NCBI RefSeq assembly: GCF_045037415.1 | Contig: NZ_CP173438.1 | Length of the DNA stretch: 64,000 nt | Direction: 5' to 3' (one strand) | Source of the DNA: Escherichia coli | GTDB taxonomy: Bacteria > Pseudomonadota > Gammaproteobacteria > Enterobacterales > Enterobacteriaceae | Shown here: positions 1 through 64,000 of the stretch, in pieces | Position numbering within the stretch: position 1 is the stretch's first letter | Layout: each line of letters starts with the position of its first letter | The notes under the pieces: model-generated | What the model saw: only the letters and a program-made list of their open reading frames with translations | What the model was told of the DNA's origin: nothing | Databases searched by the model: none | Translations under genes and position numbers: made by a program

Positions 1-341
1 TCGTGAAAACCGTCGCTTTTCATGCTGCTGCCCAGCGCAATCATGACCGTAACAAATGAAAAATTGACTGACTGAATTGAAAGTAAACCAGAACCGACGA
101 TGCCGTAGCGGTTTACTTGTAACCAGGTACCAATACCAGAGGCGATCATCGCCATAGAAACAAGATAGGCAGTTGTTTCAGCGGAAAGCTGTAAGGCCGC
201 ACCCACGATTAACGCGGGGGTTACCATCGGAACGAAAATTGCCAACAGATGGGTAATGGCACCTACGAGAGCCTGATGAAAGGGAGGGCGATCCTCCAGT
301 TCAAATATAAGGTCAGAACCTGCATGGTTTATATCAGACAT
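1..341 (-). CDS. xanQ: Xanthine permease (NCS2 nucleobase transporter), N-terminal part only; gene runs off the window start
   Basis: ATG at 341 on complement, open frame to position 1; N-terminus MSDINHAGSDLIFELEDRPPFHQALVG followed by hydrophobic TM segments; position downstream of xdhD. Confidence 0.85.
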   Translation of the reverse strand, partial: MSDINHAGSDLIFELEDRPPFHQALVGAITHLLAIFVPMVTPALIVGAALQLSAETTAYLVSMAMIASGIGTWLQVNRYGIVGSGLLSIQSVNFSFVTVMIALGSSMKSDGFH

Positions 342-467
342 CCCTTCACTCCTTTTAAAGTAAATTTGATCATCTGAATTAGTAAAATAAATTCCCACGA
401 ATTTGGGGCGCAGGACGCCTTGAGAACGGCTTATCTCATTTTCGCAGTCACTATTTAGTCATCGTTC

Positions 468-496
468 AAACAGAGAAACAGGCCGCCGAAGCGGCC
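468..496 (-). terminator. Rho-independent terminator after xdhD
   Basis: GC hairpin GGCCGCcgaaGCGGCC (481-496) followed on the minus strand by TGTTTCTCTGTTT, 10 nt after xdhD stop. Confidence 0.6.
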
Positions 497-505
497 ATTT
501 ATTAC

Positions 506-3376
506 TTATATTTTTTCCAGCGCGGTGAGTATTTTCTCCGGTGTGAAATGCCATTCGCGTAACCAGATGCCGCAGGCATCGTGAATTGCGGTAGCAATCG
601 CCGGAGCTGCGCCATTTACACCGATTTCCGAGATCGATTTCGCCCCGAATGGGCCGACTTTATCGTCGCTCGGCACCAGCACAGCGCGGAAATCACGCGG
701 AATGTCACCAATTTTCGGTGCGCCGTAACTGCGTAAATCACGCGTTAACGGGTGACCTTCGGCGTCATAAATGATCTCTTCGCTCATACTGTGGCCGATA
801 GCACGCAGGGTGGCACCGTAGATTTGTCCCAACGCTAACTCTGGATTGACCGGTGTACCGCAGTCCAGCAAGGCGTAGAATTTATCCAGGCGGATTTCAC
901 CCGTACGCGTGTTGACGGCAACTTCAGCGAAGTTTGCGCCATACGGGAAGGCGAAATCAGGTGTGATATAACTGCCAGTTCCCACCAGTGAACCAAAGCC
1001 GGTGCCGGTTTCGCCTTTATGGGCTATCTCTCCGAAACTAACTTCGCCTTTCTTGCCGCGAACGACGCCCGGCGTTGCTAGTTGAACATCTGCCACTGGC
1101 TCACCCAATATTTGCGCGCCGTGGAACAGGATTTTCTCCCGCAGATTTTCCGCTGCCAAACGCGCAGCGTTACCCGAGAAGCAAGTACCGGACGAGGCAT
1201 ATGCGCCTTTATCAAACAGTGCATGATCGGTATCACCAGAGATAACATGCACGTCCTGCGGTGGGCAGTGCAGCACTTCTGCTGCCAGTTTGGTCACCAC
1301 AGTATCCAGACCAGTACCAATATCCGCACCACCGGAATGAACGATAAAGGTGCCATCCGATTCCAGTTTGATCATGCAGTTAGCCTGATCGATATCCGGG
1401 ATACCCGATTTCTGCATGATAATGGCGACGCCGCGACCGATGTGCCAGTCACCATTTTGCGGTTTTGGTGAAGACCATTGGATCATCTCGCGACCCTGAC
1501 GCAGGATCTCTTCCAGTGCGCAGCTGGCGGCGGAAGGAACGGAGGTCGGCGCTTTACCTTCACCGATTGCACCGAGAATTTTCAGCTCTTGCCCTTCGTG
1601 TACCCGGTTACGTTCGATAATTTCCAGTTGGTCGATCTGTAACTGTTCAGCCAGTTCCGCTAATGCCATGGTGATAGCGAAGTTACCTTTCGGTGCGCCA
1701 TAACCCTGATAAGCACCATTTGGGCAAATGTTGCTGTAGTAGGTGGTGACCTGAAAATCGACGTTATCGCATGGATATAACGGCAGCGACAGCGCCGGTC
1801 CGTTACACGGTACGGTGAGTGAGTGGTTACCGTAAGGACCCGTGTTGGCGCGGAAATCCATCTTCACTGCCGTCAGGCGACCATCTTTTTTCGCGCCCAG
1901 TTTGACGGTGACTTTCGCGACGTGACGAGAGGTGTTAGCAATAAACTCTTCTTCACGGGTGTAGCGGAAAAGTACCGGACGCCCGGTCACGCAGGTTGCC
2001 CAGGCGCACACTTCTTCCAGCAGGATGTCCTGTTTGGAACCAAAACCGCCGCCAACTCGCTCTTTAATGACATGAACTTTATGCTGTTTCATGCCCACGA
2101 GGCGCGCGACCTGGCGGCGTAAGTGCCATGGTACCTGGGTGGAGGCGTGGATCACCAGACGATCGCCGTCCATACGGGTAAAGCAGATATGTGTTTCAGT
2201 CGGGCACTGCTGTGCCTGCGTTGAATTATAGGTTCGCTCAATGATCACATCGGCATCGGCAAAGCCTTTGTCCATATCGCCAATATGACCATGAATACTG
2301 GCGGCGATATTTTTGCGTGGGCGAGAACCGATCGGGAAGTTGATGATCATATGCTCGCCGCGCTGGGCTGCATGGCTGTTATCATCTTCCAGAGTATCTG
2401 GCGCACCAGCAACATACACCACCGGTTCATCGTGCACGACAGGCGCATCTTCCGCCATTGCCTCGTCAATCGACATTACCGGCTTAAGCACTTCATATTC
2501 AACGTCGATGAGCTTCAGTGCTTCGAGCGCAATGTCTTCACTTTCGGCTACTACCGCAGCAACGCGATCGCCGACGTGACGCATTTTCTTGCCGAACATT
2601 CGGCGGTCAAGCGGTGACGGTTCCGGTGCGCTCTGACCACCCGGGGTATAGTAAATATCCGGGCAATTCAGGTGAGTAATAACGTGAACGACGCCCGGTA
2701 AGGCTTCAGCTTTGCTGACATCCAGATGAGTAATCAGTGCGTGAGCGTGTGGGCTACGTAACATTTTAATGACGCAGGCGTCAGCCGTTACGCGATCTTC
2801 AACATAGCAGGGTTTCGCCTGCACCATTTTCGCGGCATCAGTTTTAGGATAATGCTTGCCAATGACTTCAAGGTCGTCACGGAAAGTCGGAGCGATATCA
2901 ATGGTGGCCTGCGGATTATTTTTACGTGCAACCGCCAGTTCAATGACCTGATAGTATTGCTGCCAGCCAGCATCGCGGCTAAACAGACCTGAGAGTGCGT
3001 CGTCGATCTCTTCGCGGGTAGGTGCGTCGATGCGATCGAGAAGATCGGTGATAATCAGAGCCGCAGCTGGATCGTTATAACCAGACTGCACCACGCCAAC
3101 ATCAACCATGGCCTGTTGAACCAGACTTAACTCATTCCATTTGCCCAGAGATTCTGCGGTACGAATATCTGCCTTCTCTAACTGTGCGGCGATAAGCAAG
3201 GACGCGTTAACGATATTACCGTTAAAGATAATTGCGTCAGAACCGGCAAACCCAAAGCCATCATCACTGTTGCGTACAGAGTGCATTCCCATGTTAAACA
3301 ACAGCTTTTGCACGTTTTCGCCTGGATTAACGGTTAGCTCCTGAGGCGCGCCATTTAAAGTAAAGTGGATGATCAT
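506..3376 (-). CDS. xdhD: Molybdopterin-binding hydroxylase subunit (xanthine dehydrogenase family) with N-terminal ferredoxin-like domain lacking Cys ligands
   Basis: 956 aa ORF; GGGFGSK motif, aldehyde oxidase/xanthine dehydrogenase-like body; 4-nt overlap with ygfM. Confidence 0.93.
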   Translation of the reverse strand: MIIHFTLNGAPQELTVNPGENVQKLLFNMGMHSVRNSDDGFGFAGSDAIIFNGNIVNASLLIAAQLEKADIRTAESLGKWNELSLVQQAMVDVGVVQSGYNDPAAALIITDLLDRIDAPTREEIDDALSGLFSRDAGWQQYYQVIELAVARKNNPQATIDIAPTFRDDLEVIGKHYPKTDAAKMVQAKPCYVEDRVTADACVIKMLRSPHAHALITHLDVSKAEALPGVVHVITHLNCPDIYYTPGGQSAPEPSPLDRRMFGKKMRHVGDRVAAVVAESEDIALEALKLIDVEYEVLKPVMSIDEAMAEDAPVVHDEPVVYVAGAPDTLEDDNSHAAQRGEHMIINFPIGSRPRKNIAASIHGHIGDMDKGFADADVIIERTYNSTQAQQCPTETHICFTRMDGDRLVIHASTQVPWHLRRQVARLVGMKQHKVHVIKERVGGGFGSKQDILLEEVCAWATCVTGRPVLFRYTREEEFIANTSRHVAKVTVKLGAKKDGRLTAVKMDFRANTGPYGNHSLTVPCNGPALSLPLYPCDNVDFQVTTYYSNICPNGAYQGYGAPKGNFAITMALAELAEQLQIDQLEIIERNRVHEGQELKILGAIGEGKAPTSVPSAASCALEEILRQGREMIQWSSPKPQNGDWHIGRGVAIIMQKSGIPDIDQANCMIKLESDGTFIVHSGGADIGTGLDTVVTKLAAEVLHCPPQDVHVISGDTDHALFDKGAYASSGTCFSGNAARLAAENLREKILFHGAQILGEPVADVQLATPGVVRGKKGEVSFGEIAHKGETGTGFGSLVGTGSYITPDFAFPYGANFAEVAVNTRTGEIRLDKFYALLDCGTPVNPELALGQIYGATLRAIGHSMSEEIIYDAEGHPLTRDLRSYGAPKIGDIPRDFRAVLVPSDDKVGPFGAKSISEIGVNGAAPAIATAIHDACGIWLREWHFTPEKILTALEKI

Positions 3377-4152
3377 ACGGCTTCCTCCCCAGCCTGTTGG
3401 CAGTCGGCATACAGGTCGGCTACCAGAACTCCCGTGATATAGCGTTTATAGGCCACGCTGCCCCGCAAATCTTCCTGCGGGAAAATGGCGTTGGCGACAG
3501 CCTGTTCCAGTGCATTGCCTTCCAGATTTTGAGTTTCAACATCATGCAGACGCAGTGCTTTACTGGCGACGCCATCCAGCGCAATTCGCATACCGTCGTG
3601 GTCTGTTATTGCAACGGCTGCCGTCACGACGGTTAAACCTGCCTGAGAACGGCTAATTTTGCGAGTCGCACAGGTGCGATACGGATCTTTAATGATAATT
3701 TCGGTTAACAGGCGATCGCATGGGCAGGCCAGGTAGTCCTCGATTGACAGCGTTTCGCCGTTGCCAAAAACCAGTTCAGCATCCAGTGCCAGCAGGACGG
3801 GAAGCAGCACTGACTCTTCTTGCCGGGCGGCAATTTCACCACCAATGGTCGACTGATTACGAACATGGCGAGAGTAGACAAAACCGAGAGCTTCCCGCAG
3901 TGCTGCAGGAATAAATCGCGCATCACGCAGTGGCTGCAAGCGAGACATTGCGCCAATTCGTAGTGCACCGTTATCCCAGTCAATCCAGTCCAGCTCCAGA
4001 TCCTGCAAGGAAATGGCAATCTTTTTATCGGTACGGGTTGGTGTAGCGTTGAGTTTGCTGCCCCCGGCGAACCAGACGGCTTCATCCTGGTAGCGGCGCT
4101 TCAGTTCCAGCGCCTGTTCGACAGAGTCGGGTCTGAAAAATTGTTCAATCAT
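3373..4152 (-). CDS. ygfM: FAD-binding subunit of molybdenum hydroxylase (CoxM/XdhB-like)
   Basis: 259 aa; FAGGSKL motif resembling AGGTDL of XdhB; ATGA overlap with xdhD. Confidence 0.9.
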   Translation of the reverse strand: MIEQFFRPDSVEQALELKRRYQDEAVWFAGGSKLNATPTRTDKKIAISLQDLELDWIDWDNGALRIGAMSRLQPLRDARFIPAALREALGFVYSRHVRNQSTIGGEIAARQEESVLLPVLLALDAELVFGNGETLSIEDYLACPCDRLLTEIIIKDPYRTCATRKISRSQAGLTVVTAAVAITDHDGMRIALDGVASKALRLHDVETQNLEGNALEQAVANAIFPQEDLRGSVAYKRYITGVLVADLYADCQQAGEEAV

Positions 4153-4202
4153 CGTCTTTCCTTAATTTCCCCTCTTCTCTGAAAGAAGAGGGGAGCTGTT
4201 AT

Positions 4203-5531
4203 TTATGCCAGCGCATCCATCCGACGCCACATACTGGCAGCGGCTTTTCTGGCTTGCGCATAAATGGAATCGCAATCGAAGTTAAACTGACGGTCTTCAT
4301 AGACCATCACACCATTGACCATCACGCTGTGAACGCTACCTGAGCCCATACCGAAAGCGATATGCCCGGCGATATTGTCTGCCAGCAGCGGCGTCGGCGA
4401 GTTGTAATCGCAAATGGTTAAATCGGCTTTGTAACCGGCTTCCAGAAGCCCAAATTTCGCGCCAAAGTTGCGGCTCATCAGTTCGTTGCCGTTAGCCAGT
4501 GCTTTGGCAAAACTGTCAGGCCACAGCGGGCCACCCGCATCGCGATGTTTAAAGAAGGCAAATTTCATCTCTTCAAACATGTCCGAACCAATGCCGTCCG
4601 TTCCCAACGCCAGATTGCGGATGTCGCTAAGGTGATGGTTGTAGCCGACATGGTTGTTCATGTTTGAACGGGCGTTATGCACCAGGAACGCATCGCGCTG
4701 ATTGAGTAGGACGATGTCATCTTTCGACAGGTACAGCCCATGAGCGACCAGCGTTTTGCTGTCGATGAGATCGAATTGCGCAAGTCGTGCCAGCAGGTCT
4801 TTGCCGTACCAATGGTGACTGTAGGAAACGTCGTAAAGGTCTTCCGCAACGTGAATATGCAAACCACGACCTGTGCTTTTCACGGCTTCACGCAGCATCT
4901 CCAGACCGGCATCCGGCACGGTAAACGGCGCGTGAGCGCCGATATGTGCTTCCACCAGATACGGCTCGGTTGCTGCTTTCTTCGCCTCATCAATCTGACG
5001 GGTGAAGCGGATGTTTTCTTCTACACCTTCCTGCAACTCTTTGATGCCGTTGTTACGGTCAGTAGTTTCAAAACAGGTCATCGCGCGCAGGCCAACTTTT
5101 AAAAATGCGTTGCGCAATGTGGAGAGCGACCCGTCGATATACGCCGGAGAGGCATGGTGATCGATAACCGATGTACATCCGCTCTTAATCGCTTCCAGGG
5201 AACAAATCAGTCCGCTGTAATAGAGCGACTCTTCATCAAGAGCGCGATCGAGCCGCCACCAGAGATTTTTCAGCGTTGAGATGAAATCCGGGCAGGGGGC
5301 GATGTTTGCCATAATTCCGCGGGAAAGCCCCGAGTAAAAATGGTTGTGCGAGCAGACAATTCCCGGCATCACAATCCGACCATGCATCTCTTTGTAGCTG
5401 GCATCGGGGTAGCGTTGCGTCAGGGCATCGCCGATAGCGACAATCACATCATTTTCGATGGCGATATCAACGCCTTCCTGCACTTTCGCCGGGTGTAACT
5501 GCACTGCGGTGACATTCTTCAGAATCAACAT
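4203..5531 (-). CDS. ssnA: Amidohydrolase-superfamily protein (chlorohydrolase/aminohydrolase-like)
   Basis: 442 aa; CSHNHFYSG metal-binding HxH motif; 2-nt gap to ygfK. Confidence 0.9.
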   Translation of the reverse strand: MLILKNVTAVQLHPAKVQEGVDIAIENDVIVAIGDALTQRYPDASYKEMHGRIVMPGIVCSHNHFYSGLSRGIMANIAPCPDFISTLKNLWWRLDRALDEESLYYSGLICSLEAIKSGCTSVIDHHASPAYIDGSLSTLRNAFLKVGLRAMTCFETTDRNNGIKELQEGVEENIRFTRQIDEAKKAATEPYLVEAHIGAHAPFTVPDAGLEMLREAVKSTGRGLHIHVAEDLYDVSYSHHWYGKDLLARLAQFDLIDSKTLVAHGLYLSKDDIVLLNQRDAFLVHNARSNMNNHVGYNHHLSDIRNLALGTDGIGSDMFEEMKFAFFKHRDAGGPLWPDSFAKALANGNELMSRNFGAKFGLLEAGYKADLTICDYNSPTPLLADNIAGHIAFGMGSGSVHSVMVNGVMVYEDRQFNFDCDSIYAQARKAAASMWRRMDALA

Positions 5532-5533
5532 GA

Positions 5534-8500
5534 TTACACCTCCACGCGGCCCAGCAGATAATGATGATGCTGGTGGACATGGCTAATGATGCGGCACATA
5601 TCGTTCAGCTCCGGTGGTACGTTGTTGAACTGACCTTCGCTGTCGATGTTTAACACCCAGCTTTGGTTATTCAGACGTACGCGTACCCGGCAATCTTCCA
5701 CAAGGAAGCCTGGGTTACTGCTGTTATCAAAGTCTTGCGACAGGCTGAAGACGGTGATTTTGTCTTTGTACGGTTTACCGTTCCACGGGCAGAATTGGGC
5801 GCAGTTGCCGCATTCGTTGCAGTAGGCATCGAGATGCAGCGTCTGGAAACGGTTCTGGAAGCCAGGAACCGCAATGGATACGTTGGCGCGGTTCGGGCAG
5901 ACATCCACACACTTGCTGCAAACGTAGTTACATTCAAGGCAGCGTGCGGCTTCCTGTGCGACAAACGCGTCACGATCGTCACTGTTCACCAGAGTGACAG
6001 AGATATCGCCTTTACGTTGATAGATTTCCGCCGGATTTACGTTGTTCCAGTATTTATCGTTCTGGTGGGAACGGATATTTTCCCGACTAAGGATGGTATC
6101 GGTCGCCCGACGCGCGGTTCCGACAGCAGCGACAATGGAGGATGGTCCGCGCTGTACGTCGCCGATCATAAAGACGTCAGTCAGACGCGTTTCGCCATTA
6201 TGGTCGACGTCTGGCCAGCCGTTTTTGTCCAGCGGCACGCCCATCGCATTCAGGGCTTCAGTATCCTGCTGTTCACCAATGGCGGTGATCAGACTGTCCA
6301 CATGCAGTGTTACTGTTTCGTTGGTTTCAACCGGACGGCGACGACCTTTCTCATCAGGTTCGCCAAGCGACATAACGCGCAAGGTTAAGGTGCCATCAGC
6401 ATCGAAACGTTCCGGATTATTCAGAAAACGGAACTCCACGCCGTCGTGCAACGCTTCTTCATACTCTTCGCGCCATGCGGGCATTTCTTGCAGTGAACGA
6501 CGGTAAACGACCGTTGCTTTTTCTACGCCTGGAACGCGTAACGCCGCACGAGCGCAGTCCATTGCGGTGTTACCCGCCCCGACAACGACCACATGTTTGC
6601 CCAGCTTGAGCGCGGTGCCCTTGTTGTATTCACGCAGGAAAGGGAGTGATTTCCAGACATTTTGGTTGTCGCCCGCCAGTTTCACACCGCTATTTTTATC
6701 AGTGCCGGTGGCAATCAGAACATAGTGGAAGCCCTGATTTTTTAACTGTTCAACGGTCAAATCGGGTGAGCAACCGTACTCAAATTTCACGCCGTGAGCG
6801 GCAACAAAATCGATATCGTGCTGAATTAACTCTGCAGGAATACGGAACTGAGGAATGATATTTTTCACCACGCCGCCCGCATTGGCTTCGCGTTCAAACA
6901 GCGTGACCGGATGGCCCGCTCTGGCAAGGAAGTAACCTGCGGCCAGACCCGCCGGACCTGCACCAATCACGGCTACCGGATGGCGTGAACCGGAACCGGC
7001 TGGTTTGTGCCAGCGTTGCTTATATTCATCCCAACCTTTTTCCAGGGCGACTTTTTTCAGTTCGCGGATATTCAGCGCACTGTCGTAATCCAGGCGGGTA
7101 CAGTTGTATTGGCACTGGTGATCGCAAATATGACCGGTAATGGCGGGCAGGGCGTTGCGTTGATAGATGAGTTCCAGCGCGTCGGCATAGCGGTGTTCGC
7201 CAAGCAGACGGATGTATTCCGGAATATCTTGCTTGATAGCGCAGGCAGTAACACAGGGGGCAACGTAGCAATCGGTCAGCGGCAGGTCTTCAGCCACTTC
7301 AATACGCTCTTCTGGCTTCCAGTGTTTCTGGGTGTATTCCATGGTTAACGCGTCTGCTGCCAGTCTGTTCAGTCGTTCGACGTCAACGTGGTTAAGCTCC
7401 CAGGCGTCGGAGCCTTCCAGCTCGCGCATGCAGGCACTTAAGCGCAGATAGCCGCCAGGTTTCAGCAGGTCGGTTGCCATAGTAATAGGGCGAATACCAG
7501 TATCAAAAATATCGCGGATAGTCAGCTGACTGGCACCACCGGAATAAGAAATGGGCAGTTTGCCGTCAAAGGCGCGAGAGAGAACTGCTGCAACGTTGAT
7601 GGAGAGCGGGAACAGCGCACGGCCTGACATATACATCTCTTCACCGGGCAGTGCGCCTTTATTGTTGATGGTGCCGAGAGTGTTAGTCAGTTTTACGCCA
7701 AAGCCGAGTGATTTTTCTTTTGCCAGTGCCATCAGGCGTTCCAGCATTTCCAGTGCTTGCGTCAGCTTGAGGTCGTGATCAAATGACTCTTCTTTTAAGC
7801 CGATGTAACCGAAACCGCAGACATCGAGGATCTCACGAACACGCGCGTACCCCAGTAAGGTCGGGTTGAGTTTCACAAAGGTGTTGAGTCCTTTTTCTTC
7901 CAGCATGTAGCGGCAAATGGCTTCGATTTCATGCGGAGGACAGCCGTGCATGGTGGAGAGGGTAACACCTTGTACCATGCTGGTGGGGATGCGAGCGGGT
8001 AAGGCTTGCAAGCTTTCGCGTTTTTCCTGCAATCCGTGGCGGGCTAAAAATGCCTCATCCTGGAGTAGCTTATTAAGTGCATCGCGGTATTGAGCGAATT
8101 TCGGATGGTCAGATGCGTCCATCATATTGTCGATGAACTGCTGCATCGGCGGTTGCTTAATACCTTCGAGGTTGTAACCGACGCTCATATTAAAGATGAA
8201 CGATTTACCGGAATCAGAAGGCTGGAACATCGCTTCGAGAAGGTGCAGGGCAAACCAGGCTTTGAGGTATTCATCCCAGGCTTTAAGCAGGGTAAATTCG
8301 GTAGACCATTCGGTGTTAAAGCACTCGTCTTCGGCATCGATACAGGGCTTTTCCAGCTCCAGACGGTCAAGAATTTGGACGGTTTTTAGTTCGATGAAGC
8401 GTCCGCCAGTCAGCCAGGAAGTGACAATATTTTGCGCGAGTTGCGTGTGCGGGCCAGCGGCAGGGCCGACGGGAGTGGCACAGGTTTCACCGAAGACGCT

Positions 8501-8632
8501 AACAGTTTTACTTTTTACGGGTGAGTAAAACTGTTGCTCGGGAATACCAAAGATTGAGCGTTGTTGTTGGTATTCATCAAATATGCGCGTCAAAAGTTCC
8601 TCAAACGGAATGGGACGCATAATATCCCCCAT
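5534..8632 (-). CDS. ygfK: Large Fe-S flavoprotein oxidoreductase (GltD-like NAD(P)/FAD domain plus ferredoxin-type 4Fe-4S motifs)
   Basis: 1032 aa; VAVIGAGPAGLAAGYFLARAG dinucleotide fold; CLECNYVCSKCVDVCP cluster motif near C-terminus. Confidence 0.92.
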   Translation of the reverse strand: MGDIMRPIPFEELLTRIFDEYQQQRSIFGIPEQQFYSPVKSKTVSVFGETCATPVGPAAGPHTQLAQNIVTSWLTGGRFIELKTVQILDRLELEKPCIDAEDECFNTEWSTEFTLLKAWDEYLKAWFALHLLEAMFQPSDSGKSFIFNMSVGYNLEGIKQPPMQQFIDNMMDASDHPKFAQYRDALNKLLQDEAFLARHGLQEKRESLQALPARIPTSMVQGVTLSTMHGCPPHEIEAICRYMLEEKGLNTFVKLNPTLLGYARVREILDVCGFGYIGLKEESFDHDLKLTQALEMLERLMALAKEKSLGFGVKLTNTLGTINNKGALPGEEMYMSGRALFPLSINVAAVLSRAFDGKLPISYSGGASQLTIRDIFDTGIRPITMATDLLKPGGYLRLSACMRELEGSDAWELNHVDVERLNRLAADALTMEYTQKHWKPEERIEVAEDLPLTDCYVAPCVTACAIKQDIPEYIRLLGEHRYADALELIYQRNALPAITGHICDHQCQYNCTRLDYDSALNIRELKKVALEKGWDEYKQRWHKPAGSGSRHPVAVIGAGPAGLAAGYFLARAGHPVTLFEREANAGGVVKNIIPQFRIPAELIQHDIDFVAAHGVKFEYGCSPDLTVEQLKNQGFHYVLIATGTDKNSGVKLAGDNQNVWKSLPFLREYNKGTALKLGKHVVVVGAGNTAMDCARAALRVPGVEKATVVYRRSLQEMPAWREEYEEALHDGVEFRFLNNPERFDADGTLTLRVMSLGEPDEKGRRRPVETNETVTLHVDSLITAIGEQQDTEALNAMGVPLDKNGWPDVDHNGETRLTDVFMIGDVQRGPSSIVAAVGTARRATDTILSRENIRSHQNDKYWNNVNPAEIYQRKGDISVTLVNSDDRDAFVAQEAARCLECNYVCSKCVDVCPNRANVSIAVPGFQNRFQTLHLDAYCNECGNCAQFCPWNGKPYKDKITVFSLSQDFDNSSNPGFLVEDCRVRVRLNNQSWVLNIDSEGQFNNVPPELNDMCRIISHVHQHHHYLLGRVEV

Positions 8633-8704
8633 AACCCTCTCCTTAGCTTATACAGATATCATTGAGTGACCGGTGTTGAGAAATCCGGTGGTTTAGGGGG
8701 ATAG

Positions 8705-8720
8705 AGCAACAATCGCACCA
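8705..8720 (-). promoter_or_regulatory. Candidate sigma-54 (-24/-12) promoter upstream of ygfK
   Basis: Minus strand reads TGGTGCGATTGTTGCT; GG and GC dinucleotides 10 bp apart, matches TGGCAC-N5-TTGCW at 14 of 16 positions; about 70 nt upstream of ygfK start. Confidence 0.4.
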
Positions 8721-8783
8721 CTCTTGCCAGGTTTGACGGGAAATATAAAAAAATGTGAGGCGGCTCGAAACTTAATGGCTTTT

Positions 8784-8799
8784 TGTGAATGAACTCACA
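8784..8799. promoter_or_regulatory. CRP-like palindrome TGTGA-N6-TCACA (CRP site or enhancer-binding-protein UAS)
   Basis: Sequence TGTGAATGAACTCACA, perfect inverted half-sites, about 70 bp upstream of the candidate -24 element. Confidence 0.4.
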
Positions 8800-8953
8800 G
8801 GTGCCAAATGAGAATTAAAATCACTCCTGAAAATTATTATTGCCAGCCCATTTATCACTTTTTCTCTTTTCTCAAAATCAGTGATTCCTTATCATTATGA
8901 TAAAGAGTGCTGGAGGGATTAAATATTTGAACGCAATCGTTTAACTACGTTTT

Positions 8954-9532
8954 CTAAATTTCAGTATACCTTTTCTTCGCTGTAATAAAGTCGTCCGGAG
9001 TATCAATATCTAAAATTATTTCTGCATTTTCTATTTCGACGGAATAATGTTCTCCCATAAGGAGTGCCTGACGCATATTGGTGACATTGGGGCGCTGGAT
9101 TGCCTGCATCAGGCATGGTTTTGACACTAAAATCGGATGGCCGGGGATGCCATTATGGAGTGGCAGTATTGCGCCATCATTTCGTAACGACCAGATTTTT
9201 CTAAAAATATCGATGGTGAGGGTTGGCATATCTCCGTGGGTGAGAAAACAATGTTCTGTTTGCACCGCGGGTACTGCGGCCTTTACTGATGTCAGTAAAC
9301 CCTGCGCATAATCTGGGTTGTGGATAATAGTGATATTGCTCTGGTTCGCATAACGTTCGTGCAGTTCATTACCACGATAGCCGGTGACTAAAATAATTCG
9401 GCTACAAAACTGCAACGCATTTTTGATACTTGTATCAAGAATTGTTCCCTGTTGCCAGGGTAACATCATTTTCCATTGCCCCATTCTTGATGATAATCCT
9501 GCGGCGGTAATTATACAGTCGATGGCTGACAT
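8954..9532 (-). CDS. mocA: Molybdenum cofactor cytidylyltransferase (MobA-like nucleotidyltransferase)
   Basis: 192 aa; N-terminal AIDCIITAAGLSSRMG nucleotidyltransferase motif. Confidence 0.88.
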   Translation of the reverse strand: MSAIDCIITAAGLSSRMGQWKMMLPWQQGTILDTSIKNALQFCSRIILVTGYRGNELHERYANQSNITIIHNPDYAQGLLTSVKAAVPAVQTEHCFLTHGDMPTLTIDIFRKIWSLRNDGAILPLHNGIPGHPILVSKPCLMQAIQRPNVTNMRQALLMGEHYSVEIENAEIILDIDTPDDFITAKKRYTEI

Positions 9533-9635
9533 AGTGATTCCATTATTTACAGGAGCTAATAACGCCTGATAATTGCGTTACTTCCTGATGGATTACGTTG
9601 AGGGTAATTTATCCCAGAGAGGTCCATAAAGACGC

Positions 9636-10406
9636 GTGAAAAGTATAATTGACCCATCGGCATTATTCATTGATTTAGGCGCGCAGAAACGTCCCACTGT
9701 GATTTCTATTGTTGGTGCTGGGGGGAAAACCAGCTTGCTTTTTTGGCTGGCAGAACTGTTCCAGGCGAGTGGCAGGCGTGTATTAATCACTACGACGACA
9801 CATATGTTTATGCCAACATCTCACTGGCCCGTGGTTTTCTGTCGTGATCCCGCCATGCTTCCTCATGCGTCTTTTATATCCCCCATTTCATTTTGTTTTC
9901 ACTGCTGGAAAGCGAACCAGGGAAAAGTGCAGGGATTTACGCCAGAAGCGATTGATGCACTGGTACAACGACCAGAGTGTGACGTAATTCTCATTGAGGC
10001 AGATGGCTCGCGTGGAATGCCGTTAAAAGCGCCTGATGAGCACGAACCTTGCATACCTAAAAGCAGTTGCTGCGTGATTGCTGTGATGGGAGGACATATT
10101 TTGGGTGCGAAAGTGAGCACAGAAAATGTCCATCGCTGGTCGCAGTTTGCTGATATTACTGGGTTAACACCTGATGCACCCTTGCAACTGAGCGATCTCG
10201 TTGCGCTGGTTCGCCACCCTCAGGGCGCGTTTAAAAACGTACCGCAAGGTTGTCGGCGAGTCTGGTTCATTAACCGTTTTTCTCAATGTGAGAATGCGAT
10301 TGCGCAAAGCGAGCTCCTTCAACCGCTGCAACAACACAACGTAGAGGCAATCTGGCTGGGCGATATACAAGAACATCCTGCAATCGCGCGCAGATTTGTG
10401 AATTAG
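9636..10406 (+). CDS. yqeC: P-loop accessory protein of selenium-dependent molybdenum hydroxylase systems
   Basis: 256 aa, GTG start; Walker A IVGAGGKTS. Confidence 0.85.
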   Translation: MKSIIDPSALFIDLGAQKRPTVISIVGAGGKTSLLFWLAELFQASGRRVLITTTTHMFMPTSHWPVVFCRDPAMLPHASFISPISFCFHCWKANQGKVQGFTPEAIDALVQRPECDVILIEADGSRGMPLKAPDEHEPCIPKSSCCVIAVMGGHILGAKVSTENVHRWSQFADITGLTPDAPLQLSDLVALVRHPQGAFKNVPQGCRRVWFINRFSQCENAIAQSELLQPLQQHNVEAIWLGDIQEHPAIARRFVN

Positions 10407-10453
10407 CGGCCCGGGTATTCCGGGTTACTGAAAGGATATCCATTGAGGTTGGT

Positions 10454-12079
10454 ATGAATATTTTCACAGAGGCTGCAAAACTCGAAGAGCAAAATTGTCC
10501 GTTTGCGATGGCGCAAATTGTTGATAGCCGAGGCTCAACCCCCCGCCATTCTGCACAAATGTTAGTGCGCGCCGATGGTTCTATCGTCGGTACAATTGGT
10601 GGCGGAATGGTTGAGCGGAAGGTGATTGAAGAGTCGCTTCAGGCATTGCAGGAACGTAAGCCGCGATTATTCCATGGACGTATGGCTCGTAACGGTGCGG
10701 ATGCTGTCGGGTCAGATTGTGGAGGTGCAATGTCAGTATTTATCAGCGTCCATGGTATGCGTCCACGTCTGGTGTTGATTGGTGCGGGGCATGTCAACCG
10801 GGCGATAGCCCAGAGTGCGGCGCTATTAGGATTTGATATCGCCGTTGCCGATATTTATCGCGAAAGCCTCAATCCTGAACTATTCCCACCATCAACCACG
10901 CTTCTCCATGCTGAGTCGTTTGGTGCGGCAGTGGAAGCACTGGATATTCGCCCTGATAATTTTGTCCTGATTGCCACGAATAATCAGGATCGTGAAGCCC
11001 TCGACAAACTCATTGAACAACCCATTGCATGGCTGGGGTTGCTGGCAAGTCGCCGCAAGGTTCAGCTTTTCCTACACCAATTGCGTGAGAAAGGCGTGGC
11101 TGAAGAACATATTGCCCGTTTACATGCGCCCGTTGGTTACAACATAGGTGCGGAAACGCCGCAGGAGATCGCCATCAGCGTGCTGGCAGAAATATTACAG
11201 GTGAAAAATAACGCGCCGGGTGGGCTGATGATGAAGCCTTCTCATCCTTCCGGACACCAGCTGGTGGTGATTCGCGGTGCGGGGGATATCGCCAGTGGTG
11301 TAGCGCTACGTCTGTATCATGCGGGTTTTAAAGTGATCATGTTGGAAGTGGAAAAACCGACAGTGATTCGTTGTACCGTGGCGTTTGCCCAGGCCGTGTT
11401 CGATGGCGAAATGACGGTCGAAGGCGTCACCGCCCGCCTGGCAACCAGCTCTGCGGAAGCGATGAAACTTACCGAACGCGGATTTATCCCTGTGATGGTA
11501 GATCCCACCTGTTCATTGCTTGATGAACTGAAACCGCTTTGCGTGGTGGACGCTATTCTGGCGAAACAGAATTTGGGAACGCGGGCAGATATGGCACCAG
11601 TAACAATCGCGCTTGGGCCGGGCTTTACTGCAGGGAAGGATTGTCATGCGGTAATTGAAACAAATCGCGGGCACTGGCTCGGTCAGGTGATTTACTCAGG
11701 TTGTGCGCAGGAGAATACCGGTGTTCCCGGCAATATTATGGGGCATACCACCCGACGAGTGATCCGCGCTCCTGCTGCAGGCATTATGCGATCCAACGTG
11801 AAATTAGGCGATCTGGTGAAAGAGGGCGATGTCATTGCCTGGATTGGTGAGCATGAAATTAAAGCACCGTTGACGGGGATGGTGCGTGGCTTGTTGAACG
11901 ACGGACTGGCCGTGGTCGGTGGTTTTAAAATTGGTGATATCGATCCTCGTGGTGAAACGGCTGATTTCACCAGCGTTTCTGATAAAGCCCGGGCGATTGG
12001 CGGCGGCGTACTTGAGGCGTTAATGATGTTGATGCATCAGGGCGTTAAAGCGACAAAAGAAGTGCTGGAAGTGGCTTAA
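10454..12079 (+). CDS. yqeB: XdhC/CoxI-family molybdenum hydroxylase maturation protein
   Basis: 541 aa; Rossmann-like LVLIGAGHV segment; follows yqeC by 47 nt. Confidence 0.88.
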   Translation: MNIFTEAAKLEEQNCPFAMAQIVDSRGSTPRHSAQMLVRADGSIVGTIGGGMVERKVIEESLQALQERKPRLFHGRMARNGADAVGSDCGGAMSVFISVHGMRPRLVLIGAGHVNRAIAQSAALLGFDIAVADIYRESLNPELFPPSTTLLHAESFGAAVEALDIRPDNFVLIATNNQDREALDKLIEQPIAWLGLLASRRKVQLFLHQLREKGVAEEHIARLHAPVGYNIGAETPQEIAISVLAEILQVKNNAPGGLMMKPSHPSGHQLVVIRGAGDIASGVALRLYHAGFKVIMLEVEKPTVIRCTVAFAQAVFDGEMTVEGVTARLATSSAEAMKLTERGFIPVMVDPTCSLLDELKPLCVVDAILAKQNLGTRADMAPVTIALGPGFTAGKDCHAVIETNRGHWLGQVIYSGCAQENTGVPGNIMGHTTRRVIRAPAAGIMRSNVKLGDLVKEGDVIAWIGEHEIKAPLTGMVRGLLNDGLAVVGGFKIGDIDPRGETADFTSVSDKARAIGGGVLEALMMLMHQGVKATKEVLEVA

Positions 12080-12087
12080 ATGAAAAT

Positions 12088-12113
12088 GGCCGGATGGTAT
12101 TACCCATCCGGCC
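12088..12113. terminator. Bidirectional hairpin terminator between convergent yqeB and yqeA
   Basis: GGCCGGATGG-tatta-CCCATCCGGCC followed by TTTAAATT. Confidence 0.6.
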
Positions 12114-12119
12114 TTTAAA

Positions 12120-13052
12120 TTACTGACAAATCACCGTTCCGGTTTTGCCTTCAATCCCTTCTTTCGCTTTGCTCAATACGGTAATCAGTGCTTCACGACC
12201 TGCGCGAGAGCGAGCAAACGAGGCGGCAGCTTCCACTTTAGGCAGCATAGAACCTTTCGCAAAATGACCTTCTTCGATAAAGCGTTCAGCATCACTTAAT
12301 GACAGGCGATCGAGCCACTGTTCATTCTCTTTTCCGAAGTTAATGGCCACTTTTTCTACCGCAGTCAGAATGATCAGCATATCGGCATCGATCATTTCTG
12401 CTAAACGGGCACTGGCCCAGTCTTTATCGATAACCGCGCTGGCACCACGCAGATGGTTACCTTCACGAATAACAGGGATACCACCACCGCCAACGGTGAT
12501 CACCACCTGTCCGGCATCTACCAGAGCTTTAACCGTTTCTTTTTCAATGATATCAACCGGTTTTGGCGAAGCAACGACACGACGATAGCCGCGACCCGCA
12601 TCTTCTTTCAGAGTGTAACCCTGTTTTGTCAGTAGCTCTGCTTCTTGCTCGGTAAAGAACGAACCAATCGGCTTGGTCGGGTTGAGGAATGCCGGATCGT
12701 TAGCATCGACTTCGACCTGGGTAACCAGCGTTGCTACAGGTTTATTAATGCCACGAGAAAGCAGTTCTTCTCTTAAGGCGTTTTGTAGATCGTAACCAAT
12801 ATAACCCTGGCTTAAGGCAACACAGACAGACATCGGCAGCATTGGCGAGTGCGCTTCAGTTTTTGCGGCAGCTTCAAAGGCCTGGTTAATCATGCCCACC
12901 TGTGGCCCGTTGCCATGAGTGACGATGACCTCATGTCCCTGGGCAATTAAATCAACAATTGCCTGAGAAGTAATTTTTACCGCTTTCATTTGTCCGGCCA
13001 GGTCATCGCCCAGCGCATTCCCGCCCAGGGCGAGAACAATTTTCTTACTCAT
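12120..13052 (-). CDS. yqeA: Carbamate kinase
   Basis: 310 aa; N-terminus MSKKIVLALGGNALG typical of carbamate kinases. Confidence 0.93.
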   Translation of the reverse strand: MSKKIVLALGGNALGDDLAGQMKAVKITSQAIVDLIAQGHEVIVTHGNGPQVGMINQAFEAAAKTEAHSPMLPMSVCVALSQGYIGYDLQNALREELLSRGINKPVATLVTQVEVDANDPAFLNPTKPIGSFFTEQEAELLTKQGYTLKEDAGRGYRRVVASPKPVDIIEKETVKALVDAGQVVITVGGGGIPVIREGNHLRGASAVIDKDWASARLAEMIDADMLIILTAVEKVAINFGKENEQWLDRLSLSDAERFIEEGHFAKGSMLPKVEAAASFARSRAGREALITVLSKAKEGIEGKTGTVICQ

Positions 13053-13099
13053 TTTTCCTCACTCATCATTCTTGATTGTGTATAGATCCCTGGCAGTGG

Positions 13100-14485
13100 T
13101 TAGAGCACGGGAGGGACAAACGGTTTGCGTCGCAGGAAACGACCTCGCCCGGCTTTGCCTGTAAAGGTGCCGTCGCAGAAAATCGTTTCACCACGGGATA
13201 AGGTTCTGACAATCGCGCCCTGACAGGTAAAACCCTCCCATGGCGAGTAGTCAGCGTTGTCGTGGAGATGGCGATGCTGAATTTGTTGGCTCTGACGTGG
13301 GTCTATAATCACCACGTCGCCATCGGAACCGGGCGCTAATAATCCTTTTTGTGGCCACAGGCCAAACAGCCTGGCGGGCATTGCACTGGTTAACTCAACA
13401 AAACGCTCCGGTGAGATACGCCCCGTCATCACGCCACTGGAGAACAGCAGTTGCATGCGGTTCTCCACACCGGGTAAGCCATTTGGGCAGCGGCTGAAAT
13501 CGCCTTTAGAAATTTGCAGGCGTTGAGCCATCGAGAAGGTGCAGTGATCGGTTGCCACCACGTCAATCGCACCATCGCTGATGCCACACCACAGTTTGTC
13601 CTGCTCGCGTACGTTACGCAGCGGTGGGCTAAGAATGAACTTCATGCCATCTTCTGTATCGTAACTGCGTTCGTCCAACAGGAGATATTGTGGGCAGGTT
13701 TCAACCCAGACTGGCTGGTGATTCGCACGGGCAAGACGCAGATAATCCAGACCTAAGCCGTTAGACAGGTGCACGATATAGAGCGGGGCGTTACCGGCAA
13801 TTTGTGCCAGGTTAATCATGCGGGCGATGGCTTCCGCTTCGCATTCCAGAGGTCGACTCAAGGCATGATAACGCGGCGCGGTTAACCCTGCGGCGATAAA
13901 CTCCGCCCGCTTGCTGGCGATAGCTGCGTCATTTTCCGGGTGCACGGTGGTCAGCGCGCCGGACTCATGCAAGCGGCGTAATGCCTGCAACACTTCATCA
14001 TCGTTGAGTTTATATTGATAGGTTAAATAGAGTTTAAAACTGCTCAGTCCTTCCTCAACCATCATCGGAATTTCGTCGAGGATAGCGTGATTAATATGTT
14101 GAATGACACCGTGAAAGCTGTAGTCGATGACTGCTTTGTGGGCGGCATAACCGCGATAAACTTCCAGTTGATGGCGTAACCGGCAGCCATTTGGGCCAAA
14201 TCCCATATGGTCAATAATGGTTGTTGTACCGCCACACGCAGCTGCGCGGGTACCGGTAAAAAAATCATCACAACTGCGCGCGATGCCGACATCAATATTG
14301 AAATGCGTATGGACATCCACGCCGCCAGGGAAAACGTAACAGCCAGAGGCATCAATTTCTTCGCAAGGGAGTTGCGGCGAAATATCGGTACCCAACTGGC
14401 GAACAATCCCGCTTTCAATCAGCAAATCCTGCTTCGCCTGTCCATCTGCATTAACAACAATGCCGTTTTTTATCAATACGCGCAT
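13100..14485 (-). CDS. hyuA: Cyclic amidohydrolase (D-phenylhydantoinase/dihydropyrimidinase family)
   Basis: GGVDVHTHF metal-binding motif; ATG at 14485 with GGAG RBS preferred over the upstream TTG of the 465-aa track ORF, giving 461 aa. Confidence 0.92.
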   Translation of the reverse strand: MRVLIKNGIVVNADGQAKQDLLIESGIVRQLGTDISPQLPCEEIDASGCYVFPGGVDVHTHFNIDVGIARSCDDFFTGTRAAACGGTTTIIDHMGFGPNGCRLRHQLEVYRGYAAHKAVIDYSFHGVIQHINHAILDEIPMMVEEGLSSFKLYLTYQYKLNDDEVLQALRRLHESGALTTVHPENDAAIASKRAEFIAAGLTAPRYHALSRPLECEAEAIARMINLAQIAGNAPLYIVHLSNGLGLDYLRLARANHQPVWVETCPQYLLLDERSYDTEDGMKFILSPPLRNVREQDKLWCGISDGAIDVVATDHCTFSMAQRLQISKGDFSRCPNGLPGVENRMQLLFSSGVMTGRISPERFVELTSAMPARLFGLWPQKGLLAPGSDGDVVIIDPRQSQQIQHRHLHDNADYSPWEGFTCQGAIVRTLSRGETIFCDGTFTGKAGRGRFLRRKPFVPPVL

Positions 14486-14500
14486 AGCAAACTCCAAAAA

Positions 14501-14520
14501 CCCTCCGGTGAACCGGAGGG
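14501..14520 (-). promoter_or_regulatory. Intercistronic hairpin with U-run overlapping the hyuA ribosome-binding site
   Basis: Minus strand: CCCTCCGGttcaCCGGAGGG, then TTTTT, then GGAG and ATG of hyuA. Confidence 0.45.
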
Positions 14521-14537
14521 GAATAAGTGAAGAGTAA

Positions 14538-15749
14538 TTATTCGGTTGCCAGCCAGCTTAATGGGATTGCAGCGTACATAGCGGCACAGGTTACCAGGTG
14601 AGATTTCCAGGTTTTTTCGTTTGGCGCGTGCGCTTCCGGTTCTTTACCGGGGCCAAAACCGATGACCGGAATGCCGTGGCGACCCATGATGGATACGCCA
14701 TTAGTCGAGAAGGTCCACTTATCAACGACAGGCGCTTTACCAAACAGCCCTTCATAAGCATTCACCAGTGCTTTAACGGTGAAGTGATCTTCTTCCACTT
14801 TCCAGGTCGGGAAGTAGCATTCGGTTGGGTAAACCAGGCCAGTCCAGGACGGGCGGTCGTAGTTGTACATAGAAACGACAGCATTCGCTTTTTGTACTGC
14901 AGGCAGGGCACGGATCTCGTCCAGCGCGCCTTCCCAGGTTTCGCCCCAGGTCAGACGACGGTCGATTGAAACTGCGCAGCTGTCTGCGACAGCGCAACGG
15001 CTTGGGGAGGTGAAGAAAATTTCAGAAACGGTGAGGGTGCCTTTGCCGAGGAATTCGTCATAACCCAGACGTTGGGAGAGTTCTTGTAATTCGCCAAGAA
15101 TCGGACCCATTTTGAAAATGGCGTTATCACCGCGTTCTGGTGCCGAACCGTGGCAGCTAACACCCTGAACATCAATACGAATTTCCATACGACCGCGTTG
15201 ACCACGGTATACCTGGCAGTCGGTTGGTTCGGTACTGACCACAAATTCCGGGCGAATGCCGGATTGTTCAATAATGTACTGCCAGCACAGGCCGTCGCAG
15301 TCTTCTTCCTGCACAGTACCGGTAACCAGCAGGGTATATTCATCTTCCAGACCGAGATCTTTAATGATTTTACCGGCATATACCATAGACGCCATGCCGC
15401 CTTCCTGGTCGGAAGTACCACGACCACCGATCAGCTCGTCGGTTTCCATGCCTTCATACGGATCGAAGTCCCAGTTTTTGATGTTGCCAATGCCGACTGT
15501 ATCGATATGAGCGTCCATTGCCACCAGACGCGGGCCGTGGCCGATATAACCGAGAACGTTGCCCATTGGGTCGATTTCAACTTTATCGAAGCCGACTTTT
15601 TCCATCTCTTCTTTAATACGATGTACTACGCGTTTCTCGTCGCAGCTTTCACTGGGAATAGCAACCATATCGCGCAGGAAGCGAGTCATGTCTGCCTGGT
15701 AATCTTTTGCTTTTTCAAGAATCAGTTTGAATGGAATATTCTTAGCCAT
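14538..15749 (-). CDS. ygeY: M20-family metallopeptidase/deacylase (ArgE/DapE-like)
   Basis: 403 aa; M20 family assignment rests mainly on length and operon position (by recall); no specific motif checked. Confidence 0.9.
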
Positions 15750-15806
15750 TATTTTTCTCCAGATTTTTTACTCCCCGTTTTGCAGGGAGCAGTTCCAATA
15801 GGGTGA

Positions 15807-17003
15807 TTAAGGTGCTACAGCGTGTTTGCCTTCCCAGACAACTTCGCGGTAGTGCTTCACGTCGGTGTCGCCTTCAGTGCTGATAACCAGCACCACGGCA
15901 TCTTTGTTCAGCGCCAGTTTTTCCATCAGGCTTTGACGTTGCGGGTGATAATGAACCGCTGCGAGAACGCCCAAACCGACAGCGCCGGATTCACCGGAGA
16001 TGATGCGCGGGTCGTTGCCGTACGGATTACCCAGCACGCGCATACCTAATGCGGCAACGCTGTCCTGGCAGGAGATGAATTGGGTGGCGCAGTTACGTAG
16101 GATTTCCCAGCCCAGCGGGTTAGGTTCGCCGCAGGCCAGGCCCGCCATGATGGTGGCCATATCACCGCCAACGTTGACGATGTCGCCTTTGACGCCGGAG
16201 CGATAAATACAGTCAGCTTTGTCAGGTTCAACAATAATGCTGTGCAGATTTTGCGGGCTATAGACGTCGACCAGATAACCCAGCACACCACCGGCCATTG
16301 CACCGACACCTGCTTGCAGCAGAACGTGTGTCGGGGTTACGCCCATTTCACGCATTTGCTCGACGGCTTCATCCGCCAGTGTTGCGTAGCCTTGCATGAT
16401 CCAGGTTGGGATTTTGGTGTAACCTTCCCATGCCGTGTCCTGTACCACTTCCCAGCCGTGCTGCTGCGCGTGTTGCATGGTCAGGCGAACGGTATCGTCA
16501 TAGTTCATATCCGTGACGATGCACTCGGCACCGAGGTTTAGAATGGCGTCAACGCGTTCCTGAGCAGAACCTTTCGGCATGTAAATCACCGCATTCTGTC
16601 CGAGTTGCTGAGCGGCCCATGCCACACCGCGCCCGTGGTTGCCGTCGGTGGTGGTCGCGAAAGTCATTTTTTCGCCAATGGCATTTTTCAGGTGCTCAAA
16701 TGATAGCGTTTCGATATCAAGATGATATTTTTCACACAATAATTGAGCGATGGCGTATGCGCCGCCGAGCATTTTGAAGGCGTTCAGACCGAAGCGTTTT
16801 GATTCGTCCTTAACGAGAATTTTCTTTACACCAAACAGGTTTGCGAGATCGTCCAGCGCACAAAGCGGTGTTGGGCGATAACCAGCAATTTTCTGGTGGA
16901 ACTGGCGTGCCAGTTTTGCCTGGCTTTGCGAAAAAAGCGGTGATGTTTCGCCGTTGAAAAATTTGTTATCGGCGATATCAATCTTTAATGAGAAAACGGA
17001 CAT
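15807..17003 (-). CDS. ygeX: PLP-dependent diaminopropionate ammonia-lyase
   Basis: 398 aa; fold-type II PLP enzyme features; position between ygeY and ygeW. Confidence 0.9.
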   Translation of the reverse strand: MSVFSLKIDIADNKFFNGETSPLFSQSQAKLARQFHQKIAGYRPTPLCALDDLANLFGVKKILVKDESKRFGLNAFKMLGGAYAIAQLLCEKYHLDIETLSFEHLKNAIGEKMTFATTTDGNHGRGVAWAAQQLGQNAVIYMPKGSAQERVDAILNLGAECIVTDMNYDDTVRLTMQHAQQHGWEVVQDTAWEGYTKIPTWIMQGYATLADEAVEQMREMGVTPTHVLLQAGVGAMAGGVLGYLVDVYSPQNLHSIIVEPDKADCIYRSGVKGDIVNVGGDMATIMAGLACGEPNPLGWEILRNCATQFISCQDSVAALGMRVLGNPYGNDPRIISGESGAVGLGVLAAVHYHPQRQSLMEKLALNKDAVVLVISTEGDTDVKHYREVVWEGKHAVAP

Positions 17004-17060
17004 ATCCTATCCTTTTGGCCTCTGGAAATAGAGGGCCGACCAGCTGATCGGCCCGAGGGG

Positions 17061-18251
17061 TTATTTCACGCGTTCTTGCGCTTCTTTCAGCAGTTGCTCG
17101 AGCAGTGCACCTGGTTTGGCGTATTTACGGGACAGGATCATCGCGGCGATGATATAAGGCTTCCAGCTGGCTTCTTTGTAGGTAGCGATACGGTATTTTT
17201 CGAATACGCCTTCAGTCACTTCACCTTCTTTGCAGGATACGCCGCTGATATCAGCTGGCAGGCAGTGCATGTACAGGGCTTCGCCATCACGGGTCAGCTC
17301 CATCATCTCTTCGGTACAATGCCAGTCTTTGTGCTGTGCGTTCTGTGCCAGACACTGTTTTTCCAGCGCTTTCAGTCCTTCGTGATCGTTCGCACGCAGC
17401 AGTTCAGTACGCTCTTCCATCACTTTGTAAGGTGCCCAGGACTTCGGATAAACGATGTCTGCGTCTTTGAAGGCTTCTTCCATGCTGGTGACCTGACGGA
17501 AGCTACCACCGGAGGCTTTAGCATTGTTTTTAGCAACTTCAACGACATCCGGGATCAGGTCGTAGCCTTCCGGATGGGCCAGGGTGACATCCATACCGAA
17601 GCGGGTCATCAGACCGATGATGCCTTGTGGTACAGAGAGCGGTTTGCCATAGCTTGGGGAGTAGGCCCAGGTCATGGCGATTTTTTTACCTTTCAGGTTT
17701 TCCAGTGAACCAAAGTGTTCACGTAACCATGCCAGATCAGCCATTGATTGAGTCGGGTGGTCAATATCGCATTGCAGGTTCACTAAAGCCGGACGCTGCG
17801 GCAGCACACCCTGCTTGTAACCGTCATCAAGTGCAGCGCCAACTTCACGCATATAGGCGTTGCCTGCGCCCAGATACATATCGTCGCGAATACCGATAGC
17901 GTCAGCGCAGAAGGAGATCATATTGGCGGTTTCACGCACGGTTTCGCCGTGAGCGATTTGTGATTTACCTTCGTCAAGATCTTGTTGTGCAAGGCCGAGC
18001 AGGTTAAGCGCGGAAGCATAAGAGAAGCGGGTACGGGTGGAATTGTCGCGGAATACGGAAATACCTAATCCACTATTAAAGACTTTGGTTGAGATGTTTT
18101 CAGCACGCAGTGCTTTTAACGCGGCGGCAACGTCCAGTACTTGTTTCAGTTCGTCTGGCGTCTGTTCCCACGTTAACAAAAAATCTTTTTCATGCAGGTG
18201 AGAGGTCAGCGAATTGATATCCTTAATCAGCTCATTAACAGTTTTCATCAT
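17061..18251 (-). CDS. ygeW: Transcarbamylase of unknown specificity (ATCase/OTCase fold)
   Basis: 396 aa; carbamoyl-phosphate motif STRTR and HCLP motif both present. Confidence 0.93.
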   Translation of the reverse strand: MMKTVNELIKDINSLTSHLHEKDFLLTWEQTPDELKQVLDVAAALKALRAENISTKVFNSGLGISVFRDNSTRTRFSYASALNLLGLAQQDLDEGKSQIAHGETVRETANMISFCADAIGIRDDMYLGAGNAYMREVGAALDDGYKQGVLPQRPALVNLQCDIDHPTQSMADLAWLREHFGSLENLKGKKIAMTWAYSPSYGKPLSVPQGIIGLMTRFGMDVTLAHPEGYDLIPDVVEVAKNNAKASGGSFRQVTSMEEAFKDADIVYPKSWAPYKVMEERTELLRANDHEGLKALEKQCLAQNAQHKDWHCTEEMMELTRDGEALYMHCLPADISGVSCKEGEVTEGVFEKYRIATYKEASWKPYIIAAMILSRKYAKPGALLEQLLKEAQERVK

Positions 18252-18343
18252 AAAGTCCCGATAGTGGAATGACAGGCAAAGTGGTTTATTTCACTGTGAC
18301 GTGCCAAAGTGATTGGTGTTTTCACAGCTATACCTCGGACTAA

Positions 18344-18357
18344 CAATAAGTGTGCCA
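18344..18357 (-). promoter_or_regulatory. Weak candidate sigma-54 promoter upstream of ygeW
   Basis: Minus strand TGGCACACTTATTGTT: perfect -24 TGGCAC but -12 reads TTGT instead of TTGC. Confidence 0.25.
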
Positions 18358-18400
18358 GAATTATCCACGCGGCTGCGAAAGGCTAATTTGACGGATAATG

Positions 18401-18416
18401 TGTGGGGTTGATCACA
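18401..18416. promoter_or_regulatory. CRP-like palindrome in ygeW-ygeV divergent region
   Basis: TGTGGGGTTGATCACA (TGTGg-N6-TCACA). Confidence 0.3.
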
Positions 18417-18726
18417 TATTGATGCCAGTTTCCGGTTGTTTGTAAAATACGAAAACGTTTGGCTTTTTTTATTACGTTATTTATTTGCTGCTAAGTATCA
18501 GAAATAAGATAAAGAGGCAGGCTATCTCTCTTCAGTTTGATAAACTTGCCGCTGTAATTCTCATATTGATATAGAAATGTGATATCTCTTCCATAATTTT
18601 ATTAGAAAGTGATAAAAATCTTATGTTTTTATCAAAGCCAATTTCGCCTGAGTTAATATCATCATGATCTGTGAACCATCAACGTCTTCAATGATCGACT
18701 TTTAAGTAAGTCTGGAAGGTAAAGCT

Positions 18727-20505
18727 ATGGAGCTTGCGACTACGCAGTCAGTATTGATGCAAATTCAACCAACAATTCAGCGTTTTGCCAGAATGCTTGC
18801 CAGCGTTTTGCAGCTTGAGGTTGAGATCGTTGATGAAAACTTGTGTCGCGTCGCCGGAACGGGCGCGTATGGGAAGTTTCTTGGCCGCCAGTTGAGCGGC
18901 AACTCACGTCTGCTCCGCCACGTCCTGGAAACGAAAACTGAAAAAGTTGTGACACAGTCTCGCTTCGATCCCCTTTGTGAAGGTTGCGATAGTAAAGAAA
19001 ATTGCCGCGAAAAAGCATTTCTGGGTACGCCAGTCATTTTACAGGATCGTTGTGTTGGGGTGATAAGTTTGATTGCCGTTACCCACGAGCAACAAGAACA
19101 TATCAGTGATAATTTACGCGAATTTTCCGATTACGTTCGCCATATATCCACCATTTTTGTTTCTAAACTTCTGGAGGATCAGGGACCAGGAGATAACATC
19201 AGTAAAATATTCGCGACCATGATCGATAATATGGATCAGGGCGTGTTAGTGGTTGATGCTGATAATCGGGTTCAGTTTGTTAATCAGACAGCTTTAAAAA
19301 CACTCGGTGTTGTACAAAATAATATTATTGGAAAACCTGTTCGTTTCAGACCATTAACATTTGAGAGTAATTTTACCCATGGTCATATGCAACATATTGT
19401 TTCGTGGGATGATAAAAGTGAATTAATCATTGGTCAGTTGCATAACATCCAGGGCCGACAACTATTTTTAATGGCGTTTCACCAATCGCATACCAGTTTT
19501 TCTGTAGCAAATGCACCTGATGAACCGCATATTGAACAATTGGTTGGCGAGTGCCGTGTTATGCGGCAATTAAAACGACTCATTAGCCGTATTGCACCCA
19601 GCCCATCCAGCGTTATGGTGGTTGGTGAAAGCGGCACGGGTAAAGAAGTCGTCGCCCGTGCAATCCATAAGTTGAGCGGAAGACGGAATAAACCCTTTAT
19701 TGCTATCAACTGTGCCGCGATTCCGGAACAGCTTCTGGAGAGCGAACTGTTCGGTTATGTTAAAGGCGCATTTACTGGCGCTTCTGCCAACGGTAAAACA
19801 GGGTTGATTCAGGCGGCGAATACGGGCACGCTGTTTCTCGATGAAATTGGTGATATGCCATTAATGTTGCAGGCTAAATTACTGCGCGCTATTGAGGCGC
19901 GTGAAATTCTGCCGATTGGTGCCAGTAGCCCAATACAAGTCGACATCCGCATCATTTCTGCAACTAATCAGAATTTGGCCCAGTTCATTGCCGAAGGTAA
20001 ATTCCGCGAAGATCTCTTCTACCGACTTAATGTTATCCCGATAACTCTTCCACCGCTGCGTGAACGTCAGGAAGATATTGAATTACTAGTGCATTACTTT
20101 TTACATCTGCATACCCGTCGTCTGGGATCGGTTTATCCTGGCATTGCTCCTGATGTCGTCGAAATATTGCGTAAGCATCGTTGGCCCGGAAACCTGCGCG
20201 AGTTAAGCAATTTGATGGAATATCTGGTTAACGTTGTTCCTTCAGGTGAAGTTATCGACAGCACGCTATTGCCGCCAAATCTGCTGAATAATGGCACAAC
20301 GGAGCAAAGTGATGTAACAGAGGCCAGTGAGGCGCACCTGTCACTCGATGATGCGGGCGGCACGGCGCTGGAAGAGATGGAAAAGCAAATGATCCGCGAG
20401 GCGCTTTCACGTCATAACAGCAAGAAGGAAGTTGCTGATGAACTGGGCATCGGCATTGCTACGCTCTATCGCAAGATTAAGAAATATGAGTTGTTAAACA
20501 CATAA
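18727..20505 (+). CDS. ygeV: Sigma-54-dependent transcriptional activator (bacterial enhancer-binding protein) with N-terminal sensor domain
   Basis: 592 aa; Walker A GESGTGKE, GAFTGA sigma-54 contact motif, C-terminal HTH. Confidence 0.95.
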   Translation: MELATTQSVLMQIQPTIQRFARMLASVLQLEVEIVDENLCRVAGTGAYGKFLGRQLSGNSRLLRHVLETKTEKVVTQSRFDPLCEGCDSKENCREKAFLGTPVILQDRCVGVISLIAVTHEQQEHISDNLREFSDYVRHISTIFVSKLLEDQGPGDNISKIFATMIDNMDQGVLVVDADNRVQFVNQTALKTLGVVQNNIIGKPVRFRPLTFESNFTHGHMQHIVSWDDKSELIIGQLHNIQGRQLFLMAFHQSHTSFSVANAPDEPHIEQLVGECRVMRQLKRLISRIAPSPSSVMVVGESGTGKEVVARAIHKLSGRRNKPFIAINCAAIPEQLLESELFGYVKGAFTGASANGKTGLIQAANTGTLFLDEIGDMPLMLQAKLLRAIEAREILPIGASSPIQVDIRIISATNQNLAQFIAEGKFREDLFYRLNVIPITLPPLRERQEDIELLVHYFLHLHTRRLGSVYPGIAPDVVEILRKHRWPGNLRELSNLMEYLVNVVPSGEVIDSTLLPPNLLNNGTTEQSDVTEASEAHLSLDDAGGTALEEMEKQMIREALSRHNSKKEVADELGIGIATLYRKIKKYELLNT

Positions 20506-20514
20506 CCTCTGAGA

Positions 20515-20538
20515 ATCCGGCCTGAATTCAGGCCGGAT
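20515..20538. terminator. Hairpin terminator between convergent ygeV and xdhC
   Basis: Perfect palindrome ATCCGGCCTG-aatt-CAGGCCGGAT followed by ATCTTTT on the plus strand. Confidence 0.6.
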
Positions 20539-20543
20539 ATCTT

Positions 20544-21023
20544 TTACTTTGTTTTCTCGCAATCCAGAACTGTATTTACAATCATCTGATACCCCGTGCA
20601 GCGACAAAGATTTCCCGCCAGTCCACGACGAATTTCCGTAATGGTTAATGGCTTCTCGCGTGGTTTCGCCAGCATTGCCGTGGTAGCCATAATCAGGCCC
20701 GGCGTACAAAACCCGCATTGCACTGCACCAGATTTCGCATAAGCCAGTTGGACATGAGAAAGTTTACCGCCTTTCGCTTCACCTTCCAGCGTGCGGATCT
20801 CTTTTCCTTCAGCCCAGGCCGCAAGGAATAAGCAACTGTCTATCGCAGTGCCGTCGACCAGCACCGTACAGGCACCACATTCACCCACGCAGCACCCTTG
20901 TTTGACACTTAGCAGTCCTTGTTCGCGGAGTAATTCCGAGAGCGGCGTGCCTGGTGCGGCGTGAAGCTGAAAAGGCATCCCGTTAATGGTGCATTCGATG
21001 GTAATTGTTTCGCTGTGATTCAT
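20544..21023 (-). CDS. xdhC: [2Fe-2S] iron-sulfur subunit of xanthine dehydrogenase
   Basis: 159 aa; [11 protein letters not shown] and CGFCTPG...CRCTGY cluster motifs. Confidence 0.95.
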
Positions 21024-21897
21024 TGCAATTTCCCCCCGCCGCGGCGACGGCTTCGCTAATCACTTTTTTGGTCATCGTCTGGATGAGATGCAGACGAAAC
21101 TCTTTACTGGCCCGCCATGACGAACGCGGGGCGACATCTTGCAGGACTGATTCGCTGATGGCTTCCAGCGTTTGCAGGTTTAATGGCGCATTTTGTGCAG
21201 TCTGTTCGGCATGTTGGCAGCGAATCGGCGTTGGCGCGGCAACACCAAATGCCAGGCGTAATTCGCTGAAATTGCCGTTATCCAGTCGGCAATGTGCGGC
21301 GCAGCCAATTGTTGAAATATCCATTGCGTCGCGCATGGCATATTTAAAATGCGCGCTGCCCGCGTGTTCTTTCGGCTGTGGCGGAAAATGAAAGGCGACA
21401 AGGATTTCGTCATGCTCAAGAGACACTTTGCCCGGCCCGGTGTGAAAGCCATTAATCGGGACGAAACGAACACCGCGCGGGGAGTGGATCTCCAGTTTCG
21501 CGTCATAAATTAGCGTTGGCGTGGCAGAATCTGCGCTGGTGGCACCGTTGCAAATATTTCCGCCGTAGGTGGCGACATTACGGATCTGCGGCCCGGCGAT
21601 TGATGCAGCCGCAGCACATAACGCCGGGAGATGACGTTGAGTTACAGGATCTTCAATGAGCTGGGTAAATGTCGTTGCAGAGCCGATACGTAGCGCGCCA
21701 TCTTCCGCCAGCGTAATTCCCCGCAGCTCCGCCAGATTATGAATATCAACAATATGGCGATAACGGTCATTGTGATGGTGAAGCTGTATCAGTACGTCAG
21801 TGCCACCGGCGAGCAGTTTGGCCTGCGGGTTGTCAGTCAGCAGGTTGATGGCATCGGCAAGGGTTGCTGCGCGATGGTAAGAAGCAAAATCAAACAT
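20983..21897 (-). CDS. xdhB: FAD-binding subunit of xanthine dehydrogenase; here 304 aa with altered C-terminus (possible frameshift)
   Basis: [13 protein letters not shown] motif; ORF extends 41 nt into xdhC; expected length 292 aa by recall. Confidence 0.85.
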
Positions 21898-21907
21898 GAT
21901 GTTATCC

Positions 21908-24166
21908 TCAAATCAATCCTGCCAGATGGAATTCTTCATATAATCGTTTTGGCGTTAGCGGCAGTGTATTGATTGCAACACCGGTAGCCATCTTCACCGC
22001 GTTACGAATAGCAGCGGCTACAGGAATTATGGGTGGCTCACCCAGTGACTTATGTCCGTATGCGGATTGCGGCTCATTGATTTCGACGAACGCGCTTTCC
22101 AGTTGTGGCAGATCCGGCATGGTCGGCATTTTGTAATCCAGCAGATTGGGGTTACGGACCACGCCGCTTTTCGCATCGATGATCATCTCTTCAAATAGCG
22201 CCCAGCCAATGCCCATCCCCATTCCGCCGTGTACCTGACCTTCTGCCAGCAGCGGATTAAGAATATGGCCCGAATCATGAACGTTGAGGATGCGGTTGAT
22301 GGTTACTTTACACAGTGCAATATCGACCGTCAGATCAACAAAGGTACAGCCAAACGCCGGTGGGTTAGTGGTGGTTTTGATGGAGCTTTCGGCAGAGAGC
22401 TGCCCGCCGCGTTCAGGGTGGTAGAAAGCGTCCATCGCCAAATCTTTTAACGACATTAACGGCTCTTCCGGTCGTTCAACCAGCACGATATGGCCTTTTA
22501 TCAGGGTCAGATTCATCGCTGACTGATGTAGCATGACTGCGGCGTGAGCGATGATTTTCTCTTTTAATAACAGTGCCGCACTGCGCAGCGCAGGCGCGGC
22601 AACATAGCTCTGACGTGAGGCAAATGCGCCGGGGTCGAATGGTGTAACGTCGGTGTCTTGTGTCGAAATTACGCGGACATCGCTGACCGGAACTCCCACG
22701 GTTTCTGCCACCATTTGCGAGAACACGGTGTCGGCACCCTGGCCGATTTCCGTCGCGCCGCTTTGCACGTTGATGGTTCCATCCTGATTCATCAACAGGC
22801 GCGCGCCTGCTATTTCTACGCCGACAGGCCAGGTGTTAGAGGTGTAGCTAAAACAGGCGACGCCAACGCCACGACGTAAATTGCCTTGCTGGTTCTGGCA
22901 CTCTGCACGGCGTTTTTCCCATTCAAAGATTTTCCGGCCTTTTTCAAGACACTCCGGCAACCCTGCGCTGTAAATACGTTTTCCCGTGAGCGGATTAGCA
23001 TCTCCTTCGCGGGCGGCGTTGCGTAAACGAATTTCAACAGGATCAATACCTAACGCTGTCGCGGCATCATCAAGCATAGACTCAACGGCAAATACGACTT
23101 GTGGCGCGCCATAACCACGCATCGCACCAGCCGAGGGGAGGTTGGTATAGCAGGTCTTTGAACTGTAAGCGTAGGCACAACGAGGATAAAGGTAAGCGAC
23201 TTTATTCCCCCCAGCAGAAGCAATGGAGTGCCCGTGAGATGCATAAGCGCCGGTGTTAGACAGAACATCCAGACTATAACCTTTCAATGTTCCGTCGCGG
23301 TTCACGCCCATTTGCCCGTCAATAGTAAAAGCGTGGCGGGTACGGGTTGCGAGGAAACACTCTTCACGGCTAAGAGAAACTTTCACCGGAATGCCGCCAA
23401 GTTTGCTTGTCAGGAATGCCGCCATTGGCTCTTCCAGTACATCCTGTTTATTACCAAAACCGCCACCGATAAACGGTTTGATGACTCGTACGCATGACCA
23501 GGGAATATCCAGCGCCTGACCAACCACGCGGCGAACAATGTGCGGGATCTGGGTGCTGGAAACGATGGTAATTCGCGAGTCATCCTCCATCCATGCCAGC
23601 GATGTCACGCTTTCCATATGACAATGTTGAATAACGGGCGTCTGATAGTGCCCCTGTACCTGGTAGTCGGCGGCATCGATTGTTTGTTGGACATTACCCG
23701 TCGACATCGTGCTTTGTTTCAGTAAATTGCCACCGTTATGGATTGGTGCAGCGTCTTCTGCCAGCGCCGCTTCTGACGAGGTGATAACGGGTAATTCTTG
23801 CCACTCAATGCTGACCAATTGCACCGCTTTTTCTGCCGTGAGTTCATCGCGGGCTACGACGATGGCAACGGCGTCACCATGATGACGAACATGACGCGTT
23901 AGCAGGGCACGATCGGCAGTATCGCGCTTGTTTTCGTCAAGTGTCCAGGCATGCCCTGCCGTGGCGAATGGGATTTCTGGCACATCTTCCCAGGTAAAAA
24001 TCGCCAGGACGCCCGGCAAACTCCTGGCTTGTTCATCATTAATACTTACGGCATAACCATGTGCGATAGGGCTACGTACATATTTCGCGTAACACATGCC
24101 CGCCATAACATAATCGTCAGTATATCGTGCCCGCCCGGTGACCTTAGCAATGGCATCGACGCGCAT
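21908..24166 (-). CDS. xdhA: Molybdopterin-binding subunit of xanthine dehydrogenase
   Basis: Start chosen at MRVDAIAKVTGRARYTDDY (752 aa) rather than the 765-aa upstream start; GGGFGNK motif. Confidence 0.93.
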   Translation of the reverse strand: MRVDAIAKVTGRARYTDDYVMAGMCYAKYVRSPIAHGYAVSINDEQARSLPGVLAIFTWEDVPEIPFATAGHAWTLDENKRDTADRALLTRHVRHHGDAVAIVVARDELTAEKAVQLVSIEWQELPVITSSEAALAEDAAPIHNGGNLLKQSTMSTGNVQQTIDAADYQVQGHYQTPVIQHCHMESVTSLAWMEDDSRITIVSSTQIPHIVRRVVGQALDIPWSCVRVIKPFIGGGFGNKQDVLEEPMAAFLTSKLGGIPVKVSLSREECFLATRTRHAFTIDGQMGVNRDGTLKGYSLDVLSNTGAYASHGHSIASAGGNKVAYLYPRCAYAYSSKTCYTNLPSAGAMRGYGAPQVVFAVESMLDDAATALGIDPVEIRLRNAAREGDANPLTGKRIYSAGLPECLEKGRKIFEWEKRRAECQNQQGNLRRGVGVACFSYTSNTWPVGVEIAGARLLMNQDGTINVQSGATEIGQGADTVFSQMVAETVGVPVSDVRVISTQDTDVTPFDPGAFASRQSYVAAPALRSAALLLKEKIIAHAAVMLHQSAMNLTLIKGHIVLVERPEEPLMSLKDLAMDAFYHPERGGQLSAESSIKTTTNPPAFGCTFVDLTVDIALCKVTINRILNVHDSGHILNPLLAEGQVHGGMGMGIGWALFEEMIIDAKSGVVRNPNLLDYKMPTMPDLPQLESAFVEINEPQSAYGHKSLGEPPIIPVAAAIRNAVKMATGVAINTLPLTPKRLYEEFHLAGLI

Positions 24167-24260
24167 GCATGATTCACCCGTAGCGGTTGCTTCCCGCGCT
24201 TCCATAGAAATCCCCTCGGTTTGAACATTTGGTTCTTATGGCAAAGATTTAGTCTTAGCA

Positions 24261-24276
24261 GGCAAGAATTACGCCA
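24261..24276 (-). promoter_or_regulatory. Weak candidate sigma-54 promoter upstream of xdhA
   Basis: Minus strand TGGCGTAATTCTTGCC; GG-N10-GC spacing preserved. Confidence 0.2.
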
Positions 24277-24618
24277 GAAACGACTATATGCGTGAGGGGA
24301 GGAAGGAAGTGTGATGACGTTAAAAAAACACAGATATGATACGAAACAGGACTCTGAATAGGGACAGTGATACGTATCAATATGAGTGGCGATAAAATCA
24401 ATGTGATAAATTAGGATTATTACGCATCAAGGTGGGAAATAGGGTAAAAGTCAGGAAATTCGATACCACTACAGCAAATATTTTGCTGATGATACTTCCC
24501 TTTGCCAAATGAAATTAACCTCTTTCTCTATTACATCGTTTTTCCAGAAGCAAGAGATTGGGTATCAAGAGGCTGGCTGCTATGATATGGCGTCTTGTTT
24601 TTTAAGCGAGGAAAGATT

Positions 24619-25374
24619 TTGAGTGCGGGACGCCTGAATAAAAAATCTCTGGGTATCGTGATGTTGTTATCGGTTGGACTGCTTTTGGCGGGCTGTTCGG
24701 GTAGCAAATCATCCGATACAGGAACGTATTCCGGCTCCGTTTACACCGTGAAACGGGGGGATACGCTATATCGTATTTCGCGCACCACGGGAACCAGCGT
24801 AAAAGAACTGGCGCGACTGAACGGCATTTCCCCCCCTTACACCATTGAAGTAGGTCAGAAACTAAAACTGGGTGGGGCGAAAAGTAGCAGTAGTACACGT
24901 AAATCAACCGCCAAATCCACGACCAAAACCGCATCGGTTACACCGTCATCAGCGGTACCGAAATCTTCCTGGCCGCCAGTAGGGCAACGTTGTTGGTTAT
25001 GGCCAACGACAGGGAAAGTTATCATGCCGTATTCGACAGCAGATGGCGGCAATAAAGGGATTGATATCTCAGCTCCACGAGGTACACCTATTTACGCCGC
25101 GGGTGCAGGAAAGGTGGTGTATGTGGGCAACCAGCTGCGTGGCTACGGTAATCTCATCATGATTAAACACAGTGAAGATTACATTACGGCTTACGCTCAT
25201 AATGACACGATGCTGGTAAATAATGGGCAAAGCGTGAAGGCTGGGCAAAAAATCGCCACTATGGGGAGCACTGATGCGGCATCTGTTCGCCTGCATTTCC
25301 AGATTCGTTACCGTGCAACGGCAATTGATCCGCTACGTTACTTGCCGCCTCAGGGCAGCAAGCCAAAATGCTGA
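24619..25374 (+). CDS. ygeR: LysM plus M23/LytM-domain lipoprotein (amidase-activator type)
   Basis: Lipobox LLAGCS, LysM segment YTVKRGDTLYRISR, C-terminal M23-like domain; TTG start at 24619 chosen to give 251 aa, alternative ATG at 24595. Confidence 0.85.
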   Translation: MSAGRLNKKSLGIVMLLSVGLLLAGCSGSKSSDTGTYSGSVYTVKRGDTLYRISRTTGTSVKELARLNGISPPYTIEVGQKLKLGGAKSSSSTRKSTAKSTTKTASVTPSSAVPKSSWPPVGQRCWLWPTTGKVIMPYSTADGGNKGIDISAPRGTPIYAAGAGKVVYVGNQLRGYGNLIMIKHSEDYITAYAHNDTMLVNNGQSVKAGQKIATMGSTDAASVRLHFQIRYRATAIDPLRYLPPQGSKPKC

Positions 25375-25452
25375 TGGCGAATTAATCAGCAGTCAGCAGC
25401 GTGGTACTTGCTAAGGAGAGCGTAAGGTTTATAATGCCTTACGCATCTCGAA

Positions 25453-25526
25453 GCGGGCGTAGTTCAATGGTAGAACGAGAGCTTCCCAAGCTCTATACGA
25501 GGGTTCGATTCCCTTCGCCCGCTCCA
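25453..25526 (+). tRNA. glyU: tRNA-Gly (anticodon CCC)
   Basis: GCGGGCGTAGTTCAATGGTAGAACGAGAGCTTCCCAAGCTCTATACGAGGGTTCGATTCCCTTCGCCCGCTCCA; cloverleaf with 7-bp acceptor stem, CCC anticodon, encoded CCA. Confidence 0.95.
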
Positions 25527-25797
25527 ATTTATCTTCACATCATCTACCTGCCATTTTTGTTGTATCTGATTTTCTATATTATCTTAATTCAAGCGCTTCA
25601 GACTTTTCGCAATCGCCGTAATACTTCCCCATTTTTTTGTAAATAAAAAGCGTTTACGCAATGCAATCGTCATGTATCTTAAATAGTCTTATTTAAGATG
25701 TTCAGAACTCTTTGTGTGTTTAACTGGCTGATAATTATATAATATTACGAGAGAAGTGATAGAGCGGAATAATAACAAATGAACATTATGAAAACTG

Positions 25798-25832
25798 GGA
25801 TGGTTCAAAATTGAAGCAATTTTGAACCATCC
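25798..25832 (-). terminator. Rho-independent terminator after yqeG
   Basis: Perfect hairpin GGATGGTTCAAAATT-gaagc-AATTTTGAACCATCC, followed on the minus strand by CAGTTTTC. Confidence 0.55.
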
Positions 25833-25842
25833 ACAACGGATA

Positions 25843-27072
25843 TTAGCTAAAGAACATTACCGATACGCACAGGATACCCACGATCAGGGTAATCAGATTT
25901 CCGATGGAACGCCAGGGTTTAAGCGCCGGGATGAGATACGTTGACAGCGTAGGCATGATGAAAAGTATCATGGCAATGAGCGGGCCGCTGATCGCGTAAA
26001 TCATCGAAATCGCGTTCGGGTTAATGCAACAAACAATGAAGGTAATCAGCGATACCAACATAATTGATAGTGCGCGGTTAAATGCACGACTTTTCTTTAC
26101 ACCAACCTGCTGTAATGTTGTTTTGACGACCTCTGTGGCACCTTCAATAACGCCAAAGTACGTACCCAGGAATGATTTCGACATCGCAACTACTGCGACA
26201 ATAATCCCGGAAATTGACAACCATGCTGGGGCGTTCGGCAGCATAGAAAGCGCCGATAAAATGGTAACCCCTTCTTCTTTAGCCGCTTCAATATACGAAG
26301 GTGGAATAGAAAGCAGGCAGCTAAAGACAAAGAACAATACACTTATGCAGATGATGAGATAAGCGACTTTCATAATTTTTTTGCATTTATCCATAGCATG
26401 TTCGCCATATTTTTCACGTCTGTCTATGGCAAACGTAGAAATAATGGGCGTATGGCTAAAAGCGAAAACCATCACGGGAATCGATATCCATATCTGGTGA
26501 AGGGTATTCTGATTGAACTCTACCTGGGTTGTTAATAGATCAGGTTGCCAACTACCGACCAGGTAAATAGAAAGAAATAAGAAATAGGCAATCAATGGGA
26601 ATACCAAAAATCCCATTACCCGAATAGTGGCATGGCGTCCCATCAGAAAAATGAGATTCAGGATTAATACAACCCCCAGACTCACTAGCATACGGATGCG
26701 AAGATCAATAACCATATGCTTTGCCAGCTGTTCCGTAAGTGAGTTGGTAATTGCCACTGCATATATCAACACGACGACAAAAAAGGCGATGAAGTACAGC
26801 GTGGTAATCAGATTACCAATCTTCTTGCCATAGTAGTGTGTTACCGCGCCCGTTATCCCTTCACCTGCTGATGTTTTCGATGAGAGGATGAACTGGCATA
26901 AGGCTTTATGTGGCCAATATGTTAAAGGCCAGGCGACCAGAGCAGTAATAAACAGGACCACAGCCCCCGCCGAACCTAACTGAATAGGAAGGAAGAGCGT
27001 GCCTGCACCAACGGCTGTGCCGTAGAGTGCGAAACTCCACAGAGTTTCTTCTTTTGACCAAATATTAGACAT
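25843..27072 (-). CDS. yqeG: HAAAP-family amino acid permease
   Basis: 409 aa polytopic membrane protein resembling SdaC/TdcC/Mtr-type transporters. Confidence 0.88.
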   Translation of the reverse strand: MSNIWSKEETLWSFALYGTAVGAGTLFLPIQLGSAGAVVLFITALVAWPLTYWPHKALCQFILSSKTSAGEGITGAVTHYYGKKIGNLITTLYFIAFFVVVLIYAVAITNSLTEQLAKHMVIDLRIRMLVSLGVVLILNLIFLMGRHATIRVMGFLVFPLIAYFLFLSIYLVGSWQPDLLTTQVEFNQNTLHQIWISIPVMVFAFSHTPIISTFAIDRREKYGEHAMDKCKKIMKVAYLIICISVLFFVFSCLLSIPPSYIEAAKEEGVTILSALSMLPNAPAWLSISGIIVAVVAMSKSFLGTYFGVIEGATEVVKTTLQQVGVKKSRAFNRALSIMLVSLITFIVCCINPNAISMIYAISGPLIAMILFIMPTLSTYLIPALKPWRSIGNLITLIVGILCVSVMFFS

Positions 27073-27326
27073 TATCTGAACGTATCATCTACAAATTAAA
27101 CAAAATGGAGGGCAATTTACCATAAACCAGGTTAAGTATGGGAGATTAACGCCTTATCTACCTCTCTATTGGTGGGTTAGTGGTTGCAAACCTTACGTGC
27201 CAGTTATGTCTCTGACTACTACTCAGGCGTATTTCCTTTGTGATAATGGTCACTTTTTTTAAACAATTAAGATAACTGTAATTAACAATCATTTACTATT
27301 GCACTGTTAATTGGTGCGAGGTTGTG

Positions 27327-28508
27327 ATGAAAGACGTTGTGATTGTCGGGGCGTTACGGACACCTATCGGCTGCTTTCGTGGTGCGTTAGCGGGTCATTC
27401 CGCCGTGGAACTTGGCAGCCTGGTCGTCAAAGCGTTAATAGAACGTACCGGCGTTCCTGCATATGCGGTGGATGAAGTGATTCTTGGTCAGGTGTTGACT
27501 GCAGGGGCAGGGCAGAATCCGGCAAGACAATCGGCTATTAAAGGTGGTCTTCCTAATAGCGTTTCTGCAATCACTATTAATGACGTTTGTGGTTCCGGGC
27601 TTAAAGCACTGCATCTGGCTACTCAGGCGATACAGTGTGGCGAGGCTGATATTGTCATCGCCGGTGGCCAGGAAAACATGAGCCGCGCACCACATGTTCT
27701 GACTGATAGCCGCACCGGCGCACAGCTTGGCAATAGCCAGTTGGTTGATAGTCTTGTGCATGATGGGTTGTGGGATGCCTTCAATGATTATCATATTGGT
27801 GTCACCGCCGAAAATCTGGCTCGCGAATATGGCATCAGCCGTCAGTTGCAGGATGCTTACGCACTTAGCTCGCAACAAAAAGCGCGAGCGGCGATTGACG
27901 CCGGACGATTTAAAGATGAGATCGTCCCGGTAATAACCCAAAGTAACGGTCAGACGTTGGTTGTTGATACCGATGAACAGCCACGCACTGACACCAGCGC
28001 AGAAGGCTTAGCCCGTTTAAATCCTTCATTTGATAGTCTCGGTTCTGTGACAGCGGGTAATGCATCATCCATAAACGATGGGGCAGCTGCAGTAATGATG
28101 ATGAGCGAAGCCAAAGCACGAGCGTTGAATTTACCCGTGCTGGCCCGCATCCGCGCATTTGCCAGCGTTGGTGTGGATCCGGCATTGATGGGAATTGCGC
28201 CGGTGTATGCGACCCGCCGTTGCCTGGAGCGTGTTGGCTGGCAGTTGGCTGATGTCGATCTTATCGAGGCTAATGAAGCGTTTGCTGCACAGGCGCTTTC
28301 GGTTGGCAAGATGCTTGAATGGGATGAGCGTCGGGTCAATGTTAATGGTGGTGCGATCGCACTCGGTCACCCGATAGGCGCTTCCGGTTGCCGAATCCTG
28401 GTTTCTCTTGTTCATGAAATGGTGAAACGTAATGCCCGCAAAGGACTGGCAACGCTTTGTATCGGCGGAGGCCAGGGTGTGGCATTGACCATTGAACGTG
28501 ACGAGTAG
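27327..28508 (+). CDS. yqeF: Acetyl-CoA C-acetyltransferase (thiolase)
   Basis: Thiolase signatures VCGSGLKAL and C-terminal CIGGGQGVA; ATG at 27327 chosen (393 aa). Confidence 0.92.
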   Translation: MKDVVIVGALRTPIGCFRGALAGHSAVELGSLVVKALIERTGVPAYAVDEVILGQVLTAGAGQNPARQSAIKGGLPNSVSAITINDVCGSGLKALHLATQAIQCGEADIVIAGGQENMSRAPHVLTDSRTGAQLGNSQLVDSLVHDGLWDAFNDYHIGVTAENLAREYGISRQLQDAYALSSQQKARAAIDAGRFKDEIVPVITQSNGQTLVVDTDEQPRTDTSAEGLARLNPSFDSLGSVTAGNASSINDGAAAVMMMSEAKARALNLPVLARIRAFASVGVDPALMGIAPVYATRRCLERVGWQLADVDLIEANEAFAAQALSVGKMLEWDERRVNVNGGAIALGHPIGASGCRILVSLVHEMVKRNARKGLATLCIGGGQGVALTIERDE

Positions 28509-28664
28509 CTCTGCATTACCTCCTTACCGATAAATATCTGCCGTCATTAATCTGTTGAATAATGATGGCTGGTGAGTCGACATACCTTTTCAGGGCTCCC
28601 TGATTTTTCCATTCTCATGACATATTCGTGATCGACACTGCACTTTTTTTAATCCTTAACTTGA

Positions 28665-28751
28665 AAATGAAACATTGTTTTATTTTTAATTGAAAACCCT
28701 ATCCCATGGGCATATCATCCCCTCATAGAGAAAACGAAACAGTGTTTTATT
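28665..28751. promoter_or_regulatory. Two KdgR-type operators upstream of kduI
   Basis: AAATGAAACATTGTTTTATTT (28665-28685) and AAACGAAACAGTGTTTTATT (28732-28751) match the ATGAAACA-N-TGTTTCAT KdgR box. Confidence 0.55.
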
Positions 28752-28794
28752 ATTGTTTTCTATTTTCACGCTTCACTGATTATCGGAGGTTGAT

Positions 28795-29631
28795 GTGGAC
28801 GTAAGACAGAGCATCCACAGCGCGCACGCAAAAACGCTGGATACCCAGGGGCTGCGCAATGAATTTTTGGTTGAAAAGGTATTTGTCGCCGATGAGTACA
28901 CCATGGTTTACAGCCACATTGACCGTATTATTGTTGGCGGCATTATGCCGGTAACTAAAACGGTTTCCGTTGGCGGGGAAGTTGGTAAACAACTCGGCGT
29001 AAGCTATTTCCTTGAACGTCGCGAGTTAGGTGTTATCAATATTGGCGGTGCCGGTACGATTACTGTCGATGGTCAATGCTATGAAATCGGTCACCGCGAC
29101 GCCCTGTATGTTGGTAAAGGTGCAAAAGAAGTTGTCTTTGCCAGTATTGATACCGCCACTCCGGCGAAGTTTTATTACAATTGCGCACCCGCGCATACGA
29201 CGTATCCCACCAAAAAAGTCACACCGGACGAAGTATCTCCAGTCACGTTAGGCGATAACCTCACCAGTAACCGTCGCACGATTAACAAATATTTTGTCCC
29301 GGATGTGCTGGAAACCTGCCAATTGAGTATGGGGCTGACGGAGCTGGCTCCAGGTAACTTGTGGAACACCATGCCGTGTCACACCCACGAGCGCCGGATG
29401 GAAGTTTATTTCTATTTCAATATGGATGATGACGCCTGCGTTTTCCACATGATGGGGCAACCGCAAGAAACGCGTCACATTGTGATGCATAACGAGCAGG
29501 CGGTGATCTCCCCGAGCTGGTCGATCCATTCCGGCGTCGGAACCAAAGCTTATACCTTTATCTGGGGCATGGTCGGTGAAAACCAGGTTTTTGATGATAT
29601 GGACCATGTGGCCGTTAAAGATTTGCGCTAG
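28795..29631 (+). CDS. kduI: 5-dehydro-4-deoxy-D-glucuronate isomerase
   Basis: 278 aa, GTG start with GGAGG RBS; N-terminus [24 protein letters not shown]. Confidence 0.93.
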
Positions 29632-29660
29632 TTGTGGGCATAAACGAATAAGGTATTGTT

Positions 29661-30422
29661 ATGATTTTAAGTGCATTTTCTCTCGAAGGTAAAGTTGCGG
29701 TCGTCACTGGTTGTGATACTGGGCTGGGCCAGGGGATGGCGTTGGGGCTGGCGCAAGCGGGCTGTGACATTGTTGGCATTAACATCGTTGAACCGACTGA
29801 AACCATCAAGCAGGTCACGGCGCTGGGGCGTCGTTTTTTAAGCCTGACCGCCGATCTGCGAAAGATTGATGGCATTCCAGCACTGCTGGATCGCGCGGTA
29901 GCGGAGTTTGGTCATATTGATATCCTGGTGAATAACGCCGGATTGATTCGCCGCGAAGACGCTCTCGAATTCAGCGAAAAAGACTGGGACGATGTCATGA
30001 ACCTGAATATCAAGAGCGTATTCTTCATGTCTCAGGCAGCGGCGAAACACTTTATCGCGCAAGGCAATGGCGGCAAGATTATCAATATCGCGTCAATGCT
30101 CTCCTTCCAGGGCGGGATCCGTGTGCCTTCTTATACCGCATCAAAAAGCGGTGTGATGGGCGTGACGCGATTGATGGCGAACGAATGGGCTAAACACAAC
30201 ATTAATGTTAATGCGATAGCTCCGGGTTACATGGCGACCAACAATACTCAACAACTGCGGGCAGATGAACAACGTAGCGCGGAAATTCTCGACCGCATTC
30301 CAGCTGGCCGTTGGGGACTGCCGAGTGACCTGATGGGGCCGGTGGTGTTCCTTGCCTCCAGCGCTTCAGATTATGTGAATGGTTATACCATTGCCGTGGA
30401 TGGCGGTTGGCTGGCGCGTTAA
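29661..30422 (+). CDS. kduD: 2-dehydro-3-deoxy-D-gluconate 5-dehydrogenase (short-chain dehydrogenase)
   Basis: 253 aa; SDR glycine motif TGCDTGLG and catalytic YTASK. Confidence 0.93.
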   Translation: MILSAFSLEGKVAVVTGCDTGLGQGMALGLAQAGCDIVGINIVEPTETIKQVTALGRRFLSLTADLRKIDGIPALLDRAVAEFGHIDILVNNAGLIRREDALEFSEKDWDDVMNLNIKSVFFMSQAAAKHFIAQGNGGKIINIASMLSFQGGIRVPSYTASKSGVMGVTRLMANEWAKHNINVNAIAPGYMATNNTQQLRADEQRSAEILDRIPAGRWGLPSDLMGPVVFLASSASDYVNGYTIAVDGGWLAR

Positions 30423-30444
30423 TTCATTCCTCTTACTTTTATGA

Positions 30445-30468
30445 CCCTGTCGCATGGCAGGGTTTTTT
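30445..30468 (+). terminator. Rho-independent terminator after kduD
   Basis: CCCTG-tcgcatgg-CAGGG followed by TTTTTT. Confidence 0.65.
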
Positions 30469-30637
30469 ATACCTGTAGATCATCATAATCCATATCATGG
30501 TTATGAAATAATCCATATCAATTATCAATTGATGAACTTTATGAATTTTATCTGCTTTAAAATTAGGTGGTTAATAATAATCTCAATAATTCAACTTAAT
30601 TTGAAAATTGGAATATCCATCACATAACGACATGTCG

Positions 30638-30676
30638 TAGCAATTTAATCCATATTTATGCTATTTCCGACCTGAC
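30638..30676 (+). promoter_or_regulatory. AraC araI-like activator site of the araE promoter
   Basis: TAGCAATTTAATCCATA then TATGCTATTTCCGACCTGA; matches the TAGC-N7-TCCATA half-site and the I2-like ACCTGA. Confidence 0.5.
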
Positions 30677-30736
30677 ACCTGTGTGAATTGTTCACGTATT
30701 TTTTCACTATGTCTTACTCTCTGCTGGCAGGAAAAA

Positions 30737-32155
30737 ATGGTTACTATCAATACGGAATCTGCTTTAACGCCACGTCCTCTGCGGGATACGCGGCGTATGA
30801 ATATGTTTGTTTCGGTAGCTGCTGCGGTCGCAGGATTGTTATTTGGTCTTGATATCGGCGTAATCGCCGGAGCGTTGCCGTTCATTACCGATCACTTTGT
30901 GCTGACCAGTCGTTTGCAGGAATGGGTGGTCAGTAGCATGATGCTCGGTGCAGCAATTGGTGCGCTGTTTAATGGTTGGCTGTCGTTCCGCCTGGGGCGT
31001 AAATACAGCCTGATGGCGGGGGCCATCCTGTTTGTACTCGGTTCGATAGGGTCCGCTTTTGCGACCAGCGTAGAGATGTTAATCGCCGCTCGTGTGGTGT
31101 TGGGCATTGCTGTCGGGATCGCGTCTTACACCGCTCCTCTATATCTTTCTGAAATGGCAAGTGAAAACGTTCGCGGTAAGATGATCAGCATGTACCAGTT
31201 GATGGTCACTCTCGGCATCGTGCTGGCGTTTTTATCCGATACAGCGTTCAGTTATAGCGGTAACTGGCGCGCAATGTTGGGGGTTCTTGCTTTACCAGCA
31301 GTTCTGCTGATTATTCTGGTGGTCTTCCTGCCAAATAGCCCGCGCTGGCTGGCGGAAAAGGGGCGTCATATTGAGGCGGAAGAAGTATTGCGTATGCTGC
31401 GCGATACGTCGGAAAAAGCGCGAGAAGAACTCAACGAAATTCGCGAAAGCCTGAAGTTAAAACAGGGCGGTTGGGCACTGTTTAAGATCAACCGTAACGT
31501 CCGTCGTGCTGTATTTCTCGGTATGTTGTTGCAGGCGATGCAGCAGTTTACCGGTATGAACATCATCATGTACTACGCGCCACGTATCTTCAAAATGGCG
31601 GGCTTTACGACCACAGAACAACAGATGATTGCGACTCTGGTCGTGGGGCTGACCTTTATGTTCGCTACCTTCATTGCGGTCTTTACGGTAGATAAAGCAG
31701 GGCGTAAGCCGGCGCTGAAAATTGGTTTCAGCGTGATGGCGTTAGGCACTCTGGTGCTGGGTTACTGCCTGATGCAGTTTGATAACGGTACGGCTTCCAG
31801 TGGCTTGTCCTGGCTCTCTGTTGGCATGACGATGATGTGTATTGCCGGTTATGCGATGAGCGCCGCGCCAGTGGTGTGGATCTTGTGCTCTGAAATTCAG
31901 CCGCTGAAATGCCGCGATTTTGGCATCACCTGCTCAACGACGACAAACTGGGTGTCGAATATGATTATCGGCGCGACCTTCCTGACACTGCTTGATAGCA
32001 TTGGCGCTGCCGGTACGTTCTGGCTCTACACTGCGCTGAACATTGCGTTTGTGGGCATCACTTTCTGGCTCATTCCGGAAACCAAAAATGTCACGCTGGA
32101 ACATATCGAGCGCAAACTGATGGCAGGCGAAAAGTTGAGAAATATCGGCGTCTGA
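30737..32155 (+). CDS. araE: Arabinose:proton symporter (MFS sugar porter)
   Basis: Start at [24 protein letters not shown] (472 aa) rather than the upstream GTG of the 490-aa track ORF. Confidence 0.93.
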
Positions 32156-32161
32156 TTTCAC

Positions 32162-32194
32162 GGGCCGGATGTGCTGTACATCCGGCCCTTTTTT
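32162..32194 (+). terminator. Rho-independent terminator after araE
   Basis: GGGCCGGAT-gtgctgtac-ATCCGGCCC followed by TTTTTT. Confidence 0.7.
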
Positions 32195-32283
32195 CGTTAA
32201 TAGAGATTAGGCACCTGGCCGTTGAGGCGTTTGCCTCGTTCCTTATTCAGCCTTGTTGCGGTAACACTCATCAGGAGAGAGGA

Positions 32284-32976
32284 ATGAAAACAATTGGTTT
32301 GCTGGGAGGAATGAGCTGGGAATCCACTATTCCTTACTATCGTCTGATAAATGAAGGCATTAAACAGCGGCTTGGTGGGCTTCACTCTGCGCAAGTGCTG
32401 CTACATAGCGTCGATTTTCATGAAATAGAAGAGTGCCAGCGTCGCGGTGAGTGGGACAAAACCGGGGATATTCTGGCTGAGGCGGCGCTTGGCTTACAGC
32501 GGGCGGGCGCAGAAGGTATTGTGTTATGCACCAATACGATGCACAAAGTGGCGGATGCCATTGAGTCTCGTTGCTCTCTGCCTTTCTTACACATAGCGGA
32601 TGCCACTGGACGTGCAATTACCGGGGCAGGAATGACTCGTGTGGCGCTGCTGGGTACACGTTACACCATGGAACAGGATTTTTATCGCGGGCGGCTGACG
32701 GAACAATTTTCCATCAACTGTCTTATTCCTGAAGCGGATGACCGGGCGAAAATTAATCAGATTATTTTTGAAGAACTGTGTCTGGGGCAATTTACCGAAG
32801 CGTCACGCGCTTATTATGCGCAAGTGATTGCTCGCCTTGCAGAACAGGGCGCACAGGGCGTCATTTTTGGCTGCACAGAAATTGGTTTACTGGTGCCAGA
32901 AGAGCGCAGTGTTCTGCCTGTGTTTGATACCGCGGCGATCCATGCCGAGGATGCTGTCGCTTTTATGCTGTCGTAG
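32284..32976 (+). CDS. ygeA: Asp/Glu-family amino acid racemase
   Basis: 230 aa; Asp/Glu racemase family assignment by recall and position between araE and lysR. Confidence 0.88.
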
Positions 32977-33898
32977 CTGACGACAAAATAGCGTCAAGAG
33001 AAGTGACCAGTTTCGGTAATCCCGCTTGTAAATGCTCACTAAACGCCTGCACCAGCGCTGATGACGGGCGGTGCAGGGGGCGGATCAGGCTGACGGTGAA
33101 TGGAACCGCAATGCTGAACCGCCGCACCACTAAACCGCTTGCCGCATAATCCAGTGCGGTGAGCGGGTTAACCACTGAAACGCCTACCCCCGCCCGTACC
33201 ATTGCGCAGACTGACGCGGCGCTGTGGGTTTCTACGATCATGCGTCGTTTAACCTGATTCTCAGTAAACAATTGATCCAGCAACTGGCGATAGCTGTCAG
33301 TACGGGAAAGGCTGATGTAGTTCTCACCGTGAAAATCATCCGGCGTTAATACCTTTTTTACCGCCAGCGGATGGCCCGGAGGTAACACACACACTTCATC
33401 TAAAGAGAGTAATTCGGTACGTTCTGTTCCCGCAGGCGTATGGAGCGTTTCAGTGAGTCCTAAATCATGACGCTGGGCCGAGAGCCACTCTTCAAGTAGC
33501 GGTGATTCCTGGGGCACGATATTTAAGCTGACATCGGGATAACGTGCCAGAAAGGGTTGCAGGAGCTGCGGTAAAAAAGATTGCGAAAAGACCGGCAGGC
33601 AGGCAATAGACAGTTCTCCCTGGCGAAACTCGCGCAGACTTTCTGCGGCACTGACAATGCGATCCAGTCCGTACCAGGATCGTTGCACTTCTTCAAACAG
33701 ACGCAGTCCTTGCACGGTAGGATGTAATCGTCCACGTATGCGCTCAAACAATTTCAGCCCGATCACCTTCTCAAAGCGCGCCAGTTCGCGGCTGACGGTT
33801 GGCTGTGAGGTGTGTAGCAGGTGTGCCGCCTCAGTCAGGCTTCCGGCGGTCATTACCGCATGAAAAATTTCAATATGACGTAAGTTAACGGCGGCCAT
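32963..33898 (-). CDS. lysR: LysR-type transcriptional activator of lysA
   Basis: 311 aa; N-terminal [26 protein letters not shown]; divergent from lysA. Confidence 0.93.
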
Positions 33899-34019
33899 TA
33901 GCGCTCTCTCGCAATCCGGTAATCCATATCATTTTTGCATAGACTCGACATAAATCGATATTTTTTATTCTTTTTATGATGTGGCGTAATCATAAAAAAG
34001 CACTTATCTGGAGTTTGTT

Positions 34020-35282
34020 ATGCCACATTCACTGTTCAGCACTGATACCGATCTCACCGCCGAAAATCTGCTGCGTTTGCCCGCAGAATTTGGCTGCCCG
34101 GTGTGGGTCTACGATGCGCAAATTATTCGTCGGCAGATTGCGGCGCTGAAACAGTTTGATGTGGTGCGCTTTGCACAGAAAGCCTGTTCCAATATTCATA
34201 TTTTGCGCTTAATGCGTGAGCAGGGCGTAAAAGTGGATTCCGTCTCGTTAGGTGAAATAGAGCGTGCACTGGCGGCGGGTTACAATCCGCAAACGCACCC
34301 TGATGATATTGTTTTTACGGCAGATGTTATCGATCAGGCGACGCTTGAACGCGTCAGTGAATTGCAAATTCCGGTGAATGCGGGTTCTGTTGATATGCTC
34401 GACCAACTGGGGCAGGTTTCGCCAGGGCATCGGGTATGGCTGCGTGTTAATCCGGGGTTTGGTCACGGGCATAGCCAAAAAACCAATACCGGTGGCGAAA
34501 ACAGCAAGCACGGTATCTGGTACACCGATCTGCCCGCCGCACTGGACGTGATACAACGTCATCATCTACAGCTGGTCGGCATTCACATGCACATTGGTTC
34601 TGGCGTCGATTATGCCCATCTGGAACAGGTATGTGGTGCTATGGTGCGTCAAGTCCTCGAATTCGGTCAGGATTTACAGGCTATTTCTGCGGGCGGTGGG
34701 CTTTCTATTCCTTATCAACAGGGTGAAGAGGCGGTTGATACCGAACATTATTATGGTCTGTGGAATGCCGCGCGTGAGCAAATCGCCCGCCATTTGGGCC
34801 ATCCTGTGAAACTGGAAATTGAACCGGGTCGCTTTCTGGTAGCGCAGGCTGGCGTATTAATTACTCAAGTGCGGAGCGTCAAACAAATGGGTAGCCGCCA
34901 CTTTGTTCTGGTTGATGCCGGGTTCAACGATCTGATGCGCCCGGCAATGTACGGTAGTTACCACCATATCAGTGCCCTGGCAGCTGATGGTCGTTCTCTG
35001 GAACACGCGCCAACGGTGGAAACCGTCGTCGCCGGGCCGTTATGTGAATCGGGCGATGTCTTTACCCAGCAGGAAGGGGGAAATGTCGAAACCCGCGCCT
35101 TGCCGGAAGTGAAGGCGGGTGATTATCTGGTACTGCATGATACAGGGGCATATGGCGCGTCAATGTCATCCAACTACAACAGCCGTCCGCTGTTACCAGA
35201 AGTTCTGTTTGATAATGGTCAGGCGCGGTTGATTCGCCGTCGCCAGACCATTGAAGAATTACTGGCGCTGGAATTGCTTTAA
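34020..35282 (+). CDS. lysA: Diaminopimelate decarboxylase
   Basis: 420 aa; PLP fold-III decarboxylase; N-terminus MPHSLFSTDTDLTAENLLRLPAEFG. Confidence 0.95.
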   Translation: MPHSLFSTDTDLTAENLLRLPAEFGCPVWVYDAQIIRRQIAALKQFDVVRFAQKACSNIHILRLMREQGVKVDSVSLGEIERALAAGYNPQTHPDDIVFTADVIDQATLERVSELQIPVNAGSVDMLDQLGQVSPGHRVWLRVNPGFGHGHSQKTNTGGENSKHGIWYTDLPAALDVIQRHHLQLVGIHMHIGSGVDYAHLEQVCGAMVRQVLEFGQDLQAISAGGGLSIPYQQGEEAVDTEHYYGLWNAAREQIARHLGHPVKLEIEPGRFLVAQAGVLITQVRSVKQMGSRHFVLVDAGFNDLMRPAMYGSYHHISALAADGRSLEHAPTVETVVAGPLCESGDVFTQQEGGNVETRALPEVKAGDYLVLHDTGAYGASMSSNYNSRPLLPEVLFDNGQARLIRRRQTIEELLALELL

Positions 35283-35288
35283 CTGCGG

Positions 35289-36320
35289 TTAGTCGCTGGT
35301 TGCATGATGACTTGCCTCCAGCGACGGAGTTGACACTGAATGGCGACGTACCAGCGTCGGACTAAAGACATTAGTGATTTCCGGGAGAGGGCGATTATCC
35401 GCCAGCGCCAAAGCCAGTTCGGCAGCCTGCGTCGCCATCGTCACGATTGGGTAACGCACGGTGGTCAGGCGCGGACGCACATAGCGTGACACCAGCACAT
35501 CATCAAAGCCAATTAACGAAATCTCACCCGGTACATCAATACCATTATCATTGAGCACGCCCATCGCGCCCGCCGCCATTGAATCGTTATAACAGGCTAC
35601 CGCAGTGAAATTTCTGCCTCGTCCCAAAAGCTCGGTCATTGCCTGTTCGCCGCCGCTTTCGTCTGGTTCGCCAAATGTCACCAGCCGGTCATTGGCCGGA
35701 ATACCACTTTCAGCAAGGGCATCGTAATACCCTTGCAGACGATCTTCGGCGTCAGAAATAGAGTGGTTAGAGCACAGATAACCAATGCGGGTATGACCTT
35801 GCTGAATTAAATGACGCGTTGCCAGCCAGGCACCGTAACGATCGTCCAGAGCAATACAACGGTTTTCAAAGCCAGGCAGGATACGGTTGATCAGCACCAT
35901 ACCGGGCATTTGTTTCATTAATGAGGCTAAATCGGCATCCGGGATCATTTTGGCATGGACAACCAGCGCAGCACAGCGATGGCGGATCAGTTGCTCAATG
36001 GCCTGACGCTCTTTTTGTTCGTTGTGGTAACCGTTGCCAATCAATAAAAAATTACCAGTGTGATAAGCCACCTGTTCGACCGCTTTCACCATTGCACCGA
36101 AAAACGGATCGGAAACATCACCAACGACCAGACCGATCGTTTCAGTGGTCTGCTGCGCCAGCGCACGGGCGTTGGCGTTCGGGTGATAGCTAAGAGACTC
36201 CATTGCACTATGCACAGCCAGTCGGGAAGCTTCGCTGGCTTTGGGTGAATTATTAATGACGCGGGAAACGGTGGCGACTGAAACGCCTGCCAGTCGGGCT
36301 ACATCCTTTATGGTCGCCAT
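35289..36320 (-). CDS. galR: Galactose repressor (LacI/GalR family)
   Basis: 343 aa; N-terminal HTH MATIKDVARLAGVSVATVSRVIN. Confidence 0.95.
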   Translation of the reverse strand: MATIKDVARLAGVSVATVSRVINNSPKASEASRLAVHSAMESLSYHPNANARALAQQTTETIGLVVGDVSDPFFGAMVKAVEQVAYHTGNFLLIGNGYHNEQKERQAIEQLIRHRCAALVVHAKMIPDADLASLMKQMPGMVLINRILPGFENRCIALDDRYGAWLATRHLIQQGHTRIGYLCSNHSISDAEDRLQGYYDALAESGIPANDRLVTFGEPDESGGEQAMTELLGRGRNFTAVACYNDSMAAGAMGVLNDNGIDVPGEISLIGFDDVLVSRYVRPRLTTVRYPIVTMATQAAELALALADNRPLPEITNVFSPTLVRRHSVSTPSLEASHHATSD

Positions 36321-36533
36321 GAAAATACCTTAGTGGGTAAACGCTTACATTCTTTCAGTGTTACGGAAAACGCCCGTTGGTTCAAGGGGCGGCGTGTTTT
36401 CATTGTGGGAATGTGAGCCAAACGCAAATAAGTAAGACAAAAAAAGAGATTGCAAACCTTTGGTTACACTTTGCGAAACGCTGTTGCGATTGACCGCTGG
36501 TGGCGTTTGGCTTCAGGTTGCTAAAGTGGTGAT

Positions 36534-36615
36534 CCCAGAGGTATTGATAGGTGAAGTCAACTTCGGGTTGAGCACATGAATTACACCAGCCTGCGCAGAT
36601 GCGCAGGTTTTTTTT
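36534..36615 (+). ncRNA. omrB: OmrB small regulatory RNA (Hfq-dependent, OmpR-controlled)
   Basis: CCCAGAGGTATTGATAGGTGAAGTCAACTTCGGG...CCTGCGCAGATGCGCAGG plus T9 terminator. Confidence 0.9.
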
Positions 36616-36730
36616 TGCCGGTCATCAATCTGTAACAGTAACCGACAATTTACACACCTCGTTGCATTTCCCTTCATTCCTTTGCGTTTTCTCGCTGGCG
36701 AAGAGTCGTCGTGCAGACCACAATCAAGAT

Positions 36731-36818
36731 CCCAGAGGTATTGATTGGTGAGATTATTCGGTACGCTCTTCGTACCCTGTCTCTTGCACCAACCTGCGCG
36801 GATGCGCAGGTTTTTTTT
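36731..36818 (+). ncRNA. omrA: OmrA small regulatory RNA (paralogue of OmrB)
   Basis: CCCAGAGGTATTGATTGGTGAGATTATTCGG...CCTGCGCGGATGCGCAGG plus T8 terminator; same 5' and 3' ends as OmrB. Confidence 0.9.
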
Positions 36819-36884
36819 CGCACCTAATTTACTGTCGCTCGCGTTCTTTATCTCGTGTAATCTCCCTCCATTCGCTTTTACTGA

Positions 36885-40251
<3,367 letters not shown>

Positions 40252-40254
40252 TAT

Positions 40255-40280
40255 TTAACGCCGGTTTTAACCGGCGTTAA
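40255..40280. terminator. Bidirectional terminator between convergent lplT and tas
   Basis: Perfect palindrome TTAACGCCGGTT-tt-AACCGGCGTTAA. Confidence 0.6.
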
Positions 40281-40282
40281 TC

Positions 40283-41323
40283 TTATGGTGCAGGATACGT
40301 ATAAACCTGATGCACCGCTTCAATTTCAGCTAATACGTCTTCGCTCAACTCCAGATGCAAACTTTCGACGTTAGTTTTCAGCTGCTCCATCGTGGTTGCG
40401 CCCAGCAGAGTGCTGGCAACAAACGGTTGACGGCGTACAAATGCGAGCGCCATCTGAGCAGGGTCCAGGCTATGACGTCTGGCGATATCAACATACGCCG
40501 CGACGGCTTTTTGCGTTTGCTCACCGCTATAGCGGGTGAAGCGACTAAAGAGCGTATTACGTGCGCCAGCGGGTTTTGCACCATTGAGATATTTCCCGGT
40601 CAGCGTGCCGAAACCCAGGCACGAATAGGCCAGCAGTTCGACCCCTTCATACTGGCTGACTTCTGCCAGACCTACTTCAAAACTGCGGTTTAACAGGCTG
40701 TAGGGGTTCTGAATGGTGACAATACGCGGCAGATCGTGTTTGTCCGCCAGATGCAGGTAGCGCATTACGCCAAATGCAGTTTCGTTCGACACGCCTATAT
40801 AACGAATTTTTCCCGCGCGTTGGTACTCTGCCAGTGCGTCCAGCGTATCCAGCAGCGAAACCGCAGGCGCAGAATCTGTCCAGCTATAACCGAGTTTGCC
40901 GAAGCAGTTGGTTGGGCGCTGCGGCCAGTGCACCTGATAGAGATCGAGGTAATCAGTCTGCAGACGCTTGAGGCTGTCATGCAGCGCTTCACGGATATTC
41001 TTCCGATCCAGCGCCTGATCCGGGCGGATGCCTTTGTCATTATTGCGCGACGGTCCGCTCACTTTGGAGGCGATAATTAACTTTTCGCGGCTGCCATGTT
41101 TCGCCAGCCAGTTGCCGACGTAGGTTTCGGTTAGCCCTTGAGTTTCGGGGCGCGGAGGTACTGGGTACATTTCGGCAACGTCGATAAGGTTAATGCCCTG
41201 AGCGACGGCATAGTCGAGTTGTGCGTGGGCGTCGGCTTCGCTGTTCTGTTCACCAAACGTCATCGTGCCAAGCCCCAGCGTGCTGACTTCCAGCGAACTG
41301 TGGGGTATACGGTGATATTGCAT
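40283..41323 (-). CDS. tas: NADP(H)-dependent aldo-keto reductase
   Basis: 346 aa; AKR-family N-terminus MQYHRIPHSSLEVSTLGLGTMTFG. Confidence 0.93.
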   Translation of the reverse strand: MQYHRIPHSSLEVSTLGLGTMTFGEQNSEADAHAQLDYAVAQGINLIDVAEMYPVPPRPETQGLTETYVGNWLAKHGSREKLIIASKVSGPSRNNDKGIRPDQALDRKNIREALHDSLKRLQTDYLDLYQVHWPQRPTNCFGKLGYSWTDSAPAVSLLDTLDALAEYQRAGKIRYIGVSNETAFGVMRYLHLADKHDLPRIVTIQNPYSLLNRSFEVGLAEVSQYEGVELLAYSCLGFGTLTGKYLNGAKPAGARNTLFSRFTRYSGEQTQKAVAAYVDIARRHSLDPAQMALAFVRRQPFVASTLLGATTMEQLKTNVESLHLELSEDVLAEIEAVHQVYTYPAP

Positions 41324-41430
41324 AGCCGTTTCCTTTTTATAATCACGACATAAGGAATATAAAAATGGCAGAGGGAAGGGAAAAGGGAAAGAGAAAAATC
41401 TTAAGGCCAGCCGGATGCTGACCTTATTTG

Positions 41431-41649
41431 TTAACGTTCAATAATTTGCGAAACATCATCACGGTTAATTTGCATCGCGTTACCTTGCTGATCGTGATAA
41501 CTCACCAGCCCGGTATCATCATCAATTTCAGGTTTTCCATCGGTCAAAATCATACGGCCATCTTTGGTCGCCATGACGTAATCACTGGAACACCCGGAAA
41601 CAGCAAACGCCAGTCCGACTGCAGAAATTATTACTGCCCATTTTTTCAT
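41431..41649 (-). CDS. ygdR: Small lipoprotein
   Basis: 72 aa; signal peptide with lipobox AVSGC. Confidence 0.85.
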
Positions 41650-41786
41650 CCGGTTATCCTCATTTGGCCCACCTATGATAATAGTCTGTTTATAAACCGA
41701 CGTTATATATCTTGAAAGCAGGAAAATCTTAAACTGTGAGGGTAACAGGAGTGAGTACGCCCTCCCGCAGGAGAGCGTACGGAGTA

Positions 41787-42500
41787 TCAGAGCGGATTCT
41801 TTTTGTTGCGAATCAGGTTTAGGCTTTCAACCGCAATAGAGAAGAACATCGCGAAGTAGATGTAACCTTTCGGTACGTGGATGTCGAAACTTTCCAGAAT
41901 CAGGGTAAAGCCCACCAGAATCAGGAAAGAGAGCGCCAGCATTTTTACCGAAGGATGGCGCTCGACAAAATCACCAATCGAGCGCGCGGCGAACATCATC
42001 ACGCCTACGGCAATCACCACGGCAGCCATCATAATAAACAGGTGATCTGACAGACCCACAGCGGTAATCACCGAGTCGAGGCTGAAGATAATATCCAGCA
42101 GCATAATCTGCACGATAGCGCCGAGGAATGATGAAACGCGTGTTTTCAGCCCTTCTTCTTCACCTTCGATGGATTCGTGGATTTCCTTGCTGGCTTTCCA
42201 GATAAGGAACAAGCCACCCAGAAGCAGAATCAAATCACGGGCGGAAATTTCCTGACTGAATATTGTAAAAAGCGGATTCGTCAGGCGCGTAACCCAGGCG
42301 ATGGATGCCAGCAGCGCCAGACGCATGACCATGGCTCCCGCCAACCCCAGACGGCGCGCATGAGCACGTTGTGCTGTTGGGAGCTTTGCCACCACCAGAG
42401 AAAGGAAAATAATATTGTCGATCCCAAGAACGATCTCCAGCAGCGTCAGCGTACCGAGCGCAAGCCAGGCGTTAGGATCGGTTATCCATGCAAATAACAT
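41787..42500 (-). CDS. ygdQ: TerC-family integral membrane protein
   Basis: 237 aa multi-TM protein. Confidence 0.88.
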
Positions 42501-42568
42501 CTAAAAAGCCCTGCCAAAAAAATGAAGCGGTAATTATATGCCCGGAAAGCGGCAGGTCAAAGCGATGG

Positions 42569-43258
42569 CTACTGGATCAGAAAATGACGGGCCAGTAGCG
42601 CACTGGTGAAATTCTTCTTCAAATAAAATCCGCGCGGCAGCGTCAGAATCCGTTCGCCCCGGGCACCAATAGCTTCGGTCAGCGCTTTCGCATTCGCTGC
42701 TTTCGGTCGTATCTGTAAATATTCCCCGTGACGAGCGGTGATCCGCTCAATCTGACCGAGAACAATCATATCCATTAATTCTTCCCAGTCTTCGCGTAGC
42801 TGCCGGTCTTCCTCTTCATTCGGGCTCCACAGCAACGGTGATCCTACGCGACGCTTTGCCAGCGGGATGCTGCGCTCGCCTTCAACCGGTATCCACAGCA
42901 CGCGTTTGAGCTTGTGGCGCACGTGGCTGGTTTCCCATGTCACCCCGCTATTGCCCGTTAACGGGGCAACACAAACGAATGTTGTTTCCAGCGGACGACC
43001 AAGACTATCCACAGGGATAGTTTTAAGTTCCACGCCCAGAGCAGCAAAATCTTGCTCAGGTTTACTCCCTGCGCTGGCACCTAGCCAGATCTCCAGTAAC
43101 ACGCCAATCCAGCCCTTATCGCGTTTTAAATTCTCCGGCGTAACCAGCCCGGCAAGTGCCGCCAGTTCTCCCAATGTATAACCAGAAAGTTGTTGTGCTT
43201 GCGCTAACAATTGTTCTTCAGTTTCGGGAGGAGAGAGCAGTGGGCGAGGTTGGGACAT
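42569..43258 (-). CDS. mutH: DNA mismatch repair endonuclease MutH
   Basis: 229 aa; N-terminus [33 protein letters not shown]. Confidence 0.95.
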
Positions 43259-43439
43259 GTCATGATACCTTGGTTAAAAAACAAACAGCAATTATGTGCC
43301 GAATATTCGCAGTGTAACTTTTTCCACATGCGTTGTTCAATTCTCTGATTTATATTGCTTTTTAGGTTGCCGGTAATCGAGTTGCGCAACACTGCAACGG
43401 GTTTTCCAAATCTGGTCACTGAAAATAAACAGGATCTTA

Positions 43440-43845
43440 CACCATGTTATCCACAGAAAGCTGGGATAACTGTGAAAAACCTTCACTACTGTTTCCATTT
43501 ACAGCCTTGACGTGCGACGAAACTCCAGTTTTTAGTGGTTCAGTGCTTAACTTAGTGGCACATTCTGTGGATAAATACGGCGTTGGTTGATCTTTCGCCA
43601 ACCCGTAAATGAGAGGTGTGACCTGGGTCACGAATTACTCTTTTTTATTACTCAAATCACATGTAATACATTGACTGATAATGAATATTTTAAAATCTCT
43701 ATATCTGTCTTATTCAGAATGCTCCGGGTTTTCCCGTAGTAATTCCGTAGTTCTTCACAACTCTATCCACAGAAAAGGTGAATAAAAACGGCTATCCACC
43801 CCTTCCTCTGTTTATAACTCTGCACATAACTGTGAGTTATTCAAT
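43440..43845. promoter_or_regulatory. DnaA-box cluster consistent with DARS2 (DnaA-reactivating sequence 2)
   Basis: Consensus DnaA boxes TTATCCACA (43447-43455) and TGTGGATAA (43566-43574, inverted), near-consensus CTATCCACA (43763-43771) and CTATCCACC (43792-43800); lies in the mutH-rppH spacer. Confidence 0.7.
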
Positions 43846-43942
43846 TGTTATTAGTGTGTAATGCCCTGCAGAGAGTGGTTTACCGTCTTCCTGGAGTATG
43901 AAACAATCATTCGTATATAAAGCTTTATTTTGAGGTAGTCCG

Positions 43943-44473
43943 GTGATTGATGACGATGGCTACCGCCCAAACGTAGGTATCGTGATTTGTAATCGCCAGG
44001 GGCAGGTAATGTGGGCCCGGCGATTTGGTCAGCACTCCTGGCAATTTCCGCAAGGCGGAATCAACCCCGGAGAATCCGCAGAGCAGGCGATGTACCGTGA
44101 ATTGTTTGAAGAAGTAGGATTAAGCCGCAAAGACGTTCGAATCCTTGCTTCAACGCGTAACTGGTTGCGCTACAAATTACCGAAACGTTTGGTGCGTTGG
44201 GACACGAAGCCGGTTTGTATCGGCCAAAAACAAAAATGGTTTCTCTTGCAGCTGGTGAGCGGCGATGCAGAAATCAATATGCAAACCAGCAGTACACCAG
44301 AGTTTGACGGCTGGCGATGGGTAAGTTACTGGTATCCAGTCAGACAGGTGGTGTCATTTAAACGTGATGTCTACCGTAGGGTAATGAAAGAGTTCGCGAG
44401 TGTGGTGATGTCACTGCAGGAAAATACGCCAAAACCACAAAACGCATCTGCTTATCGACGTAAAAGAGGTTAA
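43943..44473 (+). CDS. rppH: RNA pyrophosphohydrolase (Nudix)
   Basis: 176 aa, GTG start; Nudix box [22 protein letters not shown]. Confidence 0.95.
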
Positions 44474-44485
44474 GTCACGCCAATT

Positions 44486-46732
44486 ATGCTCACTCGCCTG
44501 CGCGAAATAGTCGAAAAGGTAGCCAGCGCACCACGCCTGAATGAGGCGTTAAATATTCTGGTTACCGACATCTGTCTTGCGATGGATACCGAGGTCTGTT
44601 CGGTCTACCTGGCTGATCATGATCGACGTTGTTACTACCTGATGGCGACCCGGGGACTGAAAAAACCACGCGGTCGCACTGTAACGCTCGCGTTTGATGA
44701 AGGGATCGTCGGCCTGGTTGGCAGGCTGGCGGAACCGATAAACCTTGCAGATGCGCAAAAGCACCCCAGCTTCAAATACATCCCCTCCGTAAAAGAAGAA
44801 CGTTTCCGCGCGTTTTTAGGCGTACCAATTATTCAACGTCGCCAGTTGCTTGGTGTACTGGTGGTACAGCAACGAGAGTTGCGCCAGTATGACGAAAGTG
44901 AAGAATCCTTCCTGGTGACGCTTGCCACCCAGATGGCAGCTATTCTTTCTCAGTCGCAGTTGACTGCCTTGTTTGGGCAATATCGCCAGACGCGAATCCG
45001 TGCATTACCGGCAGCACCTGGTGTGGCGATTGCCGAAGGCTGGCAGGATGCCACGTTACCTTTAATGGAACAGGTGTATCAGGCATCAACGCTGGATCCG
45101 GCTCTGGAACGCGAACGACTGACCGGGGCGTTGGAAGAGGCGGCTAACGAGTTTCGCCGCTATAGCAAACGCTTTGCTGCCGGTGCACAAAAAGAAACGG
45201 CGGCTATTTTCGATCTTTACTCACACCTGCTTTCGGATACCCGGCTGCGTCGCGAATTGTTTGCCGAGGTTGATAAAGGCTCGGTGGCAGAGTGGGCGGT
45301 AAAAACGGTCATTGAAAAATTTGCCGAACAGTTTGCCGCGCTAAGCGATAACTATCTCAAAGAGCGGGCTGGCGATTTACGTGCACTTGGTCAGCGATTG
45401 CTGTTTCATCTTGATGACGCTAATCAAGGGCCGAACGCCTGGCCGGAACGTTTCATTCTGGTGGCAGATGAACTGTCAGCGACAACGCTTGCTGAGCTGC
45501 CCCAGGATCGCTTAGTCGGTGTTGTCGTGCGCGATGGCGCTGCCAACTCCCATGCTGCGATCATGGTACGTGCGCTGGGGATCCCTACCGTGATGGGCGC
45601 GGATATTCAGCCTTCGGTACTGCATCGTCGGACGCTGATCGTCGATGGTTATCGCGGTGAATTGCTGGTCGATCCGGAGCCGGTACTGCTGCAAGAATAT
45701 CAGCGGCTAATTAGTGAAGAGATCGAGCTTAGCCGTCTGGCGGAAGATGACGTCAATTTACCCGCCCAGTTAAAAAGCGGCGAACGCATTAAAGTCATGC
45801 TCAATGCCGGTTTAAGCCCGGAACATGAAGAAAAACTGGGCAGCCGTATTGATGGCATAGGACTTTATCGCACTGAAATCCCATTCATGCTGCAAAGTGG
45901 TTTTCCGTCGGAAGAAGAACAGGTGGCGCAGTATCAGGGGATGCTGCAAATGTTTAATGATAAACCCGTCACCTTGCGTACGCTGGATGTCGGAGCAGAT
46001 AAGCAGCTGCCTTACATGCCGATCAGCGAAGAGAATCCATGCCTGGGTTGGCGTGGGATTCGCATTACGCTCGATCAGCCGGAGATCTTCTTGATCCAGG
46101 TGCGGGCGATGCTGCGTGCTAATGCCGCTACGGGCAACCTGAATATTCTGTTGCCGATGGTCACAAGCCTCGATGAAGTTGACGAAGCACGCCGCCTGAT
46201 TGAACGTGCCGGACGTGAAGTCGAGGAGATGATCGGTTACGAAATTCCCAAACCACGTATCGGCATCATGCTGGAAGTGCCGTCAATGGTGTTTATGCTG
46301 CCGCATCTGGCAAAGCGGGTCGATTTCATCTCTGTTGGCACCAACGATCTGACGCAATACATCCTGGCCGTTGATCGCAACAATACCCGGGTGGCGAACA
46401 TTTATGACAGTCTTCATCCTGCAATGTTACGAGCTCTGGCGATGATCGCCCGGGAAGCGGAAATACATGGAATCGATCTCCGTTTGTGCGGTGAAATGGC
46501 GGGCGATCCGATGTGCGTGGCAATCCTCATTGGGCTTGGGTATCGCCATCTGTCTATGAACGGACGTTCTGTAGCGCGCGTAAAATACCTGCTGCGGCGC
46601 ATTGATTTTGCCGAAGCAGAAAATCTTGCGCAGCGTAGTCTGGAAGCGCAACTGGCGACCGAAGTTCGCCATCAGGTTGCAGCCTTTATGGAGCGTCGCG
46701 GCATGGGCGGGCTGATTCGTGGGGGGTTATAG
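44486..46732 (+). CDS. ptsP: Nitrogen-PTS enzyme I (EI-Ntr) with N-terminal GAF domain
   Basis: 748 aa; PEP-utilising enzyme body preceded by GAF-like domain; 12 nt after rppH. Confidence 0.95.
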   Translation: MLTRLREIVEKVASAPRLNEALNILVTDICLAMDTEVCSVYLADHDRRCYYLMATRGLKKPRGRTVTLAFDEGIVGLVGRLAEPINLADAQKHPSFKYIPSVKEERFRAFLGVPIIQRRQLLGVLVVQQRELRQYDESEESFLVTLATQMAAILSQSQLTALFGQYRQTRIRALPAAPGVAIAEGWQDATLPLMEQVYQASTLDPALERERLTGALEEAANEFRRYSKRFAAGAQKETAAIFDLYSHLLSDTRLRRELFAEVDKGSVAEWAVKTVIEKFAEQFAALSDNYLKERAGDLRALGQRLLFHLDDANQGPNAWPERFILVADELSATTLAELPQDRLVGVVVRDGAANSHAAIMVRALGIPTVMGADIQPSVLHRRTLIVDGYRGELLVDPEPVLLQEYQRLISEEIELSRLAEDDVNLPAQLKSGERIKVMLNAGLSPEHEEKLGSRIDGIGLYRTEIPFMLQSGFPSEEEQVAQYQGMLQMFNDKPVTLRTLDVGADKQLPYMPISEENPCLGWRGIRITLDQPEIFLIQVRAMLRANAATGNLNILLPMVTSLDEVDEARRLIERAGREVEEMIGYEIPKPRIGIMLEVPSMVFMLPHLAKRVDFISVGTNDLTQYILAVDRNNTRVANIYDSLHPAMLRALAMIAREAEIHGIDLRLCGEMAGDPMCVAILIGLGYRHLSMNGRSVARVKYLLRRIDFAEAENLAQRSLEAQLATEVRHQVAAFMERRGMGGLIRGGL

Positions 46733-46882
46733 CGCGGATCATATACATATCTTTTAACGGTATCCGGCAACCAGCCAGGTCCCCTTGTGCTATTATTCGC
46801 ACCTTTGGAGCGCCTGAAACCTGCGGCGCGCATTTCAATCGCTGTTCTCTTTCAGCGAAATAACAAGAACTTGTGGTGACAG

Positions 46883-47758
46883 ATGACCAGTAGCTATCTG
46901 CATTTTCCGGAGTTTGATCCGGTCATTTTCTCAATAGGACCCGTGGCGCTTCACTGGTACGGACTGATGTATCTGGTGGGTTTCATTTTTGCAATGTGGC
47001 TGGCAACACGACGGGCGAATCGTCCGGGCAGTGGCTGGACCAAAAATGAAGTTGAAAACTTACTCTATGCGGGCTTCCTCGGCGTCTTCCTCGGTGGACG
47101 TATTGGTTATGTTCTGTTCTACAATTTCCCGCAGTTTATGGCCGATCCGCTGTATCTTTTCCGTGTCTGGGACGGCGGCATGTCCTTCCACGGCGGCCTG
47201 ATTGGCGTTATCGTGGTGATGATTATCTTCGCCCGCCGTACTAAACGTTCCTTCTTCCAGGTCTCTGATTTTATTGCTCCACTCATTCCGTTTGGTCTTG
47301 GTGCCGGGCGTCTGGGCAACTTTATTAACGGTGAATTGTGGGGCCGCGTTGACCCGAACTTCCCGTTTGCCATGCTGTTCCCTGGCTCCCGTACAGAAGA
47401 TATTTTGCTGCTGCAAACCAACCCGCAGTGGCAATCCATTTTCGACACTTACGGTGTGCTGCCGCGCCACCCATCACAGCTTTACGAGCTGCTGCTGGAA
47501 GGTGTGGTGCTGTTTATTATCCTCAACCTGTATATTCGTAAACCGCGCCCAATGGGAGCTGTCTCAGGCTTGTTCCTGATTGGTTACGGAGCGTTTCGCA
47601 TCATTGTTGAGTTTTTCCGCCAGCCCGACGCGCAGTTTACTGGTGCCTGGGTGCAGTACATCAGCATGGGGCAAATTCTTTCCATCCCGATGATTGTCGC
47701 GGGTGTGATCATGATGGTCTGGGCATATCGTCGCAGCCCACAGCAACACGTTTCCTGA
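46883..47758 (+). CDS. lgt: Phosphatidylglycerol:prolipoprotein diacylglyceryl transferase
   Basis: 291 aa; N-terminus [31 protein letters not shown]. Confidence 0.95.
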
Positions 47759-47764
47759 GGAACC

Positions 47765-48559
47765 ATGAAACAGTATTTAGAACTGATGCAAAAAGTGCTC
47801 GACGAAGGCACACAGAAAAACGACCGTACCGGAACCGGAACGCTTTCCATTTTTGGTCATCAGATGCGTTTTAACCTGCAGGATGGATTCCCGCTGGTGA
47901 CAACTAAACGTTGCCACCTGCGTTCCATCATCCACGAACTGCTGTGGTTCCTGCAGGGCGACACTAACATTGCTTATCTACACGAAAACAATGTCACCAT
48001 CTGGGACGAATGGGCCGATGAAAACGGCGACCTCGGGCCAGTGTATGGTAAACAGTGGCGCGCCTGGCCAACGCCGGATGGTCGTCATATTGACCAGATC
48101 ACTACGGTACTGAACCAGCTGAAAAACGACCCGGATTCCCGTCGCATTATTGTTTCAGCGTGGAACGTAGGCGAACTGGATAAAATGGCGCTGGCACCGT
48201 GCCATGCATTCTTCCAGTTCTATGTGGCAGACGGCAAACTCTCTTGCCAGCTTTATCAGCGCTCCTGTGACGTCTTCCTCGGCCTGCCGTTCAACATTGC
48301 CAGCTACGCGTTACTGGTGCATATGATGGCGCAGCAGTGCGATCTGGAAGTGGGTGATTTTGTCTGGACCGGTGGCGACACGCATCTGTACAGCAACCAT
48401 ATGGATCAAACTCATCTGCAATTAAGCCGCGAACCGCGTCCGCTGCCGAAGTTGATTATCAAACGTAAACCCGAATCCATCTTCGACTACCGTTTCGAAG
48501 ACTTTGAGATTGAAGGATACGATCCACATCCGGGCATTAAAGCGCCGGTGGCTATCTAA
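47765..48559 (+). CDS. thyA: Thymidylate synthase
   Basis: 264 aa; active-site region [13 protein letters not shown]. Confidence 0.97.
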
Positions 48560-48580
48560 TTACGAAACATCCTGCCAGAG

Positions 48581-48608
48581 CCGACGCCAGTGTGCGTCGG
48601 TTTTTTTT
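48581..48608 (+). terminator. Rho-independent terminator after thyA
   Basis: CCGACGC-cagtgt-GCGTCGG followed by T8. Confidence 0.8.
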
Positions 48609-48743
48609 GCCCTCCGTTAAATTCTTCGAGACACCTTCCCGAAATTTTGCAACGTCCTGCAACGACGTAAATAGTCCGGAAGATGCGCCGAAGAAATAGA
48701 AACTGGCCCTCGTCTTTTTTTCTCCTCGCTCCATACTGCCGGC

Positions 48744-49214
48744 ATGAAAAAACAACGTGGTTATACGCTGATTGAAACGCTGGTCGCGATGCTGATTCTG
48801 GTCATGCTAAGCGCAAGTGGGCTCTATGGCTGGCAATACTGGCAGCAGTCGCAACGGCTTTGGCAAACCGCCAGCCAGGCGCGGGACTATTTGCTCTATT
48901 TACGTGAAGATGCCAACTGGCATAACCGCGACCACAGTATCAGTCTTATCAGGGAGGGGACGTTATGGTGCCTTGTGAGTTCCGTTGCTGGGGCGAATAC
49001 CTGTCATGGCAGTTCACCATTGGTCTTTGTGCCGCGCTGGCCCGAAGTCGAAATGAGCGACCTGACACCTTCGCTTGCTTTCTTTGGCCTGCGCAATACC
49101 GCATGGGCCGGGCATATTCGCTTCAAAAACTCAACGGGCGAGTGGTGGCTAGTGGTTTCGCCGTGGGGAAGACTCCGGCTTTGTCAGCAAGGAGAAACAG
49201 AAGGATGCCTGTAA
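48744..49214 (+). CDS. ppdA: Prepilin-peptidase-dependent pseudopilin A
   Basis: 156 aa; prepilin N-terminus [22 protein letters not shown]. Confidence 0.9.
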
Positions 49215-49768
49215 AAGAGCAAGGTTTTTCTCTGCTGGAAGTGTTGATTGCTATGGCGATCAGTAGCGTATTGTTGCTGGGGGCTGCACGCTTTCTGCCT
49301 GCGTTACAGCGTGAAAGTTTAACGAACACCCGTAAGCTGGCGCTGGAAGATGAAATCTGGCTGCGGGTATTTACCGTCGCGAAGCATCTCCAGAGGGCGG
49401 GTTATTGCCATGGCAGCTGTACGGGCGAAGGGCTGGAAATTGTCGGACAGGGTGACTGTGTCATTGTGCAGTGGGATGCGAACAGTAATGGTATCTGGGA
49501 TCGCGAACCGGTAAAAGAGTCCGACCAGATTGGATTTCGTCTGAAGGAGCATGTGCTGGAAACGCTACGCGGTGCGACATCCTGTGAAGGTAAGGGCTGG
49601 GATAAAGTCACTAATCCGGATGCCATCATTATCGACACTTTTCAGGTCGTACGTCAGGATGTCAGCGGCTTCTCGCCGGTGTTGACGGTTAATATGCACG
49701 CTGCCAGCAAGGCTGATCCGCAAACCGTGGTGGATGCCAGCTATAGCGTGACAGGATCCAACCTGTGA
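49205..49768 (+). CDS. ppdB: Prepilin-peptidase-dependent pseudopilin B
   Basis: Start at [21 protein letters not shown] (187 aa); the longer 267-aa track ORF overlaps ppdA. Confidence 0.88.
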
Positions 49769-50172
49769 ACCGCGAAAAGGGTGTTTCGTCACTGGCTCTG
49801 GTCCTGATGCTGCTGATTTTGGGTAGCTTGCTATTGCAAGGAATGAGTCAGCAGGATCGCAGTTTTGCTTCTCGCGTGAGCATGGAAAGTCAGTCATTGC
49901 GCCGCCAGGCCATCGTTCAGTCGGCGCTGGAGTGGGGAAAAATGCACTCCTGGCAGACGCTGCCCGCAGTTCAGTGCTTACTGTATGCTGCCACCGGTGC
50001 CCGGGTTTGTCTGCGTTTACTGGCAGATAATGAAGCCTTATTGATTGCTGGTTATGAAGGCGTTTCGTTGTGGCGAACAGGCGAAGTCATCGATGGAAAC
50101 ATTGTTTTTTCGCCACGCGGCTGGAGCGATTTTTGTCCGCTGAAAGAGAGGGCGTTATGTCAGCTTCCCTGA
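49765..50172 (+). CDS. ygdB: Pseudopilin-like protein with N-terminal hydrophobic segment
   Basis: 135 aa, GTG start; 4-nt overlap with ppdB. Confidence 0.85.
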
Positions 50173-50480
50173 GGAATCAACAAGGCTTTAGTCTGCCGGA
50201 GGTAATGTTGGCGATGGTGTTGATGGTGATGATTGTCACTGCGTTATCGGGTTTCCAGCGAACATTAATGAACAGTCTTGCCAGCAGAAACCAGTACCAA
50301 CAGCTCTGGCGGCATGGCTGGCAGCAAACGCAACTGCGCGCGATTTCGCCACCTGCTAACTGGCAGGTCAACCGAATGCAGACATCGCAGGCGGGATGTG
50401 TCAGCATCAGCGTTACGCTAGTTTCACCCGGGGGCAGAGAAGGCGAGATGACCCGCCTGCATTGCCCGAATCGTCAGTAG
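50157..50480 (+). CDS. ppdC: Prepilin-peptidase-dependent pseudopilin C
   Basis: Start at [24 protein letters not shown] (107 aa); overlaps ygdB by 16 nt. Confidence 0.88.
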
Positions 50481-50492
50481 TCAGGAGCCGCT

Positions 50493-53400
50493 ATGTTAAG
50501 GGTCTACCATTCCAATCGTCTGGACGTGCTGGAAGCGTTGATGGAGTTTATTGTCGAACGCGAACGGCTGGACGATCCTTTCGAACCAGAGATGATTCTG
50601 GTGCAAAGTACCGGTATGGCACAGTGGCTGCAAATGACCCTGTCGCAAAAGTTTGGTATTGCGGCAAACATTGATTTTCCGCTGCCAGCGAGCTTTATCT
50701 GGGATATGTTCGTCCGGGTGTTACCGGAGATCCCCAAAGAGAGCGCCTTTAACAAACAGAGCATGAGCTGGAAACTGATGACACTGCTGCCGCAACTGTT
50801 GGAGCGCGAAGACTTTACCCTGTTGCGGCATTATCTGACTGACGATAGTGACAAGCGAAAACTGTTCCAGCTTTCTTCAAAAGCGGCGGACCTGTTTGAC
50901 CAGTATCTGGTCTATCGTCCGGACTGGCTGGCACAGTGGGAAACAGGACATCTGGTAGAAGGGTTGGGAGAAGCACAGGCCTGGCAAGCGCCGTTGTGGA
51001 AGGCGTTGGTGGAATATACCGACGAACTTGGGCAACCGCGCTGGCACCGCGCCAATCTCTATCAGCGCTTTATCGAAACGCTGGAGTCCGCGACGACCTG
51101 CCCGCCGGGGTTACCTTCGCGCGTCTTTATATGCGGTATTTCCGCGTTACCGCCTGTTTATCTCCAGGCGCTACAGGCGCTGGGTAAACATATTGAAATC
51201 CATCTCCTGTTTACCAACCCCTGCCGTTATTACTGGGGCGACATTAAAGATCCCGCTTATCTGGCGAAACTACTGACTCGCCAGCGCCGACACAGTTTTG
51301 AAGATCGCGAATTACCGCTATTTCGCGACAGCGAAAATGCCGGGCAGCTCTTTAACAGCGATGGTGAACAGGATGTCGGCAACCCGCTGCTGGCTTCATG
51401 GGGCAAGCTTGGGCGCGACTACATTTATCTCCTTTCTGACCTGGAGAGCAGCCAGGAGCTGGACGCTTTTGTCGATGTGACGCCAGATAACCTGCTGCAT
51501 AATATTCAGTCTGACATTCTGGAACTGGAAAACCGCGCCGTTGCTGGTGTGAACATCGAAGAGTTTTCCCGTAGCGATAACAAACGCCCGCTTGATCCAC
51601 TGGATAGCAGTATCACCTTCCACGTTTGCCATAGCCCGCAGCGTGAAGTTGAAGTTTTACACGATCGCCTGCTGGCGATGCTGGAGGAAGACCCGACACT
51701 TACTCCGCGCGACATCATCGTGATGGTGGCTGATATCGACAGCTACAGTCCGTTTATTCAGGCTGTGTTTGGTAGCGCACCTGCGGATCGTTACCTGCCT
51801 TACGCCATTTCCGACCGTCGGGCGCGGCAGTCGCATCCTGTACTTGAAGCGTTTATCAGCCTGTTATCGTTGCCAGACAGCCGCTTTGTGTCGGAAGACG
51901 TGCTGGCATTACTGGATGTGCCGGTGCTGGCGGCGCGGTTTGACATCACCGAAGAAGGGCTGCGTTATTTACGCCAGTGGGTCAACGAGTCCGGCATTCG
52001 TTGGGGGATAGATGACGACAACGTTCGCGAGCTGGAACTTCCCGCTACCGGTCAACACACCTGGCGGTTTGGCCTGACGCGCATGTTGCTGGGCTACGCG
52101 ATGGAGAGCGCGCAGGGCGAGTGGCAATCGGTTCTACCTTATGATGAATCGAGCGGCTTAATTGCAGAACTGGTGGGGCATCTGGCTTCACTGCTAATGC
52201 AGCTAAATATCTGGCGTCGCGGGCTGGCGCAGGAGCGTCCGCTGGAAGAGTGGTTGCCGGTTTGTCGCGATATGCTCAACGCCTTCTTCCTGCCGGATGC
52301 GGAAACCGAAGCGGCGATGACGCTGATCGAACAACAATGGCAGGCGATTATCGCCGAAGGTTTAGGTGCGCAGTATGGCGACGCGGTGCCGCTGTCACTA
52401 TTGCGTGATGAACTGGCACAGCGCCTGGATCAAGAACGTATCAGCCAGCGTTTTCTCGCCGGACCGGTTAACATTTGTACTCTGATGCCAATGCGTTCAA
52501 TTCCGTTCAAAGTGGTTTGCCTGCTGGGAATGAACGACGGCGTTTATCCACGTCAGCTTGCGCCATTGGGCTTTGATCTGATGAGCCAGAAACCGAAGCG
52601 TGGCGACCGTAGCCGTCGCGATGACGACCGCTATCTGTTCCTGGAAGCGTTAATTTCCGCGCAGCAAAAACTCTATATCAGCTATATCGGGCGTTCCATT
52701 CAGGATAACAGTGAACGTTTCCCGTCGGTACTGGTGCAGGAACTGATCGACTACATCGGGCAAAGCCATTATCTACCGGGCGATGAAGCGCTCAACTGTG
52801 ATGAAAGCGAGGCAAGGGTAAAAGCGCATCTTACTTGCCTCCATACCCGAATGCCGTTTGATCCACAAAACTACCAGCCAGGCGAACGACAAAGTTATGC
52901 TCGTGAATGGCTACCTGCGGCCAGCCAGGCTGGTAAAGCACATTCTGAATTTGTTCAGCCGCTGCCATTTACCTTACCGGAAACCGTGCCGCTGGAAACG
53001 CTACAACGATTCTGGGCACATCCGGTGCGGGCATTTTTCCAGATGCGTTTGCAGGTGAACTTCCGTACCGAAGACAGCGAAATCCCCGACACCGAGCCAT
53101 TTATTCTGGAAGGACTTAGCCGTTATCAAATCAATCAGCAGTTATTGAATGCACTGGTTGAGCAGGATGATGCCGAACGCTTGTTCCGTCGCTTCCGGGC
53201 GGCAGGGGATTTACCGTATGGCGCTTTTGGTGAAATTTTCTGGGAAACGCAGTGTCAGGAGATGCAGCAGCTTGCCGACAGAGTCATTGCCTGTCGCCAG
53301 CCGGGGCAGAGTATGGAGATTGATCTCGCCTGCAACGGTGTGCAAATAACGGGCTGGTTGCCGCAGGTGCAGCCGGATGGCCTGTTGCGCTGGCGTCCCT

Positions 53401-53861
53401 CTTTATTAAGTGTGGCGCAGGGAATGCAACTTTGGCTGGAACACCTTGTCTACTGTGCCAGCGGTGGTAATGGTGAAAGTCGCCTTTTTCTACGCAAAGA
53501 CGGCGAGTGGCGTTTTCCGCCGCTTGCAGCCGAACAGGCTTTGCATTACCTCTCACAACTGATTGAGGGGTATCGTGAAGGAATGTCCGCGCCATTGCTG
53601 GTGTTACCTGAAAGTGGCGGCGCGTGGCTAAAAACCTGTTATGACGCGCAAAACGATGCCATGCTGGATGACGATTCCACGTTGCAAAAAGCCCGTACGA
53701 AATTCCTTCAGGCTTACGAAGGCAACATGATGGTGCGTGGCGAAGGTGATGATATCTGGTATCAACGGCTCTGGCGGCAATTAACACCAGAGACAATGGA
53801 GGCTATCGTTGAACAGTCGCAACGTTTCCTGTTACCGCTGTTTCGCTTTAATCAGTCATGA
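50493..53861 (+). CDS. recC: Exodeoxyribonuclease V gamma subunit
   Basis: 1122 aa; N-terminus MLRVYHSNRLDVLEALM. Confidence 0.97.
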   Translation: MLRVYHSNRLDVLEALMEFIVERERLDDPFEPEMILVQSTGMAQWLQMTLSQKFGIAANIDFPLPASFIWDMFVRVLPEIPKESAFNKQSMSWKLMTLLPQLLEREDFTLLRHYLTDDSDKRKLFQLSSKAADLFDQYLVYRPDWLAQWETGHLVEGLGEAQAWQAPLWKALVEYTDELGQPRWHRANLYQRFIETLESATTCPPGLPSRVFICGISALPPVYLQALQALGKHIEIHLLFTNPCRYYWGDIKDPAYLAKLLTRQRRHSFEDRELPLFRDSENAGQLFNSDGEQDVGNPLLASWGKLGRDYIYLLSDLESSQELDAFVDVTPDNLLHNIQSDILELENRAVAGVNIEEFSRSDNKRPLDPLDSSITFHVCHSPQREVEVLHDRLLAMLEEDPTLTPRDIIVMVADIDSYSPFIQAVFGSAPADRYLPYAISDRRARQSHPVLEAFISLLSLPDSRFVSEDVLALLDVPVLAARFDITEEGLRYLRQWVNESGIRWGIDDDNVRELELPATGQHTWRFGLTRMLLGYAMESAQGEWQSVLPYDESSGLIAELVGHLASLLMQLNIWRRGLAQERPLEEWLPVCRDMLNAFFLPDAETEAAMTLIEQQWQAIIAEGLGAQYGDAVPLSLLRDELAQRLDQERISQRFLAGPVNICTLMPMRSIPFKVVCLLGMNDGVYPRQLAPLGFDLMSQKPKRGDRSRRDDDRYLFLEALISAQQKLYISYIGRSIQDNSERFPSVLVQELIDYIGQSHYLPGDEALNCDESEARVKAHLTCLHTRMPFDPQNYQPGERQSYAREWLPAASQAGKAHSEFVQPLPFTLPETVPLETLQRFWAHPVRAFFQMRLQVNFRTEDSEIPDTEPFILEGLSRYQINQQLLNALVEQDDAERLFRRFRAAGDLPYGAFGEIFWETQCQEMQQLADRVIACRQPGQSMEIDLACNGVQITGWLPQVQPDGLLRWRPSLLSVAQGMQLWLEHLVYCASGGNGESRLFLRKDGEWRFPPLAAEQALHYLSQLIEGYREGMSAPLLVLPESGGAWLKTCYDAQNDAMLDDDSTLQKARTKFLQAYEGNMMVRGEGDDIWYQRLWRQLTPETMEAIVEQSQRFLLPLFRFNQS

Positions 53862-54036
53862 GTGTTGTATAAAAATTGCGCAATCTATCCGCTTACTTTA
53901 TGATGCGCACCAGTCACGGACTGATGGTTATATAGACATAGGCTGACTCGTTCAGCACAAGATTAAATTCTGGCAGATGATTTGCGTTAACGTGTTGAAT
54001 CTGGCCAGAAAATAAAGTTGATTATGAGGTCCGTGA

Positions 54037-56925
54037 ATGCCCCGCAGCATCTGGTTCAAAGCATTATTGTTGTTTGTTGCCCTCTGGGCACCCTTAAGTC
54101 AGGCAGAAACGGGATGGCAGCCGATTCAGGAAACCATCCGTAAAAGTGATAAAGATAACCGCCAGTATCAGGCTATACGTCTGGATAACGGTATGGTGGT
54201 CTTACTGGTTTCTGATCCGCAGGCAGTTAAATCGCTCTCGGCGCTGGTGGTGCCCGTTGGGTCGCTGGAAGATCCTGAGGCGTACCAGGGGCTGGCACAT
54301 TACCTTGAACATATGAGTCTGATGGGGTCGAAAAAGTATCCGCAGGCTGACAGTCTGGCCGAATATCTCAAAATGCACGGCGGCAGTCACAATGCCAGCA
54401 CGGCACCGTATCGCACGGCTTTCTATCTGGAAGTTGAGAACGATGCCTTACCCGGTGCGGTAGACCGCCTGGCCGATGCTATTGCAGAACCCTTGCTCGA
54501 CAAGAAATACGCCGAACGTGAGCGTAATGCAGTGAATGCCGAATTAACCATGGCGCGTACGCGTGACGGGATGCGCATGGCACAGGTCAGCGCAGAAACC
54601 ATTAACCCGGCACACCCCGGTTCAAAGTTTTCTGGTGGTAACCTCGAAACTTTAAGCGACAAACCAGGTAATCCGGTACAGCAGGCGCTGAAAGATTTCC
54701 ACGAGAAGTACTATTCCGCCAATCTGATGAAGGCGGTTATTTACAGCAATAAACCGTTGCCGGAGTTGGCGAAAATGGCGGCGGACACCTTTGGTCGCGT
54801 GCCGAACAAAGAGAGCAAAAAACCGGAAATCACCGTGCCGGTAGTCACCGACGCGCAAAAGGGCATTATCATTCATTACGTCCCGGCGCTGCCGCGTAAA
54901 GTTCTGCGCGTTGAGTTTCGCATCGATAACAATTCAGCGAAGTTCCGTAGTAAAACGGATGAATTGATTACCTATCTGATTGGTAATCGCAGCCCTGGTA
55001 CACTTTCTGACTGGCTGCAAAAGCAGGGATTAGTTGAGGGCATTAGCGCCAATTCCGATCCTATCGTCAACGGCAACAGCGGCGTATTAGCGATCTCTGC
55101 GTCTTTAACCGATAAAGGTCTGGCGAATCGCGATCAGGTTGTGGCGGCCATTTTTAGCTACCTCAATCTGTTACGTGAAAAAGGGATCGATAAACAATAC
55201 TTCGATGAACTGGCGAATGTGCTGGATATCGACTTCCGTTATCCGTCAATCACCCGTGATATGGATTACGTCGAATGGCTGGCAGATACCATGATTCGCG
55301 TTCCTGTTGAGCATACACTGGATGCAGTCAATATTGCCGATCGGTACGACGCTAAAGCGGTAAAAGAACGTCTGGCGATGATGACGCCACAGAATGCGCG
55401 TATCTGGTATATCAGCCCGAAAGAGCCGCACAACAAAACGGCTTACTTTGTCGATGCGCCGTATCAGGTCGATAAAATTAGCGCACAAACTTTCGCTGAC
55501 TGGCAGAAAAAAGCCGCCAATATTGCGCTCTCCTTACCGGAGCTTAACCCCTATATTCCTGACGATTTCTCGCTGATTAAGTCAGAGAAGAAATACGACC
55601 ATCCAGAGTTGATTGTTGATGAGTCGAATCTGCGCGTGGTGTATGCGCCAAGCCGTTATTTTGCCAGCGAGCCCAAAGCTGATGTCAGCCTGATTTTGCG
55701 TAATCCGAAAGCCATGGACAGCGCCCGCAATCAGGTGATGTTTGCACTCAATGATTATCTCGCAGGGCTGGCGCTTGATCAGTTAAGCAACCAGGCGTCG
55801 GTTGGTGGCATAAGTTTTTCCACCAATGCTAACAACGGCCTTATGGTTAATGCTAATGGTTACACCCAGCGTCTGCCGCAGCTGTTCCAGGCTCTGCTGG
55901 AGGGCTACTTTAGCTATACCGCTACGGAAGATCAGCTTGAGCAGGCGAAGTCCTGGTATAACCAGATGATGGATTCCGCAGAAAAGGGCAAAGCGTTCGA
56001 GCAGGCGATTATGCCCGCGCAGATGCTCTCGCAAGTGCCGTACTTCTCGCGAGATGAACGGCGCAAAATTTTGCCCTCCATTACGTTGAAAGAGGTGCTG
56101 GCCTATCGCGACGCCTTAAAATCAGGGGCTAGACCAGAGTTTATGGTTATCGGCAACATGACTGAAGCCCAGGCAATAACGCTGGCACGCCATGTGCAAA
56201 AACAGTTGGGCGCTGATGGTTCAGAGTGGTGTCGTAACAAAGATGTCGTGGTCGATAAAAAACAATCCGTCATCTTTGAAAAAGCCGGTAACAGCACCGA
56301 CTCCGCACTGGCAGCGGTATTTGTACCGACTGGCTACGATGAATACACCAGCTCAGCGTATAGTTCTCTGTTGGGGCAGATCGTACAGCCGTGGTTCTAC
56401 AATCAGTTGCGTACCGAAGAACAGTTGGGCTATGCCGTGTTTGCGTTTCCAATGAGCGTGGGGCGTCAGTGGGGCATGGGCTTCCTTTTGCAAAGCAATG
56501 ATAAACAGCCTTCATTCTTGTGGGAGCGTTACAAGGCGTTTTTCCCAACCGCAGAGGCAAAATTGCGGGCGATGAAGCCAGAAGAGTTTGCGCAAATCCA
56601 GCAGGCGGTAATTACCCAGATGCTGCAGGCACCGCAAACGCTCGGCGAAGAAGCATCGAAGTTAAGTAAAGATTTCGATCGCGGCAATATGCGCTTCGAT
56701 TCGCGTGATAAAATCGTGGCCCAGATAAAACTGCTGACGCCGCAAAAAATTGCTGATTTCTTCCATCAGGCGGTGGTCGAGCCGCAAGGTATGGCTATTC
56801 TGTCGCAGATTTCCGGCAGCCAGAATGGGAAAGCCGAATATGTGCATCCTGAAGGCTGGAAAGTGTGGGAGAACGTCAGCGCGTTGCAGCAAACAATGCC
56901 CCTGATGAGTGAAAAGAATGAGTGA
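54037..56925 (+). CDS. ptrA: Periplasmic protease III (pitrilysin, M16 family)
   Basis: 962 aa; signal peptide; inverted zinc motif HYLEHM. Confidence 0.97.
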   Translation: MPRSIWFKALLLFVALWAPLSQAETGWQPIQETIRKSDKDNRQYQAIRLDNGMVVLLVSDPQAVKSLSALVVPVGSLEDPEAYQGLAHYLEHMSLMGSKKYPQADSLAEYLKMHGGSHNASTAPYRTAFYLEVENDALPGAVDRLADAIAEPLLDKKYAERERNAVNAELTMARTRDGMRMAQVSAETINPAHPGSKFSGGNLETLSDKPGNPVQQALKDFHEKYYSANLMKAVIYSNKPLPELAKMAADTFGRVPNKESKKPEITVPVVTDAQKGIIIHYVPALPRKVLRVEFRIDNNSAKFRSKTDELITYLIGNRSPGTLSDWLQKQGLVEGISANSDPIVNGNSGVLAISASLTDKGLANRDQVVAAIFSYLNLLREKGIDKQYFDELANVLDIDFRYPSITRDMDYVEWLADTMIRVPVEHTLDAVNIADRYDAKAVKERLAMMTPQNARIWYISPKEPHNKTAYFVDAPYQVDKISAQTFADWQKKAANIALSLPELNPYIPDDFSLIKSEKKYDHPELIVDESNLRVVYAPSRYFASEPKADVSLILRNPKAMDSARNQVMFALNDYLAGLALDQLSNQASVGGISFSTNANNGLMVNANGYTQRLPQLFQALLEGYFSYTATEDQLEQAKSWYNQMMDSAEKGKAFEQAIMPAQMLSQVPYFSRDERRKILPSITLKEVLAYRDALKSGARPEFMVIGNMTEAQAITLARHVQKQLGADGSEWCRNKDVVVDKKQSVIFEKAGNSTDSALAAVFVPTGYDEYTSSAYSSLLGQIVQPWFYNQLRTEEQLGYAVFAFPMSVGRQWGMGFLLQSNDKQPSFLWERYKAFFPTAEAKLRAMKPEEFAQIQQAVITQMLQAPQTLGEEASKLSKDFDRGNMRFDSRDKIVAQIKLLTPQKIADFFHQAVVEPQGMAILSQISGSQNGKAEYVHPEGWKVWENVSALQQTMPLMSEKNE

Positions 56926-59900
56926 TGTCGCCGAGACACTAGATCCTTTGCGCTTGCCCTTACAGGGCGAGCGCCTGATTGAAGCCTCTGCCGGCACAGG
57001 CAAAACCTTTACGATTGCGGCGCTCTATTTGCGCCTGTTACTTGGACTAGGCGGTTCGGCCGCCTTTCCCCGCCCGCTGACCGTTGAAGAACTGCTGGTG
57101 GTGACCTTTACCGAGGCTGCCACGGCAGAATTGCGTGGTCGTATCCGTAGCAATATCCACGAGTTGCGCATCGCCTGTCTGCGTGAAACCACCGACAATC
57201 CACTGTACAAACGCCTGCTGGAAGAGATCGACGATAAAGCGCAAGCCGCGCAGTGGTTGTTGTTAGCCGAGCGGCAGATGGATGAAGCGGCAGTCTTTAC
57301 TATCCACGGCTTTTGCCAGCGCATGCTCAACCTGAATGCCTTTGAATCCGGCATGCTGTTTGAGCAGCAGCTGATTGAAGATGAGTCTCTGCTACGCTAC
57401 CAGGCCTGCGCCGATTTCTGGCGTCGCCACTGCTACCCGCTGCCGCGTGAAATTGCCCAGGTCGTCTTTGAAACCTGGAAAGGGCCGCAGGCGTTGCTGC
57501 GCGATATTAATCGTTATCTGCAAGGCGAAGCGCCAGTTATCAAAGCACCGCCCCCCGATGATGAAACGCTGGCTTCCCGCCACGCGCAAATTGTGGCGCG
57601 TATTGATGCCGTAAAACAGCAGTGGCGCGACGCAGTGGGTGAACTGGATGCGCTGATCGAATCTTCTGGTATTGATCGACGCAAGTTTAACCGTAGCAAT
57701 CAGGCTAAATGGATCGAGAAGATCAGCGCCTGGGCAGAAGAAGAGACCAATAGCTATCAGTTGCCGGAGTCGCTGGAAAAATTCTCTCAGCGTTTCTTAG
57801 AAGATCGCACGAAAGCCGGGGGGGAAACCCCGCGACATCCACTGTTTGAGGCGATCGATCAACTGCTTGCAGAACCATTGTCGATCCGCGATCTGGTGAT
57901 CACCCGCGCATTGGCTGAGATCCGCGAAACAGTAGCGCGTGAAAAACGCCGCCGTGGCGAATTGGGTTTTGATGACATGTTAAGTCGGCTCGATTCCGCG
58001 CTGCGTAGTGAAAGCGGCGAGGTATTGGCAGCGGCGATCCGTACGCGATTCCCGGTGGCAATGATCGATGAATTTCAGGATACCGACCCCCAGCAGTACC
58101 GAATTTTTCGCCGTATCTGGCACCATCAGCCGGAAACCGCATTGTTGCTGATTGGCGACCCGAAACAGGCCATATATGCATTCCGGGGTGCGGATATCTT
58201 CACTTATATGAAGGCGCGTAGCGAAGTTCATGCTCACTACACCTTAGATACCAACTGGCGTTCCGCACCGGGAATGGTGAACAGCGTTAACAAACTTTTC
58301 AGCCAGACTGATGACGCGTTCATGTTTCGTGAAATACCGTTTATTCCTGTGAAATCTGCCGGGAAAAATCAGGCGTTACGCTTTGTGTTTAAAGGTGAAA
58401 TGCAGCCTGCGATGAAAATGTGGCTGATGGAAGGCGAAAGCTGCGGCGTTGGCGACTATCAAAGTACCATGGCGCAGGTATGTGCTGCGCAAATCCGCGA
58501 CTGGCTACAAGCCGGACAGCGGGGCGAAGCGTTGCTGATGAACGGCGACGATGCGCGTCCGGTGCGTGCTTCGGACATCAGTGTGCTGGTGCGCAGCCGC
58601 CAGGAGGCCGCTCAGGTGCGCGATGCCTTAACGCTGCTGGAAATCCCTTCCGTTTACCTTTCGAACCGCGACAGTGTTTTTGAAACTCTGGAAGCACAGG
58701 AGATGCTTTGGCTGTTGCAGGCGGTGATGACGCCCGAACGTGAGAACACCCTGCGCAGTGCGCTGGCAACGTCAATGATGGGGCTGAATGCGCTGGATAT
58801 TGAAACGCTGAATAATGACGAACATGCGTGGGATGCGGTAGTCGAAGAGTTCGATGGTTATCGGCAAATCTGGCGCAAACGTGGCGTTATGCCGATGCTG
58901 CGGGCGCTGATGTCGGCGCGTAACATTGCAGAAAACTTGCTGGCAACGGCAGGCGGTGAGCGGCGTCTTACCGATATCTTGCATATCAGCGAACTGCTAC
59001 AAGAAGCCGGAACGCAGCTGGAAAGTGAACATGCGCTGGTACGCTGGTTATCGCAACATATCCTCGAGCCAGACAGTAATGCCTCCAGCCAACAAATGCG
59101 CCTCGAAAGTGATAAACATCTGGTGCAGATTGTCACGATACACAAATCAAAAGGGCTGGAATATCCGCTGGTCTGGTTGCCATTTATTACCAATTTCCGC
59201 GTCCAGGATCAGGCGTTTTATCACGATCGCCACTCGTTTGAGGCCGTTCTGGATCTTAATGCTGCGCCAGAAAGCGTCGACCTCGCGGAGGCCGAACGTC
59301 TGGCGGAAGATCTGCGTTTACTTTACGTGGCGCTGACGCGTTCGGTTTGGCATTGCAGTCTCGGCGTTGCACCGCTGGTGCGCCGTCGTGGCGATAAAAA
59401 AGGTGATACCGACGTCCACCAAAGTGCGCTCGGGCGTTTGCTGCAAAAAGGAGAACCGCAAGATGTGGCAGGGCTTCGTACCTGCATTGAAGCGTTGTGC
59501 GATGATGATATTGCCTGGCAAACGGCACAAATTGGTGATAACCAGCCCTGGCAGGTTAATGATGCATTAACTGCAGAACTGAATGCGAGGACGCTACAAC
59601 GATTGCCCGGCGATAACTGGCGTGTCACCAGCTACTCCGGTTTGCAGCAGCGTGGTCACGGTATCGCTCAGGATCTGATGCCACGGTTGGATGTTGATGC
59701 CGCAGGCGTGGTCAGCGTCGTTGAAGTACCGACGTTAACACCGCATCAGTTCCCGCGCGGTGCGTCACCGGGGACATTCTTGCACAGTTTGTTTGAAGAC
59801 CTCGATTTTACCCAGCCGGTTGACCCGAACTGGGTACAGGAAAAACTGGAGCTCGGTGGCTTTGAACCGCAGTGGGAACCGGTGTTGACTGAGTGGATCA

Positions 59901-60460
59901 CGGCTGTCCTCCTGGCACCTCTCAATGAAACGGGTATTAGCCTGAGTCAGCTTTCCGATCGCGATAAACAGGTGGAGATGGAGTTTTACCTGCCAATTAG
60001 CGAACCGCTCATCGCCAGCCAGCTTGATGCACTAATTCGCCAGTTTGACCCGCTATCTGCTGGCTGCCCGCCGCTGGAGTTCATGCAGGTACGTGGCATG
60101 TTAAAAGGCTTTATCGATCTGGTGTTCCGCCACGAAGGGCGTTATTACCTGCTCGACTATAAATCCAACTGGTTGGGTGAAGACAGTTCGGCTTACACCC
60201 AACAGGCTATGGCAGCGGCAATGCAGGCACACCGCTATGATCTGCAATATCAGCTTTATACCCTGGCGCTGCACCGTTATCTGCGCCATCGTATTGCTGA
60301 TTACGACTATGAGCGCCACTTTGGCGGCGTTATTTATCTGTTCCTGCGTGGCGTTGATAAAGAACATCCGCAACAAGGGATCTACGCGACCCGACCCAAC
60401 GCCGGGTTGATTGACCTGATGGATGAGATGTTTGCCGGTATGACCCTGGAGGAGGCGTAA
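56918..60460 (+). CDS. recB: Exodeoxyribonuclease V beta subunit (helicase-nuclease)
   Basis: Start at [30 protein letters not shown] (1180 aa); Walker A; overlaps ptrA end by 8 nt. Confidence 0.97.
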
Positions 60461-62286
60461 TGAAATTGCAAAAGCAATTACTGGAAGCTGTGGAGCACAA
60501 ACAGCTACGCCCGCTGGACGTGCAGTTTGCCCTGACCGTGGCGGGAGATGAACATCCTGCCGTCACCCTCGCGGCGGCACTATTAAGTCATGATGCCGGA
60601 GAGGGACACGTTTGTTTGCCGCTTTCACGACTGGAAAATAACGAGGCGTCGCATCCGCTGTTGGCGACCTGTGTCAGTGAAATCGGTGAGCTACAAAATT
60701 GGGAAGAATGCTTGCTGGCTTCACAAGCGGTCAGCCGGGGAGATGAACCAACGCCGATGATCCTCTGTGGCGATCGTCTTTATTTGAATCGCATGTGGTG
60801 TAACGAGCGCACAGTGGCACGTTTTTTCAACGAAGTGAATCATGCCATTGAGGTTGATGAAGCTCTACTGGCGCAAACCCTGGACAAACTTTTTCCAGTA
60901 AGCGATGAAATTAACTGGCAAAAAGTTGCGGCGGCAGTGGCGCTGACGCGGCGGATTTCGGTGATTTCCGGCGGTCCTGGCACCGGTAAAACGACCACCG
61001 TAGCGAAGTTGCTGGCAGCCTTAATTCAAATGGCCGACGGAGAACGCTGCCGTATCCGTCTGGCTGCACCAACGGGTAAAGCTGCCGCGCGCTTAACCGA
61101 ATCTCTCGGCAAGGCTTTGCGACAGTTACCGCTGACCGCTGAACAAAAGAAACGCATTCCGGAAGATGCCAGCACTTTGCACCGATTGCTGGGCGCGCAG
61201 CCGGGTAGCCAGCGTTTACGTCATCATGCCGGTAACCCGCTGCATCTTGATGTGCTGGTGGTAGATGAAGCGTCAATGATCGATCTTCCTATGATGTCGA
61301 GACTGATCGACGCCTTGCCCGATCATGCGCGAGTGATCTTTCTCGGCGATCGTGATCAACTGGCCTCGGTTGAGGCTGGGGCTGTGCTGGGCGATATCTG
61401 CGCTTATGCCAACGCGGGCTTTACCGCCGAGCGTGCCGGGCAGTTGAGCCGCCTGACGGGAAGCCACGTTCCAGCAGGAACTGGCACAGAAGCGGCATCT
61501 TTGCGCGACAGCCTCTGCCTGCTGCAAAAAAGCTATCGTTTCGGCAGCGATTCTGGCATTGGTCAGTTAGCTGCGGCGATTAACCGAGGTGATAAAACGG
61601 CAGTGAAAACCGTTTTTCAGCAGGATTTTACTGATATCGAAAAACGGCTTTTACAGAGTGGCGAAGATTATATTGCGATGCTTGAGGAAGTTCTTGCGGG
61701 TTACGGACGTTATCTGGATCTGCTGCAAGCGCGTGCCGAGCCGGATTTAATCATTCAGGCGTTCAATGAGTACCAGCTTTTGTGCGCCCTGCGGGAAGGA
61801 CCGTTTGGCGTGGCTGGATTGAATGAGCGAATTGAGCAATTTATGCAACAGAAGCGCAAAATTCATCGTCATCCGCACTCTCGTTGGTACGAAGGTCGAC
61901 CAGTGATGATTGCCCGTAATGACAGCGCGCTTGGGTTGTTTAATGGCGATATTGGTATTGCGCTGGATCGCGGGCAGGGGACGCGCGTCTGGTTTGCGAT
62001 GCCGGACGGCAATATTAAGTCTGTGCAACCGAGTCGCCTGCCAGAGCACGAAACGACGTGGGCGATGACGGTACATAAATCGCAGGGATCGGAGTTCGAC
62101 CATGCGGCGTTGATTTTACCGAGTCAACGCACGCCGGTAGTAACGCGAGAGCTGGTTTACACCGCGGTGACCCGCGCGCGTCGCCGTCTGTCGCTGTATG
62201 CCGATGAGCGCATTTTAAGTGCGGCAATTGCCACGCGCACCGAGCGGCGCAGTGGTCTGGCGGCGTTGTTTAGTTCACGGGGATAA
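60460..62286 (+). CDS. recD: Exodeoxyribonuclease V alpha subunit (helicase)
   Basis: 608 aa; Walker [10 protein letters not shown]; start overlaps recB stop (TAATG). Confidence 0.97.
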
Positions 62287-62293
62287 ACGTAAT

Positions 62294-62356
62294 TGCCTGA
62301 TGCGACGCATGTGGGTCTTATCATACCTATGAATGTTGTGCATGTCGCATCCGGCG
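62294..62356. repeat. REP-like palindromic unit(s) between convergent recD and argA
   Basis: TGCCTGATGCGACGCATGTGGGTCTTATCATACCTAT resembles the REP consensus; second partial copy CATGTCGCATCCGGCG. Confidence 0.4.
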
Positions 62357-62367
62357 ATTTGCATCGC

Positions 62368-63699
62368 TTAACCCAAATCCGCCATCAACACTTTGGATTT
62401 ACGCTGGTAGTTGTACAACTGCTTTTTGCTCTCGGGTAGTAAATCAATATCCACTGGGGTAAATCCACGTTCCTGGAACCAGTGAATACTGCGCGTGGTC
62501 AGCACAAACAATTTGCTTAAGCCGCTCTGCTTCGCCTGAGCGGCAATGCGTTCCAGCAGAACCTCGCCCCGTGATGAACTGCGGTAATCCGGGTGAACTG
62601 CCACACAGGCCATTTCCCCAATCTTCTCTTCCGGGAACGGATAGAGCGCGGCGCAGGCAATAGTCGTGTTATCGCGCTGAATAATGGTGAATTTGTCGAT
62701 TTCCATCTCCAGCTGCTCGCGAGAACGGCGTACCAGAATACCTTGTTGCTCCAGCGGGCGAATCAACTCCAGAATACCGCCAATATCGTTGATTGTTGCG
62801 CGACGAATCTGCTCGGCGCTTTCCATCACAATCTGCGTACCGATACCGTCGCGTGAGAACAACTCTTGCAATAGCGCGCCATCTTCCTGATAACTGATTA
62901 AATGACAGCGACGCACGCCGCTGCGGCAGGCTTTCACTGCGCCACGCAAAAAGCGCACCGTACCGGAGTTGTAATCGCCTTTCTCTTCCTGGGCTTCTAC
63001 CCGCGTTTGCGCTTCGTTAGGGAAAAGTTCGGAGACAATATCACCGTCGTCATTAGTGACGCCCTGGGAAGAGCAAAAACCAATCATTTTTTCAGCTTTC
63101 AGTTTGATGGCCAGTTGAGTGGCAATCTCTTCCGAGGTCAGATTAAAGCTCTCGCCAGTGACCGAAACAGCGACCGGCCCCATTAGCACTATTGCACCGC
63201 TGTCCAGTTGACGATGGATCGCGTCTTCATCAATCCGCCGGATACGCCCGCTATGACAGTAATCCACGCCGTCATCGACGCCCAGCGGCTGGGCAATAAT
63301 AAAATTACCACTGACGACGTTGATATGCGCGCCCTGCAGCGGTGTGTTATTGAGACTCATCGACAGGCGAGCAGTAATATCCAGTTGCAATGTTCCCGCA
63401 GCCTGCTTCACCAGTTCCAGTGTTTTGGCGTCGGTCACACGTATATTCTTGTGATACAGCGGTTCGTGGTGATGTGCAGCCAGATTTGCGTCGATCTGCG
63501 GACGTGCGCCATAGACCACCACCAGACGGATGCCGAGGCTGTGCAACAACCCGATATCATTAACGATACTGGAGAAATTCTCATGCTCAATGGCTTCACC
63601 GCCGAGCATGATGACAAACGTTTTTCCCCGGTGGGTATTGATATAGGGAACCGAATGGCGGAATCCCTCGACCAGCTCGGTTTTACGTTCCTTTACCAC
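62368..63699 (-). CDS. argA: N-acetylglutamate synthase
   Basis: 443 aa, GTG start; N-terminus [34 protein letters not shown] (kinase-like plus GNAT domains). Confidence 0.96.
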
Positions 63700-63709
63700 G
63701 GTACACCTC

Positions 63710-63748
63710 TTTGCATGATTATTCTAAATTATTGTATTTTTATTCTGT
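63710..63748 (-). promoter_or_regulatory. Tandem ARG boxes (ArgR operator) over the argA promoter
   Basis: Minus strand AGAATAAAAATACA and AGAATAATCATGCA, 21 bp start-to-start; each matches TGAAT-N4-ATTCA at 11-12 of 14. Confidence 0.5.
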
Positions 63749-63930
63749 TTTTTCGCAGGGTGCAAGTGTAAATTTTATGCGGGAGCGAGTTTTTTATCAG
63801 TAATACCGTGAATATAAAAAGAATGTTTACCGTTTTATAGATGACAGATTATGCGTCTTTCGCTAAAGTTTCCGGTCAAATTGGTCGTTTACTTGTTACA
63901 CAGCTTAGATTTCTTTTGCTCGGGAGAGGC

Positions 63931-64000
63931 ATGTCAGGATCCAACACTGCAATCAGCCGTCGTCGTTTACTGCAAGGCGCGGGTGCCATGTGGCTATTGA
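63931..64000 (+). CDS. amiC: N-acetylmuramoyl-L-alanine amidase AmiC, first 23 codons only (Tat signal)
   Basis: [23 protein letters not shown] twin-arginine signal; runs off window end. Confidence 0.8.

Follow-up and report, generated by a model that had tools for sequence, protein, structure and literature searches.

In 2025, two independent studies solved the anaerobic degradation of uric acid by a reductive pathway that runs through 2,8-dioxopurine (PMC12507026; bioRxiv 10.1101/2025.04.24.650524). The pathway was reconstituted to pyruvate (bioRxiv 10.1101/2025.04.24.650524), and isotope tracing followed uric acid to acetate via the genes concerned. The published enzymes were those of E. 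coli K-12 and Nissle, not of the exact strain analyzed here. Gut bacteria that carry the gene cluster remove uric acid, and work is under way to build the pathway into probiotic E. coli as a treatment for hyperuricaemia and gout. The system formed by dihydropyrimidine dehydrogenase (DPD) and dihydropyrimidinase (PydA/PydB; mammalian DPD; PreT-PreA of E. coli) has a logic in common with it, namely reduction of a ring followed by hydrolysis. A further system for comparison is 4-hydroxybenzoyl-CoA reductase, a member of the xanthine oxidase family that runs the chemistry of this family in the reductive, dehydroxylating direction.

Organization and conservation of the locus

The window, that is the whole stretch of Escherichia coli DNA that was analyzed, covers 64,000 nucleotides. 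Open reading frames place four genes at positions 506-8632, all on the minus strand, exactly as a previous sequence-only reading had described them:

5534..8632, minus strand: ygfK, 1032 aa, NAD(P)H:2,8-dioxopurine reductase (DOPOR)
4203..5531, minus strand: ssnA, 442 aa, amidohydrolase opening the pyrimidine ring of reduced 2,8-dioxopurine
3373..4152, minus strand: ygfM, 259 aa, FAD-binding subunit carrying electrons from NADH to XdhD
506..3376, minus strand: xdhD, 956 aa, fused 2x[2Fe-2S] and molybdenum-cofactor subunit for C6 dehydroxylation of uric acid

The ygfK-ssnA junction reads TAA-tc-ATG, with a gap of 2 nt and the ssnA ribosome-binding site (GGAGG) located within ygfK, and the start of xdhD overlaps the stop of ygfM by 4 nt (ATGA). 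The third junction, between ssnA and ygfM, is a 50-nt spacer (4153-4202) containing a 12-bp hairpin. The operon is made of two translationally coupled pairs with this spacer between them. The sequence-only reading had reported tight coupling from the 2-nt and 4-nt junctions; both were correctly observed, but it had omitted the third and, because the ssnA-ygfM spacer is 50 nt long, tight coupling holds inside each pair and not over all four genes.

Neighbouring genes were named from the annotation of the SK1144 region, which is 99.99% identical to the window, and the open reading frames agree with these names:

8954-9532, minus strand: mocA, cofactor maturation
9636-10406, plus strand: yqeC, cofactor maturation
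10454-12079, plus strand: yqeB, cofactor maturation
12120..18248, minus strand: yqeA/arcC, hyuA, ygeY, ygeX/dpaL and ygeW, downstream pathway genes whose enzyme roles come from published work
20544-24205: xdhABC, the E. coli xanthine dehydrogenase, in the same window

According to the same annotation, guaD and purine transporter genes adjoin the operon. The ygfK-ssnA-ygfM-xdhD block was found over at least 80% of its length in 5168 of 5426 complete E. coli genomes, as a single copy in each, and it is 95-100% identical among E. coli. Gene order is kept in Klebsiella and Atlantibacter. Edwardsiella keeps ssnA-ygfM-xdhD, ygfK not being called as a gene there, and Citrobacter rodentium has ygfK-ssnA without adjoining ygfM-xdhD. 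The YgfK-SsnA and YgfM-XdhD pairs are separable modules in other species. Distant YgfK homologues adjoin either amidohydrolases or ygeW/yqeA/ygeX-like and molybdenum-hydroxylase genes.

An entry module for anaerobic uric acid degradation

We consider it very probable (about 90%) that these genes form a sigma-54-dependent operon whose products carry out the first three reactions, i.e. the entry module, of the reductive 2,8-dioxopurine pathway by which uric acid is degraded anaerobically. Among the proteins expected of a 2,8-dioxopurine cluster, all four entry proteins are present (an XdhD-type protein, YgfM, YgfK and SsnA), and hyuA, ygeW, yqeA, ygeY as well as ygeX, together with yqeB, yqeC and mocA, are all nearby. 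In the first step, electrons would pass from NADH to the FAD of YgfM, then to both N-terminal [2Fe-2S] clusters of XdhD and on to the molybdenum cofactor, and XdhD-YgfM would take the C6 oxygen off uric acid, producing 2,8-dioxopurine. In the second step, NAD(P)H would be the electron donor of YgfK; by way of the FAD domain and the Fe-S clusters, the electrons would arrive at an FMN held in the barrel at the N-terminus, and the enzyme would reduce (dearomatise) the pyrimidine ring of 2,8-dioxopurine, much as DPD reduces uracil. [quoted passage not shown] Steps one to three have been shown with E. coli enzymes and mutants (PMC12507026; bioRxiv 10.1101/2025.04.24.650524). The electron paths within XdhD-YgfM and YgfK are those suggested by domain content and a structure model.

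A role in anaerobic urate breakdown, proposed by the sequence-only reading, is therefore correct according to both 2025 studies, and the urate deletion mutants and purified-enzyme assays that it had called for are essentially published already. Its statement that the operon had no assigned substrate has been outdated since then: uric acid is the substrate of XdhD-YgfM, 2,8-dioxopurine that of YgfK, and the reduced product of the latter that of SsnA. The protein types that it had recognized (a GltD-like Fe-S flavoprotein, an amidohydrolase, a FAD subunit and a molybdopterin enzyme) agree with the TIGRFAM and Pfam matches given below.

XdhD and YgfM

YgfM scored 488 bits against TIGR03312 (FAD subunit) and XdhD 2117 bits against TIGR03313, both above the curated cut-offs. 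The domains detected in XdhD (Fer2_2, the a/b hammerhead Ald_Xan_dh_C, MoCoBD_1 and MoCoBD_2) belong to the xanthine oxidase family only. E918, near the C-terminus, aligns with the glutamate of the 'SLGEPP' motif of XdhA, and from what is known of the xanthine oxidase family we take it to be the catalytic glutamate. XdhD also contains an 11-residue insertion with E606 that is absent from XdhA, in agreement with the published active-site argument (PMC12507026).

Purified E. coli XdhD supplied with NADH converts uric acid to 2,8-dioxopurine, and carries with it through purification a protein of about 30 kDa that is putatively YgfM; when xdhD is deleted, uric acid builds up and 2,8-dioxopurine is not formed (PMC12507026). 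The hydroxylation that the sequence-only reading had assigned to XdhD thus has its direction reversed, since the enzyme, with NADH, strips uric acid of its oxygen at C6. The separation from XdhABC that it had proposed was borne out by mutant data, in which XdhABC and XdhD-YgfM act sequentially and are not redundant (PMC12507026).

NCBIfam and RefSeq name these proteins 'putative selenate reductase subunit', and it could be supposed that YgfK, YgfM and XdhD are a selenate reductase, as this name says. The genes do co-occur phylogenetically with selenium-cofactor genes (PMC2276186). However, selenate is neither needed by YgfK nor stimulates its activity (bioRxiv 10.1101/2025.04.24.650524), and XdhD carries domains of the xanthine oxidase family exclusively. 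Characterized selenate reductases are, instead, members of the DMSO-reductase family. We regard a selenate reductase as extremely improbable; the selenium link is more readily accounted for by a molybdenum cofactor that depends on selenium, a dependence reported for the XdhD-type enzyme of Clostridium sporogenes, than by selenate reduction.

YgfK and SsnA

YgfK scored 1779 bits against TIGR03315, above the curated cut-off. It starts with a barrel (residues 1-445), followed by Fer4_20 (453-532), a GltD-like FAD/NAD(P)H domain (552-839, Pyr_redox_2) and two C-terminal 4Fe-4S motifs (CxxCxxCxxxCP, 898-912 and 938-948). Pfam returned nothing for the N-terminal 445 residues, either within the full-length protein or as residues 1-445 alone, and gave no significant match to this domain in any of 22 family members. 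A profile search of the domain against PDB sequences produced non-significant matches only (OMP decarboxylase, E 0.096; dihydroorotate dehydrogenase (DHODH), E 2.5). A structure model of residues 1-445 (pLDDT 89.5) was matched by Foldseek to the FMN barrels of DPD and DHODH with E values of 1e-9 to 1e-7 and probability 1.0 (DPD, E 9e-10; DHODH, E 3e-8, TM 0.6). With the full-length model (pLDDT 93.4), Foldseek matches were dominated by the GltD/NfnB-like core and the N-terminal domain was not resolved. By its predicted fold, the N-terminal domain is probably a DPD/DHODH-like FMN barrel. Residues K83 and C231 of the barrel are invariant.

Recombinant E. coli YgfK reduces, with NADPH, solely the 2,8 isomer among xanthine isomers (bioRxiv 10.1101/2025.04.24.650524). 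YgfK and SsnA together convert 2,8-dioxopurine to ureidomethyl-hydantoin with NAD(P)H, and deletion of ygfK abolishes the formation of ureidomethyl-hydantoin (PMC12507026). The two studies differ in detail: in one, YgfK was active alone and specific for NADPH (bioRxiv 10.1101/2025.04.24.650524), whereas in the other product was obtained only with SsnA, and with NAD(P)H (PMC12507026). The structures of the YgfK and SsnA products are provisional (bioRxiv 10.1101/2025.04.24.650524).

SsnA matches TIGR03314 (738 bits, above the curated cut-off) and NF005540, and is an Amidohydro_1 protein; the DNA encodes an HxH metal-binding motif, SHNHF. Published assays confirmed that it opens the ring, as the sequence-only reading had suggested.

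These data also bear on the proposal that XdhD oxidatively hydroxylates an N-heterocycle, with YgfK as its electron-transfer partner in one four-protein complex. The GltD/NfnB-like core of YgfK does resemble electron-transfer modules of other enzymes, the four genes would have one promoter and one terminator in common (see below), and the C. sporogenes homologue of XdhD also runs oxidatively in vitro (bioRxiv 10.1101/2025.04.24.650524). Against this, YgfK turns over 2,8-dioxopurine by itself and has, in the structure model, a substrate barrel of its own; XdhD with the protein of about 30 kDa taken as YgfM works on NADH without YgfK; mutant phenotypes put XdhD before YgfK, in separate steps (PMC12507026); and C. 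rodentium has ygfK-ssnA with no ygfM-xdhD beside it. This proposal is very unlikely and already largely refuted. The routing of electrons through YgfK, part of the sequence-only reading, falls with it: YgfK itself reduces 2,8-dioxopurine, with its own predicted FMN barrel, and XdhD would be fed by YgfM.

The selectivity of YgfK further argues against a suggestion made in a 2025 review of guanidine metabolism, which also claimed regulation by NrdR, that the operon degrades oxidised or modified guanine derivatives and that uric acid is not its main substrate (PMC12623156). The adjoining guaD and purine transporter genes would fit such a role. The suggestion was speculative and made without enzyme data (PMC12623156), YgfK selects 2,8-dioxopurine among the xanthine isomers (bioRxiv 10.1101/2025.04.24.650524), and the isotope label runs from uric acid to acetate via these very genes. 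We hold it to be highly improbable and retain uric acid as the substrate of the module.

Promoter region, terminator and regulation

The following features were located around the operon and upstream of ygeW:

8705..8721, minus strand: sigma-54 promoter GTGGTGCGATTGTTGCT (-24 GG / -12 GC), upstream of ygfK
8784..8799: candidate CRP site, perfect match to TGTGA-N6-TCACA, upstream of ygfK
8889..8903: TTATCATAATGATAA, a perfect palindrome, some 170-185 nt upstream of the sigma-54 promoter
470..496, minus strand: intrinsic terminator GGCCGCttcgGCGGCC followed by a T-rich tail, 3' of xdhD
18342-18358: ygeW sigma-54 site, corresponding to ChIP site OS30 (PMC4591121)
18558-18572: TTCTCATATTGATAT, weak relative of the palindrome, upstream of ygeW

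The ygfK promoter has the same sequence as the K-12 ChIP-seq site OS31, which was assigned to ygfK (Bonocora et al. 2015, PMC4591121), and the promoter block is conserved in Klebsiella oxytoca. The sigma-54 pattern with 2 mismatches occurs 67 times in the window against 47 expected, a mild enrichment on its own. An early choice made by eye, TGGCAAGAGTGGTGCG, was replaced by the overlapping ChIP-mapped site. Nowhere else in the 64 kb window is the CRP consensus matched without a mismatch; the candidate site is also conserved in K. oxytoca and fits the glucose repression reported for the pathway (PMC12507026). The palindrome TTATCATAATGATAA is likewise conserved upstream in K. oxytoca, its flanks having diverged, and is a candidate activator binding site, perhaps for YgeV; its sharing between the upstream regions of ygfK and ygeW is suggestive, with weak statistical support (5 matches against 1.6 expected). 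Relatives of a second conserved block upstream of ygfK, AACGATTGCGTT, did not exceed chance.

In a search for an internal promoter of ygfM-xdhD, 11 sigma-70-like matches were obtained in the region against 9.2 expected, which is no more than chance, none of them near the spacer. Co-expression data place all of ygfK, ssnA, ygfM and xdhD in the YgeV iModulon. One strand, an upstream sigma-54 ChIP site, a 3' terminator and a shared iModulon would fit a single transcription unit; a conserved hairpin, however, divides the two gene pairs. ChIP, co-expression and sequence motifs suggest that they are expressed from the sigma-54 promoter with input from YgeV and CRP.

A hairpin between ssnA and ygfM

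4167..4195, minus strand: 12-bp hairpin in the ssnA-ygfM spacer, dG -20.2 kcal/mol, z -4.6

In E. coli no U-run follows this hairpin, and the ygfM ribosome-binding site comes directly after it. A hairpin in this spacer is conserved across Enterobacterales: two E. coli alleles differ by compensatory changes, the strain analyzed here having the minority allele, and Klebsiella, Atlantibacter and Edwardsiella have unrelated hairpins at the same position. No Rfam family matched the hairpin or the rest of the operon. We tentatively suggest, while considering it less likely than not, that the hairpin might function as an RNA element within the operon, either by terminating part of the transcripts or by stabilising a processed 3' end. 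It would then set different levels of the YgfK-SsnA and YgfM-XdhD pairs and, with the CRP site and the palindrome, could help to explain strain differences in uric acid consumption, which published work ascribes to regulation.

Comparison with known systems

The function of the operon has been known since 2025, so that the finding is real but not new; because its importance was recognized and its chemistry solved, no new biology is added here. The database names 'putative selenate reductase' and 'putative aminohydrolase' trail the literature. Compared with the published pathway (DOPDH, DOPOR, SsnA) of E. coli K-12 and Nissle, the locus has the same genes, order, neighbours (including ygeV) and sigma-54 site, without substantial difference. 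The C. sporogenes version differs in that it is without YgfM and its first step does not use NAD(P)H. XdhABC belongs to the same enzyme family and regulon as XdhD and has its own sigma-54 site; the molybdenum domains of XdhA and XdhD are 29% identical, and mutants place XdhA at the conversion between xanthine and uric acid (PMC12507026), whereas XdhD takes away the oxygen at C6 of uric acid.

By sequence, the closest solved structure to the XdhD molybdenum domain is 4-hydroxybenzoyl-CoA reductase (E 6.6e-80). That enzyme has an aromatic CoA thioester as its substrate, takes its electrons from ferredoxin and consists of three separate subunits, whereas XdhD has its [2Fe-2S] and molybdenum parts in one chain and receives electrons from NADH via YgfM. 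The core of YgfK matches DPD by sequence (E 2e-30), and YgfK would follow the logic of DPD, in which NADPH, FAD and Fe-S clusters supply an FMN barrel that reduces the C=C bond of a uracil-type ring. However, the DPD order (Fe-S, FAD, NADPH, FMN barrel, Fe-S) is not that of YgfK: the barrel comes first in YgfK, whereas in DPD it has the NADPH domain before it and the C-terminal Fe-S domain after it. The YgfK barrel is too diverged from that of DPD for Pfam detection, and its substrate is a bicyclic purine, unlike that of DPD. SsnA, in turn, is an amidohydrolase of the chlorohydrolase/deaminase branch and not of the dihydropyrimidinase family, unlike the hydrolytic partner of DPD.

Organisation and conservation of the ygfK operon

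The window is E. coli chromosome. The four genes ygfK, ssnA, ygfM and xdhD occupy a region (506-8632) that several complete genomes match with 100% identity. Of 5426 complete E. coli genomes, 5168 contain at least 80% of this region, each in a single copy. The following features were delimited.

8632..5534, minus strand: ygfK ORF
5531..4203, minus strand: ssnA ORF
4153-4202, minus strand: ssnA-ygfM spacer, with a hairpin at 4167-4195
4152..3373, minus strand: ygfM ORF
3376..506, minus strand: xdhD ORF

Direct reading of the junctions showed that ygfK and ssnA are joined as TAA-tc-ATG, with a GGAGG ribosome-binding site lying within ygfK, and that ygfM and xdhD overlap by ATGA, here too with GGAGG upstream. 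Since the ORFs and these junctions are as read directly, the gene names, coordinates and two junction lengths of the sequence-only reading are correct. Its description of four tightly coupled genes holds for these two junctions and left out the third, a 50-nt spacer between ssnA and ygfM. For each of the four proteins, the score against an NCBIfam equivalog or subfamily model exceeded the curated cut-off by a wide margin. Pfam domains were detected in YgfK (Fer4_20, 453-532; Pyr_redox_2, 552-839; weak signals for a C-terminal 4Fe-4S dicluster) and in XdhD (Fer2_2, a/b hammerhead, MoCoBD_1 and MoCoBD_2). NCBIfam and Pfam thus confirmed the labels GltD-like Fe-S flavoprotein, amidohydrolase, FAD subunit and molybdopterin hydroxylase.

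Other features of the window were also recorded. In xdhB (minus strand), a 1-nt deletion is present at 21038 in a C-run a few codons before the stop (C6, versus C7 in SK1144), which lengthens the ORF from 292 aa to 304 aa and makes it overlap xdhC by 41 nt. The surrounding 101 nt are identical in at least six other complete genomes, and the variant may be either genuine or a recurring homopolymer sequencing error. Rfam matches corresponded to the tandem OmrA/OmrB small RNA genes (36534-36615 and 36731-36818, plus strand) and a tRNA-Gly(CCC) gene (25453-25526, plus strand), both commonplace in E. coli and without connection to the operon.

Published function of the operon

Full-text searching returned two independent studies from 2025 in which the function of the operon is solved; the system is already known. 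Li et al. (Life Metab 2025, PMC12507026) found that a protein of about 30 kDa, assumed to be YgfM, accompanies E. coli XdhD through purification, and that XdhD converts uric acid to 2,8-dioxopurine ('yanthine') with NADH. YgfK and SsnA, with NAD(P)H, then produced ureidomethyl-hydantoin from 2,8-dioxopurine, with 5-ureido-dihydrouracil as a minor product. An xdhD deletion mutant accumulated uric acid on xanthine feeding and gave no 2,8-dioxopurine. A ygfK deletion mutant did not form ureidomethyl-hydantoin (PMC12507026). The same pathway emerged from the work of Liu et al. (bioRxiv 10.1101/2025.04.24.650524), who combined isotope tracing with mutants in C. sporogenes and E. coli MG1655. In their hands recombinant YgfK from E. 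coli was selective for the 2,8 isomer, which it reduced with NADPH, SsnA opened the six-membered ring, and the entire pathway was reconstituted as far as pyruvate; two of the intermediates have provisional structures. The two studies are at odds on the cofactor (NADH versus NADPH) and on whether SsnA is needed for YgfK turnover.

These publications supersede the statement that the operon has no assigned substrate, and both bear out the proposed role in anaerobic urate breakdown. Ring opening by the amidohydrolase had likewise been anticipated and is the reaction described for SsnA (bioRxiv 10.1101/2025.04.24.650524). The proposed hydroxylation by XdhD had the wrong direction, as the enzyme is reductive and dehydroxylates C6 of uric acid; nor do electrons reach XdhD through YgfK, which catalyses the second step of the pathway.

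The database name of YgfK suggests a selenate reductase, and a selenium association has been reported (PMC2276186). This assignment is not supported: selenate is neither required by nor beneficial to YgfK and has no effect on it (bioRxiv 10.1101/2025.04.24.650524), and XdhD belongs to the xanthine oxidase family. A selenium-dependent molybdenum cofactor, demonstrated through selD for the C. sporogenes enzyme and putative for its E. coli counterpart, accounts better for the selenium association. A 2025 review (PMC12623156) speculates that oxidised-guanine compounds are substrates of the operon, but presents this proposal without data. What is absent from the cited literature is confined to minor regulatory features.

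A structured spacer separates two coupled modules

The 50-nt ssnA-ygfM spacer contains a 12-bp hairpin (dG -20.2 kcal/mol, z -4.6), and none of 200 shuffled sequences was as stable. In E. coli no U-run follows the stem on its 3' side, and the ygfM ribosome-binding site lies immediately downstream. Whereas the entire operon shows 95-99% identity within E. coli, the 121 nt surrounding the spacer are bimodal, with at least 99% identity in 1198 genomes and 80-95% in 3636. The window carries the minority allele (at least 99% match in 1198 of 4835 genomes). Alignment showed that the stem differences between the two alleles are compensatory (U-A to C-G, C-G to A-U or G-U, U.G to C-G), and the predicted stability is equal in both. 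The same position was compared in the following loci.

L002-L004: spacer hairpin comparison loci
L005, 8330-8375: spacer hairpin comparison locus
L006 (Edwardsiella tarda), 8330-8385: spacer hairpin comparison locus
L011, 4330-4376: spacer hairpin comparison locus

Hairpins of unrelated sequence occupy this position in other genera. Those of Atlantibacter hermannii and Edwardsiella tarda are strong, the latter being followed by a U-run; that of Klebsiella oxytoca is weaker (z -1.55) and, with 17 of 200 shuffled sequences as stable, cannot be told apart from such controls. Translation is thus coupled within ygfK-ssnA and within ygfM-xdhD, and a conserved, hairpin-bearing spacer links these two modules. 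The hairpin, of which we found no mention in the cited literature, may act in partial termination or as a 3' stabiliser after processing.

In Citrobacter rodentium (L010, 1-7335), ygfK and ssnA overlap by 4 nt and are followed by a canonical bidirectional terminator and convergent ygfS/ygfT-like genes, and not by ygfM-xdhD. The E. coli operon is therefore made up of two separable modules. Distant YgfK homologues (45-51% identity over the N-terminal domain) adjoin two amidohydrolase genes, and others adjoin genes for a carbamoyltransferase, carbamate kinase, PLP-enzyme and molybdenum hydroxylase, in agreement with the published neighbourhood analysis (PMC12507026). A Clostridiales sigma-54 regulon with ygeW-ygfK-ssnA-ygeY had been reconstructed earlier, its function being labelled 'unknown'.

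In the Edwardsiella tarda locus (L006, 3799-7000), the index has no ygfK call. The longest ORF there, 1016 aa at 3799-6849, stops some 150 nt ahead of ssnA; a frameshift near the C-terminus, a truncated gene or faulty assembly could be the cause.

Promoter region and terminator

The following sites were identified upstream of ygfK and ygeW.

8721..8705, minus strand: sigma-54 promoter of ygfK, GTGGTGCGATTGTTGCT, identical letter for letter to ChIP-seq site OS31
8784-8799: perfect CRP consensus by sequence match, TGTGAATGAACTCACA, upstream of the ygfK sigma-54 promoter
8889-8903: perfect 15-nt palindrome, TTATCATAATGATAA, upstream of the ygfK sigma-54 promoter
18342-18358, minus strand: sigma-54 promoter of ygeW, CTGGCACACTTATTGTT, identical to ChIP site OS30 (Bonocora et al. 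2015)

OS31 was assigned to ygfK by Bonocora et al. 2015 (PMC4591121), who also reported separate sigma-54 sites for xdhA, ygeW and ygfT. The YgeV iModulon includes all four operon genes together with xdhABC, ygeWXY, hyuA, ygfT and uacT. At the other end, xdhD is followed by a GC-rich hairpin and a T-rich tail. The CRP consensus is the only perfect one within the 64 kb window, and the predicted site fits the published glucose repression (PMC12507026). The upstream region of K. oxytoca retains the sigma-54 block, the CRP site and the palindrome, the sequence between them having diverged; the palindrome might tentatively be viewed as a candidate activator site. Upstream of the ygeW promoter we noted a weak relative of this palindrome (18558-18572) and a CRP-like site with one mismatch (18401-18416).

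YgfK and XdhD compared with known enzymes

Residues 1-445 of YgfK, termed a domain of unknown function by Liu et al. (bioRxiv 10.1101/2025.04.24.650524), gave no Pfam match whatever, and no significant match was obtained in 22 diverse family members. An exhaustive search for relatives yielded 1445 representative proteins (E ≤ 0.001); among the matches listed, most have about 1000 residues. Full-length YgfK was modelled with a pLDDT of 93.4 and a pTM of 0.91, and the isolated N-terminal domain with a pLDDT of 89.5. The latter model matched pig dihydropyrimidine dehydrogenase structures (E ~1e-9) and class 2 dihydroorotate dehydrogenases (E ~3e-8, TM ~0.6 on target), which argues that YgfK is related to dihydropyrimidine dehydrogenase but has a permuted domain order, the predicted FMN barrel coming first. 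This relationship also accounts for the ability of YgfK to act by itself on a uracil-like ring, and it supports a published modelling statement (PMC12507026). K83, N106, C231 (in the motif S-T-M-H-G-C-P) and N256 are invariant in 55 homologues, as are two C-terminal CxxCxxCxxxCP motifs; any roles assigned to these residues are putative.

By sequence, the closest solved relative of XdhD is 4-hydroxybenzoyl-CoA reductase. That enzyme serves as the textbook example of reductive dehydroxylation in this family. XdhD is 29% identical to XdhA, which is encoded in the same window, and has an 11-residue insertion (597-607). This insertion contains E606, the residue singled out by Li et al. as present in XdhD and lacking in XdhA (PMC12507026).

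What the first reader, a model, noticed from the sequence alone, without database searches (positions are those of the whole stretch)
2882..3376. XdhD N-terminal domain is a [2Fe-2S]-subunit homologue that has lost all eight cysteine ligands
The first ~165 residues align with XdhC/CoxS-type Fe-S subunits (FTLNG...), but the cluster motifs are replaced: CxxxxCGxC becomes NSDDGFGFAGSD, CGYCTPG becomes SGYNDPA and CRCTGY becomes SRDAGW. No cysteine occurs before about residue 188. XdhD therefore probably cannot bind its own 2Fe-2S clusters and would need another protein for electron transfer.
Basis: seen in the sequence. Interest (0 to 1): 0.5.

Follow-up and report, generated by a model that had tools for sequence, protein, structure and literature searches.

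The report
XdhD's iron-sulfur domain lacks its cysteines
The E. coli urate-reducing molybdenum enzyme XdhD keeps the fold of the usual two-cluster iron-sulfur "wire" domain but has replaced all eight cluster-binding cysteines, so the textbook electron path from its flavin partner to molybdenum cannot exist, and how it gets its electrons is an open, testable question.

Summary
Window 2882-3376 (- strand) encodes residues 1-165 of E. coli XdhD. This region is clearly homologous to XdhC/CoxS/NdhS-type [2Fe-2S] subunits (E 1e-17 to 3e-21; predicted fold TM about 0.8). All eight ligand cysteines are replaced (D38, A44, D47, S59; S98, N101, S133, D135), and the first cysteine is C190.

The replacement is not decay. 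In 39 orthologues from Gammaproteobacteria, Clostridia, Spirochaetota and others, D38, D39, D47 and N101 are invariant, and there are no indels. Orthologues of about 50% identity in the same ygfM-xdhD-ssnA-ygfK context keep 8/8 cysteines. A second, more distant clade lost all eight independently. The states are all-or-none, with one exception that lost only site II.

The FAD subunit YgfM sits directly upstream in both classes with its FAD motifs intact, and it has no compensating cysteines.

XdhD-YgfM was published in 2025 as an NADH-dependent urate reductase that forms 2,8-dioxopurine. Those papers and RefSeq ("Mo/Fe-S-binding subunit") assume a canonical chain.

Best reading: a cofactor-less scaffold domain, so the Mo-FeS-FeS-FAD relay is missing. 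This is a new variant of a known kind.

The parts
506..3376 (-). xdhD, 956 aa. It is a fused pseudo-[2Fe-2S] module, a/b-hammerhead and two Moco-binding domains. The enzyme is a urate reductase / 2,8-dioxopurine dehydrogenase.
   Evidence: TIGR03313 at 2116.7 bits; Pfam Fer2_2, Ald_Xan_dh_C, MoCoBD_1 and MoCoBD_2. The full-length AF2 model has pLDDT 91.4. It superposes on MOP 1sij/1dgj with TM 0.83-0.88. Function is taken from PMC12507026.
2882..3376 (-). Residues 1-165: the cysteine-free homologue of the two-cluster [2Fe-2S] small subunit. This is the finding itself.
   Evidence: The N-domain AF2 model has pLDDT 86.4. Foldseek gives TM 0.79/0.84 to NdhS 3hrd_D.
3161..3376 (-). Residues 1-72: plant-ferredoxin-like subdomain, the former FeS II site next to FAD. 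Pfam Fer2 no longer recognises it.
   Evidence: Residues 1-76 align to XdhC 7-80 at E=2e-12. None of 38 Cys-less sequences hits PF00111.
2942..3160 (-). Residues 73-145: Fer2_2-type helical subdomain, the former FeS I site next to Moco.
   Evidence: Pfam PF01799, E=5e-12. All 38 Cys-less orthologues match it.
3236..3268 (-). Residues 37-47, SDDGFGFAGSD. This replaces the G-C-x4-C-x2-C loop (C38->D, C44->A, C47->D).
   Evidence: Across 39 Cys-less orthologues: D38, D39, D47, G42 and G45 are 100% conserved; S37 and S46 are 95%; F43 is 97%.
3200..3202 (-). S59, replacing the fourth ligand of the former FeS II site.
   Evidence: N or S in the Cys-less class, C in all Cys-bearing relatives.
3065..3088 (-). 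Residues 97-104, QSGYNDPA. This replaces Q-C-G-Y-C-T-P-A (C98->S, C101->N).
   Evidence: S98 is 95% and N101 100% conserved in the Cys-less class.
2963..2983 (-). Residues 132-138, FSRDAGW. This replaces L-C-R-C-T-G-Y (C133->S, C135->D).
   Evidence: F132 is 97%, R134 100% and D135 92% conserved.
2807..2809 (-). C190, the first cysteine of XdhD. It lies in the linker before the hammerhead domain.
3373..4152 (-). ygfM, 259 aa: the FAD-binding subunit. Its stop overlaps the xdhD start by 4 bp (ATGA).
   Evidence: TIGR03312 at 487.6 bits. Pfam FAD_binding_5 E=5e-20 and CO_deh_flav_C E=8e-4. FAD motifs are conserved in both classes. Its four Cys are not conserved.
4203..5531 (-). ssnA, an amidohydrolase of the same pathway and operon context.
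   Evidence: TIGR03314; PMC12507026.
5534..8632 (-). ygfK, 1032 aa: a Fe-S flavoprotein that reduces 2,8-dioxopurine. It is the next pathway step.
   Evidence: TIGR03315.
20544..21023 (-). xdhC: the canonical 8-Cys [2Fe-2S] subunit of XdhABC. It is a paralogue and serves as an internal control in the same window.
   Evidence: Cys 44, 49, 52, 64, 103, 106, 140, 142.
20983..24205 (-). xdhB (ORF 20983-21897) and xdhA (ORF 21908-24205): the FAD and Moco subunits of the canonical xanthine dehydrogenase.

Best explanation
Residues 1-165 of XdhD are a true but cofactor-less descendant of the two-cluster [2Fe-2S] module of xanthine-oxidase-family enzymes.

Shown here:
- The module keeps the family's sequence signature, its length, its predicted fold and its predicted position against the Moco domain.
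- All eight thiolate ligands have been exchanged for Asp, Ser, Asn or Ala, and these replacements are fixed by selection.
- Two Phe residues (F43, F132) were gained next to the former cluster sites.

Inferred:
- The carboxylates and Phe fill and charge-compensate the two former cluster pockets. A [2Fe-2S]2+(Cys)4 unit carries a net charge of 2-.
- The domain survives because it is the structural bridge on which the FAD subunit YgfM docks onto the Moco domain.

Consequence: the canonical Mo - FeS I - FeS II - FAD relay does not exist in E. coli XdhD, nor in its relatives from Gammaproteobacteria, Clostridia and many Spirochaetota.

My committed view of how it works (inferred, about 40% among the routes considered): NADH still enters at the YgfM flavin. 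Electrons then reach the molybdopterin directly through the pseudo-domain, by slow long-range transfer or with a conformational change, without a third protein. The loss is tolerated because a slow rate is sufficient for this pathway. The ancestral 8-Cys form of the same enzyme still exists in other phyla.

The confidence of 0.6 is for the whole statement. The core (a cluster-less homologue, so no canonical relay) I put at about 0.9.
For: - Homology and fold.
- 0/8 ligands in E. coli and in all 120 closest homologues, and in 39 species-level orthologues across phyla.
- The replacing residues are as conserved as the Cys they replace, and there are no indels.
- 18 orthologues keep 8/8 Cys. Five of these loci were inspected and show ygfM directly upstream of xdhD. 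Further pathway or selenium/Moco-maturation genes were seen in L003 and L005.
- E606, the proposed specificity residue, is invariant in both classes.
- The Moco part has no indels, no gained conserved Cys and only three class-specific substitutions.
- The YgfM gene is always adjacent, and its AGG[TS] and R-N-x-T-x-G-G FAD motifs are equally conserved in both classes.
- YgfM has no conserved Cys; some orthologues have none at all.
- A second, robustly separate clade (bootstrap 0.995) lost all eight Cys independently. A YgfM-like gene sits directly upstream in the two of its three loci that have upstream sequence.
- Published work: a ~30 kDa protein, which the authors take to be YgfM, co-purifies with XdhD, and adding NADH gives yanthine. 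An AF3 heterodimer model has ipTM 0.94.
Against: - Nobody has measured Fe, sulfide, flavin or EPR on XdhD-YgfM, so absence of clusters is inferred from sequence only.
- The route from FAD to Mo is the weak step. From recalled crystal distances in bovine XDH and CODH (about 15, 12 and 8 Angstrom between successive centres; not checked here) the flavin-pterin gap should be above 20 Angstrom. The Moser-Dutton rule then predicts roughly 1 to 0.001 per second.
- The published assay is an end-point at 10 uM enzyme with no rate. A trace contaminant or free-flavin mediation is not excluded.
- YgfM's C-terminal domain is relaxed or truncated in the Cys-less class. This could mean the flavin no longer talks to Mo at all.
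- The scaffold role and the charge-compensation role were not tested.
Confidence: 0.6

Rival explanations
1. One reading: a further redox protein delivers electrons to XdhD in vivo. Candidates are the Fe-S flavoproteins YgfT/AegA (with YgfS and FDH-H), YgfK, or a ferredoxin. In this view YgfM and NADH are not the physiological route.
For: - The intramolecular relay is missing.
- Formate-dependent urate degradation in E. coli genetically needs aegA/ygfT. These were proposed to pass electrons from FDH-H to NADP+ or directly to urate (Iwadate and Kato 2019, as summarised). ygfT is induced by urate.
- The in-vitro NADH assay has no kinetics.
Against: - No third gene is consistently linked to the Cys-less class across phyla.
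- The surface facing the pterin is predicted to be covered by the pseudo-domain, as in MOP.
- The purified preparation, in which only XdhD and a ~30 kDa band were reported, works with NADH.
- AegA/YgfT could simply make NAD(P)H from formate.
- ygfS and ygfT lie outside this window and were not examined.
Confidence: 0.25
2. The former cluster pockets now hold a different ligand, such as a hard metal ion (Mg, Ca, Mn or Fe) or another cofactor. It would be bound by the invariant D38, D39, D47 and S98, N101, D135, and would have a structural or electron-relay role.
For: - 5 of the 8 replacing residues are at least 92% conserved and 3 are invariant, against a domain mean column identity of 61%.
- Both independent losses replaced Cys mainly with Asp, Glu, Ser or Thr.
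- In the model of the isolated N-domain the three former cluster loops are the least confident parts. In the full-length model only the third loop dips, to pLDDT 83.
Against: - No known low-potential redox cofactor is held by Asp, Ser or Asn alone.
- The gained Phe43 and Phe132 suggest the pockets are filled by side chains.
- The second clade uses a different residue pattern and does not gain the Phe residues.
- Nothing here can detect ligands.
Confidence: 0.15
3. No external electron wire is needed. The Mo centre is reduced directly by a second substrate in a ping-pong (transhydroxylase-like) cycle, for example another purine. FAD/YgfM would serve only for occasional reductive reactivation, for which slow transfer is sufficient.
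For: - Loss of both clusters is all-or-none and happened at least twice while FAD was kept.
- A complete canonical XDH lies next to ygfM-xdhD in 19/40 Cys-less loci against 0/17 Cys-bearing loci. This fits a tight xanthine-to-urate-to-yanthine module.
- Yanthine accumulates more in a delta-xdhA strain.
Against: - Delta-xdhA cells do not consume xanthine, so XdhD does not use xanthine as a reductant at a detectable rate.
- NADH supports the reaction in vitro.
- The neighbourhood association is not phylogenetically independent, and it is absent in the second Cys-less clade.
Confidence: 0.07
4. Clusters are still present. They would be ligated by non-cysteine residues, or by cysteines supplied in trans from YgfM or the Moco domain.
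For: - E. coli YgfM has a C143-P-C145 pair plus C161 and C251.
- RefSeq names the protein "Mo/Fe-S-binding subunit".
Against: - The YgfM cysteines are not conserved even among enterobacteria, and some Cys-less-class YgfM proteins have zero Cys.
- No conserved Cys is gained in XdhD.
- No [2Fe-2S] cluster without any Cys ligand is known (general knowledge).
- The annotation is inherited from the family model.
Confidence: 0.02
5. Artefact: the region is not homologous to Fe-S subunits, is misaligned, or belongs to a decaying pseudogene.
For: Pfam Fer2 (PF00111) does not hit residues 1-72.
Against: - E-values of 1e-12 to 3e-21 to Fe-S subunits, including for residues 1-76 alone.
- Fold TM of about 0.8.
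- Gap-free alignment to 8-Cys orthologues.
- Present in 5176 of 5426 E. coli genomes.
- Strong conservation.
- A delta-xdhD phenotype and measured enzyme activity are published.
Confidence: 0.01

Closest known systems
8-Cys orthologues of XdhD (TIGR03313-like; Spirochaetota, Holophaga-like, Planctomycetota, Terriglobia, Riflebacteria and other MAGs; e.g. P0375 / locus L003)
   Same: They are 49-54% identical over the full length and about the same length, with no class-specific indels. E606 is invariant. ygfM sits directly upstream, with a 4-bp overlap in the loci where gene coordinates were read. L003 also carries ygfK-like, ssnA-like, yqeB/yqeC and selD genes.
   Different: They keep all eight cluster ligands. 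No stand-alone Fe-S subunit gene lies nearby (0/17 loci). YgfM C-terminal-domain positions R168, D172, G193, G194 and R230 are at least 94% conserved, against 30-60% in the Cys-less class.
NdhS, small FeS subunit of selenium-dependent nicotinate dehydrogenase from Eubacterium barkeri (PDB 3HRD chain D)
   Same: It is the best solved relative by sequence (E=1.7e-17, residues 3-154) and by predicted fold (TM 0.79/0.84, 31% identity). It also belongs to a Se-dependent Mo hydroxylase.
   Different: It is a separate 160-aa subunit that binds two [2Fe-2S] clusters. XdhD's copy is fused to the Moco subunit and has none of the ligands.
E. coli XdhC (window 20544-21023), the [2Fe-2S] subunit of XdhABC
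   Same: It is a paralogue in the same genome and window: 31% identity, E=3e-21, same two-subdomain layout.
   Different: It has 8/8 Cys, is a free-standing subunit, and partners XdhA/XdhB.
Desulfovibrio aldehyde oxidoreductase MOP/AOR (PDB 1SIJ, 1DGJ)
   Same: It has the same single-chain order: FeS module, linker, Moco domains. The whole XdhD model superposes with TM 0.83-0.88.
   Different: MOP has both clusters and no FAD subunit. XdhD has a FAD subunit and no clusters, which is the reverse combination.
Clostridium sporogenes 2,8-dioxopurine dehydrogenase (XdhAC/DOPDH; Liu et al. 2025)
   Same: It catalyses the same reaction (urate to and from 2,8-dioxopurine), depends on Se and Mo, and belongs to the same pathway.
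   Different: It is described as having iron-sulfur-binding domains, and it was assayed with artificial donors. For the C. difficile counterpart, Li et al. report no YgfM subunit and only about 25% identity to E. coli XdhD. I did not examine its sequence.
4-hydroxybenzoyl-CoA reductase (PDB 1RM6/1SB3)
   Same: It is an XO-family enzyme that runs in the reductive (dehydroxylating) direction. Both its gamma and alpha subunits are structural hits.
   Different: It has extra redox centres (two [2Fe-2S] plus a [4Fe-4S] in the FAD subunit; from general knowledge). XdhD went the opposite way and lost them.

Membership tests
[2Fe-2S] small subunit/domain of xanthine-oxidase-family enzymes (CoxS/XdhC/NdhS; Pfam Fer2 + Fer2_2) | Significant sequence similarity over both subdomains | tested here: met
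   NCBIfam XdhC E=1.2e-17, residues 3-145. PDB NdhS E=1.7e-17. Residues 1-76 alone E=2e-12. Fer2_2 E=5e-12. Pfam Fer2 itself is not hit.
[2Fe-2S] small subunit/domain of xanthine-oxidase-family enzymes (CoxS/XdhC/NdhS; Pfam Fer2 + Fer2_2) | Two-subdomain fold (beta-grasp ferredoxin plus four-helix bundle) placed between the Moco and FAD modules | tested here: met
   Prediction only. pLDDT is 86 for the isolated domain and at least 90 in the full-length model. TM is 0.79-0.86 to 3hrd_D, CoxS and HcrC. The full chain gives TM 0.83-0.88 to MOP.
[2Fe-2S] small subunit/domain of xanthine-oxidase-family enzymes (CoxS/XdhC/NdhS; Pfam Fer2 + Fer2_2) | C-x4-C-x2-C-x11-C ligands of the plant-ferredoxin-type cluster (FeS II) | tested here: not met
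   D38, A44, D47 and S59 occupy these positions.
[2Fe-2S] small subunit/domain of xanthine-oxidase-family enzymes (CoxS/XdhC/NdhS; Pfam Fer2 + Fer2_2) | C-x2-C...C-x-C ligands of the Fer2_2 cluster (FeS I) | tested here: not met
   S98, N101, S133 and D135 occupy these positions.
[2Fe-2S] small subunit/domain of xanthine-oxidase-family enzymes (CoxS/XdhC/NdhS; Pfam Fer2 + Fer2_2) | Bound iron and acid-labile sulfide; FeS I/II EPR signals | not testable with these tools
   No such measurement is reported in the papers read.
XdhD / TIGR03313 (Se-dependent Mo hydroxylase subunit of the reductive urate pathway) | Score above the curated cut-off of the equivalog-type model | tested here: met
   2116.7 bits against a cut-off of 1101.9.
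XdhD / TIGR03313 (Se-dependent Mo hydroxylase subunit of the reductive urate pathway) | Gene context ygfK-ssnA-ygfM-xdhD, with yqeB/yqeC nearby | tested here: met
   Each ORF's family was confirmed with NCBIfam (TIGR03312, 03314, 03315).
XdhD / TIGR03313 (Se-dependent Mo hydroxylase subunit of the reductive urate pathway) | Active-site Glu606, proposed to direct urate C6 dehydroxylation | tested here: met
   E606 is invariant in all 83 aligned family members and falls in a gap in XdhA. Its role is a proposal of Li et al..
Xanthine-oxidase family molybdenum hydroxylase, canonical Mo-FeS-FeS-FAD electron chain | Moco-binding domains present | tested here: met
   Ald_Xan_dh_C E=1.9e-30, MoCoBD_1 E=3.8e-72, MoCoBD_2 E=9.4e-68.
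Xanthine-oxidase family molybdenum hydroxylase, canonical Mo-FeS-FeS-FAD electron chain | FAD subunit with intact FAD-binding motifs | tested here: met
   YgfM hits FAD_binding_5 at E=5e-20. The AGG[TS] and R-N-x-T-x-G-G motifs are conserved.
Xanthine-oxidase family molybdenum hydroxylase, canonical Mo-FeS-FeS-FAD electron chain | Two Fe-S relay centres between Mo and FAD | tested here: not met
   0/8 ligands remain. There are no compensating Cys in XdhD or YgfM.

The most novel reading that the evidence does not exclude
XdhD-YgfM would be a working flavin-molybdenum enzyme with no iron-sulfur relay at all. NADH-derived electrons would cross the >20 Angstrom cofactor-free pseudo-domain, or the domains would move to close the gap. 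This stripped-down design would have evolved at least twice from 8-Cys ancestors, making it a selected alternative architecture for xanthine-oxidase-family reductases rather than a defect.
Probability: 0.3. Interest if true: 0.8.

Novelty: new variant of a known kind. Interest (0 to 1): 0.62.

Why it matters
XdhD catalyses the entry step of the recently discovered gut-bacterial urate degradation route. That route bears on gout and hyperuricaemia and is already being engineered into probiotic E. coli.

The papers read here, and RefSeq, treat XdhD as a normal Mo/Fe-S/FAD enzyme. The sequence says the Fe-S wire is absent.

- This changes how the enzyme should be purified and assayed. No Fe-S reconstitution is needed, and a flavin-only visible spectrum should be expected.
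- It questions the assumed electron donor.
- It may limit or guide pathway engineering, because 8-Cys orthologues may be faster.

For molybdenum enzymology it offers a natural experiment. The same enzyme exists with and without its relay centres, in the same gene context. That allows direct tests of what the two [2Fe-2S] clusters contribute, and of how far flavin-to-pterin electron transfer can reach.

It also flags a systematic annotation error: "Mo/Fe-S-binding subunit" and "2Fe-2S cluster-binding protein" are propagated to thousands of sequences.

Tried and rejected
- **Compensating cluster in YgfM.** The four E. coli YgfM cysteines are not conserved, and some orthologues have none. Rejected.
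- **New cysteine motif or insertion elsewhere in XdhD.** There are no indels and no gained conserved Cys. Only S447, L452 and G885 are class-specific. Rejected.
- **G40-x-G42-x-x-G45 as a new dinucleotide-binding motif.** G40 is only 46% conserved in the Cys-less class, and the glycines are ancestral to the cluster loop. Rejected.
- **A class-specific partner gene.** All-against-all clustering of neighbouring ORFs found only a complete canonical XDH (XdhA/B/C-like) enriched next to Cys-less xdhD: 19/40 against 0/17, Fisher p=4e-4; 17/26 against 0/7 when at least 4.5 kb upstream is available. This is not phylogenetically independent. It is absent in the second Cys-less clade. It is genetically unnecessary in E. 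coli. It is kept as an observation, not as a mechanism.
- **Single or multiple loss.** NJ bootstraps leave the deep order within the XdhD family unresolved (monophyly of the Cys-less forms 0.015 to 0.275). Only two or more losses can be stated firmly. No maximum-likelihood program was available.
- **First homologous-protein search with the N-domain.** It returned only short fragments. Its use was to show that these are annotated as "2Fe-2S iron-sulfur cluster-binding protein".
- **Literature.** Searches for XdhD, ygfN, yanthine/8-dioxopurine and aegA/ygfT found no statement that the cysteines are missing. Subscription-only papers and database curator notes could not be searched.
- **Cofactor distances.** The structure tools return no coordinates, so these could not be measured on the models.

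Full report
**What is there**

The window is E. coli DNA. The 495-base segment is 100% identical to xdhD in RefSeq genomes and occurs in 5176 of 5426 complete genomes. The ORF at 506-3376 (- strand) encodes the 956-residue XdhD (TIGR03313 at 2116.7 bits against a cut-off of 1101.9). Upstream, and co-directional, lie ygfM (3373-4152, with a 4-bp ATGA overlap), ssnA (4203-5531) and ygfK (5534-8632). The canonical xanthine dehydrogenase genes xdhA, xdhB and xdhC are in the same window at 20544-24205.

**Checking the observation**

Residues 1-165 (window 2882-3376) are homologous to the [2Fe-2S] small subunits of xanthine-oxidase-family enzymes:
- NCBIfam XdhC, E=1.2e-17 over residues 3-145, plus four other small-subunit models.
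- Pfam Fer2_2, E=5e-12 over residues 73-145.
- BLASTP to the window's own XdhC: 31% identity, E=3e-21.
- Nicotinate dehydrogenase NdhS (3hrd_D), E=1.7e-17, as the best solved relative.

Pfam's Fer2 model does not detect residues 1-72. Those residues alone still align to XdhC 7-80 with E=2e-12.

Against orthologues that keep the cysteines the alignment has no gaps, so the mapping is unambiguous:
- C38 to D, C44 to A, C47 to D and C59 to S (the plant-ferredoxin-type site, FeS II in the usual nomenclature).
- C98 to S, C101 to N, C133 to S and C135 to D (the Fer2_2 site, FeS I).

The first cysteine of the protein is C190.

**The fold is kept**

An AlphaFold2 model of residues 1-172, built on 38 Cys-less orthologues, has mean pLDDT 86.4 and pTM 0.82. 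Its least confident stretches are exactly the three former cluster loops. Foldseek places it on NdhS, CoxS, HcrC and the N-terminal domains of MOP and XDH, with TM 0.75-0.86.

In a full-length model (pLDDT 91.4, pTM 0.91) the N-terminal blocks are mostly at or above 90. The whole chain superposes on Desulfovibrio aldehyde oxidoreductase, the one solved enzyme with the same FeS-Moco fusion, at TM 0.83-0.88. The module is therefore predicted to sit where the cluster-bearing module sits in canonical enzymes. The tools return no coordinates, so cofactor distances could not be measured.

**The loss is a fixed, selected state**

All 120 closest database homologues lack the ligands. These are at least 74% identical and come from Enterobacterales, Photobacterium and Paludibacterium. 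They carry nearly invariant SVRNSDDGFGFAGSD, VQSGYNDPA and FSRDAGY/W motifs.

Representatives at about 50% identity split into two kinds:
- A Vescimonas-type cluster from Oscillospiraceae (1913 members) and two others are Cys-less.
- A Holophaga-type protein and another keep 8/8 Cys.

A scan of one genome per species returned 80 loci. Reading the eight ligand columns gave the following:
- Cys-less: 39 XdhD-family members, with the pattern D-[ACT]-D-[NS] / S-N-[ISV]-D. They come from Gammaproteobacteria, Clostridia, many Spirochaetota, a Bacteroidetes MAG and a Desulfovibrio MAG.
- Fully Cys-bearing: 18 family members, mostly environmental MAGs of Spirochaetota, Planctomycetota, Terriglobia, Riflebacteria, Dependentiae and Elusimicrobia, plus two gut or rumen MAGs.
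- No locus had an intermediate count.

Within the Cys-less class D38, D39, D47 and N101 are invariant. S37, S46 and S98 are 95% conserved and D135 is 92%. Two phenylalanines next to former ligands (F43, F132) are 97% conserved and replace Ser/Leu of the Cys-bearing class. The two classes do not differ by a single indel. The domain's mean column identity is 61%, so the replacing residues are among its best-conserved positions.

I infer that the carboxylates and phenylalanines fill and charge-balance the two pockets. A [2Fe-2S]2+ core with four thiolates carries a 2- charge. This was not tested.

**Same enzyme, with and without clusters**

The Cys-bearing orthologues are about 50% identical to E. 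coli XdhD over the full length. In the five such loci I inspected, a YgfM-like gene sits directly upstream. The Holophaga-like locus L003 also carries ygfK-like, ssnA-like, yqeB/xdhC-like, yqeC and selD genes. Glu606, which Li et al. propose as the residue that directs urate to C6 dehydroxylation, is invariant in all 83 aligned sequences of both classes and falls in a gap in XdhA.

In the Moco part the classes differ at only three positions (S447/A, L452/V, G885/K). There are no indels and no newly conserved cysteines.

**How often it happened**

In NJ bootstraps of the Moco part, the two Cys-bearing clades are solid (1.00 and 0.985). Their position relative to the Cys-less lineages is unresolved: monophyly of the Cys-less forms scores 0.015, or 0.275 without two outliers. 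The shared D/D/S/N/D pattern argues for one origin followed by horizontal spread, but I cannot show it.

A second loss is robust. Three sequences among the ~36-37%-identical Chloroflexi-type relatives form a clade (bootstrap 0.995) nested among 8-Cys sequences. They replaced all eight Cys with a different set of residues: A/S, T, D/A, E/D and S, S/A, D, E.

One metagenomic protein (P0006) has lost only the FeS II ligands and kept FeS I.

**The flavin subunit**

A YgfM-like gene is adjacent in both classes, next to P0006, and in the two loci of the second Cys-less clade that have upstream sequence. E. coli YgfM matches FAD_binding_5 (E=5e-20) and, weakly, CO_deh_flav_C. The AGG[TS] and R98-N99-x-T102-x-G104-G105 motifs are as conserved in the Cys-less class as in the Cys-bearing class.

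The four cysteines of E. coli YgfM are not conserved, and some orthologues have none, so YgfM does not supply a substitute cluster.

Several positions of the YgfM C-terminal domain (R168, D172, G193, G194, R230) are at least 94% conserved with 8-Cys partners. With Cys-less partners they drop to 30-60%. In some Spirochaetota and Oscillospiraceae lineages the C-terminus is truncated. This suggests relaxed constraint on the part of the flavoprotein that used to communicate with the clusters. That is an inference.

**What is known about the protein**

Li et al. 2025 (PMC12507026) expressed tagged XdhD from a low-copy plasmid. They found a co-purifying ~30 kDa band, which they take to be YgfM. Protein plus NADH plus urate gave 2,8-dioxopurine (yanthine). 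In vivo, delta-xdhD cells accumulate urate and make no yanthine, delta-xdhA cells do not consume xanthine, and yanthine accumulates in delta-xdhA.

The assay was an LC-MS end-point at 10 uM enzyme. No rate, iron, sulfide, flavin or spectrum was reported for XdhD-YgfM. The paper models the complex on R. capsulatus XDH and never mentions 2Fe-2S or cysteine.

Other sources make the same assumption:
- A commentary cites an AF3 heterodimer with ipTM 0.94 and calls YgfM "the electron-transfer module".
- Liu et al. 2025 worked with the Clostridium sporogenes enzyme, which they describe as having Fe-S domains, using artificial donors.
- RefSeq names the protein "Mo/Fe-S-binding subunit", and fragments are named "2Fe-2S iron-sulfur cluster-binding protein".

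I found no statement in the searchable literature that the ligands are missing. Subscription journals and database curator notes were not searchable.

**How it most likely works**

Shown: the domain is a homologue with the family fold, and it has no possible thiolate ligation. Inferred with high confidence: it binds no Fe-S cluster. Inferred: it persists as the adaptor between the Moco domain and YgfM. The canonical relay is therefore absent.

From recalled crystallographic spacings in bovine XDH and CODH (about 15, 12 and 8 Angstrom between successive centres; not verified here), the flavin-to-pterin gap should exceed 20 Angstrom. The Moser-Dutton rule then allows only about 1 to 0.001 per second.

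My preferred reading, at about 40% among the routes considered, is that NADH still enters at the flavin and electrons reach the pterin slowly, or with domain movement. The grounds are these:
- FAD motifs and ygfM adjacency are conserved in both independent Cys-less lineages.
- A ~30 kDa protein taken to be YgfM co-purifies with XdhD.
- NADH supports product formation in vitro.

**Rival routes**

YgfT/AegA were proposed by Iwadate and Kato to carry formate-derived electrons to NADP+ or to urate. No conserved partner gene was found.
- A metal or other ligand in the former pockets.
- A ping-pong reduction of Mo by a co-substrate. This is disfavoured because delta-xdhA cells do not consume xanthine.
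- Cryptic clusters. Rejected.

**An association worth recording**

A complete canonical XDH, with its own 8-Cys subunit, lies within 10 kb of 19 of 40 Cys-less loci and 0 of 17 Cys-bearing loci. It is usually immediately upstream and co-directional: xdhA-xdhC-xdhB-ygfM-xdhD, or xdhA-xdhB-xdhC-ygfM-xdhD. Fisher's test gives p=4e-4, and the count is 17/26 against 0/7 when enough upstream sequence is available.

This may only reflect shared ancestry and pathway logic (xanthine to urate to yanthine). It is not seen in the second Cys-less clade.

**Verdict**

The first half of the interpretation (no own clusters) is strongly supported. The second half (needs another protein) is open.

The protein and its reaction are known. 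What is new is a conserved clade of XO-family enzymes with FAD and Moco but no Fe-S relay. Cluster-bearing orthologues serve as natural controls, and there is one convergent repeat. I rate it a new variant of a known kind, with interest of about 0.6.

Noticed in passing
L069, L078, L081 (matches at about 10001-12910, 9989-12955 and 306-3212): This is a second, independent all-eight-cysteine loss, found in a Chloroflexi/Actinobacteria-type clade about 36-37% identical to XdhD. The replacement residues differ (A/S-T-D/A-E/D and S-S/A-D-E). A YgfM-like gene sits directly upstream in L069 and L078.
   Followed up: partly
P0006 / L086:1479-4310: This XdhD-like protein (39% identity) has lost only the N-terminal (FeS II) ligands (C, G, D, A) and keeps all four FeS I cysteines. 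A FAD-subunit gene lies upstream. It may be an evolutionary intermediate, but it rests on a single 4.4-kb metagenomic contig.
   Followed up: partly
L020, L025-L027, L029, L031-L033, L035, L036, L042, L045, L049, L053, L054, L060 (upstream of the xdhD match); window 20544-24205: A complete canonical XDH (Moco, FAD and 8-Cys FeS genes) sits directly upstream of ygfM-xdhD in many Cys-less lineages from several phyla. None is found near the 8-Cys orthologues (19/40 against 0/17).
   Followed up: partly
ygfM, window 3373-4152, and YgfM-like ORFs of the loci: The YgfM C-terminal (CO_deh_flav_C) domain is only marginally recognised by Pfam (E=8e-4). Positions R168, D172, G193, G194 and R230 are conserved with 8-Cys partners but relaxed with Cys-less partners. 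Some Spirochaetota and Oscillospiraceae YgfM proteins are truncated to about 226-235 aa.
   Followed up: partly
P0242 (1215 aa; 43 member sequences from Logan assemblies); window 3373-3376: This is an in-frame YgfM-XdhD fusion call. A frameshift near the end of ygfM (…YITGV/SGSRPVCRLPTGWGGSR/MIIHF…) joins the two genes, which normally overlap by ATGA. It could be a real variant or an assembly error; this is not resolved.
   Followed up: no
P0101 (453 aa): This protein is 99% identical to XdhD over residues 1-166 and then continues into an unrelated sequence that looks RHS/YD-repeat-like to me (unsearched). It is probably a rearrangement or a chimeric assembly.
   Followed up: no
XdhD residue 885 (window about 722-724), and residues 447 and 452: These are the only class-specific differences in the Moco part. 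G885 in Cys-less forms replaces Lys in 8-Cys forms and in XdhA; S447 replaces Ala; L452 replaces Val. They might mark the former contact with FeS I. They were not mapped on a structure.
   Followed up: no
L027:18592-19383 and 15588-18584; L054: In Mogibacterium/Clostridiales MAGs one co-directional block holds xdhA-xdhB-xdhC-ygfM-xdhD-ssnA-ygfK and an unidentified ~263-aa ORF. A third Moco-subunit gene lies further downstream.
   Followed up: no
Record titles of L006-L060: The 8-Cys orthologues come mostly from groundwater, fen, spring and soil MAGs. The Cys-less forms are mostly from gut, rumen and host-associated or facultative bacteria. This is anecdotal and was not tested statistically.
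   Followed up: no

Follow-up and report, generated by a model that had tools for sequence, protein, structure and literature searches.

The question raised by this locus is how transcription of ygfK is controlled, and whether the sigma-54 motif and CRP-like palindrome pointed out upstream of the gene by a sequence-only reading belong to one control region. The window analysed is a stretch of 64,000 nucleotides of the Escherichia coli chromosome carrying the xdh/yge/ygf purine and uric acid cluster. Its positions 8500–9100 share 100% identity with several complete E. coli genomes and were found in 5171 of 5426 genomes. In the reductive uric acid pathway, YgfK is the flavin-dependent reductase responsible for dearomatising 2,8-dioxopurine, and glucose represses uric acid degradation in the wild type (PMC12507026). 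The region upstream of ygfK, taken here as the 321 bp between ygfJ and ygfK (8633–8953), is the control region of ygfK-ssnA-ygfM-xdhD, the operon for the reductive part of anaerobic uric acid breakdown. The genes and the core promoter elements are as follows:

8954–9532, minus strand: mocA (ygfJ), as annotated
8721 to 8705, minus strand: sigma-54 -24/-12 element GTGGTGCGATTGTTGCT, a 17-mer with GG at -25/-24 and GC at -13/-12
8694, minus strand: predicted sigma-54 start (+1), 62 nt 5' of the ygfK ATG
8689 to 8669, minus strand: 5'-UTR hairpin ACCGG-N11-CCGGT, +6 to +26 of the predicted ygfK transcript
8644 to 8639, minus strand: ygfK Shine-Dalgarno sequence AAGGAG
5534 to 8632, minus strand: ygfK coding sequence (1032 aa), ATG at 8632, first gene of ygfK-ssnA-ygfM-xdhD

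The -24/-12 element had been noted as TGGTGCGATTGTTGCT (8720 to 8705, minus strand), with GG and GC spaced as in the consensus. This spacing is correct, as are the coordinates and distances given with it, the GC lying 74 nt before the ygfK ATG (8632). The predicted start was obtained using the convention of Bonocora et al. (2015), that is, the motif centre (8713) minus 19, which gives back the published distance of 62. A search for the bare pattern TGG-N9-TGC returned 65 matches in the window against 47.7 expected, and as this is uninformative, a sigma-54 PSSM was built from 130 of the 135 ChIP-seq motifs of Bonocora et al. (2015), with the five sites of the locus itself excluded. Scoring with such a matrix had been proposed as a check on the earlier reading. 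Using this leave-out PSSM, the ygfK site scored 14.2 bits, which places it at the 46th percentile of validated sites and at rank 4 among about 128,000 window positions, with only the xdhA site and two intragenic sites scoring higher. Since Markov-1 random sequences of 64 kb contain 2.2 ± 1.7 PSSM hits that are equally good, the site is not significant window-wide from its letters alone. Its significance comes only from position and orientation, the chance of such a hit occurring in the right orientation within the 321-bp intergenic region being roughly 0.006. A second sigma-54-like motif (CTGGCAAGAGTGGTGCG, 8730 to 8714), which overlaps the first, was rejected, as it scored 8.1 bits (rank 70) and was not conserved in other genera.

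The same 17-mer is on record as site OS31 in Table 1 of Bonocora et al. (2015), with peak centre 3014019, motif GTGGTGCGATTGTTGCT, downstream gene ygfK and distance 62 (PMC4591121). OS31 has a FAT value of 26, the 11th highest among the 135 sigma-54 sites, and carries the status "P" (promoter predicted) in EcoCyc (PMC4591121). The element described here and the OS31/EcoCyc predicted promoter are therefore the same object, being identical in 17-mer, orientation and distance. That article also lists ygfK among five genes of an earlier rpoN microarray that were confirmed by the ChIP-seq data (PMC4591121). Further sigma-54 ChIP-seq sites of the cluster belong to xdhA, ygeW and ygfT, with another lying inside yqeC (for yqeB) (PMC4591121).

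The palindrome TGTGA-N6-TCACA further upstream had been described as CRP-like, and this identification is borne out by a full match to the consensus and by published binding data. Two CRP-type sites were located:

8799 to 8784, no strand assigned: CRP site 1, perfect palindrome TGTGAGTTCATTCACA, 10/10 matches, centre -97.5
8754 to 8769, minus strand: CRP-like site 2 TTCGAGCCGCCTCACA, 8/10 matches, centre -67.5, 30 bp downstream of site 1

Site 1, which lies 78.5 bp upstream of the sigma-54 motif centre, is the sole zero-mismatch TGTGA-N6-TCACA in the 64 kb, with about 0.06 expected per window. In the genomic SELEX with CRP-cAMP of Shimada et al. (2011), the ygfJ>ygfK spacer was represented by nine clones, making it the third most abundant, and the site table gives the boxes TGTGAGTTCATTCACA and TGTGAGGCGGCTCGAA for ygfK-ssnA (PMC3105977 supplement). 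As TGTGAGGCGGCTCGAA is the reverse complement of site 2, these are the same two boxes as those located here, although in that study the region is treated as a generic CRP target and the boxes are not related to the sigma-54 promoter.

To describe the conservation of these elements, a protein-guided scan was carried out which yielded 80 ygfK loci (one genome per species), and 57 orthologous upstream regions were aligned on the predicted start (window 8694). Ungapped column conservation was blurred by a 1-bp indel between genera and explicit distance measurements were used instead. Nearly every gamma- or beta-proteobacterial locus among the 80 (including those of Enterobacterales, Aeromonas, Vibrionaceae, Shewanella, Morganella, Erwinia, Rhodocyclaceae, Comamonadaceae) has a sigma-54 motif of 12–20 bits at a distance of 58–163 bp 5' of the ygfK start, so that the element noted in E. 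coli extends from Escherichia to Vibrio, Shewanella and the beta-proteobacteria. It was absent from the four Spirochaete ygfK loci. A CRP box with at least 9/10 matches lies at -97.5/-98.5 in 27 of the 29 orthologues having one, and a CRP-like box of the form TTMGA-N6-TCACR occurs at -67.5 to -69.5 in 49 of the 57. In 28 of 28 orthologues, sites 1 and 2 are exactly 30 bp apart. The spacer from -59 to -28, on the other hand, shows only 22–47% identity to that of E. coli, and a length that is kept while its sequence is free would be the signature of a stereospecific nucleoprotein complex. Site 1 has been lost in K. oxytoca, Cedecea neteri, Raoultella terrigena, Aeromonas and Erwinia, with site 2 and the sigma-54 element kept. 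Given that the left half of the -67.5 box is always the non-consensus TTMGA and that this box is conserved more widely than site 1, it may bind a protein other than CRP.

As judged from these comparisons, conservation in the orthologues leaves no doubt that both the sigma-54 element and the CRP palindrome are under selection. This bears on whether the sigma-54 match could be a non-productive site and the palindrome a chance occurrence. The majority of the 135 ChIP-seq sites lie within genes and are silent (PMC4591121), and an equally good PSSM hit arises about twice per random 64 kb. However, the ygfK site lies between genes, in the right orientation and at 62 nt from the ATG, and it is conserved across orders together with its upstream elements. 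We regard such an explanation as highly improbable, and conservation has effectively refuted it.

It could also be supposed that CRP serves a separate, tandem sigma-70 promoter in the manner of glnAp1/glnAp2, with no direct relation to sigma-54. The tandem promoters of glnA provide a precedent, and a TATATT hexamer is present at 8747 to 8742. With this sole -10-like hexamer, however, sites 1 and 2 would fall at about -56.5 and -26.5, neither of which is a class I or class II position, and the hexamer is not conserved in other genera; a class I/II CRP-dependent sigma-70 promoter was rejected on these grounds. A consensus scan of the minus strand in 8500–9100 found no sigma-70 promoter, and the CRP site keeps its distance from the sigma-54 element to within ±1 bp, with the sequence in between free to vary. 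A tandem sigma-70 promoter as the reason for the CRP sites is therefore considered rather improbable.

In Buttiauxella and some Serratia (loci L023, L024, L027, L028, L037, L074, and others) mocA is absent and ygfK is directly divergent from yqeC. The enhancer dyad (see below), the CRP boxes and the sigma-54 element are all kept in these loci.

Upstream of the CRP sites, three further elements were recognised:

8806 to 8826, minus strand: AT-rich block GAGTGATTTTAATTCTCATTT, -132 to -112, containing an everted TGATTT-TAA-TTCTCA repeat
8869 to 8883, minus strand: half-dyad CACTGATTTTGAGAA, centre -182, candidate second enhancer site
8889 to 8903, no strand assigned: perfect dyad TTATCATAATGATAA, centre -202, candidate YgeV enhancer (UAS)

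The dyad is of the TTATCA-N3-TGATAA type, 15 bp in length, and is found 5' of each intergenic sigma-54 promoter in the E. coli cluster. TTATCATAATGATAA is one of only two perfect matches to TTMTCA-N3-TGAKAA in the window. When up to one mismatch was allowed over 75.5 kb, six matches were observed against 0.57 expected (two against 0 expected for perfect matches), and four of the six are at ygfK, yqeC, ygeV/ygeW and ygfT/uacT. The dyads at the other promoters are as follows:

ygfT: TTCTCATATTGATAT
ygeW: ATATCAATATGAGAA
xdhA: TTATCACATTGATTT and CACTCATATTGATAC

Among the orthologues, a dyad is present 5' of ygfK in 44 of 46 non-redundant species, with 62 hits in total and none in coding controls of equal length. 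In these 46 species it is most often placed at -201 to -203 and at -181 to -183, a separation of two helical turns. Orthologues have a complete or incomplete dyad at -181/-182, and a weaker partner dyad is often found about 20 bp away. This paired layout looks like what would be expected of tandem sites for an enhancer-binding protein (EBP). The AT-rich block GAGTGATTTTAATTCTCATTT, which reads as an everted version of the enhancer dyad, is among the best-conserved blocks of the region, and TTCTCA occurs at -119 to -122 in 30 of 57 upstream regions, mostly in Enterobacterales. From its sequence and conservation, this block may be a proximal activator site.

YgeV had been put forward as the only sigma-54 activator in the neighbourhood, and it is indeed the sole EBP annotated in the window. 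It possesses PAS, sigma-54 AAA+ and Fis-type HTH (HTH_8) domains and no receiver domain. Its suggested role at ygfK is supported, though by inference: ygfK belongs to the YgeV iModulon, defined by Lamoureux et al. (2023; PMC10602906), the genes of which are xdhABC, ygeWXY, hyuA, ygfK, ssnA, ygfM, xdhD, ygfT and uacT (list in PMC12133099), and the dyad is shared with the cluster's other sigma-54 promoters. The dyad is thus a candidate YgeV operator. A literature search found no definition of a YgeV operator and no ygfK-specific dependence of expression on rpoN, ygeV or crp beyond one microarray cited in PMC4591121.

The activator might instead not be YgeV, with the dyads bound by another regulator (e.g., one that is Fur-like or binds AT-rich DNA) and a different EBP firing the promoter. 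The half-site TGATAA, in our own reading, resembles Fur-box hexamers. The ygeV gene is also located 10 kb from ygfK in the window, and no YgeV orthologue was found within 3 kb of ygfK among the 80 loci, so that the two genes are unlinked in the loci fetched. Set against this, the dyad clusters at the sigma-54 promoters of precisely those genes that make up the YgeV iModulon, the window encodes no other EBP, and work cited in PMC10602906 reports that ygfT expression is lowered in a ygeV mutant. The TGAGAA/TTCTCA variants of the half-site are furthermore unlike Fur. Readings of the AT-rich dyads as Fur or ARG boxes were weighed by eye and rejected, the conserved TGAGAA/TTCTCA being a misfit to Fur. 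We give an activator other than YgeV little chance, and YgeV is retained as the probable one in what follows.

The predicted transcript itself begins with the hairpin listed above. A hairpin starting at +5 to +8 is found in most genera with stems that are unrelated in sequence (GTCGG/CCGAC, GCCGGA/TCCGGC, TGTGG/CCACA, and GGGGCT/AGCCCC), and folding of the leader gave a mean z of -1.0 compared to -0.1 for an upstream control (Wilcoxon p = 6e-4). A TTMTCA half-site is present in the hairpin loop in many Enterobacterales. The leader hairpin is compatible with the predicted start and could have a stabilising effect on the mRNA. A search with Rfam covariance models over 8400–9100 returned no match at E <= 1.

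Taking these elements together, we consider it probable that ygfK is transcribed by sigma-54 under activation by YgeV, with cAMP-CRP as a DNA-bending architectural co-activator. The RNA polymerase-sigma-54 closed complex would form on the -24/-12 element (8721 to 8705) and would start at the predicted position 8694 only after remodelling by an enhancer-binding ATPase, most probably YgeV, situated on the conserved dyads at -202 and -182. Between enhancer and promoter, the strong CRP site (-97.5) and the weaker CRP-like site (-67.5), 30 bp apart, would allow cAMP-CRP to bend the DNA, taking the part played by IHF at classical sigma-54 promoters, and this bend would bring the enhancer-bound YgeV to the closed complex. 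As a consequence of such bending, the operon would fire only if the YgeV signal is present together with cAMP (no glucose). Published experiments have demonstrated occupancy by sigma-54 in vivo and binding by CRP in vitro, and the geometry of all of the elements is conserved and fixed; from these we infer the action of YgeV at the dyads and the positive, architectural role of CRP.

The arrangement resembles that of the IHF-assisted promoters Pu and nifH, in which an enhancer at about -100 to -200 is separated from a -24/-12 core by a protein-induced bend (PMC3900584, PMC2709558). Unlike these, ygfK lacks an IHF consensus and has two phased CRP-type sites in the place of the bending protein. 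No match to the IHF consensus WATCAANNNNTTR with one mismatch or fewer was found in 8633–8953, and with none between enhancer and core, an IHF-dependent sigma-54 promoter was rejected. A second resemblance is to glnAp2, dctA and Pu, studied by the Wang laboratory, where CRP also sits upstream of a sigma-54 core and the phase of the bend decides the access of the activator to the closed complex. In those systems, in contrast to what is proposed for ygfK, CRP inhibits and does so at weak or recruited sites such as -51.5, whereas the ygfK site is a perfect consensus, is conserved, and precedes a gene of a glucose-repressed pathway. A further comparison is with prpBCDE, reported by Lee, Newman and Keasling in 2005 to be a sigma-54 operon with PrpR and IHF that is positively dependent on CRP. 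Like ygfK as proposed here, it is a catabolic sigma-54 operon with catabolite repression through CRP; it differs in using IHF besides CRP.

The main rival to co-activation is that CRP acts as an anti-activator: at high cAMP, bound CRP would keep YgeV away from the closed complex, either through contact with the alpha-CTD of Esigma54 or by bending the DNA the wrong way. The natural cases of CRP at sigma-54 promoters summarised in PMC3900584 and PMC1865078, namely dctA, glnAp2, Pu and nif, are all inhibitory. A bend between enhancer and sigma-54 promoter is known to aid or block activation depending on its helical phase (PMC1865078, PMC3900584), and at glnAp2 CRP represses from -50.5/-51.5, on the Esigma54 face (PMC1865078). 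If 10.5 bp per turn is assumed and the geometry is carried over from glnAp2, the positions -67.5, -77.5 (ygeW) and -97.5/-98.5 are 1.5, 2.5, and 4.4–4.5 turns from -51.5. By this analogy, the CRP sites would be offset by about half a turn from the repressive position and would point to roughly the other side of the helix, which argues against an inhibitory role. The operon is moreover catabolic, the pathway is repressed by glucose and not by its absence, and a perfect-consensus site whose distance is constant in over 25 species looks like a required component. Inhibition by CRP is accordingly judged unlikely, and co-activation through bending remains the preferred reading. The glucose effect on the pathway could, however, stem from the ygeV-ygeW region or from transport and not from ygfK.

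CRP-like boxes were also identified at other sigma-54 promoters of the cluster:

18401–18416: box at ygeW, TGTGATCAACCCCACA, 9/10 matches, centre -77.5
24310–24325: box at xdhA, TTTTAACGTCATCACA, 8/10 matches, centre -67.5
9978–9993: box at yqeB, TGTGACGTAATTCTCA, 9/10 matches, centre -78.5

The box at ygeW is also given for ygeV<>ygeW in the site table of Shimada et al. (2011) as TGTGATCAACCCCACA (PMC3105977 supplement). The three boxes occupy helically similar positions. We put forward, tentatively, that the promoters of the uric acid/purine regulon (ygfK and probably xdhA, ygeW and yqeB) may constitute a natural and conserved class of sigma-54 promoters in which phased CRP dimers replace IHF as the obligatory loop-forming co-activator (ygfK at -97.5/-67.5, ygeW at -77.5) and in which TTATCA-N3-TGATAA is the YgeV operator. 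Were this the case, such promoters would apply an AND logic to cAMP and the YgeV signal, and the sign of the CRP effect would be opposite to that of all characterised CRP/sigma-54 interactions.

Genome-wide experiments had already revealed the ygfK sigma-54 promoter and its CRP sites, and a link of YgeV to ygfK has been proposed from transcriptomics; as these data are contained in Bonocora et al. (2015), Shimada et al. (2011) and Lamoureux et al. (2023), each element of the earlier observation is on record. The conserved geometry and the candidate YgeV operator are new to this analysis. Together they suggest activation of this sigma-54 promoter by CRP, an unusual arrangement that, if true and achieved through bending, would supply an instructive counter-example to the inhibitory cases known so far. 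The anaerobic urate pathway of gut bacteria is being engineered into probiotics to lower urate, with native promoters replaced to escape glucose repression (PMC12507026). For such engineering, it is useful that ygfK has a sigma-54/CRP/enhancer module of its own which is separate from the ygeV-ygeW region that was replaced.

A number of other sigma-54 sites and dyads were observed in the window. The second perfect dyad, TTCTCAATGTGAGAA (10280–10294), is inside yqeC: the yqeC-internal sigma-54 site (10037–10053, plus strand) lies about 220 bp upstream of this dyad, and yqeB starts about 160 bp downstream of it. The yqeC-internal site drives yqeB (Bonocora et al., 2015; PMC4591121), and the position of TTCTCAATGTGAGAA suggests an enhancer that would lie downstream of its promoter. 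The xdhA sigma-54 motif (24261–24277, minus strand) reads CTGGCGTAATTCTTGCC in this genome compared to CTGGCGTAAATCTTGCC in K-12 (Bonocora et al., 2015), a difference of one spacer base. The PSSM also recovered the intragenic sites of Bonocora et al. (2015) in ptrA (56182–56198) and recC (50854–50870). Finally, a site at the 3' end of lysA (CTGGCGCTGGAATTGCT, 35262–35278, plus strand), which is absent from the high-stringency list of Bonocora et al. (2015), scored 14.7 bits, above the ygfK site.

Follow-up and report, generated by a model that had tools for sequence, protein, structure and literature searches.

We favour, with moderate confidence, a reading in which the divergent genes mocA and yqeC-yqeB of Escherichia coli constitute a selenium-cofactor maturation unit for the neighbouring molybdopterin cytosine dinucleotide (MCD) hydroxylases, with XdhD-YgfM as the first client and XdhABC as a possible second one. 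This interpretation restates that of Haft & Self 2008, who built the labile-selenium hypothesis on this very E. coli cluster 18 years ago, and since the literature and RefSeq already contain these E. coli genes, the selenium names given to them and the hypothesis of SelD acting in trans, nothing in it is new and no new knowledge is added.

Locus, conservation and promoters

The window, i.e., the whole stretch of DNA analysed, is 64 kb of E. coli chromosome with annotated genes from xanQ through amiC. Its relevant features are as follows.

506-4152, minus strand: xdhD-ygfM (annotation), uric acid to 2,8-dioxopurine reductase
8705-8721, minus strand: sigma-54 promoter between mocA and ygfK that serves ygfK-ssnA-ygfM-xdhD, matching the published motif GTGGTGCGATTGTTGCT exactly
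8954-9532, minus strand: mocA (ygfJ), 192 aa, CTP:molybdopterin cytidylyltransferase (ORF, TIGR03310 and RefSeq annotation)
9533-9635, no strand: divergent mocA/yqeC intergenic region, 103 bp
9636-10406, plus strand: yqeC, 256 aa, GTG start, YqeC-family P-loop NTPase (TIGR03172 / PF19842)
10037-10053, plus strand: intragenic sigma-54 promoter PyqeC, identical to the published motif TGAGCACGAACCTTGCA, drives yqeB
10454-12079, plus strand: yqeB, 541 aa
10454-11194, plus strand: N-terminal half of yqeB (residues 1-247), XdhC/CoxI-type Moco-binding chaperone module, by homology
11264-12031, plus strand: C-terminal half of yqeB (residues 271-526), TIGR03309 'EF2563/YqeB' domain
12088-12113, no strand: GC-rich hairpin, terminator-like on both strands, between the convergent yqeB and arcC (yqeA), consensus match only
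20544-24205, minus strand: xdhCBA (annotation and ORFs), xanthine dehydrogenase, in 5321/5426 genomes

The ORFs of mocA, yqeC and yqeB lay exactly where the sequence-only reading had placed them, and the identities it had proposed were borne out by the agreement of the ORFs, the RefSeq gene names at matching E. coli loci (mocA, yqeC and yqeB) and NCBIfam equivalog matches. The divergent layout it had described was likewise seen, mocA being on the minus strand and yqeC-yqeB on the plus strand. RefSeq already carries selenium names for these E. coli genes. Several E. coli chromosomes match the 3126-bp mocA-yqeC-yqeB stretch at 100% identity, and the module was present in 5175/5426 complete E. 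coli genomes, all three ORFs being intact in about 95% of complete genomes at 95-100% identity. About 5% of complete genomes did not contain the module, and an IS3-family insertion was found within yqeB in one genome (H1). In the hairpin beyond yqeB, 8 of the 10 base pairs of the stem are GC, and the minus strand has a T-rich tail.

Inspection of the promoters revealed that yqeC-yqeB is no simple operon, with yqeB having a sigma-54 promoter of its own, already published, within yqeC. PyqeC overlaps yqeC codons 135-140 (E-H-E-P-C-I), and its -12 element is formed by the Pro138 CCT and Cys139 TGC codons, both of which are kept in 21/21 proteobacterial loci. Bonocora et al. 2015 showed that mutation of PyqeC abolishes sigma-54 binding and leaves YqeB undetectable, and that YqeB protein is produced in E. 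coli from this promoter (PMC4591121). The operon of the putative client hydroxylase, ygfK-ssnA-ygfM-xdhD, begins just downstream of mocA; alongside PyqeC, there are other sigma-54 promoters at ygfK, ygeW and xdhA. Information came from exact matches to the published motifs and not from the generic consensus, as a TGGCAC-N5-TTGCW scan yielded 5 matches versus 3.9 expected by chance, i.e., no excess. A single sigma-70-like match in the mocA/yqeC intergenic region (9546-9573, plus strand) agreed at 10/12 positions, and the match count there was no higher than that in shuffles.

Domains of MocA, YqeB and YqeC

MocA matched the TIGR03310 equivalog with 215.9 bits (cut-off 186.45), with residues 5-184 aligned to profile positions 1-187 of 188. 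The enzyme is the cytidylyltransferase making the MCD form of Moco (PMC2997495), and thus the role in MCD formation claimed for it holds.

The likeness of YqeB to XdhC/CoxI proteins, also claimed beforehand, extends over residues ~12-247 and does not include the C-terminal half, which is a separate family, TIGR03309. In the N-terminal half, Pfam recognized XdhC_CoxI (PF02625, residues 12-74, E = 9.8e-20) and the Rossmann domain XdhC_C (PF13478, residues 106-247, E = 1.3e-32), and sequence matches in the PDB were 2we7 and 3on5. Against the xanthine_xdhC equivalog TIGR02964, YqeB scored 111.6 bits, below the cut-off of 161.6, indicating that it is an XdhC-family relative and not an orthologue of characterised XdhC. 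The two Pfam domains are shared with R. capsulatus XdhC, which works with NifS4 in Moco sulfuration and insertion, and with E. coli PaoD, and the presumed common logic is to hold Moco, swap its terminal ligand while chaperone-bound, and insert it. In contrast to XdhC and PaoD, YqeB falls below the xanthine_xdhC cut-off, carries the extra 285-residue TIGR03309 domain, is paired with a P-loop NTPase, is not co-transcribed with its client, and has selenophosphate rather than a cysteine-desulfurase persulfide as the proposed donor. MocA-type and XdhC-type genes also adjoin each other beside purine hydroxylase genes in B. subtilis (PucA/PucB) and other xdhC-mocA pairs, as in E. coli; unlike the E. 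coli module, such pairs are sulfur-dependent and come without the TIGR03309 domain and YqeC.

The C-terminal half scored 417.4 bits against TIGR03309 (cut-off 220), residues 271-526 covering profile positions 1-256 of 256, and it is this half, not the XdhC-like one, that is the selenium-trait marker proper. It is laid out as a Rossmann-like subdomain, a biotinyl-like barrel (barrel-sandwich hybrid) and a C-terminal helix, and sequence and fold searches returned no solved homologue of the whole domain. Its origin as a diverged copy of the XdhC Rossmann domain was rejected at an hhalign probability of 4%. A true biotin/lipoyl carrier was rejected as well, since the conserved Lys is absent and Pfam Biotin_lipoyl matched only at E = 0.05. 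The fold of the barrel is like that of BCCP, E2 lipoyl domains and membrane-fusion-protein barrel-sandwich hybrids, but the attachment lysine of the hairpin is not conserved; in YqeB alignment A1, columns G202-A215 hold no invariant Lys, and the E. coli Lys is replaced by Tyr, Val, Leu or Arg. The barrel is therefore not a swinging-arm carrier, and a role in docking or in capping a ligand is more likely.

YqeC matched TIGR03172 over its full length with 236.2 bits (cut-off 73.05), and PF19842 was matched by all YqeC homologues. The P-loop claimed for YqeC is indeed present: residues 27-33, GAGGKTS, form a Walker A motif, and GxGGKT[ST] is conserved in 59/59 aligned loci. The predicted fold of YqeC is that of a SIMIBI-class P-loop NTPase, and the resemblance of the protein to the metal-centre-assembly NTPases UreG, HypB, CooC and Get3/ArsA is at the level of fold only, as identity to SIMIBI NTPases (UreG, HypB, CooC, Get3/ArsA and MeaB) and to SRP GTPases is just 10-18%. 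Unlike the metallocentre NTPases, the family, PF19842, is a separate one and has no family-wide CPH or CxC-type metal-binding motif. Across 60 aligned loci, no conserved Cys/His metal motif of the G3E/SIMIBI type was found near the switch regions, and neither sequence nor whole-domain fold searches matched YqeC to a solved structure. The sequence HEPC (residues 136-139) looked invariant in a first alignment, which was biased towards Proteobacteria; its invariance is confined to Proteobacteria, Cys139 being replaced by Val in 34/60 loci and His136 being variable, and hence HEPC was rejected as a universal selenium or metal ligand. The proteobacterial invariance of HEPC coincides with the embedded sigma-54 promoter. 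The aligned TIGR03309 domains likewise contain no invariant Cys able to carry perselenide, and together with the frequent Val in HEPC, this leaves no obvious selenium-binding residue.

Natural fusions link the three gene products functionally. The TIGR03309 domain is fused to an XdhC-like domain in 40/80 loci from diverse phyla, to a MocA-like domain in L073 and L076 (genome contigs) and P0118 (a protein-search match), and to YqeC in L070; NCBIfam confirmed the fusions L070 and L076, and those of L073 and P0118 were recognised solely by eye. Moreover, yqeC is directly upstream of yqeB and co-directional with it in 39/41 full-flank loci containing yqeC.

Selenium, SelD in trans and the candidate client enzymes

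The selenium-cofactor trait has YqeB and YqeC as markers in the literature (PMC2276186, PMC5029168), in keeping with the marker status for selenium-dependent molybdenum hydroxylases put forward from the sequence. The window genes are those that define the SelD/YqeB/YqeC trait (Haft & Self 2008; Zhang et al. 2008; Peng et al. 2016), with b2875 and b2876 as its name-giving members. Haft & Self found TIGR03309 restricted to selD-positive genomes, and the co-occurrence of yqeB/yqeC with selD, suggested earlier as a check, had already been mapped across >5200 genomes (PMC5029168).

The claim that the window contains neither selD nor a selenoprotein gene was supported by annotation, tblastn and Rfam alike. 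The annotated genes of the 64-kb window included none of selABCD, selU, fdhF, fdnG and fdoG; tblastn with SelD, the identity of the query having been confirmed by a separate check, gave a best E value of 0.17; and Rfam matched only OmrA, OmrB and one tRNA. No hidden selD, SECIS element or selenoprotein gene was found in the window. selD (b1764), encoded ~1 Mb away, is present outside this locus in 5425/5426 complete E. coli genomes, so that at the level of species counts (5425/5426 for selD and 5175/5426 for the module) the trait genes selD, yqeB and yqeC co-occur in E. coli. A distant selD is also the arrangement in organisms that use Sec or selenouridine as well. Among 80 other loci, selD lay within 10 kb of yqeB in only 9, adjacency being seen in orphan-selD genomes, and selD adjoining yqeB is no requirement for membership in the trait.

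At sequence level, nothing sets the window genes apart from this trait; biochemical proof comes from clostridia only. In C. difficile, uric-acid/xanthine catabolism needs selD and yqeB, and a yqeB mutant phenocopies a selD mutant; deletion of yqeC has no phenotype, and yqeC is dispensable there. In C. sporogenes, a selD mutant yielded inactive DOPDH on purification, and uric-acid degradation requires selenium and molybdenum (bioRxiv 2025.04.24.650524). Among equivalents of the client enzymes, this one alone has been demonstrated to need labile, non-selenocysteine selenium at its molybdenum centre for catalysis. The E. coli XdhD-YgfM enzyme has been shown to convert uric acid to 2,8-dioxopurine, the same reaction as that of C. 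sporogenes DOPDH (PMC12507026), and is the most likely client of the module; active E. coli enzyme was obtained with no mention of selenium supplementation. xdhD-ygfM was found in 5177/5426 E. coli genomes, tracking the count for the module, and this agreement may reflect mere physical adjacency. The literature searched held no direct evidence for labile selenium in, or selD/yqeB/yqeC dependence of, any E. coli molybdoenzyme; Haft & Self described a labile-selenium enzyme in E. coli as 'not yet observed', and the Liu et al. 2022 preprint mentions neither these genes nor selenium. Since selenium dependence is proven in clostridia and not in E. coli, the earlier statement that the locus 'implies' a trans-acting labile-selenium requirement was too strong.

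We infer both selenium use in E. coli and the division of labour among the three proteins. MocA would add CMP to Mo-molybdopterin to give MCD, which is its established function; the XdhC-like half of YqeB, judging from its homology to R. capsulatus XdhC, would hold the cofactor before insertion; the TIGR03309 half and the YqeC NTPase might then replace or install the terminal chalcogen ligand as selenium, presumably drawn from selenophosphate made by SelD in trans; and the finished cofactor would pass to the apo-enzyme.

Alternative explanations and significance

We lean slightly towards E. coli itself making a labile-selenium hydroxylase (XdhD-YgfM, perhaps XdhABC) through MocA, YqeB and then YqeC, with selenophosphate from the distant selD. 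We consider an explanation without selenium rather unlikely: YqeB would be a shared XdhC-type chaperone that holds MCD during sulfuration by a cysteine desulfurase and then loads it into XdhABC and XdhD, docking, nucleotide sensing or quality control would fall to the TIGR03309 half and YqeC, and the correlation with selD would reflect other organisms. In Neumann & Leimkuhler 2010, YqeB is given as the second homologue of XdhC in E. coli and as a chaperone that XdhD and XdhABC may share; no XdhC homologue is co-transcribed with xdhABC or with xdhD. In the view of Johnstone & Self 2024, E. coli 'likely does not make SDMHs', Peng et al. allow that YqeB or YqeC alone may serve selenium-unrelated roles (PMC5029168), and no conserved Cys or other selenium ligand is evident in the YqeB C-terminal domain, nor universally in YqeC. 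Against a sulfur-only function, however, stand the confinement of TIGR03309 to selD-positive genomes, the inactivity of the orthologous C. sporogenes pathway enzyme without SelD, the shared yqeB and selD phenotype in C. difficile, and the retention of the complete selD, yqeB and yqeC trait by E. coli.

It is highly improbable that the module matures YgfK/YgfM/XdhD as a 'selenate reductase' for oxyanion detoxification or for supplying selenide to SelD. YgfK retains the RefSeq name 'putative selenate reductase subunit', and this was the main alternative in Haft & Self, who cite Bebien et al. 2002; however, the substrates of XdhD-YgfM and YgfK have been demonstrated (uric acid to 2,8-dioxopurine, and then reduction of the latter), and Haft & Self found that selD is tracked by TIGR03309 and not by selenate-reductase homologues. 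We give equally little credence to a largely cryptic remnant, kept by linkage and contributing little naturally owing to weak, strain-dependent expression: uric-acid consumption does differ strongly among E. coli strains despite >98% protein identity, which its authors blame on regulation, and the module is missing from some genomes and interrupted in H1, but the three ORFs are intact and highly conserved in most, YqeB protein expressed from PyqeC is detected, the yqeC codons carrying this promoter have been conserved in proteobacterial loci, and E. coli cluster mutants accumulate pathway intermediates.

The mechanism by which purine hydroxylases acquire selenium at their molybdenum centre is still unsolved, and the fusion and fold data offer modest guidance for work on the roles of the YqeB C-terminal domain and YqeC. 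If E. coli makes a labile-selenium hydroxylase, the fusions of XdhC or MocA to the YqeB C-terminal domain, and of the latter to YqeC, would indicate a physical complex, and the least understood biological selenium route would become dissectable in the best genetic model. The subject bears on urate disposal by gut bacteria, hence on gout and hyperuricaemia, and on engineered uricolytic probiotics.

The module and its genomic setting

Open reading frames for mocA, yqeC and yqeB were found exactly where the sequence-only reading had placed them, with the RefSeq names and NCBIfam equivalog scores listed here.

Genes of the module, with bit scores and equivalog cut-offs
8954-9532, minus strand: mocA, molybdenum cofactor cytidylyltransferase; TIGR03310, 215.9 bits (cut-off 186.45)
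9636-10406, plus strand: yqeC, GTG start, "selenium cofactor biosynthesis protein YqeC"; TIGR03172, 236.2 bits (cut-off 73.05)
10454-12079, plus strand: yqeB, [quoted passage not shown]; TIGR03309, 417.4 bits (cut-off 220)

Since all three proteins pass these curated cut-offs, the gene identities are confirmed, far beyond chance; they are canonical, already known E. coli genes. Of 5426 complete E. coli assemblies, 5175 contain the 3126-bp module, several of them at 100% identity; it lies within a purine/uric-acid cluster in the order xanQ' - xdhD - ygfM - ssnA - ygfK - mocA / yqeC - yqeB - arcC (yqeA) - hyuA - ygeY - dpaL (ygeX) - ygeW - ygeV - xdhCBA; the other 32 kb of the window runs from araE to amiC. 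The window is part of the E. coli chromosome: its first 32 kb runs collinear with that of SK1144 (99.99% identity), and the remainder matched strain 4/1-1 at 100%.

The Rfam scan of the window returned only one tRNA (25453-25523, plus strand, at the position of the SK1144 tRNA-Gly annotation) and the OmrA/OmrB small RNA pair (36534-36615 and 36731-36818, plus strand), all unrelated to the module. At the 3' end of xdhB (21032-21038, minus strand), a homopolymer is C6 instead of the C7 of SK1144, one base fewer, which alters the last three XdhB residues (..GGKLQ* in SK1144), extends the frame by 12 amino acids into xdhC and abolishes the 4-nt overlap of xdhB with xdhC. The same allele occurs at 100% identity in other complete assemblies, which leaves a genuine variant or a recurring homopolymer error.

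Anatomy and fusions of YqeB and YqeC

YqeB consists of two parts. Its N-terminal half matches Pfam XdhC_CoxI (residues 12-74) and XdhC_C (residues 106-247), has XdhC-like PDB matches (2we7 and 3on5) and scores 111.6 bits against the xanthine_xdhC equivalog, below its cut-off of 161.6; the selenium-associated TIGR03309 domain is a separate C-terminal half (residues 271-526). The proposed resemblance of YqeB to XdhC/CoxI chaperones thus held for the N-terminal half but not for the C-terminal one. The TIGR03309 half could not be recognised as a duplicate of the N-terminal Rossmann domain (hhalign probability 4%), and no solved structure matched the whole C-domain (TM <= 0.28). Neither an invariant cysteine nor a conserved hairpin lysine was found in the TIGR03309 family alignment, so the domain is not a carrier of the persulfide type, nor a true biotinyl or lipoyl one. 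In E. coli NZ_OW968277.1 (3978311-3982689), the module match is in two pieces, interrupted by an IS3-like ISEc52 element, and the annotation splits yqeB into an "XdhC family protein" and a "YqeB" piece: a natural break, either at the junction of the two halves or inside one of them.

Relatives of the YqeB C-domain were collected from one genome per GTDB species, and the best 80 loci of 588 were examined, spanning Gammaproteobacteria, Spirochaetota, Bacillota, Chloroflexota, Bacteroidota, Desulfovibrio and one Archaeoglobi MAG. Within these best 80, an XdhC-like module was fused to the C-domain at the ORF level in 40, lay next to it in 14 and was within 10 kb in 13, and the other 13 had none; yqeC was found in 60 and a MocA homologue in 27. 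Where flanks were nearly full (n = 49), yqeC was present in 41 loci and stood directly upstream on the same strand in 39 of these.

YqeC had no PDB homologue by sequence search. Its Walker A motif (GxGGKT[ST]), ExDG, K131 and [E/D]P137-138 are kept in 59 to 60 of the 60 loci. The HEPC motif appears invariant in a Proteobacteria-biased alignment, but residue 139 is Val, not Cys, in 34 of the 60, which rules it out as a universal YqeC motif.

Two further kinds of fusion add to the known XdhC fusion. A Eubacteriales MAG encodes YqeB-C::YqeC (locus L070, 9986-11425), with TIGR03309 and TIGR03172 both above cut-offs, and Sedimentibacter hydroxybenzoicus encodes MocA-like::YqeB-C (L076, 9404-10804), checked with NCBIfam (373.5 bits for TIGR03309; 166.6 bits for the MocA-like half, below the 186.45 cut-off). 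The same MocA-like::YqeB-C arrangement was read, by eye only, in a Bacillota MAG (L073, 2626-4023) and in a Logan protein match (P0118). The three kinds of fusion link all three gene products to one another and argue for a physical assembly line.

A sigma-54 promoter within yqeC

Bonocora et al. (2015; PMC4591121) reported a sigma-54 promoter within yqeC, the mutation of which abolished sigma-54 binding, lowered yqeB mRNA and left YqeB undetectable. Published motifs were matched at three sites.

Matches to published sigma-54 motifs
8705-8721, minus strand: ygfK motif
10037-10053, plus strand: yqeC-internal motif TGAGCACGAACCTTGCA, exact match, 401 nt 5' of the yqeB ATG
24261-24277, minus strand: xdhA motif

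The yqeC-internal promoter overlaps codons E135-H136-E137-P138-C139-I140 (10035-10055 = codons 134-140), its -12 TTGCA element being formed by the Pro codon CCT, the Cys codon TGC and the A that begins the Ile codon. On the proteobacterial side (L003-L022, L057 and L067), Pro138 is CCT and Cys139 is TGC in 21/21 loci, at YqeC identities down to 30%, and the site keeps 8 to 10 of 11 sigma-54 core matches in all 21. The remaining 39 loci use all four Pro codons, mostly have Val at residue 139 and show 0 to 5 core matches. This comparison, of related sequences and without a formal test, is suggestive of promoter conservation across the sampled Proteobacteria; codons 135-140 look like a site of dual coding and promoter constraint, which may explain the locally "invariant" Cys139.

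Selenium supply and client enzymes

The annotation of the 64-kb window contains none of selD, selA, selB, selC, selU, fdhF, fdnG and fdoG, and an E. coli SelD query (itself scoring 619 bits with the SelD model) gave a best tblastn match of only E = 0.17. selD is present in 5425/5426 complete E. coli genomes and adjoins topB in K-12 (b1764). Selenium activation must therefore come in trans, which bears out the sequence-only reading on this point. Only 9 of the best 80 of 588 loci carry selD within 10 kb of the YqeB C-domain, so selD normally acts in trans, in E. coli as elsewhere. In one of the loci, from Marasmitruncus massiliensis (L079, 7127-8155, minus strand), selD adjoins yqeB and, where E. 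coli SelD has its active-site Cys17, carries an in-frame TGA (SSAG*AAKI); this SelD is presumably itself a selenoprotein. On haloarchaeal megaplasmids (matches H18 and H20), fused XdhC::YqeB genes are annotated adjoining DsrH/TusB-family sulfur-relay proteins, an adjacency hinting that chalcogen-relay proteins may feed the archaeal YqeB system.

The selenium interpretation goes back to Haft & Self (2008; PMC2276186), who defined TIGR03309, TIGR03172 and TIGR03310 as putative accessory proteins of selenium-dependent molybdenum hydroxylases (SDMHs), found 10 of 11 top phylogenetic-profile matches within this E. coli region, remarked on XdhC fusions, listed selD at b1764 and described a labile-selenium enzyme in E. 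coli as "not yet observed". The co-occurrence check proposed from the sequence was made by Peng et al. (2016), who mapped the SelD/YqeB/YqeC trait over >5200 genomes. Johnstone & Self (2024) showed that growth of Clostridioides difficile on xanthine and urate needs selD and yqeB, not yqeC; they also write that E. coli "likely does not make SDMHs". According to the 2,8-dioxopurine preprint, uric-acid degradation by C. sporogenes requires Se and Mo, and its XdhD-equivalent enzyme from a selD mutant is inactive. In the literature searched, which did not include Iwadate & Kato (2019), no paper tested dependence on selenium, selD, yqeB or yqeC in E. coli. The claim that the module implies a labile-selenium requirement of the adjacent hydroxylases thus agrees with the published trait and the clostridial dependence on SelD and YqeB, but "implies" is too strong for E. 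coli.

Among the 5426 genomes, xdhABC is present in 5321, xdhD-ygfM in 5177 and the module in 5175, a total matching that of xdhD-ygfM and not that of xdhABC. Some 250 genomes are without the module and without xdhD-ygfM, and about 145 of these apparently retain xdhABC (totals compared, not per genome). The match of the module with xdhD-ygfM fits XdhD-YgfM as the main client, although the agreement is one of counts, not a cross-table, and may reflect adjacency only. E. coli XdhD-YgfM converts uric acid to 2,8-dioxopurine, the same reaction as the C. sporogenes XdhD-equivalent (PMC12507026), and Neumann & Leimkuhler (2010) considered YqeB a possible XdhC-type chaperone common to XdhD and XdhABC.

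We consider it reasonably probable that MocA makes the cytosine dinucleotide cofactor (MCD, an established step), that the XdhC-like half of YqeB would hold it, by homology, that the TIGR03309 half and the YqeC NTPase would put on a selenium ligand from SelD selenophosphate, and that the finished cofactor would then go into XdhD-YgfM, possibly also XdhABC. Support for the selenium step comes from comparative genomics and from genetic and biochemical work in clostridia. The main rival, that the E. coli module handles sulfurated MCD only, seems to us rather doubtful. Now that the "selenate reductase" subunits have known functions in the uric-acid pathway, a role of the module in selenate reduction or detoxification is unlikely. 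Modest new pointers come from the three-way fusions, the fold classes and the dual-coding promoter.

Follow-up and report, generated by a model that had tools for sequence, protein, structure and literature searches.

The window, that is, the whole 64-kb stretch of DNA analysed here, is a segment of the E. coli chromosome that extends from xanQ to amiC and carries recC-ptrA-recB-recD; it differs from strain 4/1-1 (NZ_CP023844.1) by one 1-nt indel and one SNP. RecC is the Chi-recognising subunit of RecBCD, and the genes for the enzyme are located as follows:

50493–53861, plus strand: recC, intact ORF of 1122 aa
56918–60460, plus strand: recB, intact ORF of 1180 aa, helicase-nuclease subunit
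60460–62286, plus strand: recD, intact ORF of 608 aa, fast helicase subunit

The octamers described below lie on an E. coli chromosome in which the recC, recB and recD ORFs are all full-length, as expected of a host whose RecBCD reads Chi. By blastn, the window aligns with NC_000913.3 from 3,024,691 down to 2,948,941, opposite to the K-12 map, and recD, recB, ptrA and recC are minus-strand genes there, at 2.950–2.962 Mb; the initial annotation had rightly taken the plus strand as the reverse of the K-12 map direction. In the same genome oriC is annotated at 3,925,744–3,925,975, about 0.9–1.0 Mb away from the window, and dif, which is unannotated there, was placed at 1,590,750 by sequence match. 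Because the K-12-aligned interval lies between dif and oriC, the replication fork runs from coordinate 1 to 64000, and the plus strand is the leading strand. The sign of the GC skew, a comparison proposed in the initial annotation, agrees with this assignment (+0.041 for the window overall), as do the GC3 skew, which when read on the plus strand is +0.11 for plus-strand genes and +0.10 for minus-strand genes, and the FtsK-orienting polar sequence (KOPS) GGGNAGGG, with a split of 5:0, all on the plus strand. K-12 colinearity, the positions of oriC and dif, GC and GC3 skew, and KOPS thus concur that the plus strand of the window is the leading strand.

Chi octamers of the window and of related strains

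An exhaustive search of both strands of the 64-kb window detected GCTGGTGG ten times on the plus strand and not once on the minus strand; accordingly, CCACCAGC had zero matches on the plus strand. The six plus-strand octamers reported earlier (11260, 36496, 39720, 54243, 57094 and 61254), including those inside recB (57094) and recD (61254), were all recovered, and four more were found, at 5569, 7979, 21535 and 39517. The earlier, partial reading had not come across the complement and had left the strand bias open, naming equal numbers on both strands as the result that would speak against it; with a split of 10:0, the bias is real and complete. All ten matches are exact copies of 5'-GCTGGTGG-3', the E. 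coli Chi site, and all ten (10/10) have the octamer on the leading strand, that is, in the active orientation for RecBCD moving towards oriC, bearing out the leading-strand orientation that had been suggested. Correctly oriented Chi sites occur at a density of one per 6.4 kb:

5569–5576, plus strand: Chi, antisense in ygfK (coding strand CCACCAGC), VHQH codons near the C-terminus; in 7/7 comparison strains
7979–7986, plus strand: Chi, antisense in ygfK, PTS codons; lineage-specific
11260–11267, plus strand: Chi, sense in yqeB, frame xxG-CTG-GTG-Gxx (QLVV); 7/7 strains
21535–21542, plus strand: Chi, antisense in xdhB, ATS codons; 7/7 strains
36496–36503, plus strand: Chi, intergenic between galR and aas, just upstream of the sRNA gene omrB (−38 to −31 from its 5' end); 7/7 strains
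39517–39524, plus strand: Chi, sense in lplT, GCT-GGT-GGT (AGG); shared by the window with 4/1-1 and NC101 alone
39720–39727, plus strand: Chi, sense in lplT, frame xxG-CTG-GTG-Gxx (SLVG); 7/7 strains
54243–54250, plus strand: Chi, sense in ptrA, frame xxG-CTG-GTG-Gxx (ALVV); 6/7 strains
57094–57101, plus strand: Chi, sense in recB codons 59–62, LLVV (within the stretch EELLVVTFT); 7/7 strains
61254–61261, plus strand: Chi, sense in recD codons 265–268, VLVV before DEASM; 7/7 strains

A link between a frameshift in xdhB and the site at 21535 was considered and dismissed: the indel changes a homopolymer at the 3' end of xdhB, some 500 bp from the octamer.

The homologous DNA of all seven comparison strains carries 10–11 Chi sites on the plus strand and none on the minus strand. 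Seven sites are common to 7/7 strains, and the pattern of 10–11:0 persists in strains that are about 2.5% divergent and in which the sites are partly different. The equivalent of the site at 7979 is ACTGGTGG in K-12, an O157-like strain, O103 and OkiPb01709; at the equivalent of 39517 the other four strains read GCCGGTGG, and they carry a Chi at window-equivalent 39378 instead. The window also lacks a Chi that is present in recC of K-12 and two further strains. Of five islands inserted at glyU, four are devoid of Chi and the fifth is unskewed (7:6).

These figures are those of ordinary E. coli core DNA. [quoted passage not shown] From the 1008 sites, the 75.5% and a genome of 4.64 Mb, one oriented Chi is expected about every 6.1 kb, close to the density found here, and about 10.5 leading-strand sites are expected in the window, where 10 were observed. 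Chi is over-represented on the core genome and conserved in Enterobacteriaceae (PMC8022716); the window shares with E. coli Chi at large the octamer, a host with intact recBCD, the leading-strand polarity, the predominant frame and the preference for core over horizontally acquired DNA. The local polarity is 100%, versus about 75%, but this is within sampling variation (0.755^10 = 0.06) and nothing substantial differs. With 3.4 lagging-strand sites expected, finding zero has a Poisson P of 0.033. Taken alone, the lack of lagging-strand Chi was rejected as a significant feature, the codon-shuffle null giving P = 0.29 and the genome averages 0.03–0.06; the window is typical of E. coli and its lack of lagging-strand sites is mildly unusual at most. 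A further paper, PMC12748557, treats AddAB of Bacillus subtilis and not E. coli RecBCD, and no evidence was drawn from it.

Origin of the number and polarity of the sites

The ten octamers are, with a probability that we put at about 0.93, ordinary chromosomal E. coli Chi sites, all oriented for RecBCD travelling towards oriC. Could they have clustered by chance, a common octamer having been met ten times in a 64-kb sample? The sample is small (n = 10), and several other octamers in the window are split 8:0 or 9:0. However, Chi shares first place among the strand-skewed octamers of the window, dinucleotide-preserving shuffles gave a mean of 2.02 Chi on both strands together and none of 100 reached 10, the 10–11:0 split recurs in the divergent strains even where the sites differ, and the pattern agrees with that known genome-wide. 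Together with the codon and neighbour tests described below, these results effectively refute chance clustering. Markov models of order 3–5 expect 4.0–4.8 Chi sites and a model of order 6 expects 7.2; the shuffles, the Markov models and the glyU islands all indicate that Chi is over-represented, especially in core DNA.

A more serious proposal, argued from codon usage (bioRxiv 10.1101/2021.07.08.451572), is that the octamers, though RecBCD can recognise them, owe their number and polarity to no selection for Chi and are a by-product of the use of CTG for Leu and GTG for Val, the excess of co-oriented genes and the G-over-C skew of the leading strand. This account predicts the frame xxG-CTG-GTG-Gxx that is seen at five of the six sense-strand sites. 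Shuffling synonymous codons within genes yields means of 3.2 Chi on the plus strand and 1.2 on the minus strand, a split of 73:27 that approaches the genome-wide 75.5%. The same shuffle, however, makes ten plus-strand sites three times the expectation (P(≥10) ~3e-4). Octamer slots permitted by the protein sequences are realised in 9/40 cases on the plus strand versus 0/32 on the minus strand (Fisher P = 0.0035); sense slots are used in 6/32 cases in plus-strand genes versus 0/23 in minus-strand genes, and antisense slots in 3/8 cases in minus-strand genes versus 0/9 in plus-strand genes. The asymmetry is therefore present in both gene orientations, and 3/10 sites are antisense in lagging-strand genes, which a by-product of codon usage does not readily explain.

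Composition makes some contribution. Chi, with five G and one C, gains from the leading-strand excess of G over C, and its 167 anagrams of the same composition also favour the plus strand (231:170, 57.6%; P = 0.006 versus Chi), but the general skew of G-rich oligomers predicts a ratio of about 1.4–1.6:1, not 10:0. The 24 one-mismatch neighbours of Chi are divided 64:64 between the strands (Fisher P = 0.0018 versus Chi), and TCTGGTGG, a neighbour that shares the CTG-GTG core, is divided 7:6. The polarity is thus specific to the exact Chi octamer. Over about 1 Mb around recB, summed over 120 species-representative genomes that are phylogenetically non-independent, Chi is on the recB strand in a ratio of 190:26 (88%), versus 2030:770 (72.5%) for the one-mismatch neighbours. 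Conversely, and in keeping with a by-product, the Chi octamers show no greater conservation than background codon positions when eight E. coli sequences are compared (3 variable versus 3.9 expected, a comparison of low power), and purifying selection on individual sites is therefore not demonstrated. On balance we consider it unlikely that codon usage, gene orientation and skew suffice, and we infer that the polarity of these ordinary Chi sites is kept at least in part by selection.

KOPS are likewise G-rich octamers, polar with respect to the leading strand and, here, on the same strand as Chi. They are read by FtsK in chromosome segregation and not by RecBCD, and the five in the window do not exceed the shuffle expectation of 4.85, so that their orientation alone is informative.

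Chi sites within recB and recD

Nothing special has to be invoked for the Chi sites of recB and recD: they lie where conserved Leu-Val-Val peptides are encoded by CTG and GTG, both preferred codons. A dedicated role, such as protection or regulation of the recBCD locus, for which the sites would be conserved, might nevertheless be read from their recurrence across Enterobacteriaceae: exact Chi is found at recB codons 59–62 in 75/120 species-representative genomes, and at the recD site in 38/45 species in which this site is inside the fetched locus. Moreover, the third position of the Val codon is G more often inside Chi than in the adjacent Val codon, both in recB (97/120 versus 82/120) and in recD (41/45 versus 27/45). 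The species sampled are not independent, however, and the LLVV stretch of RecB, which we take to be helicase motif Ia, and the VLVV-DEASM stretch of RecD, presumably helicase motif II, are constrained in sequence and written in preferred codons. The Chi sites in ptrA, lplT and yqeB are equally conserved within E. coli, and sites in the locus turn over, since K-12 and two strains have the extra site in recC. We know of no mechanism by which a Chi within a gene would regulate that gene. A dedicated role thus appears very improbable. It is also rather doubtful that selection for a DNA signal, beyond peptide and codon constraints, keeps the recB and recD sites across Enterobacteriaceae, and that the local polarity is under selection that depends neither on codon usage nor on gene orientation. 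If so, selection of polarity independently of codons would count against the claim that codon usage fully explains the frequency and orientation of Chi.

Chi-triggered pausing of RecBCD, loading of RecA and invasion of the sister are an established mechanism, and each of the ten sites is presumed to be active from its exact match to the octamer and from what is established for Chi. If a fork moving from left to right through the window were to break, a one-ended double-strand end would result, at which RecBCD would enter, unwinding and degrading the DNA from right to left. Upon passage of the 3'-ended strand with GCTGGTGG through RecC, the enzyme would pause, 3' cutting would end and RecA would be loaded onto the 3' tail; the RecA-coated tail would then invade the sister duplex, allowing the fork to be rebuilt. 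Each Chi would be recognised part of the time, and with one oriented site per 6.4 kb any break in the window should become recombinogenic over a distance ranging from a few kb to a few tens of kb.

The leading-strand pattern of Chi is textbook biology, already known, and not a new feature; beyond annotation its significance is small. The window has the features of a typical stretch of E. coli core chromosome. The local controls (the even split of the neighbours and the slots used) show that the polarity here does not merely mirror codon usage and gene orientation, and they bear on the existing debate about Chi, which a window far too small as a sample cannot settle. In any event, the finding fixes the direction of replication: the replichore of the window is the oriC-to-dif arm replicated against the direction of the K-12 map.

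Chi sites in the window and their sequence context

Exhaustive search of both strands of the 64-kb window returned ten matches to the Chi octamer GCTGGTGG, the recombination signal of RecBCD, all of them on the plus strand, and no match on the minus strand. Six of these had been located by the initial annotation, each at its exact coordinate, and the exhaustive search added four more; the strand bias, which had been left unestablished, is now given by a count of 10:0, and the two strands are not equal.

Chi sites in the window (plus-strand coordinates)
5569, plus strand: antisense in ygfK (minus-strand gene)
7979, plus strand: antisense in ygfK (minus-strand gene); lineage-specific
11260, plus strand: coding strand of yqeB
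21535, plus strand: antisense in xdhB (minus-strand gene)
36496-36503, plus strand: intergenic, -38 to -31 of omrB
39517-39524, plus strand: coding strand of lplT; lineage-specific
39720, plus strand: coding strand of lplT
54243, plus strand: coding strand of ptrA
57094, plus strand: coding strand of recB, LLVV codons
61254, plus strand: coding strand of recD, VLVV codons, DEASM directly after

Six sites lie on the coding strand of plus-strand genes (yqeB, lplT twice, ptrA, recB and recD), five of them in the frame xxG-CTG-GTG-Gxx (Leu-Val, then a codon starting with G), and three are antisense within the minus-strand genes ygfK (two) and xdhB. The expected sites inside recB and recD are indeed present, at the LLVV codons of recB and the VLVV codons of recD, which probably correspond to SF1 helicase motifs Ia and II, respectively. 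Because the sole intergenic Chi is located at -38 to -31 from the 5' end of the small RNA gene omrB (36534-36615; Rfam OmrA-B, 86 bits), it overlaps the -35 region of the omrB promoter; at the paralogous position ahead of omrA (36731-36818), the sequence is GCTGGCGA. In yqeB, the segment 11254-11267 (ACACCAGCTGGTGG) forms an almost perfect palindrome about a central CAGCTG, in which an A to C change at 11254 alone would give Chi on both strands; the minus-strand copy is at present GCTGGTGT.

Chance, composition and codon choice

Dinucleotide-preserving shuffles gave a mean of 2.02 Chi on both strands together, and 0 of 100 reached ten. When synonymous codons were shuffled within each gene, preserving every protein and per-gene codon usage, the mean was 3.2 on the plus strand, the fixed intergenic site counted in (P(≥10) ~3e-4), and 1.2 on the minus strand (P(0) = 0.29). 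Markov models of order 3-5 predict 4.0-4.8 sites on the plus and 2.3-2.8 on the minus strand, and a model of order 6 predicts 7.2 and 2.8. Slots, the places where the encoded peptide permits the octamer through synonymous choice, are realised in 9/40 cases on the plus strand and 0/32 on the minus strand (Fisher P = 0.0035), and the asymmetry is present whichever way the genes run: sense slots are realised in 6/32 cases in plus genes and 0/23 in minus genes, antisense slots in 3/8 cases in minus genes and 0/9 in plus genes. The 24 one-mismatch neighbours of Chi occur 64 times on each strand (Fisher P = 0.0018 against Chi), the 167 same-composition anagrams are distributed 231:170 (P = 0.006), and no octamer in the window is more strand-skewed than Chi, which ties for first place. 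Thus, the slot, neighbour and anagram controls assign the polarity in the window to the exact octamer; neither G-richness nor gene orientation nor the CTG-GTG codon pair is by itself its source.

In MG1655, 75.5% of the 1008 Chi sites are oriented for broken-fork repair, and 99% lie in ORFs; of these ORF sites, the coding strand carries 79%, and the CTG|GTG frame accounts for 68% (bioRxiv 10.1101/2021.07.08.451572). Scaled to 64 kb, this corresponds to 13.9 sites, of which 10.5 would be leading and 3.4 lagging. Against this expectation, the ten leading-strand sites of the window are exactly average, and a lagging-strand count of zero is mildly low (Poisson P = 0.033; 0.755^10 = 0.06). As a sample, the window is typical and lies at the polarised end of the distribution.

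Direction of replication across the window

The window aligns in reverse to MG1655, from 3,024,691 down to 2,948,941, and recD, recB, ptrA and recC are on the MG1655 minus strand at 2.950-2.962 Mb, in agreement with the earlier suggestion that the plus strand runs against the direction of the K-12 map. Since, in addition, oriC is annotated at 3,925,744-3,925,975 and dif occupies 1,590,750-1,590,777, the region belongs to the replichore copied towards lower K-12 coordinates. The fork passes the window from 1 to 64000, and the plus strand is the leading-strand sequence. GC skew on the plus strand is +0.041, its cumulative curve climbing steadily; all Chi sites are on the strand of positive skew. 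The GC3 skew, read on the plus strand, is alike for plus (+0.115) and minus (+0.105) genes and is therefore replication-associated, not transcription-associated. The FtsK-orienting polar sequence, KOPS (GGGNAGGG), occurs on the plus strand at 5290, 7145, 27505, 41373 and 61972, and no copy was found on the minus strand of the window; the count is not above shuffle expectation, and the 5:0 distribution is an independent marker of the plus strand pointing towards dif. The leading-strand orientation of Chi proposed in the initial annotation is thus upheld by the placement of oriC and dif, by GC and GC3 skew and by KOPS.

Conservation and turnover of Chi

Essentially every complete E. coli genome matches the window by megablast. 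The annotated gene order is xanQ, xdhD, ygfM, ssnA, ygfK, mocA, yqeC, yqeB, arcC, hyuA, ygeY, dpaL, ygeW, ygeV, xdhCBA, actS, glyU, yqeG, yqeF, kduID, araE, ygeA, lysR and lysA, then galR, omrB/omrA, aas, lplT, tas, ygdR, ygdQ, mutH, ygdT, rppH, ptsP, lgt, thyA, ppdAB, ygdB, ppdC, recC, ptrA, recB, recD, argA and amiC, and every gene model translates cleanly. The homologous region was compared in seven genomes (4/1-1, NC101, E371, K-12 MG1655, the O157-like strain 319, O103 ML775 and OkiPb01709), 97.5% to 100% identical to the window; strain 4/1-1 (NZ_CP023844.1) shows just two differences in 64 kb, one SNP (at 44614) and a homopolymer differing in length by 1 nt. The homopolymer lies at the xdhB 3' end, just upstream of the xdhC start, where the window has a C6 run (21026-21031, TTTCCCCCC), 4/1-1 has C7 and the six other strains have TTTTCCCCCC. 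Because the window is 1 nt shorter here, the XdhB frame extends to 304 aa, versus 292, 17 residues replacing the terminal GGKLQ; the C6 run could reflect either genuine homopolymer variation or an error in sequencing. Several strains (e.g., NZ_CP124495.1 and NZ_CP145655.1) carry IS1, about 777 bp of extra DNA as two aligned pieces, within window-equivalent 36000-44000 and are otherwise 100% identical to this stretch, in which the window is without IS1.

In the homologous DNA, the window plus strand carries 10 or 11 Chi in all seven genomes, and the minus strand carries none. The sites at 5569, 11260, 21535, 36496, 39720, 57094 and 61254 are found in 7/7 strains and that at 54243 in 6/7. Those at 7979 and 39517 are restricted to certain lineages; in other strains, Chi is found instead at window-equivalent 22356, 39378, 49148 and 51005, of which 51005 lies in recC. 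One transition accounts for every difference in presence or absence, and conservation of Chi above background codon positions was not detected among the E. coli strains (3 variable positions versus 3.9 expected). Single sites turn over; number and polarity are constant. In lplT, the octamer at 39517 is Chi in the window, 4/1-1 and NC101, in which 39378-39385 reads GTTGGTGG; in E371, K-12, the O157-like strain, O103 and OkiPb01709, it is the octamer at 39378 that is Chi, and 39517 reads GCCGGTGG. The 39720 site is retained in all strains, always together with one of these two.

The tRNA-Gly gene glyU is an integration hotspot, empty in the window strain, with only 316 bp between glyU and yqeG (glyU to yqeG stop, 25453-25843). 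Islands at this position are AT-rich (36-41% GC). No Chi is present in the ETT2 remnant of K-12 (11.9 kb), the ETT2 type III secretion island of the O157-like strain (29.2 kb) or the integrase-bearing phage-like elements of O103 (15.5 kb) and NC101; that of OkiPb01709 (37.8 kb), also integrase-bearing, has an unskewed 7:6. The mostly Chi-free islands agree with the published enrichment of Chi on the core genome (PMC8022716).

A degenerate pattern for the recB peptide around LLVV, in which Chi was not forced, was run against species-representative genomes and gave 120 loci (L016-L135), nearly all from Enterobacteriaceae. Exact Chi is present at the recB codons in 75/120 and at the recD codons in 38/45 loci extending to that site. 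Among these species, which share ancestry, the Val third position is G in 81% of cases inside the recB Chi versus 68% at the adjacent Val codon, and in 91% versus 60% for recD. In about 1 Mb of recB-flanking DNA, with the ascertained site masked, 190 Chi are on the recB strand versus 26 opposite (88%), compared with 72.5% for one-mismatch neighbours and 62.5% for anagrams. Nominal cross-species P values overstate the evidence because of shared ancestry; the polarity agrees in direction with the within-window controls. Chi inside recB and recD is explained by conserved Leu-Val-Val peptides in preferred codons, and we regard its wide conservation in Enterobacteriaceae as a minor curiosity that gives no evidence for a special role.

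RecBCD, entering at a double-strand end, unwinds the DNA and degrades it. If it comes upon the octamer from the 3' side, its RecC subunit reads 5'-GCTGGTGG-3' on the 3'-ended strand, after which cutting of the 3' strand is attenuated and RecA is loaded. All ten sites would be readable by RecBCD travelling towards oriC, with window coordinates decreasing. This is the direction of travel from the one-ended break of a collapsed fork (for the orientation logic, see bioRxiv 10.1101/2021.07.08.451572). The initial observation is confirmed and its interpretation supported, the leading-strand pattern of Chi being a textbook phenomenon that was already known.
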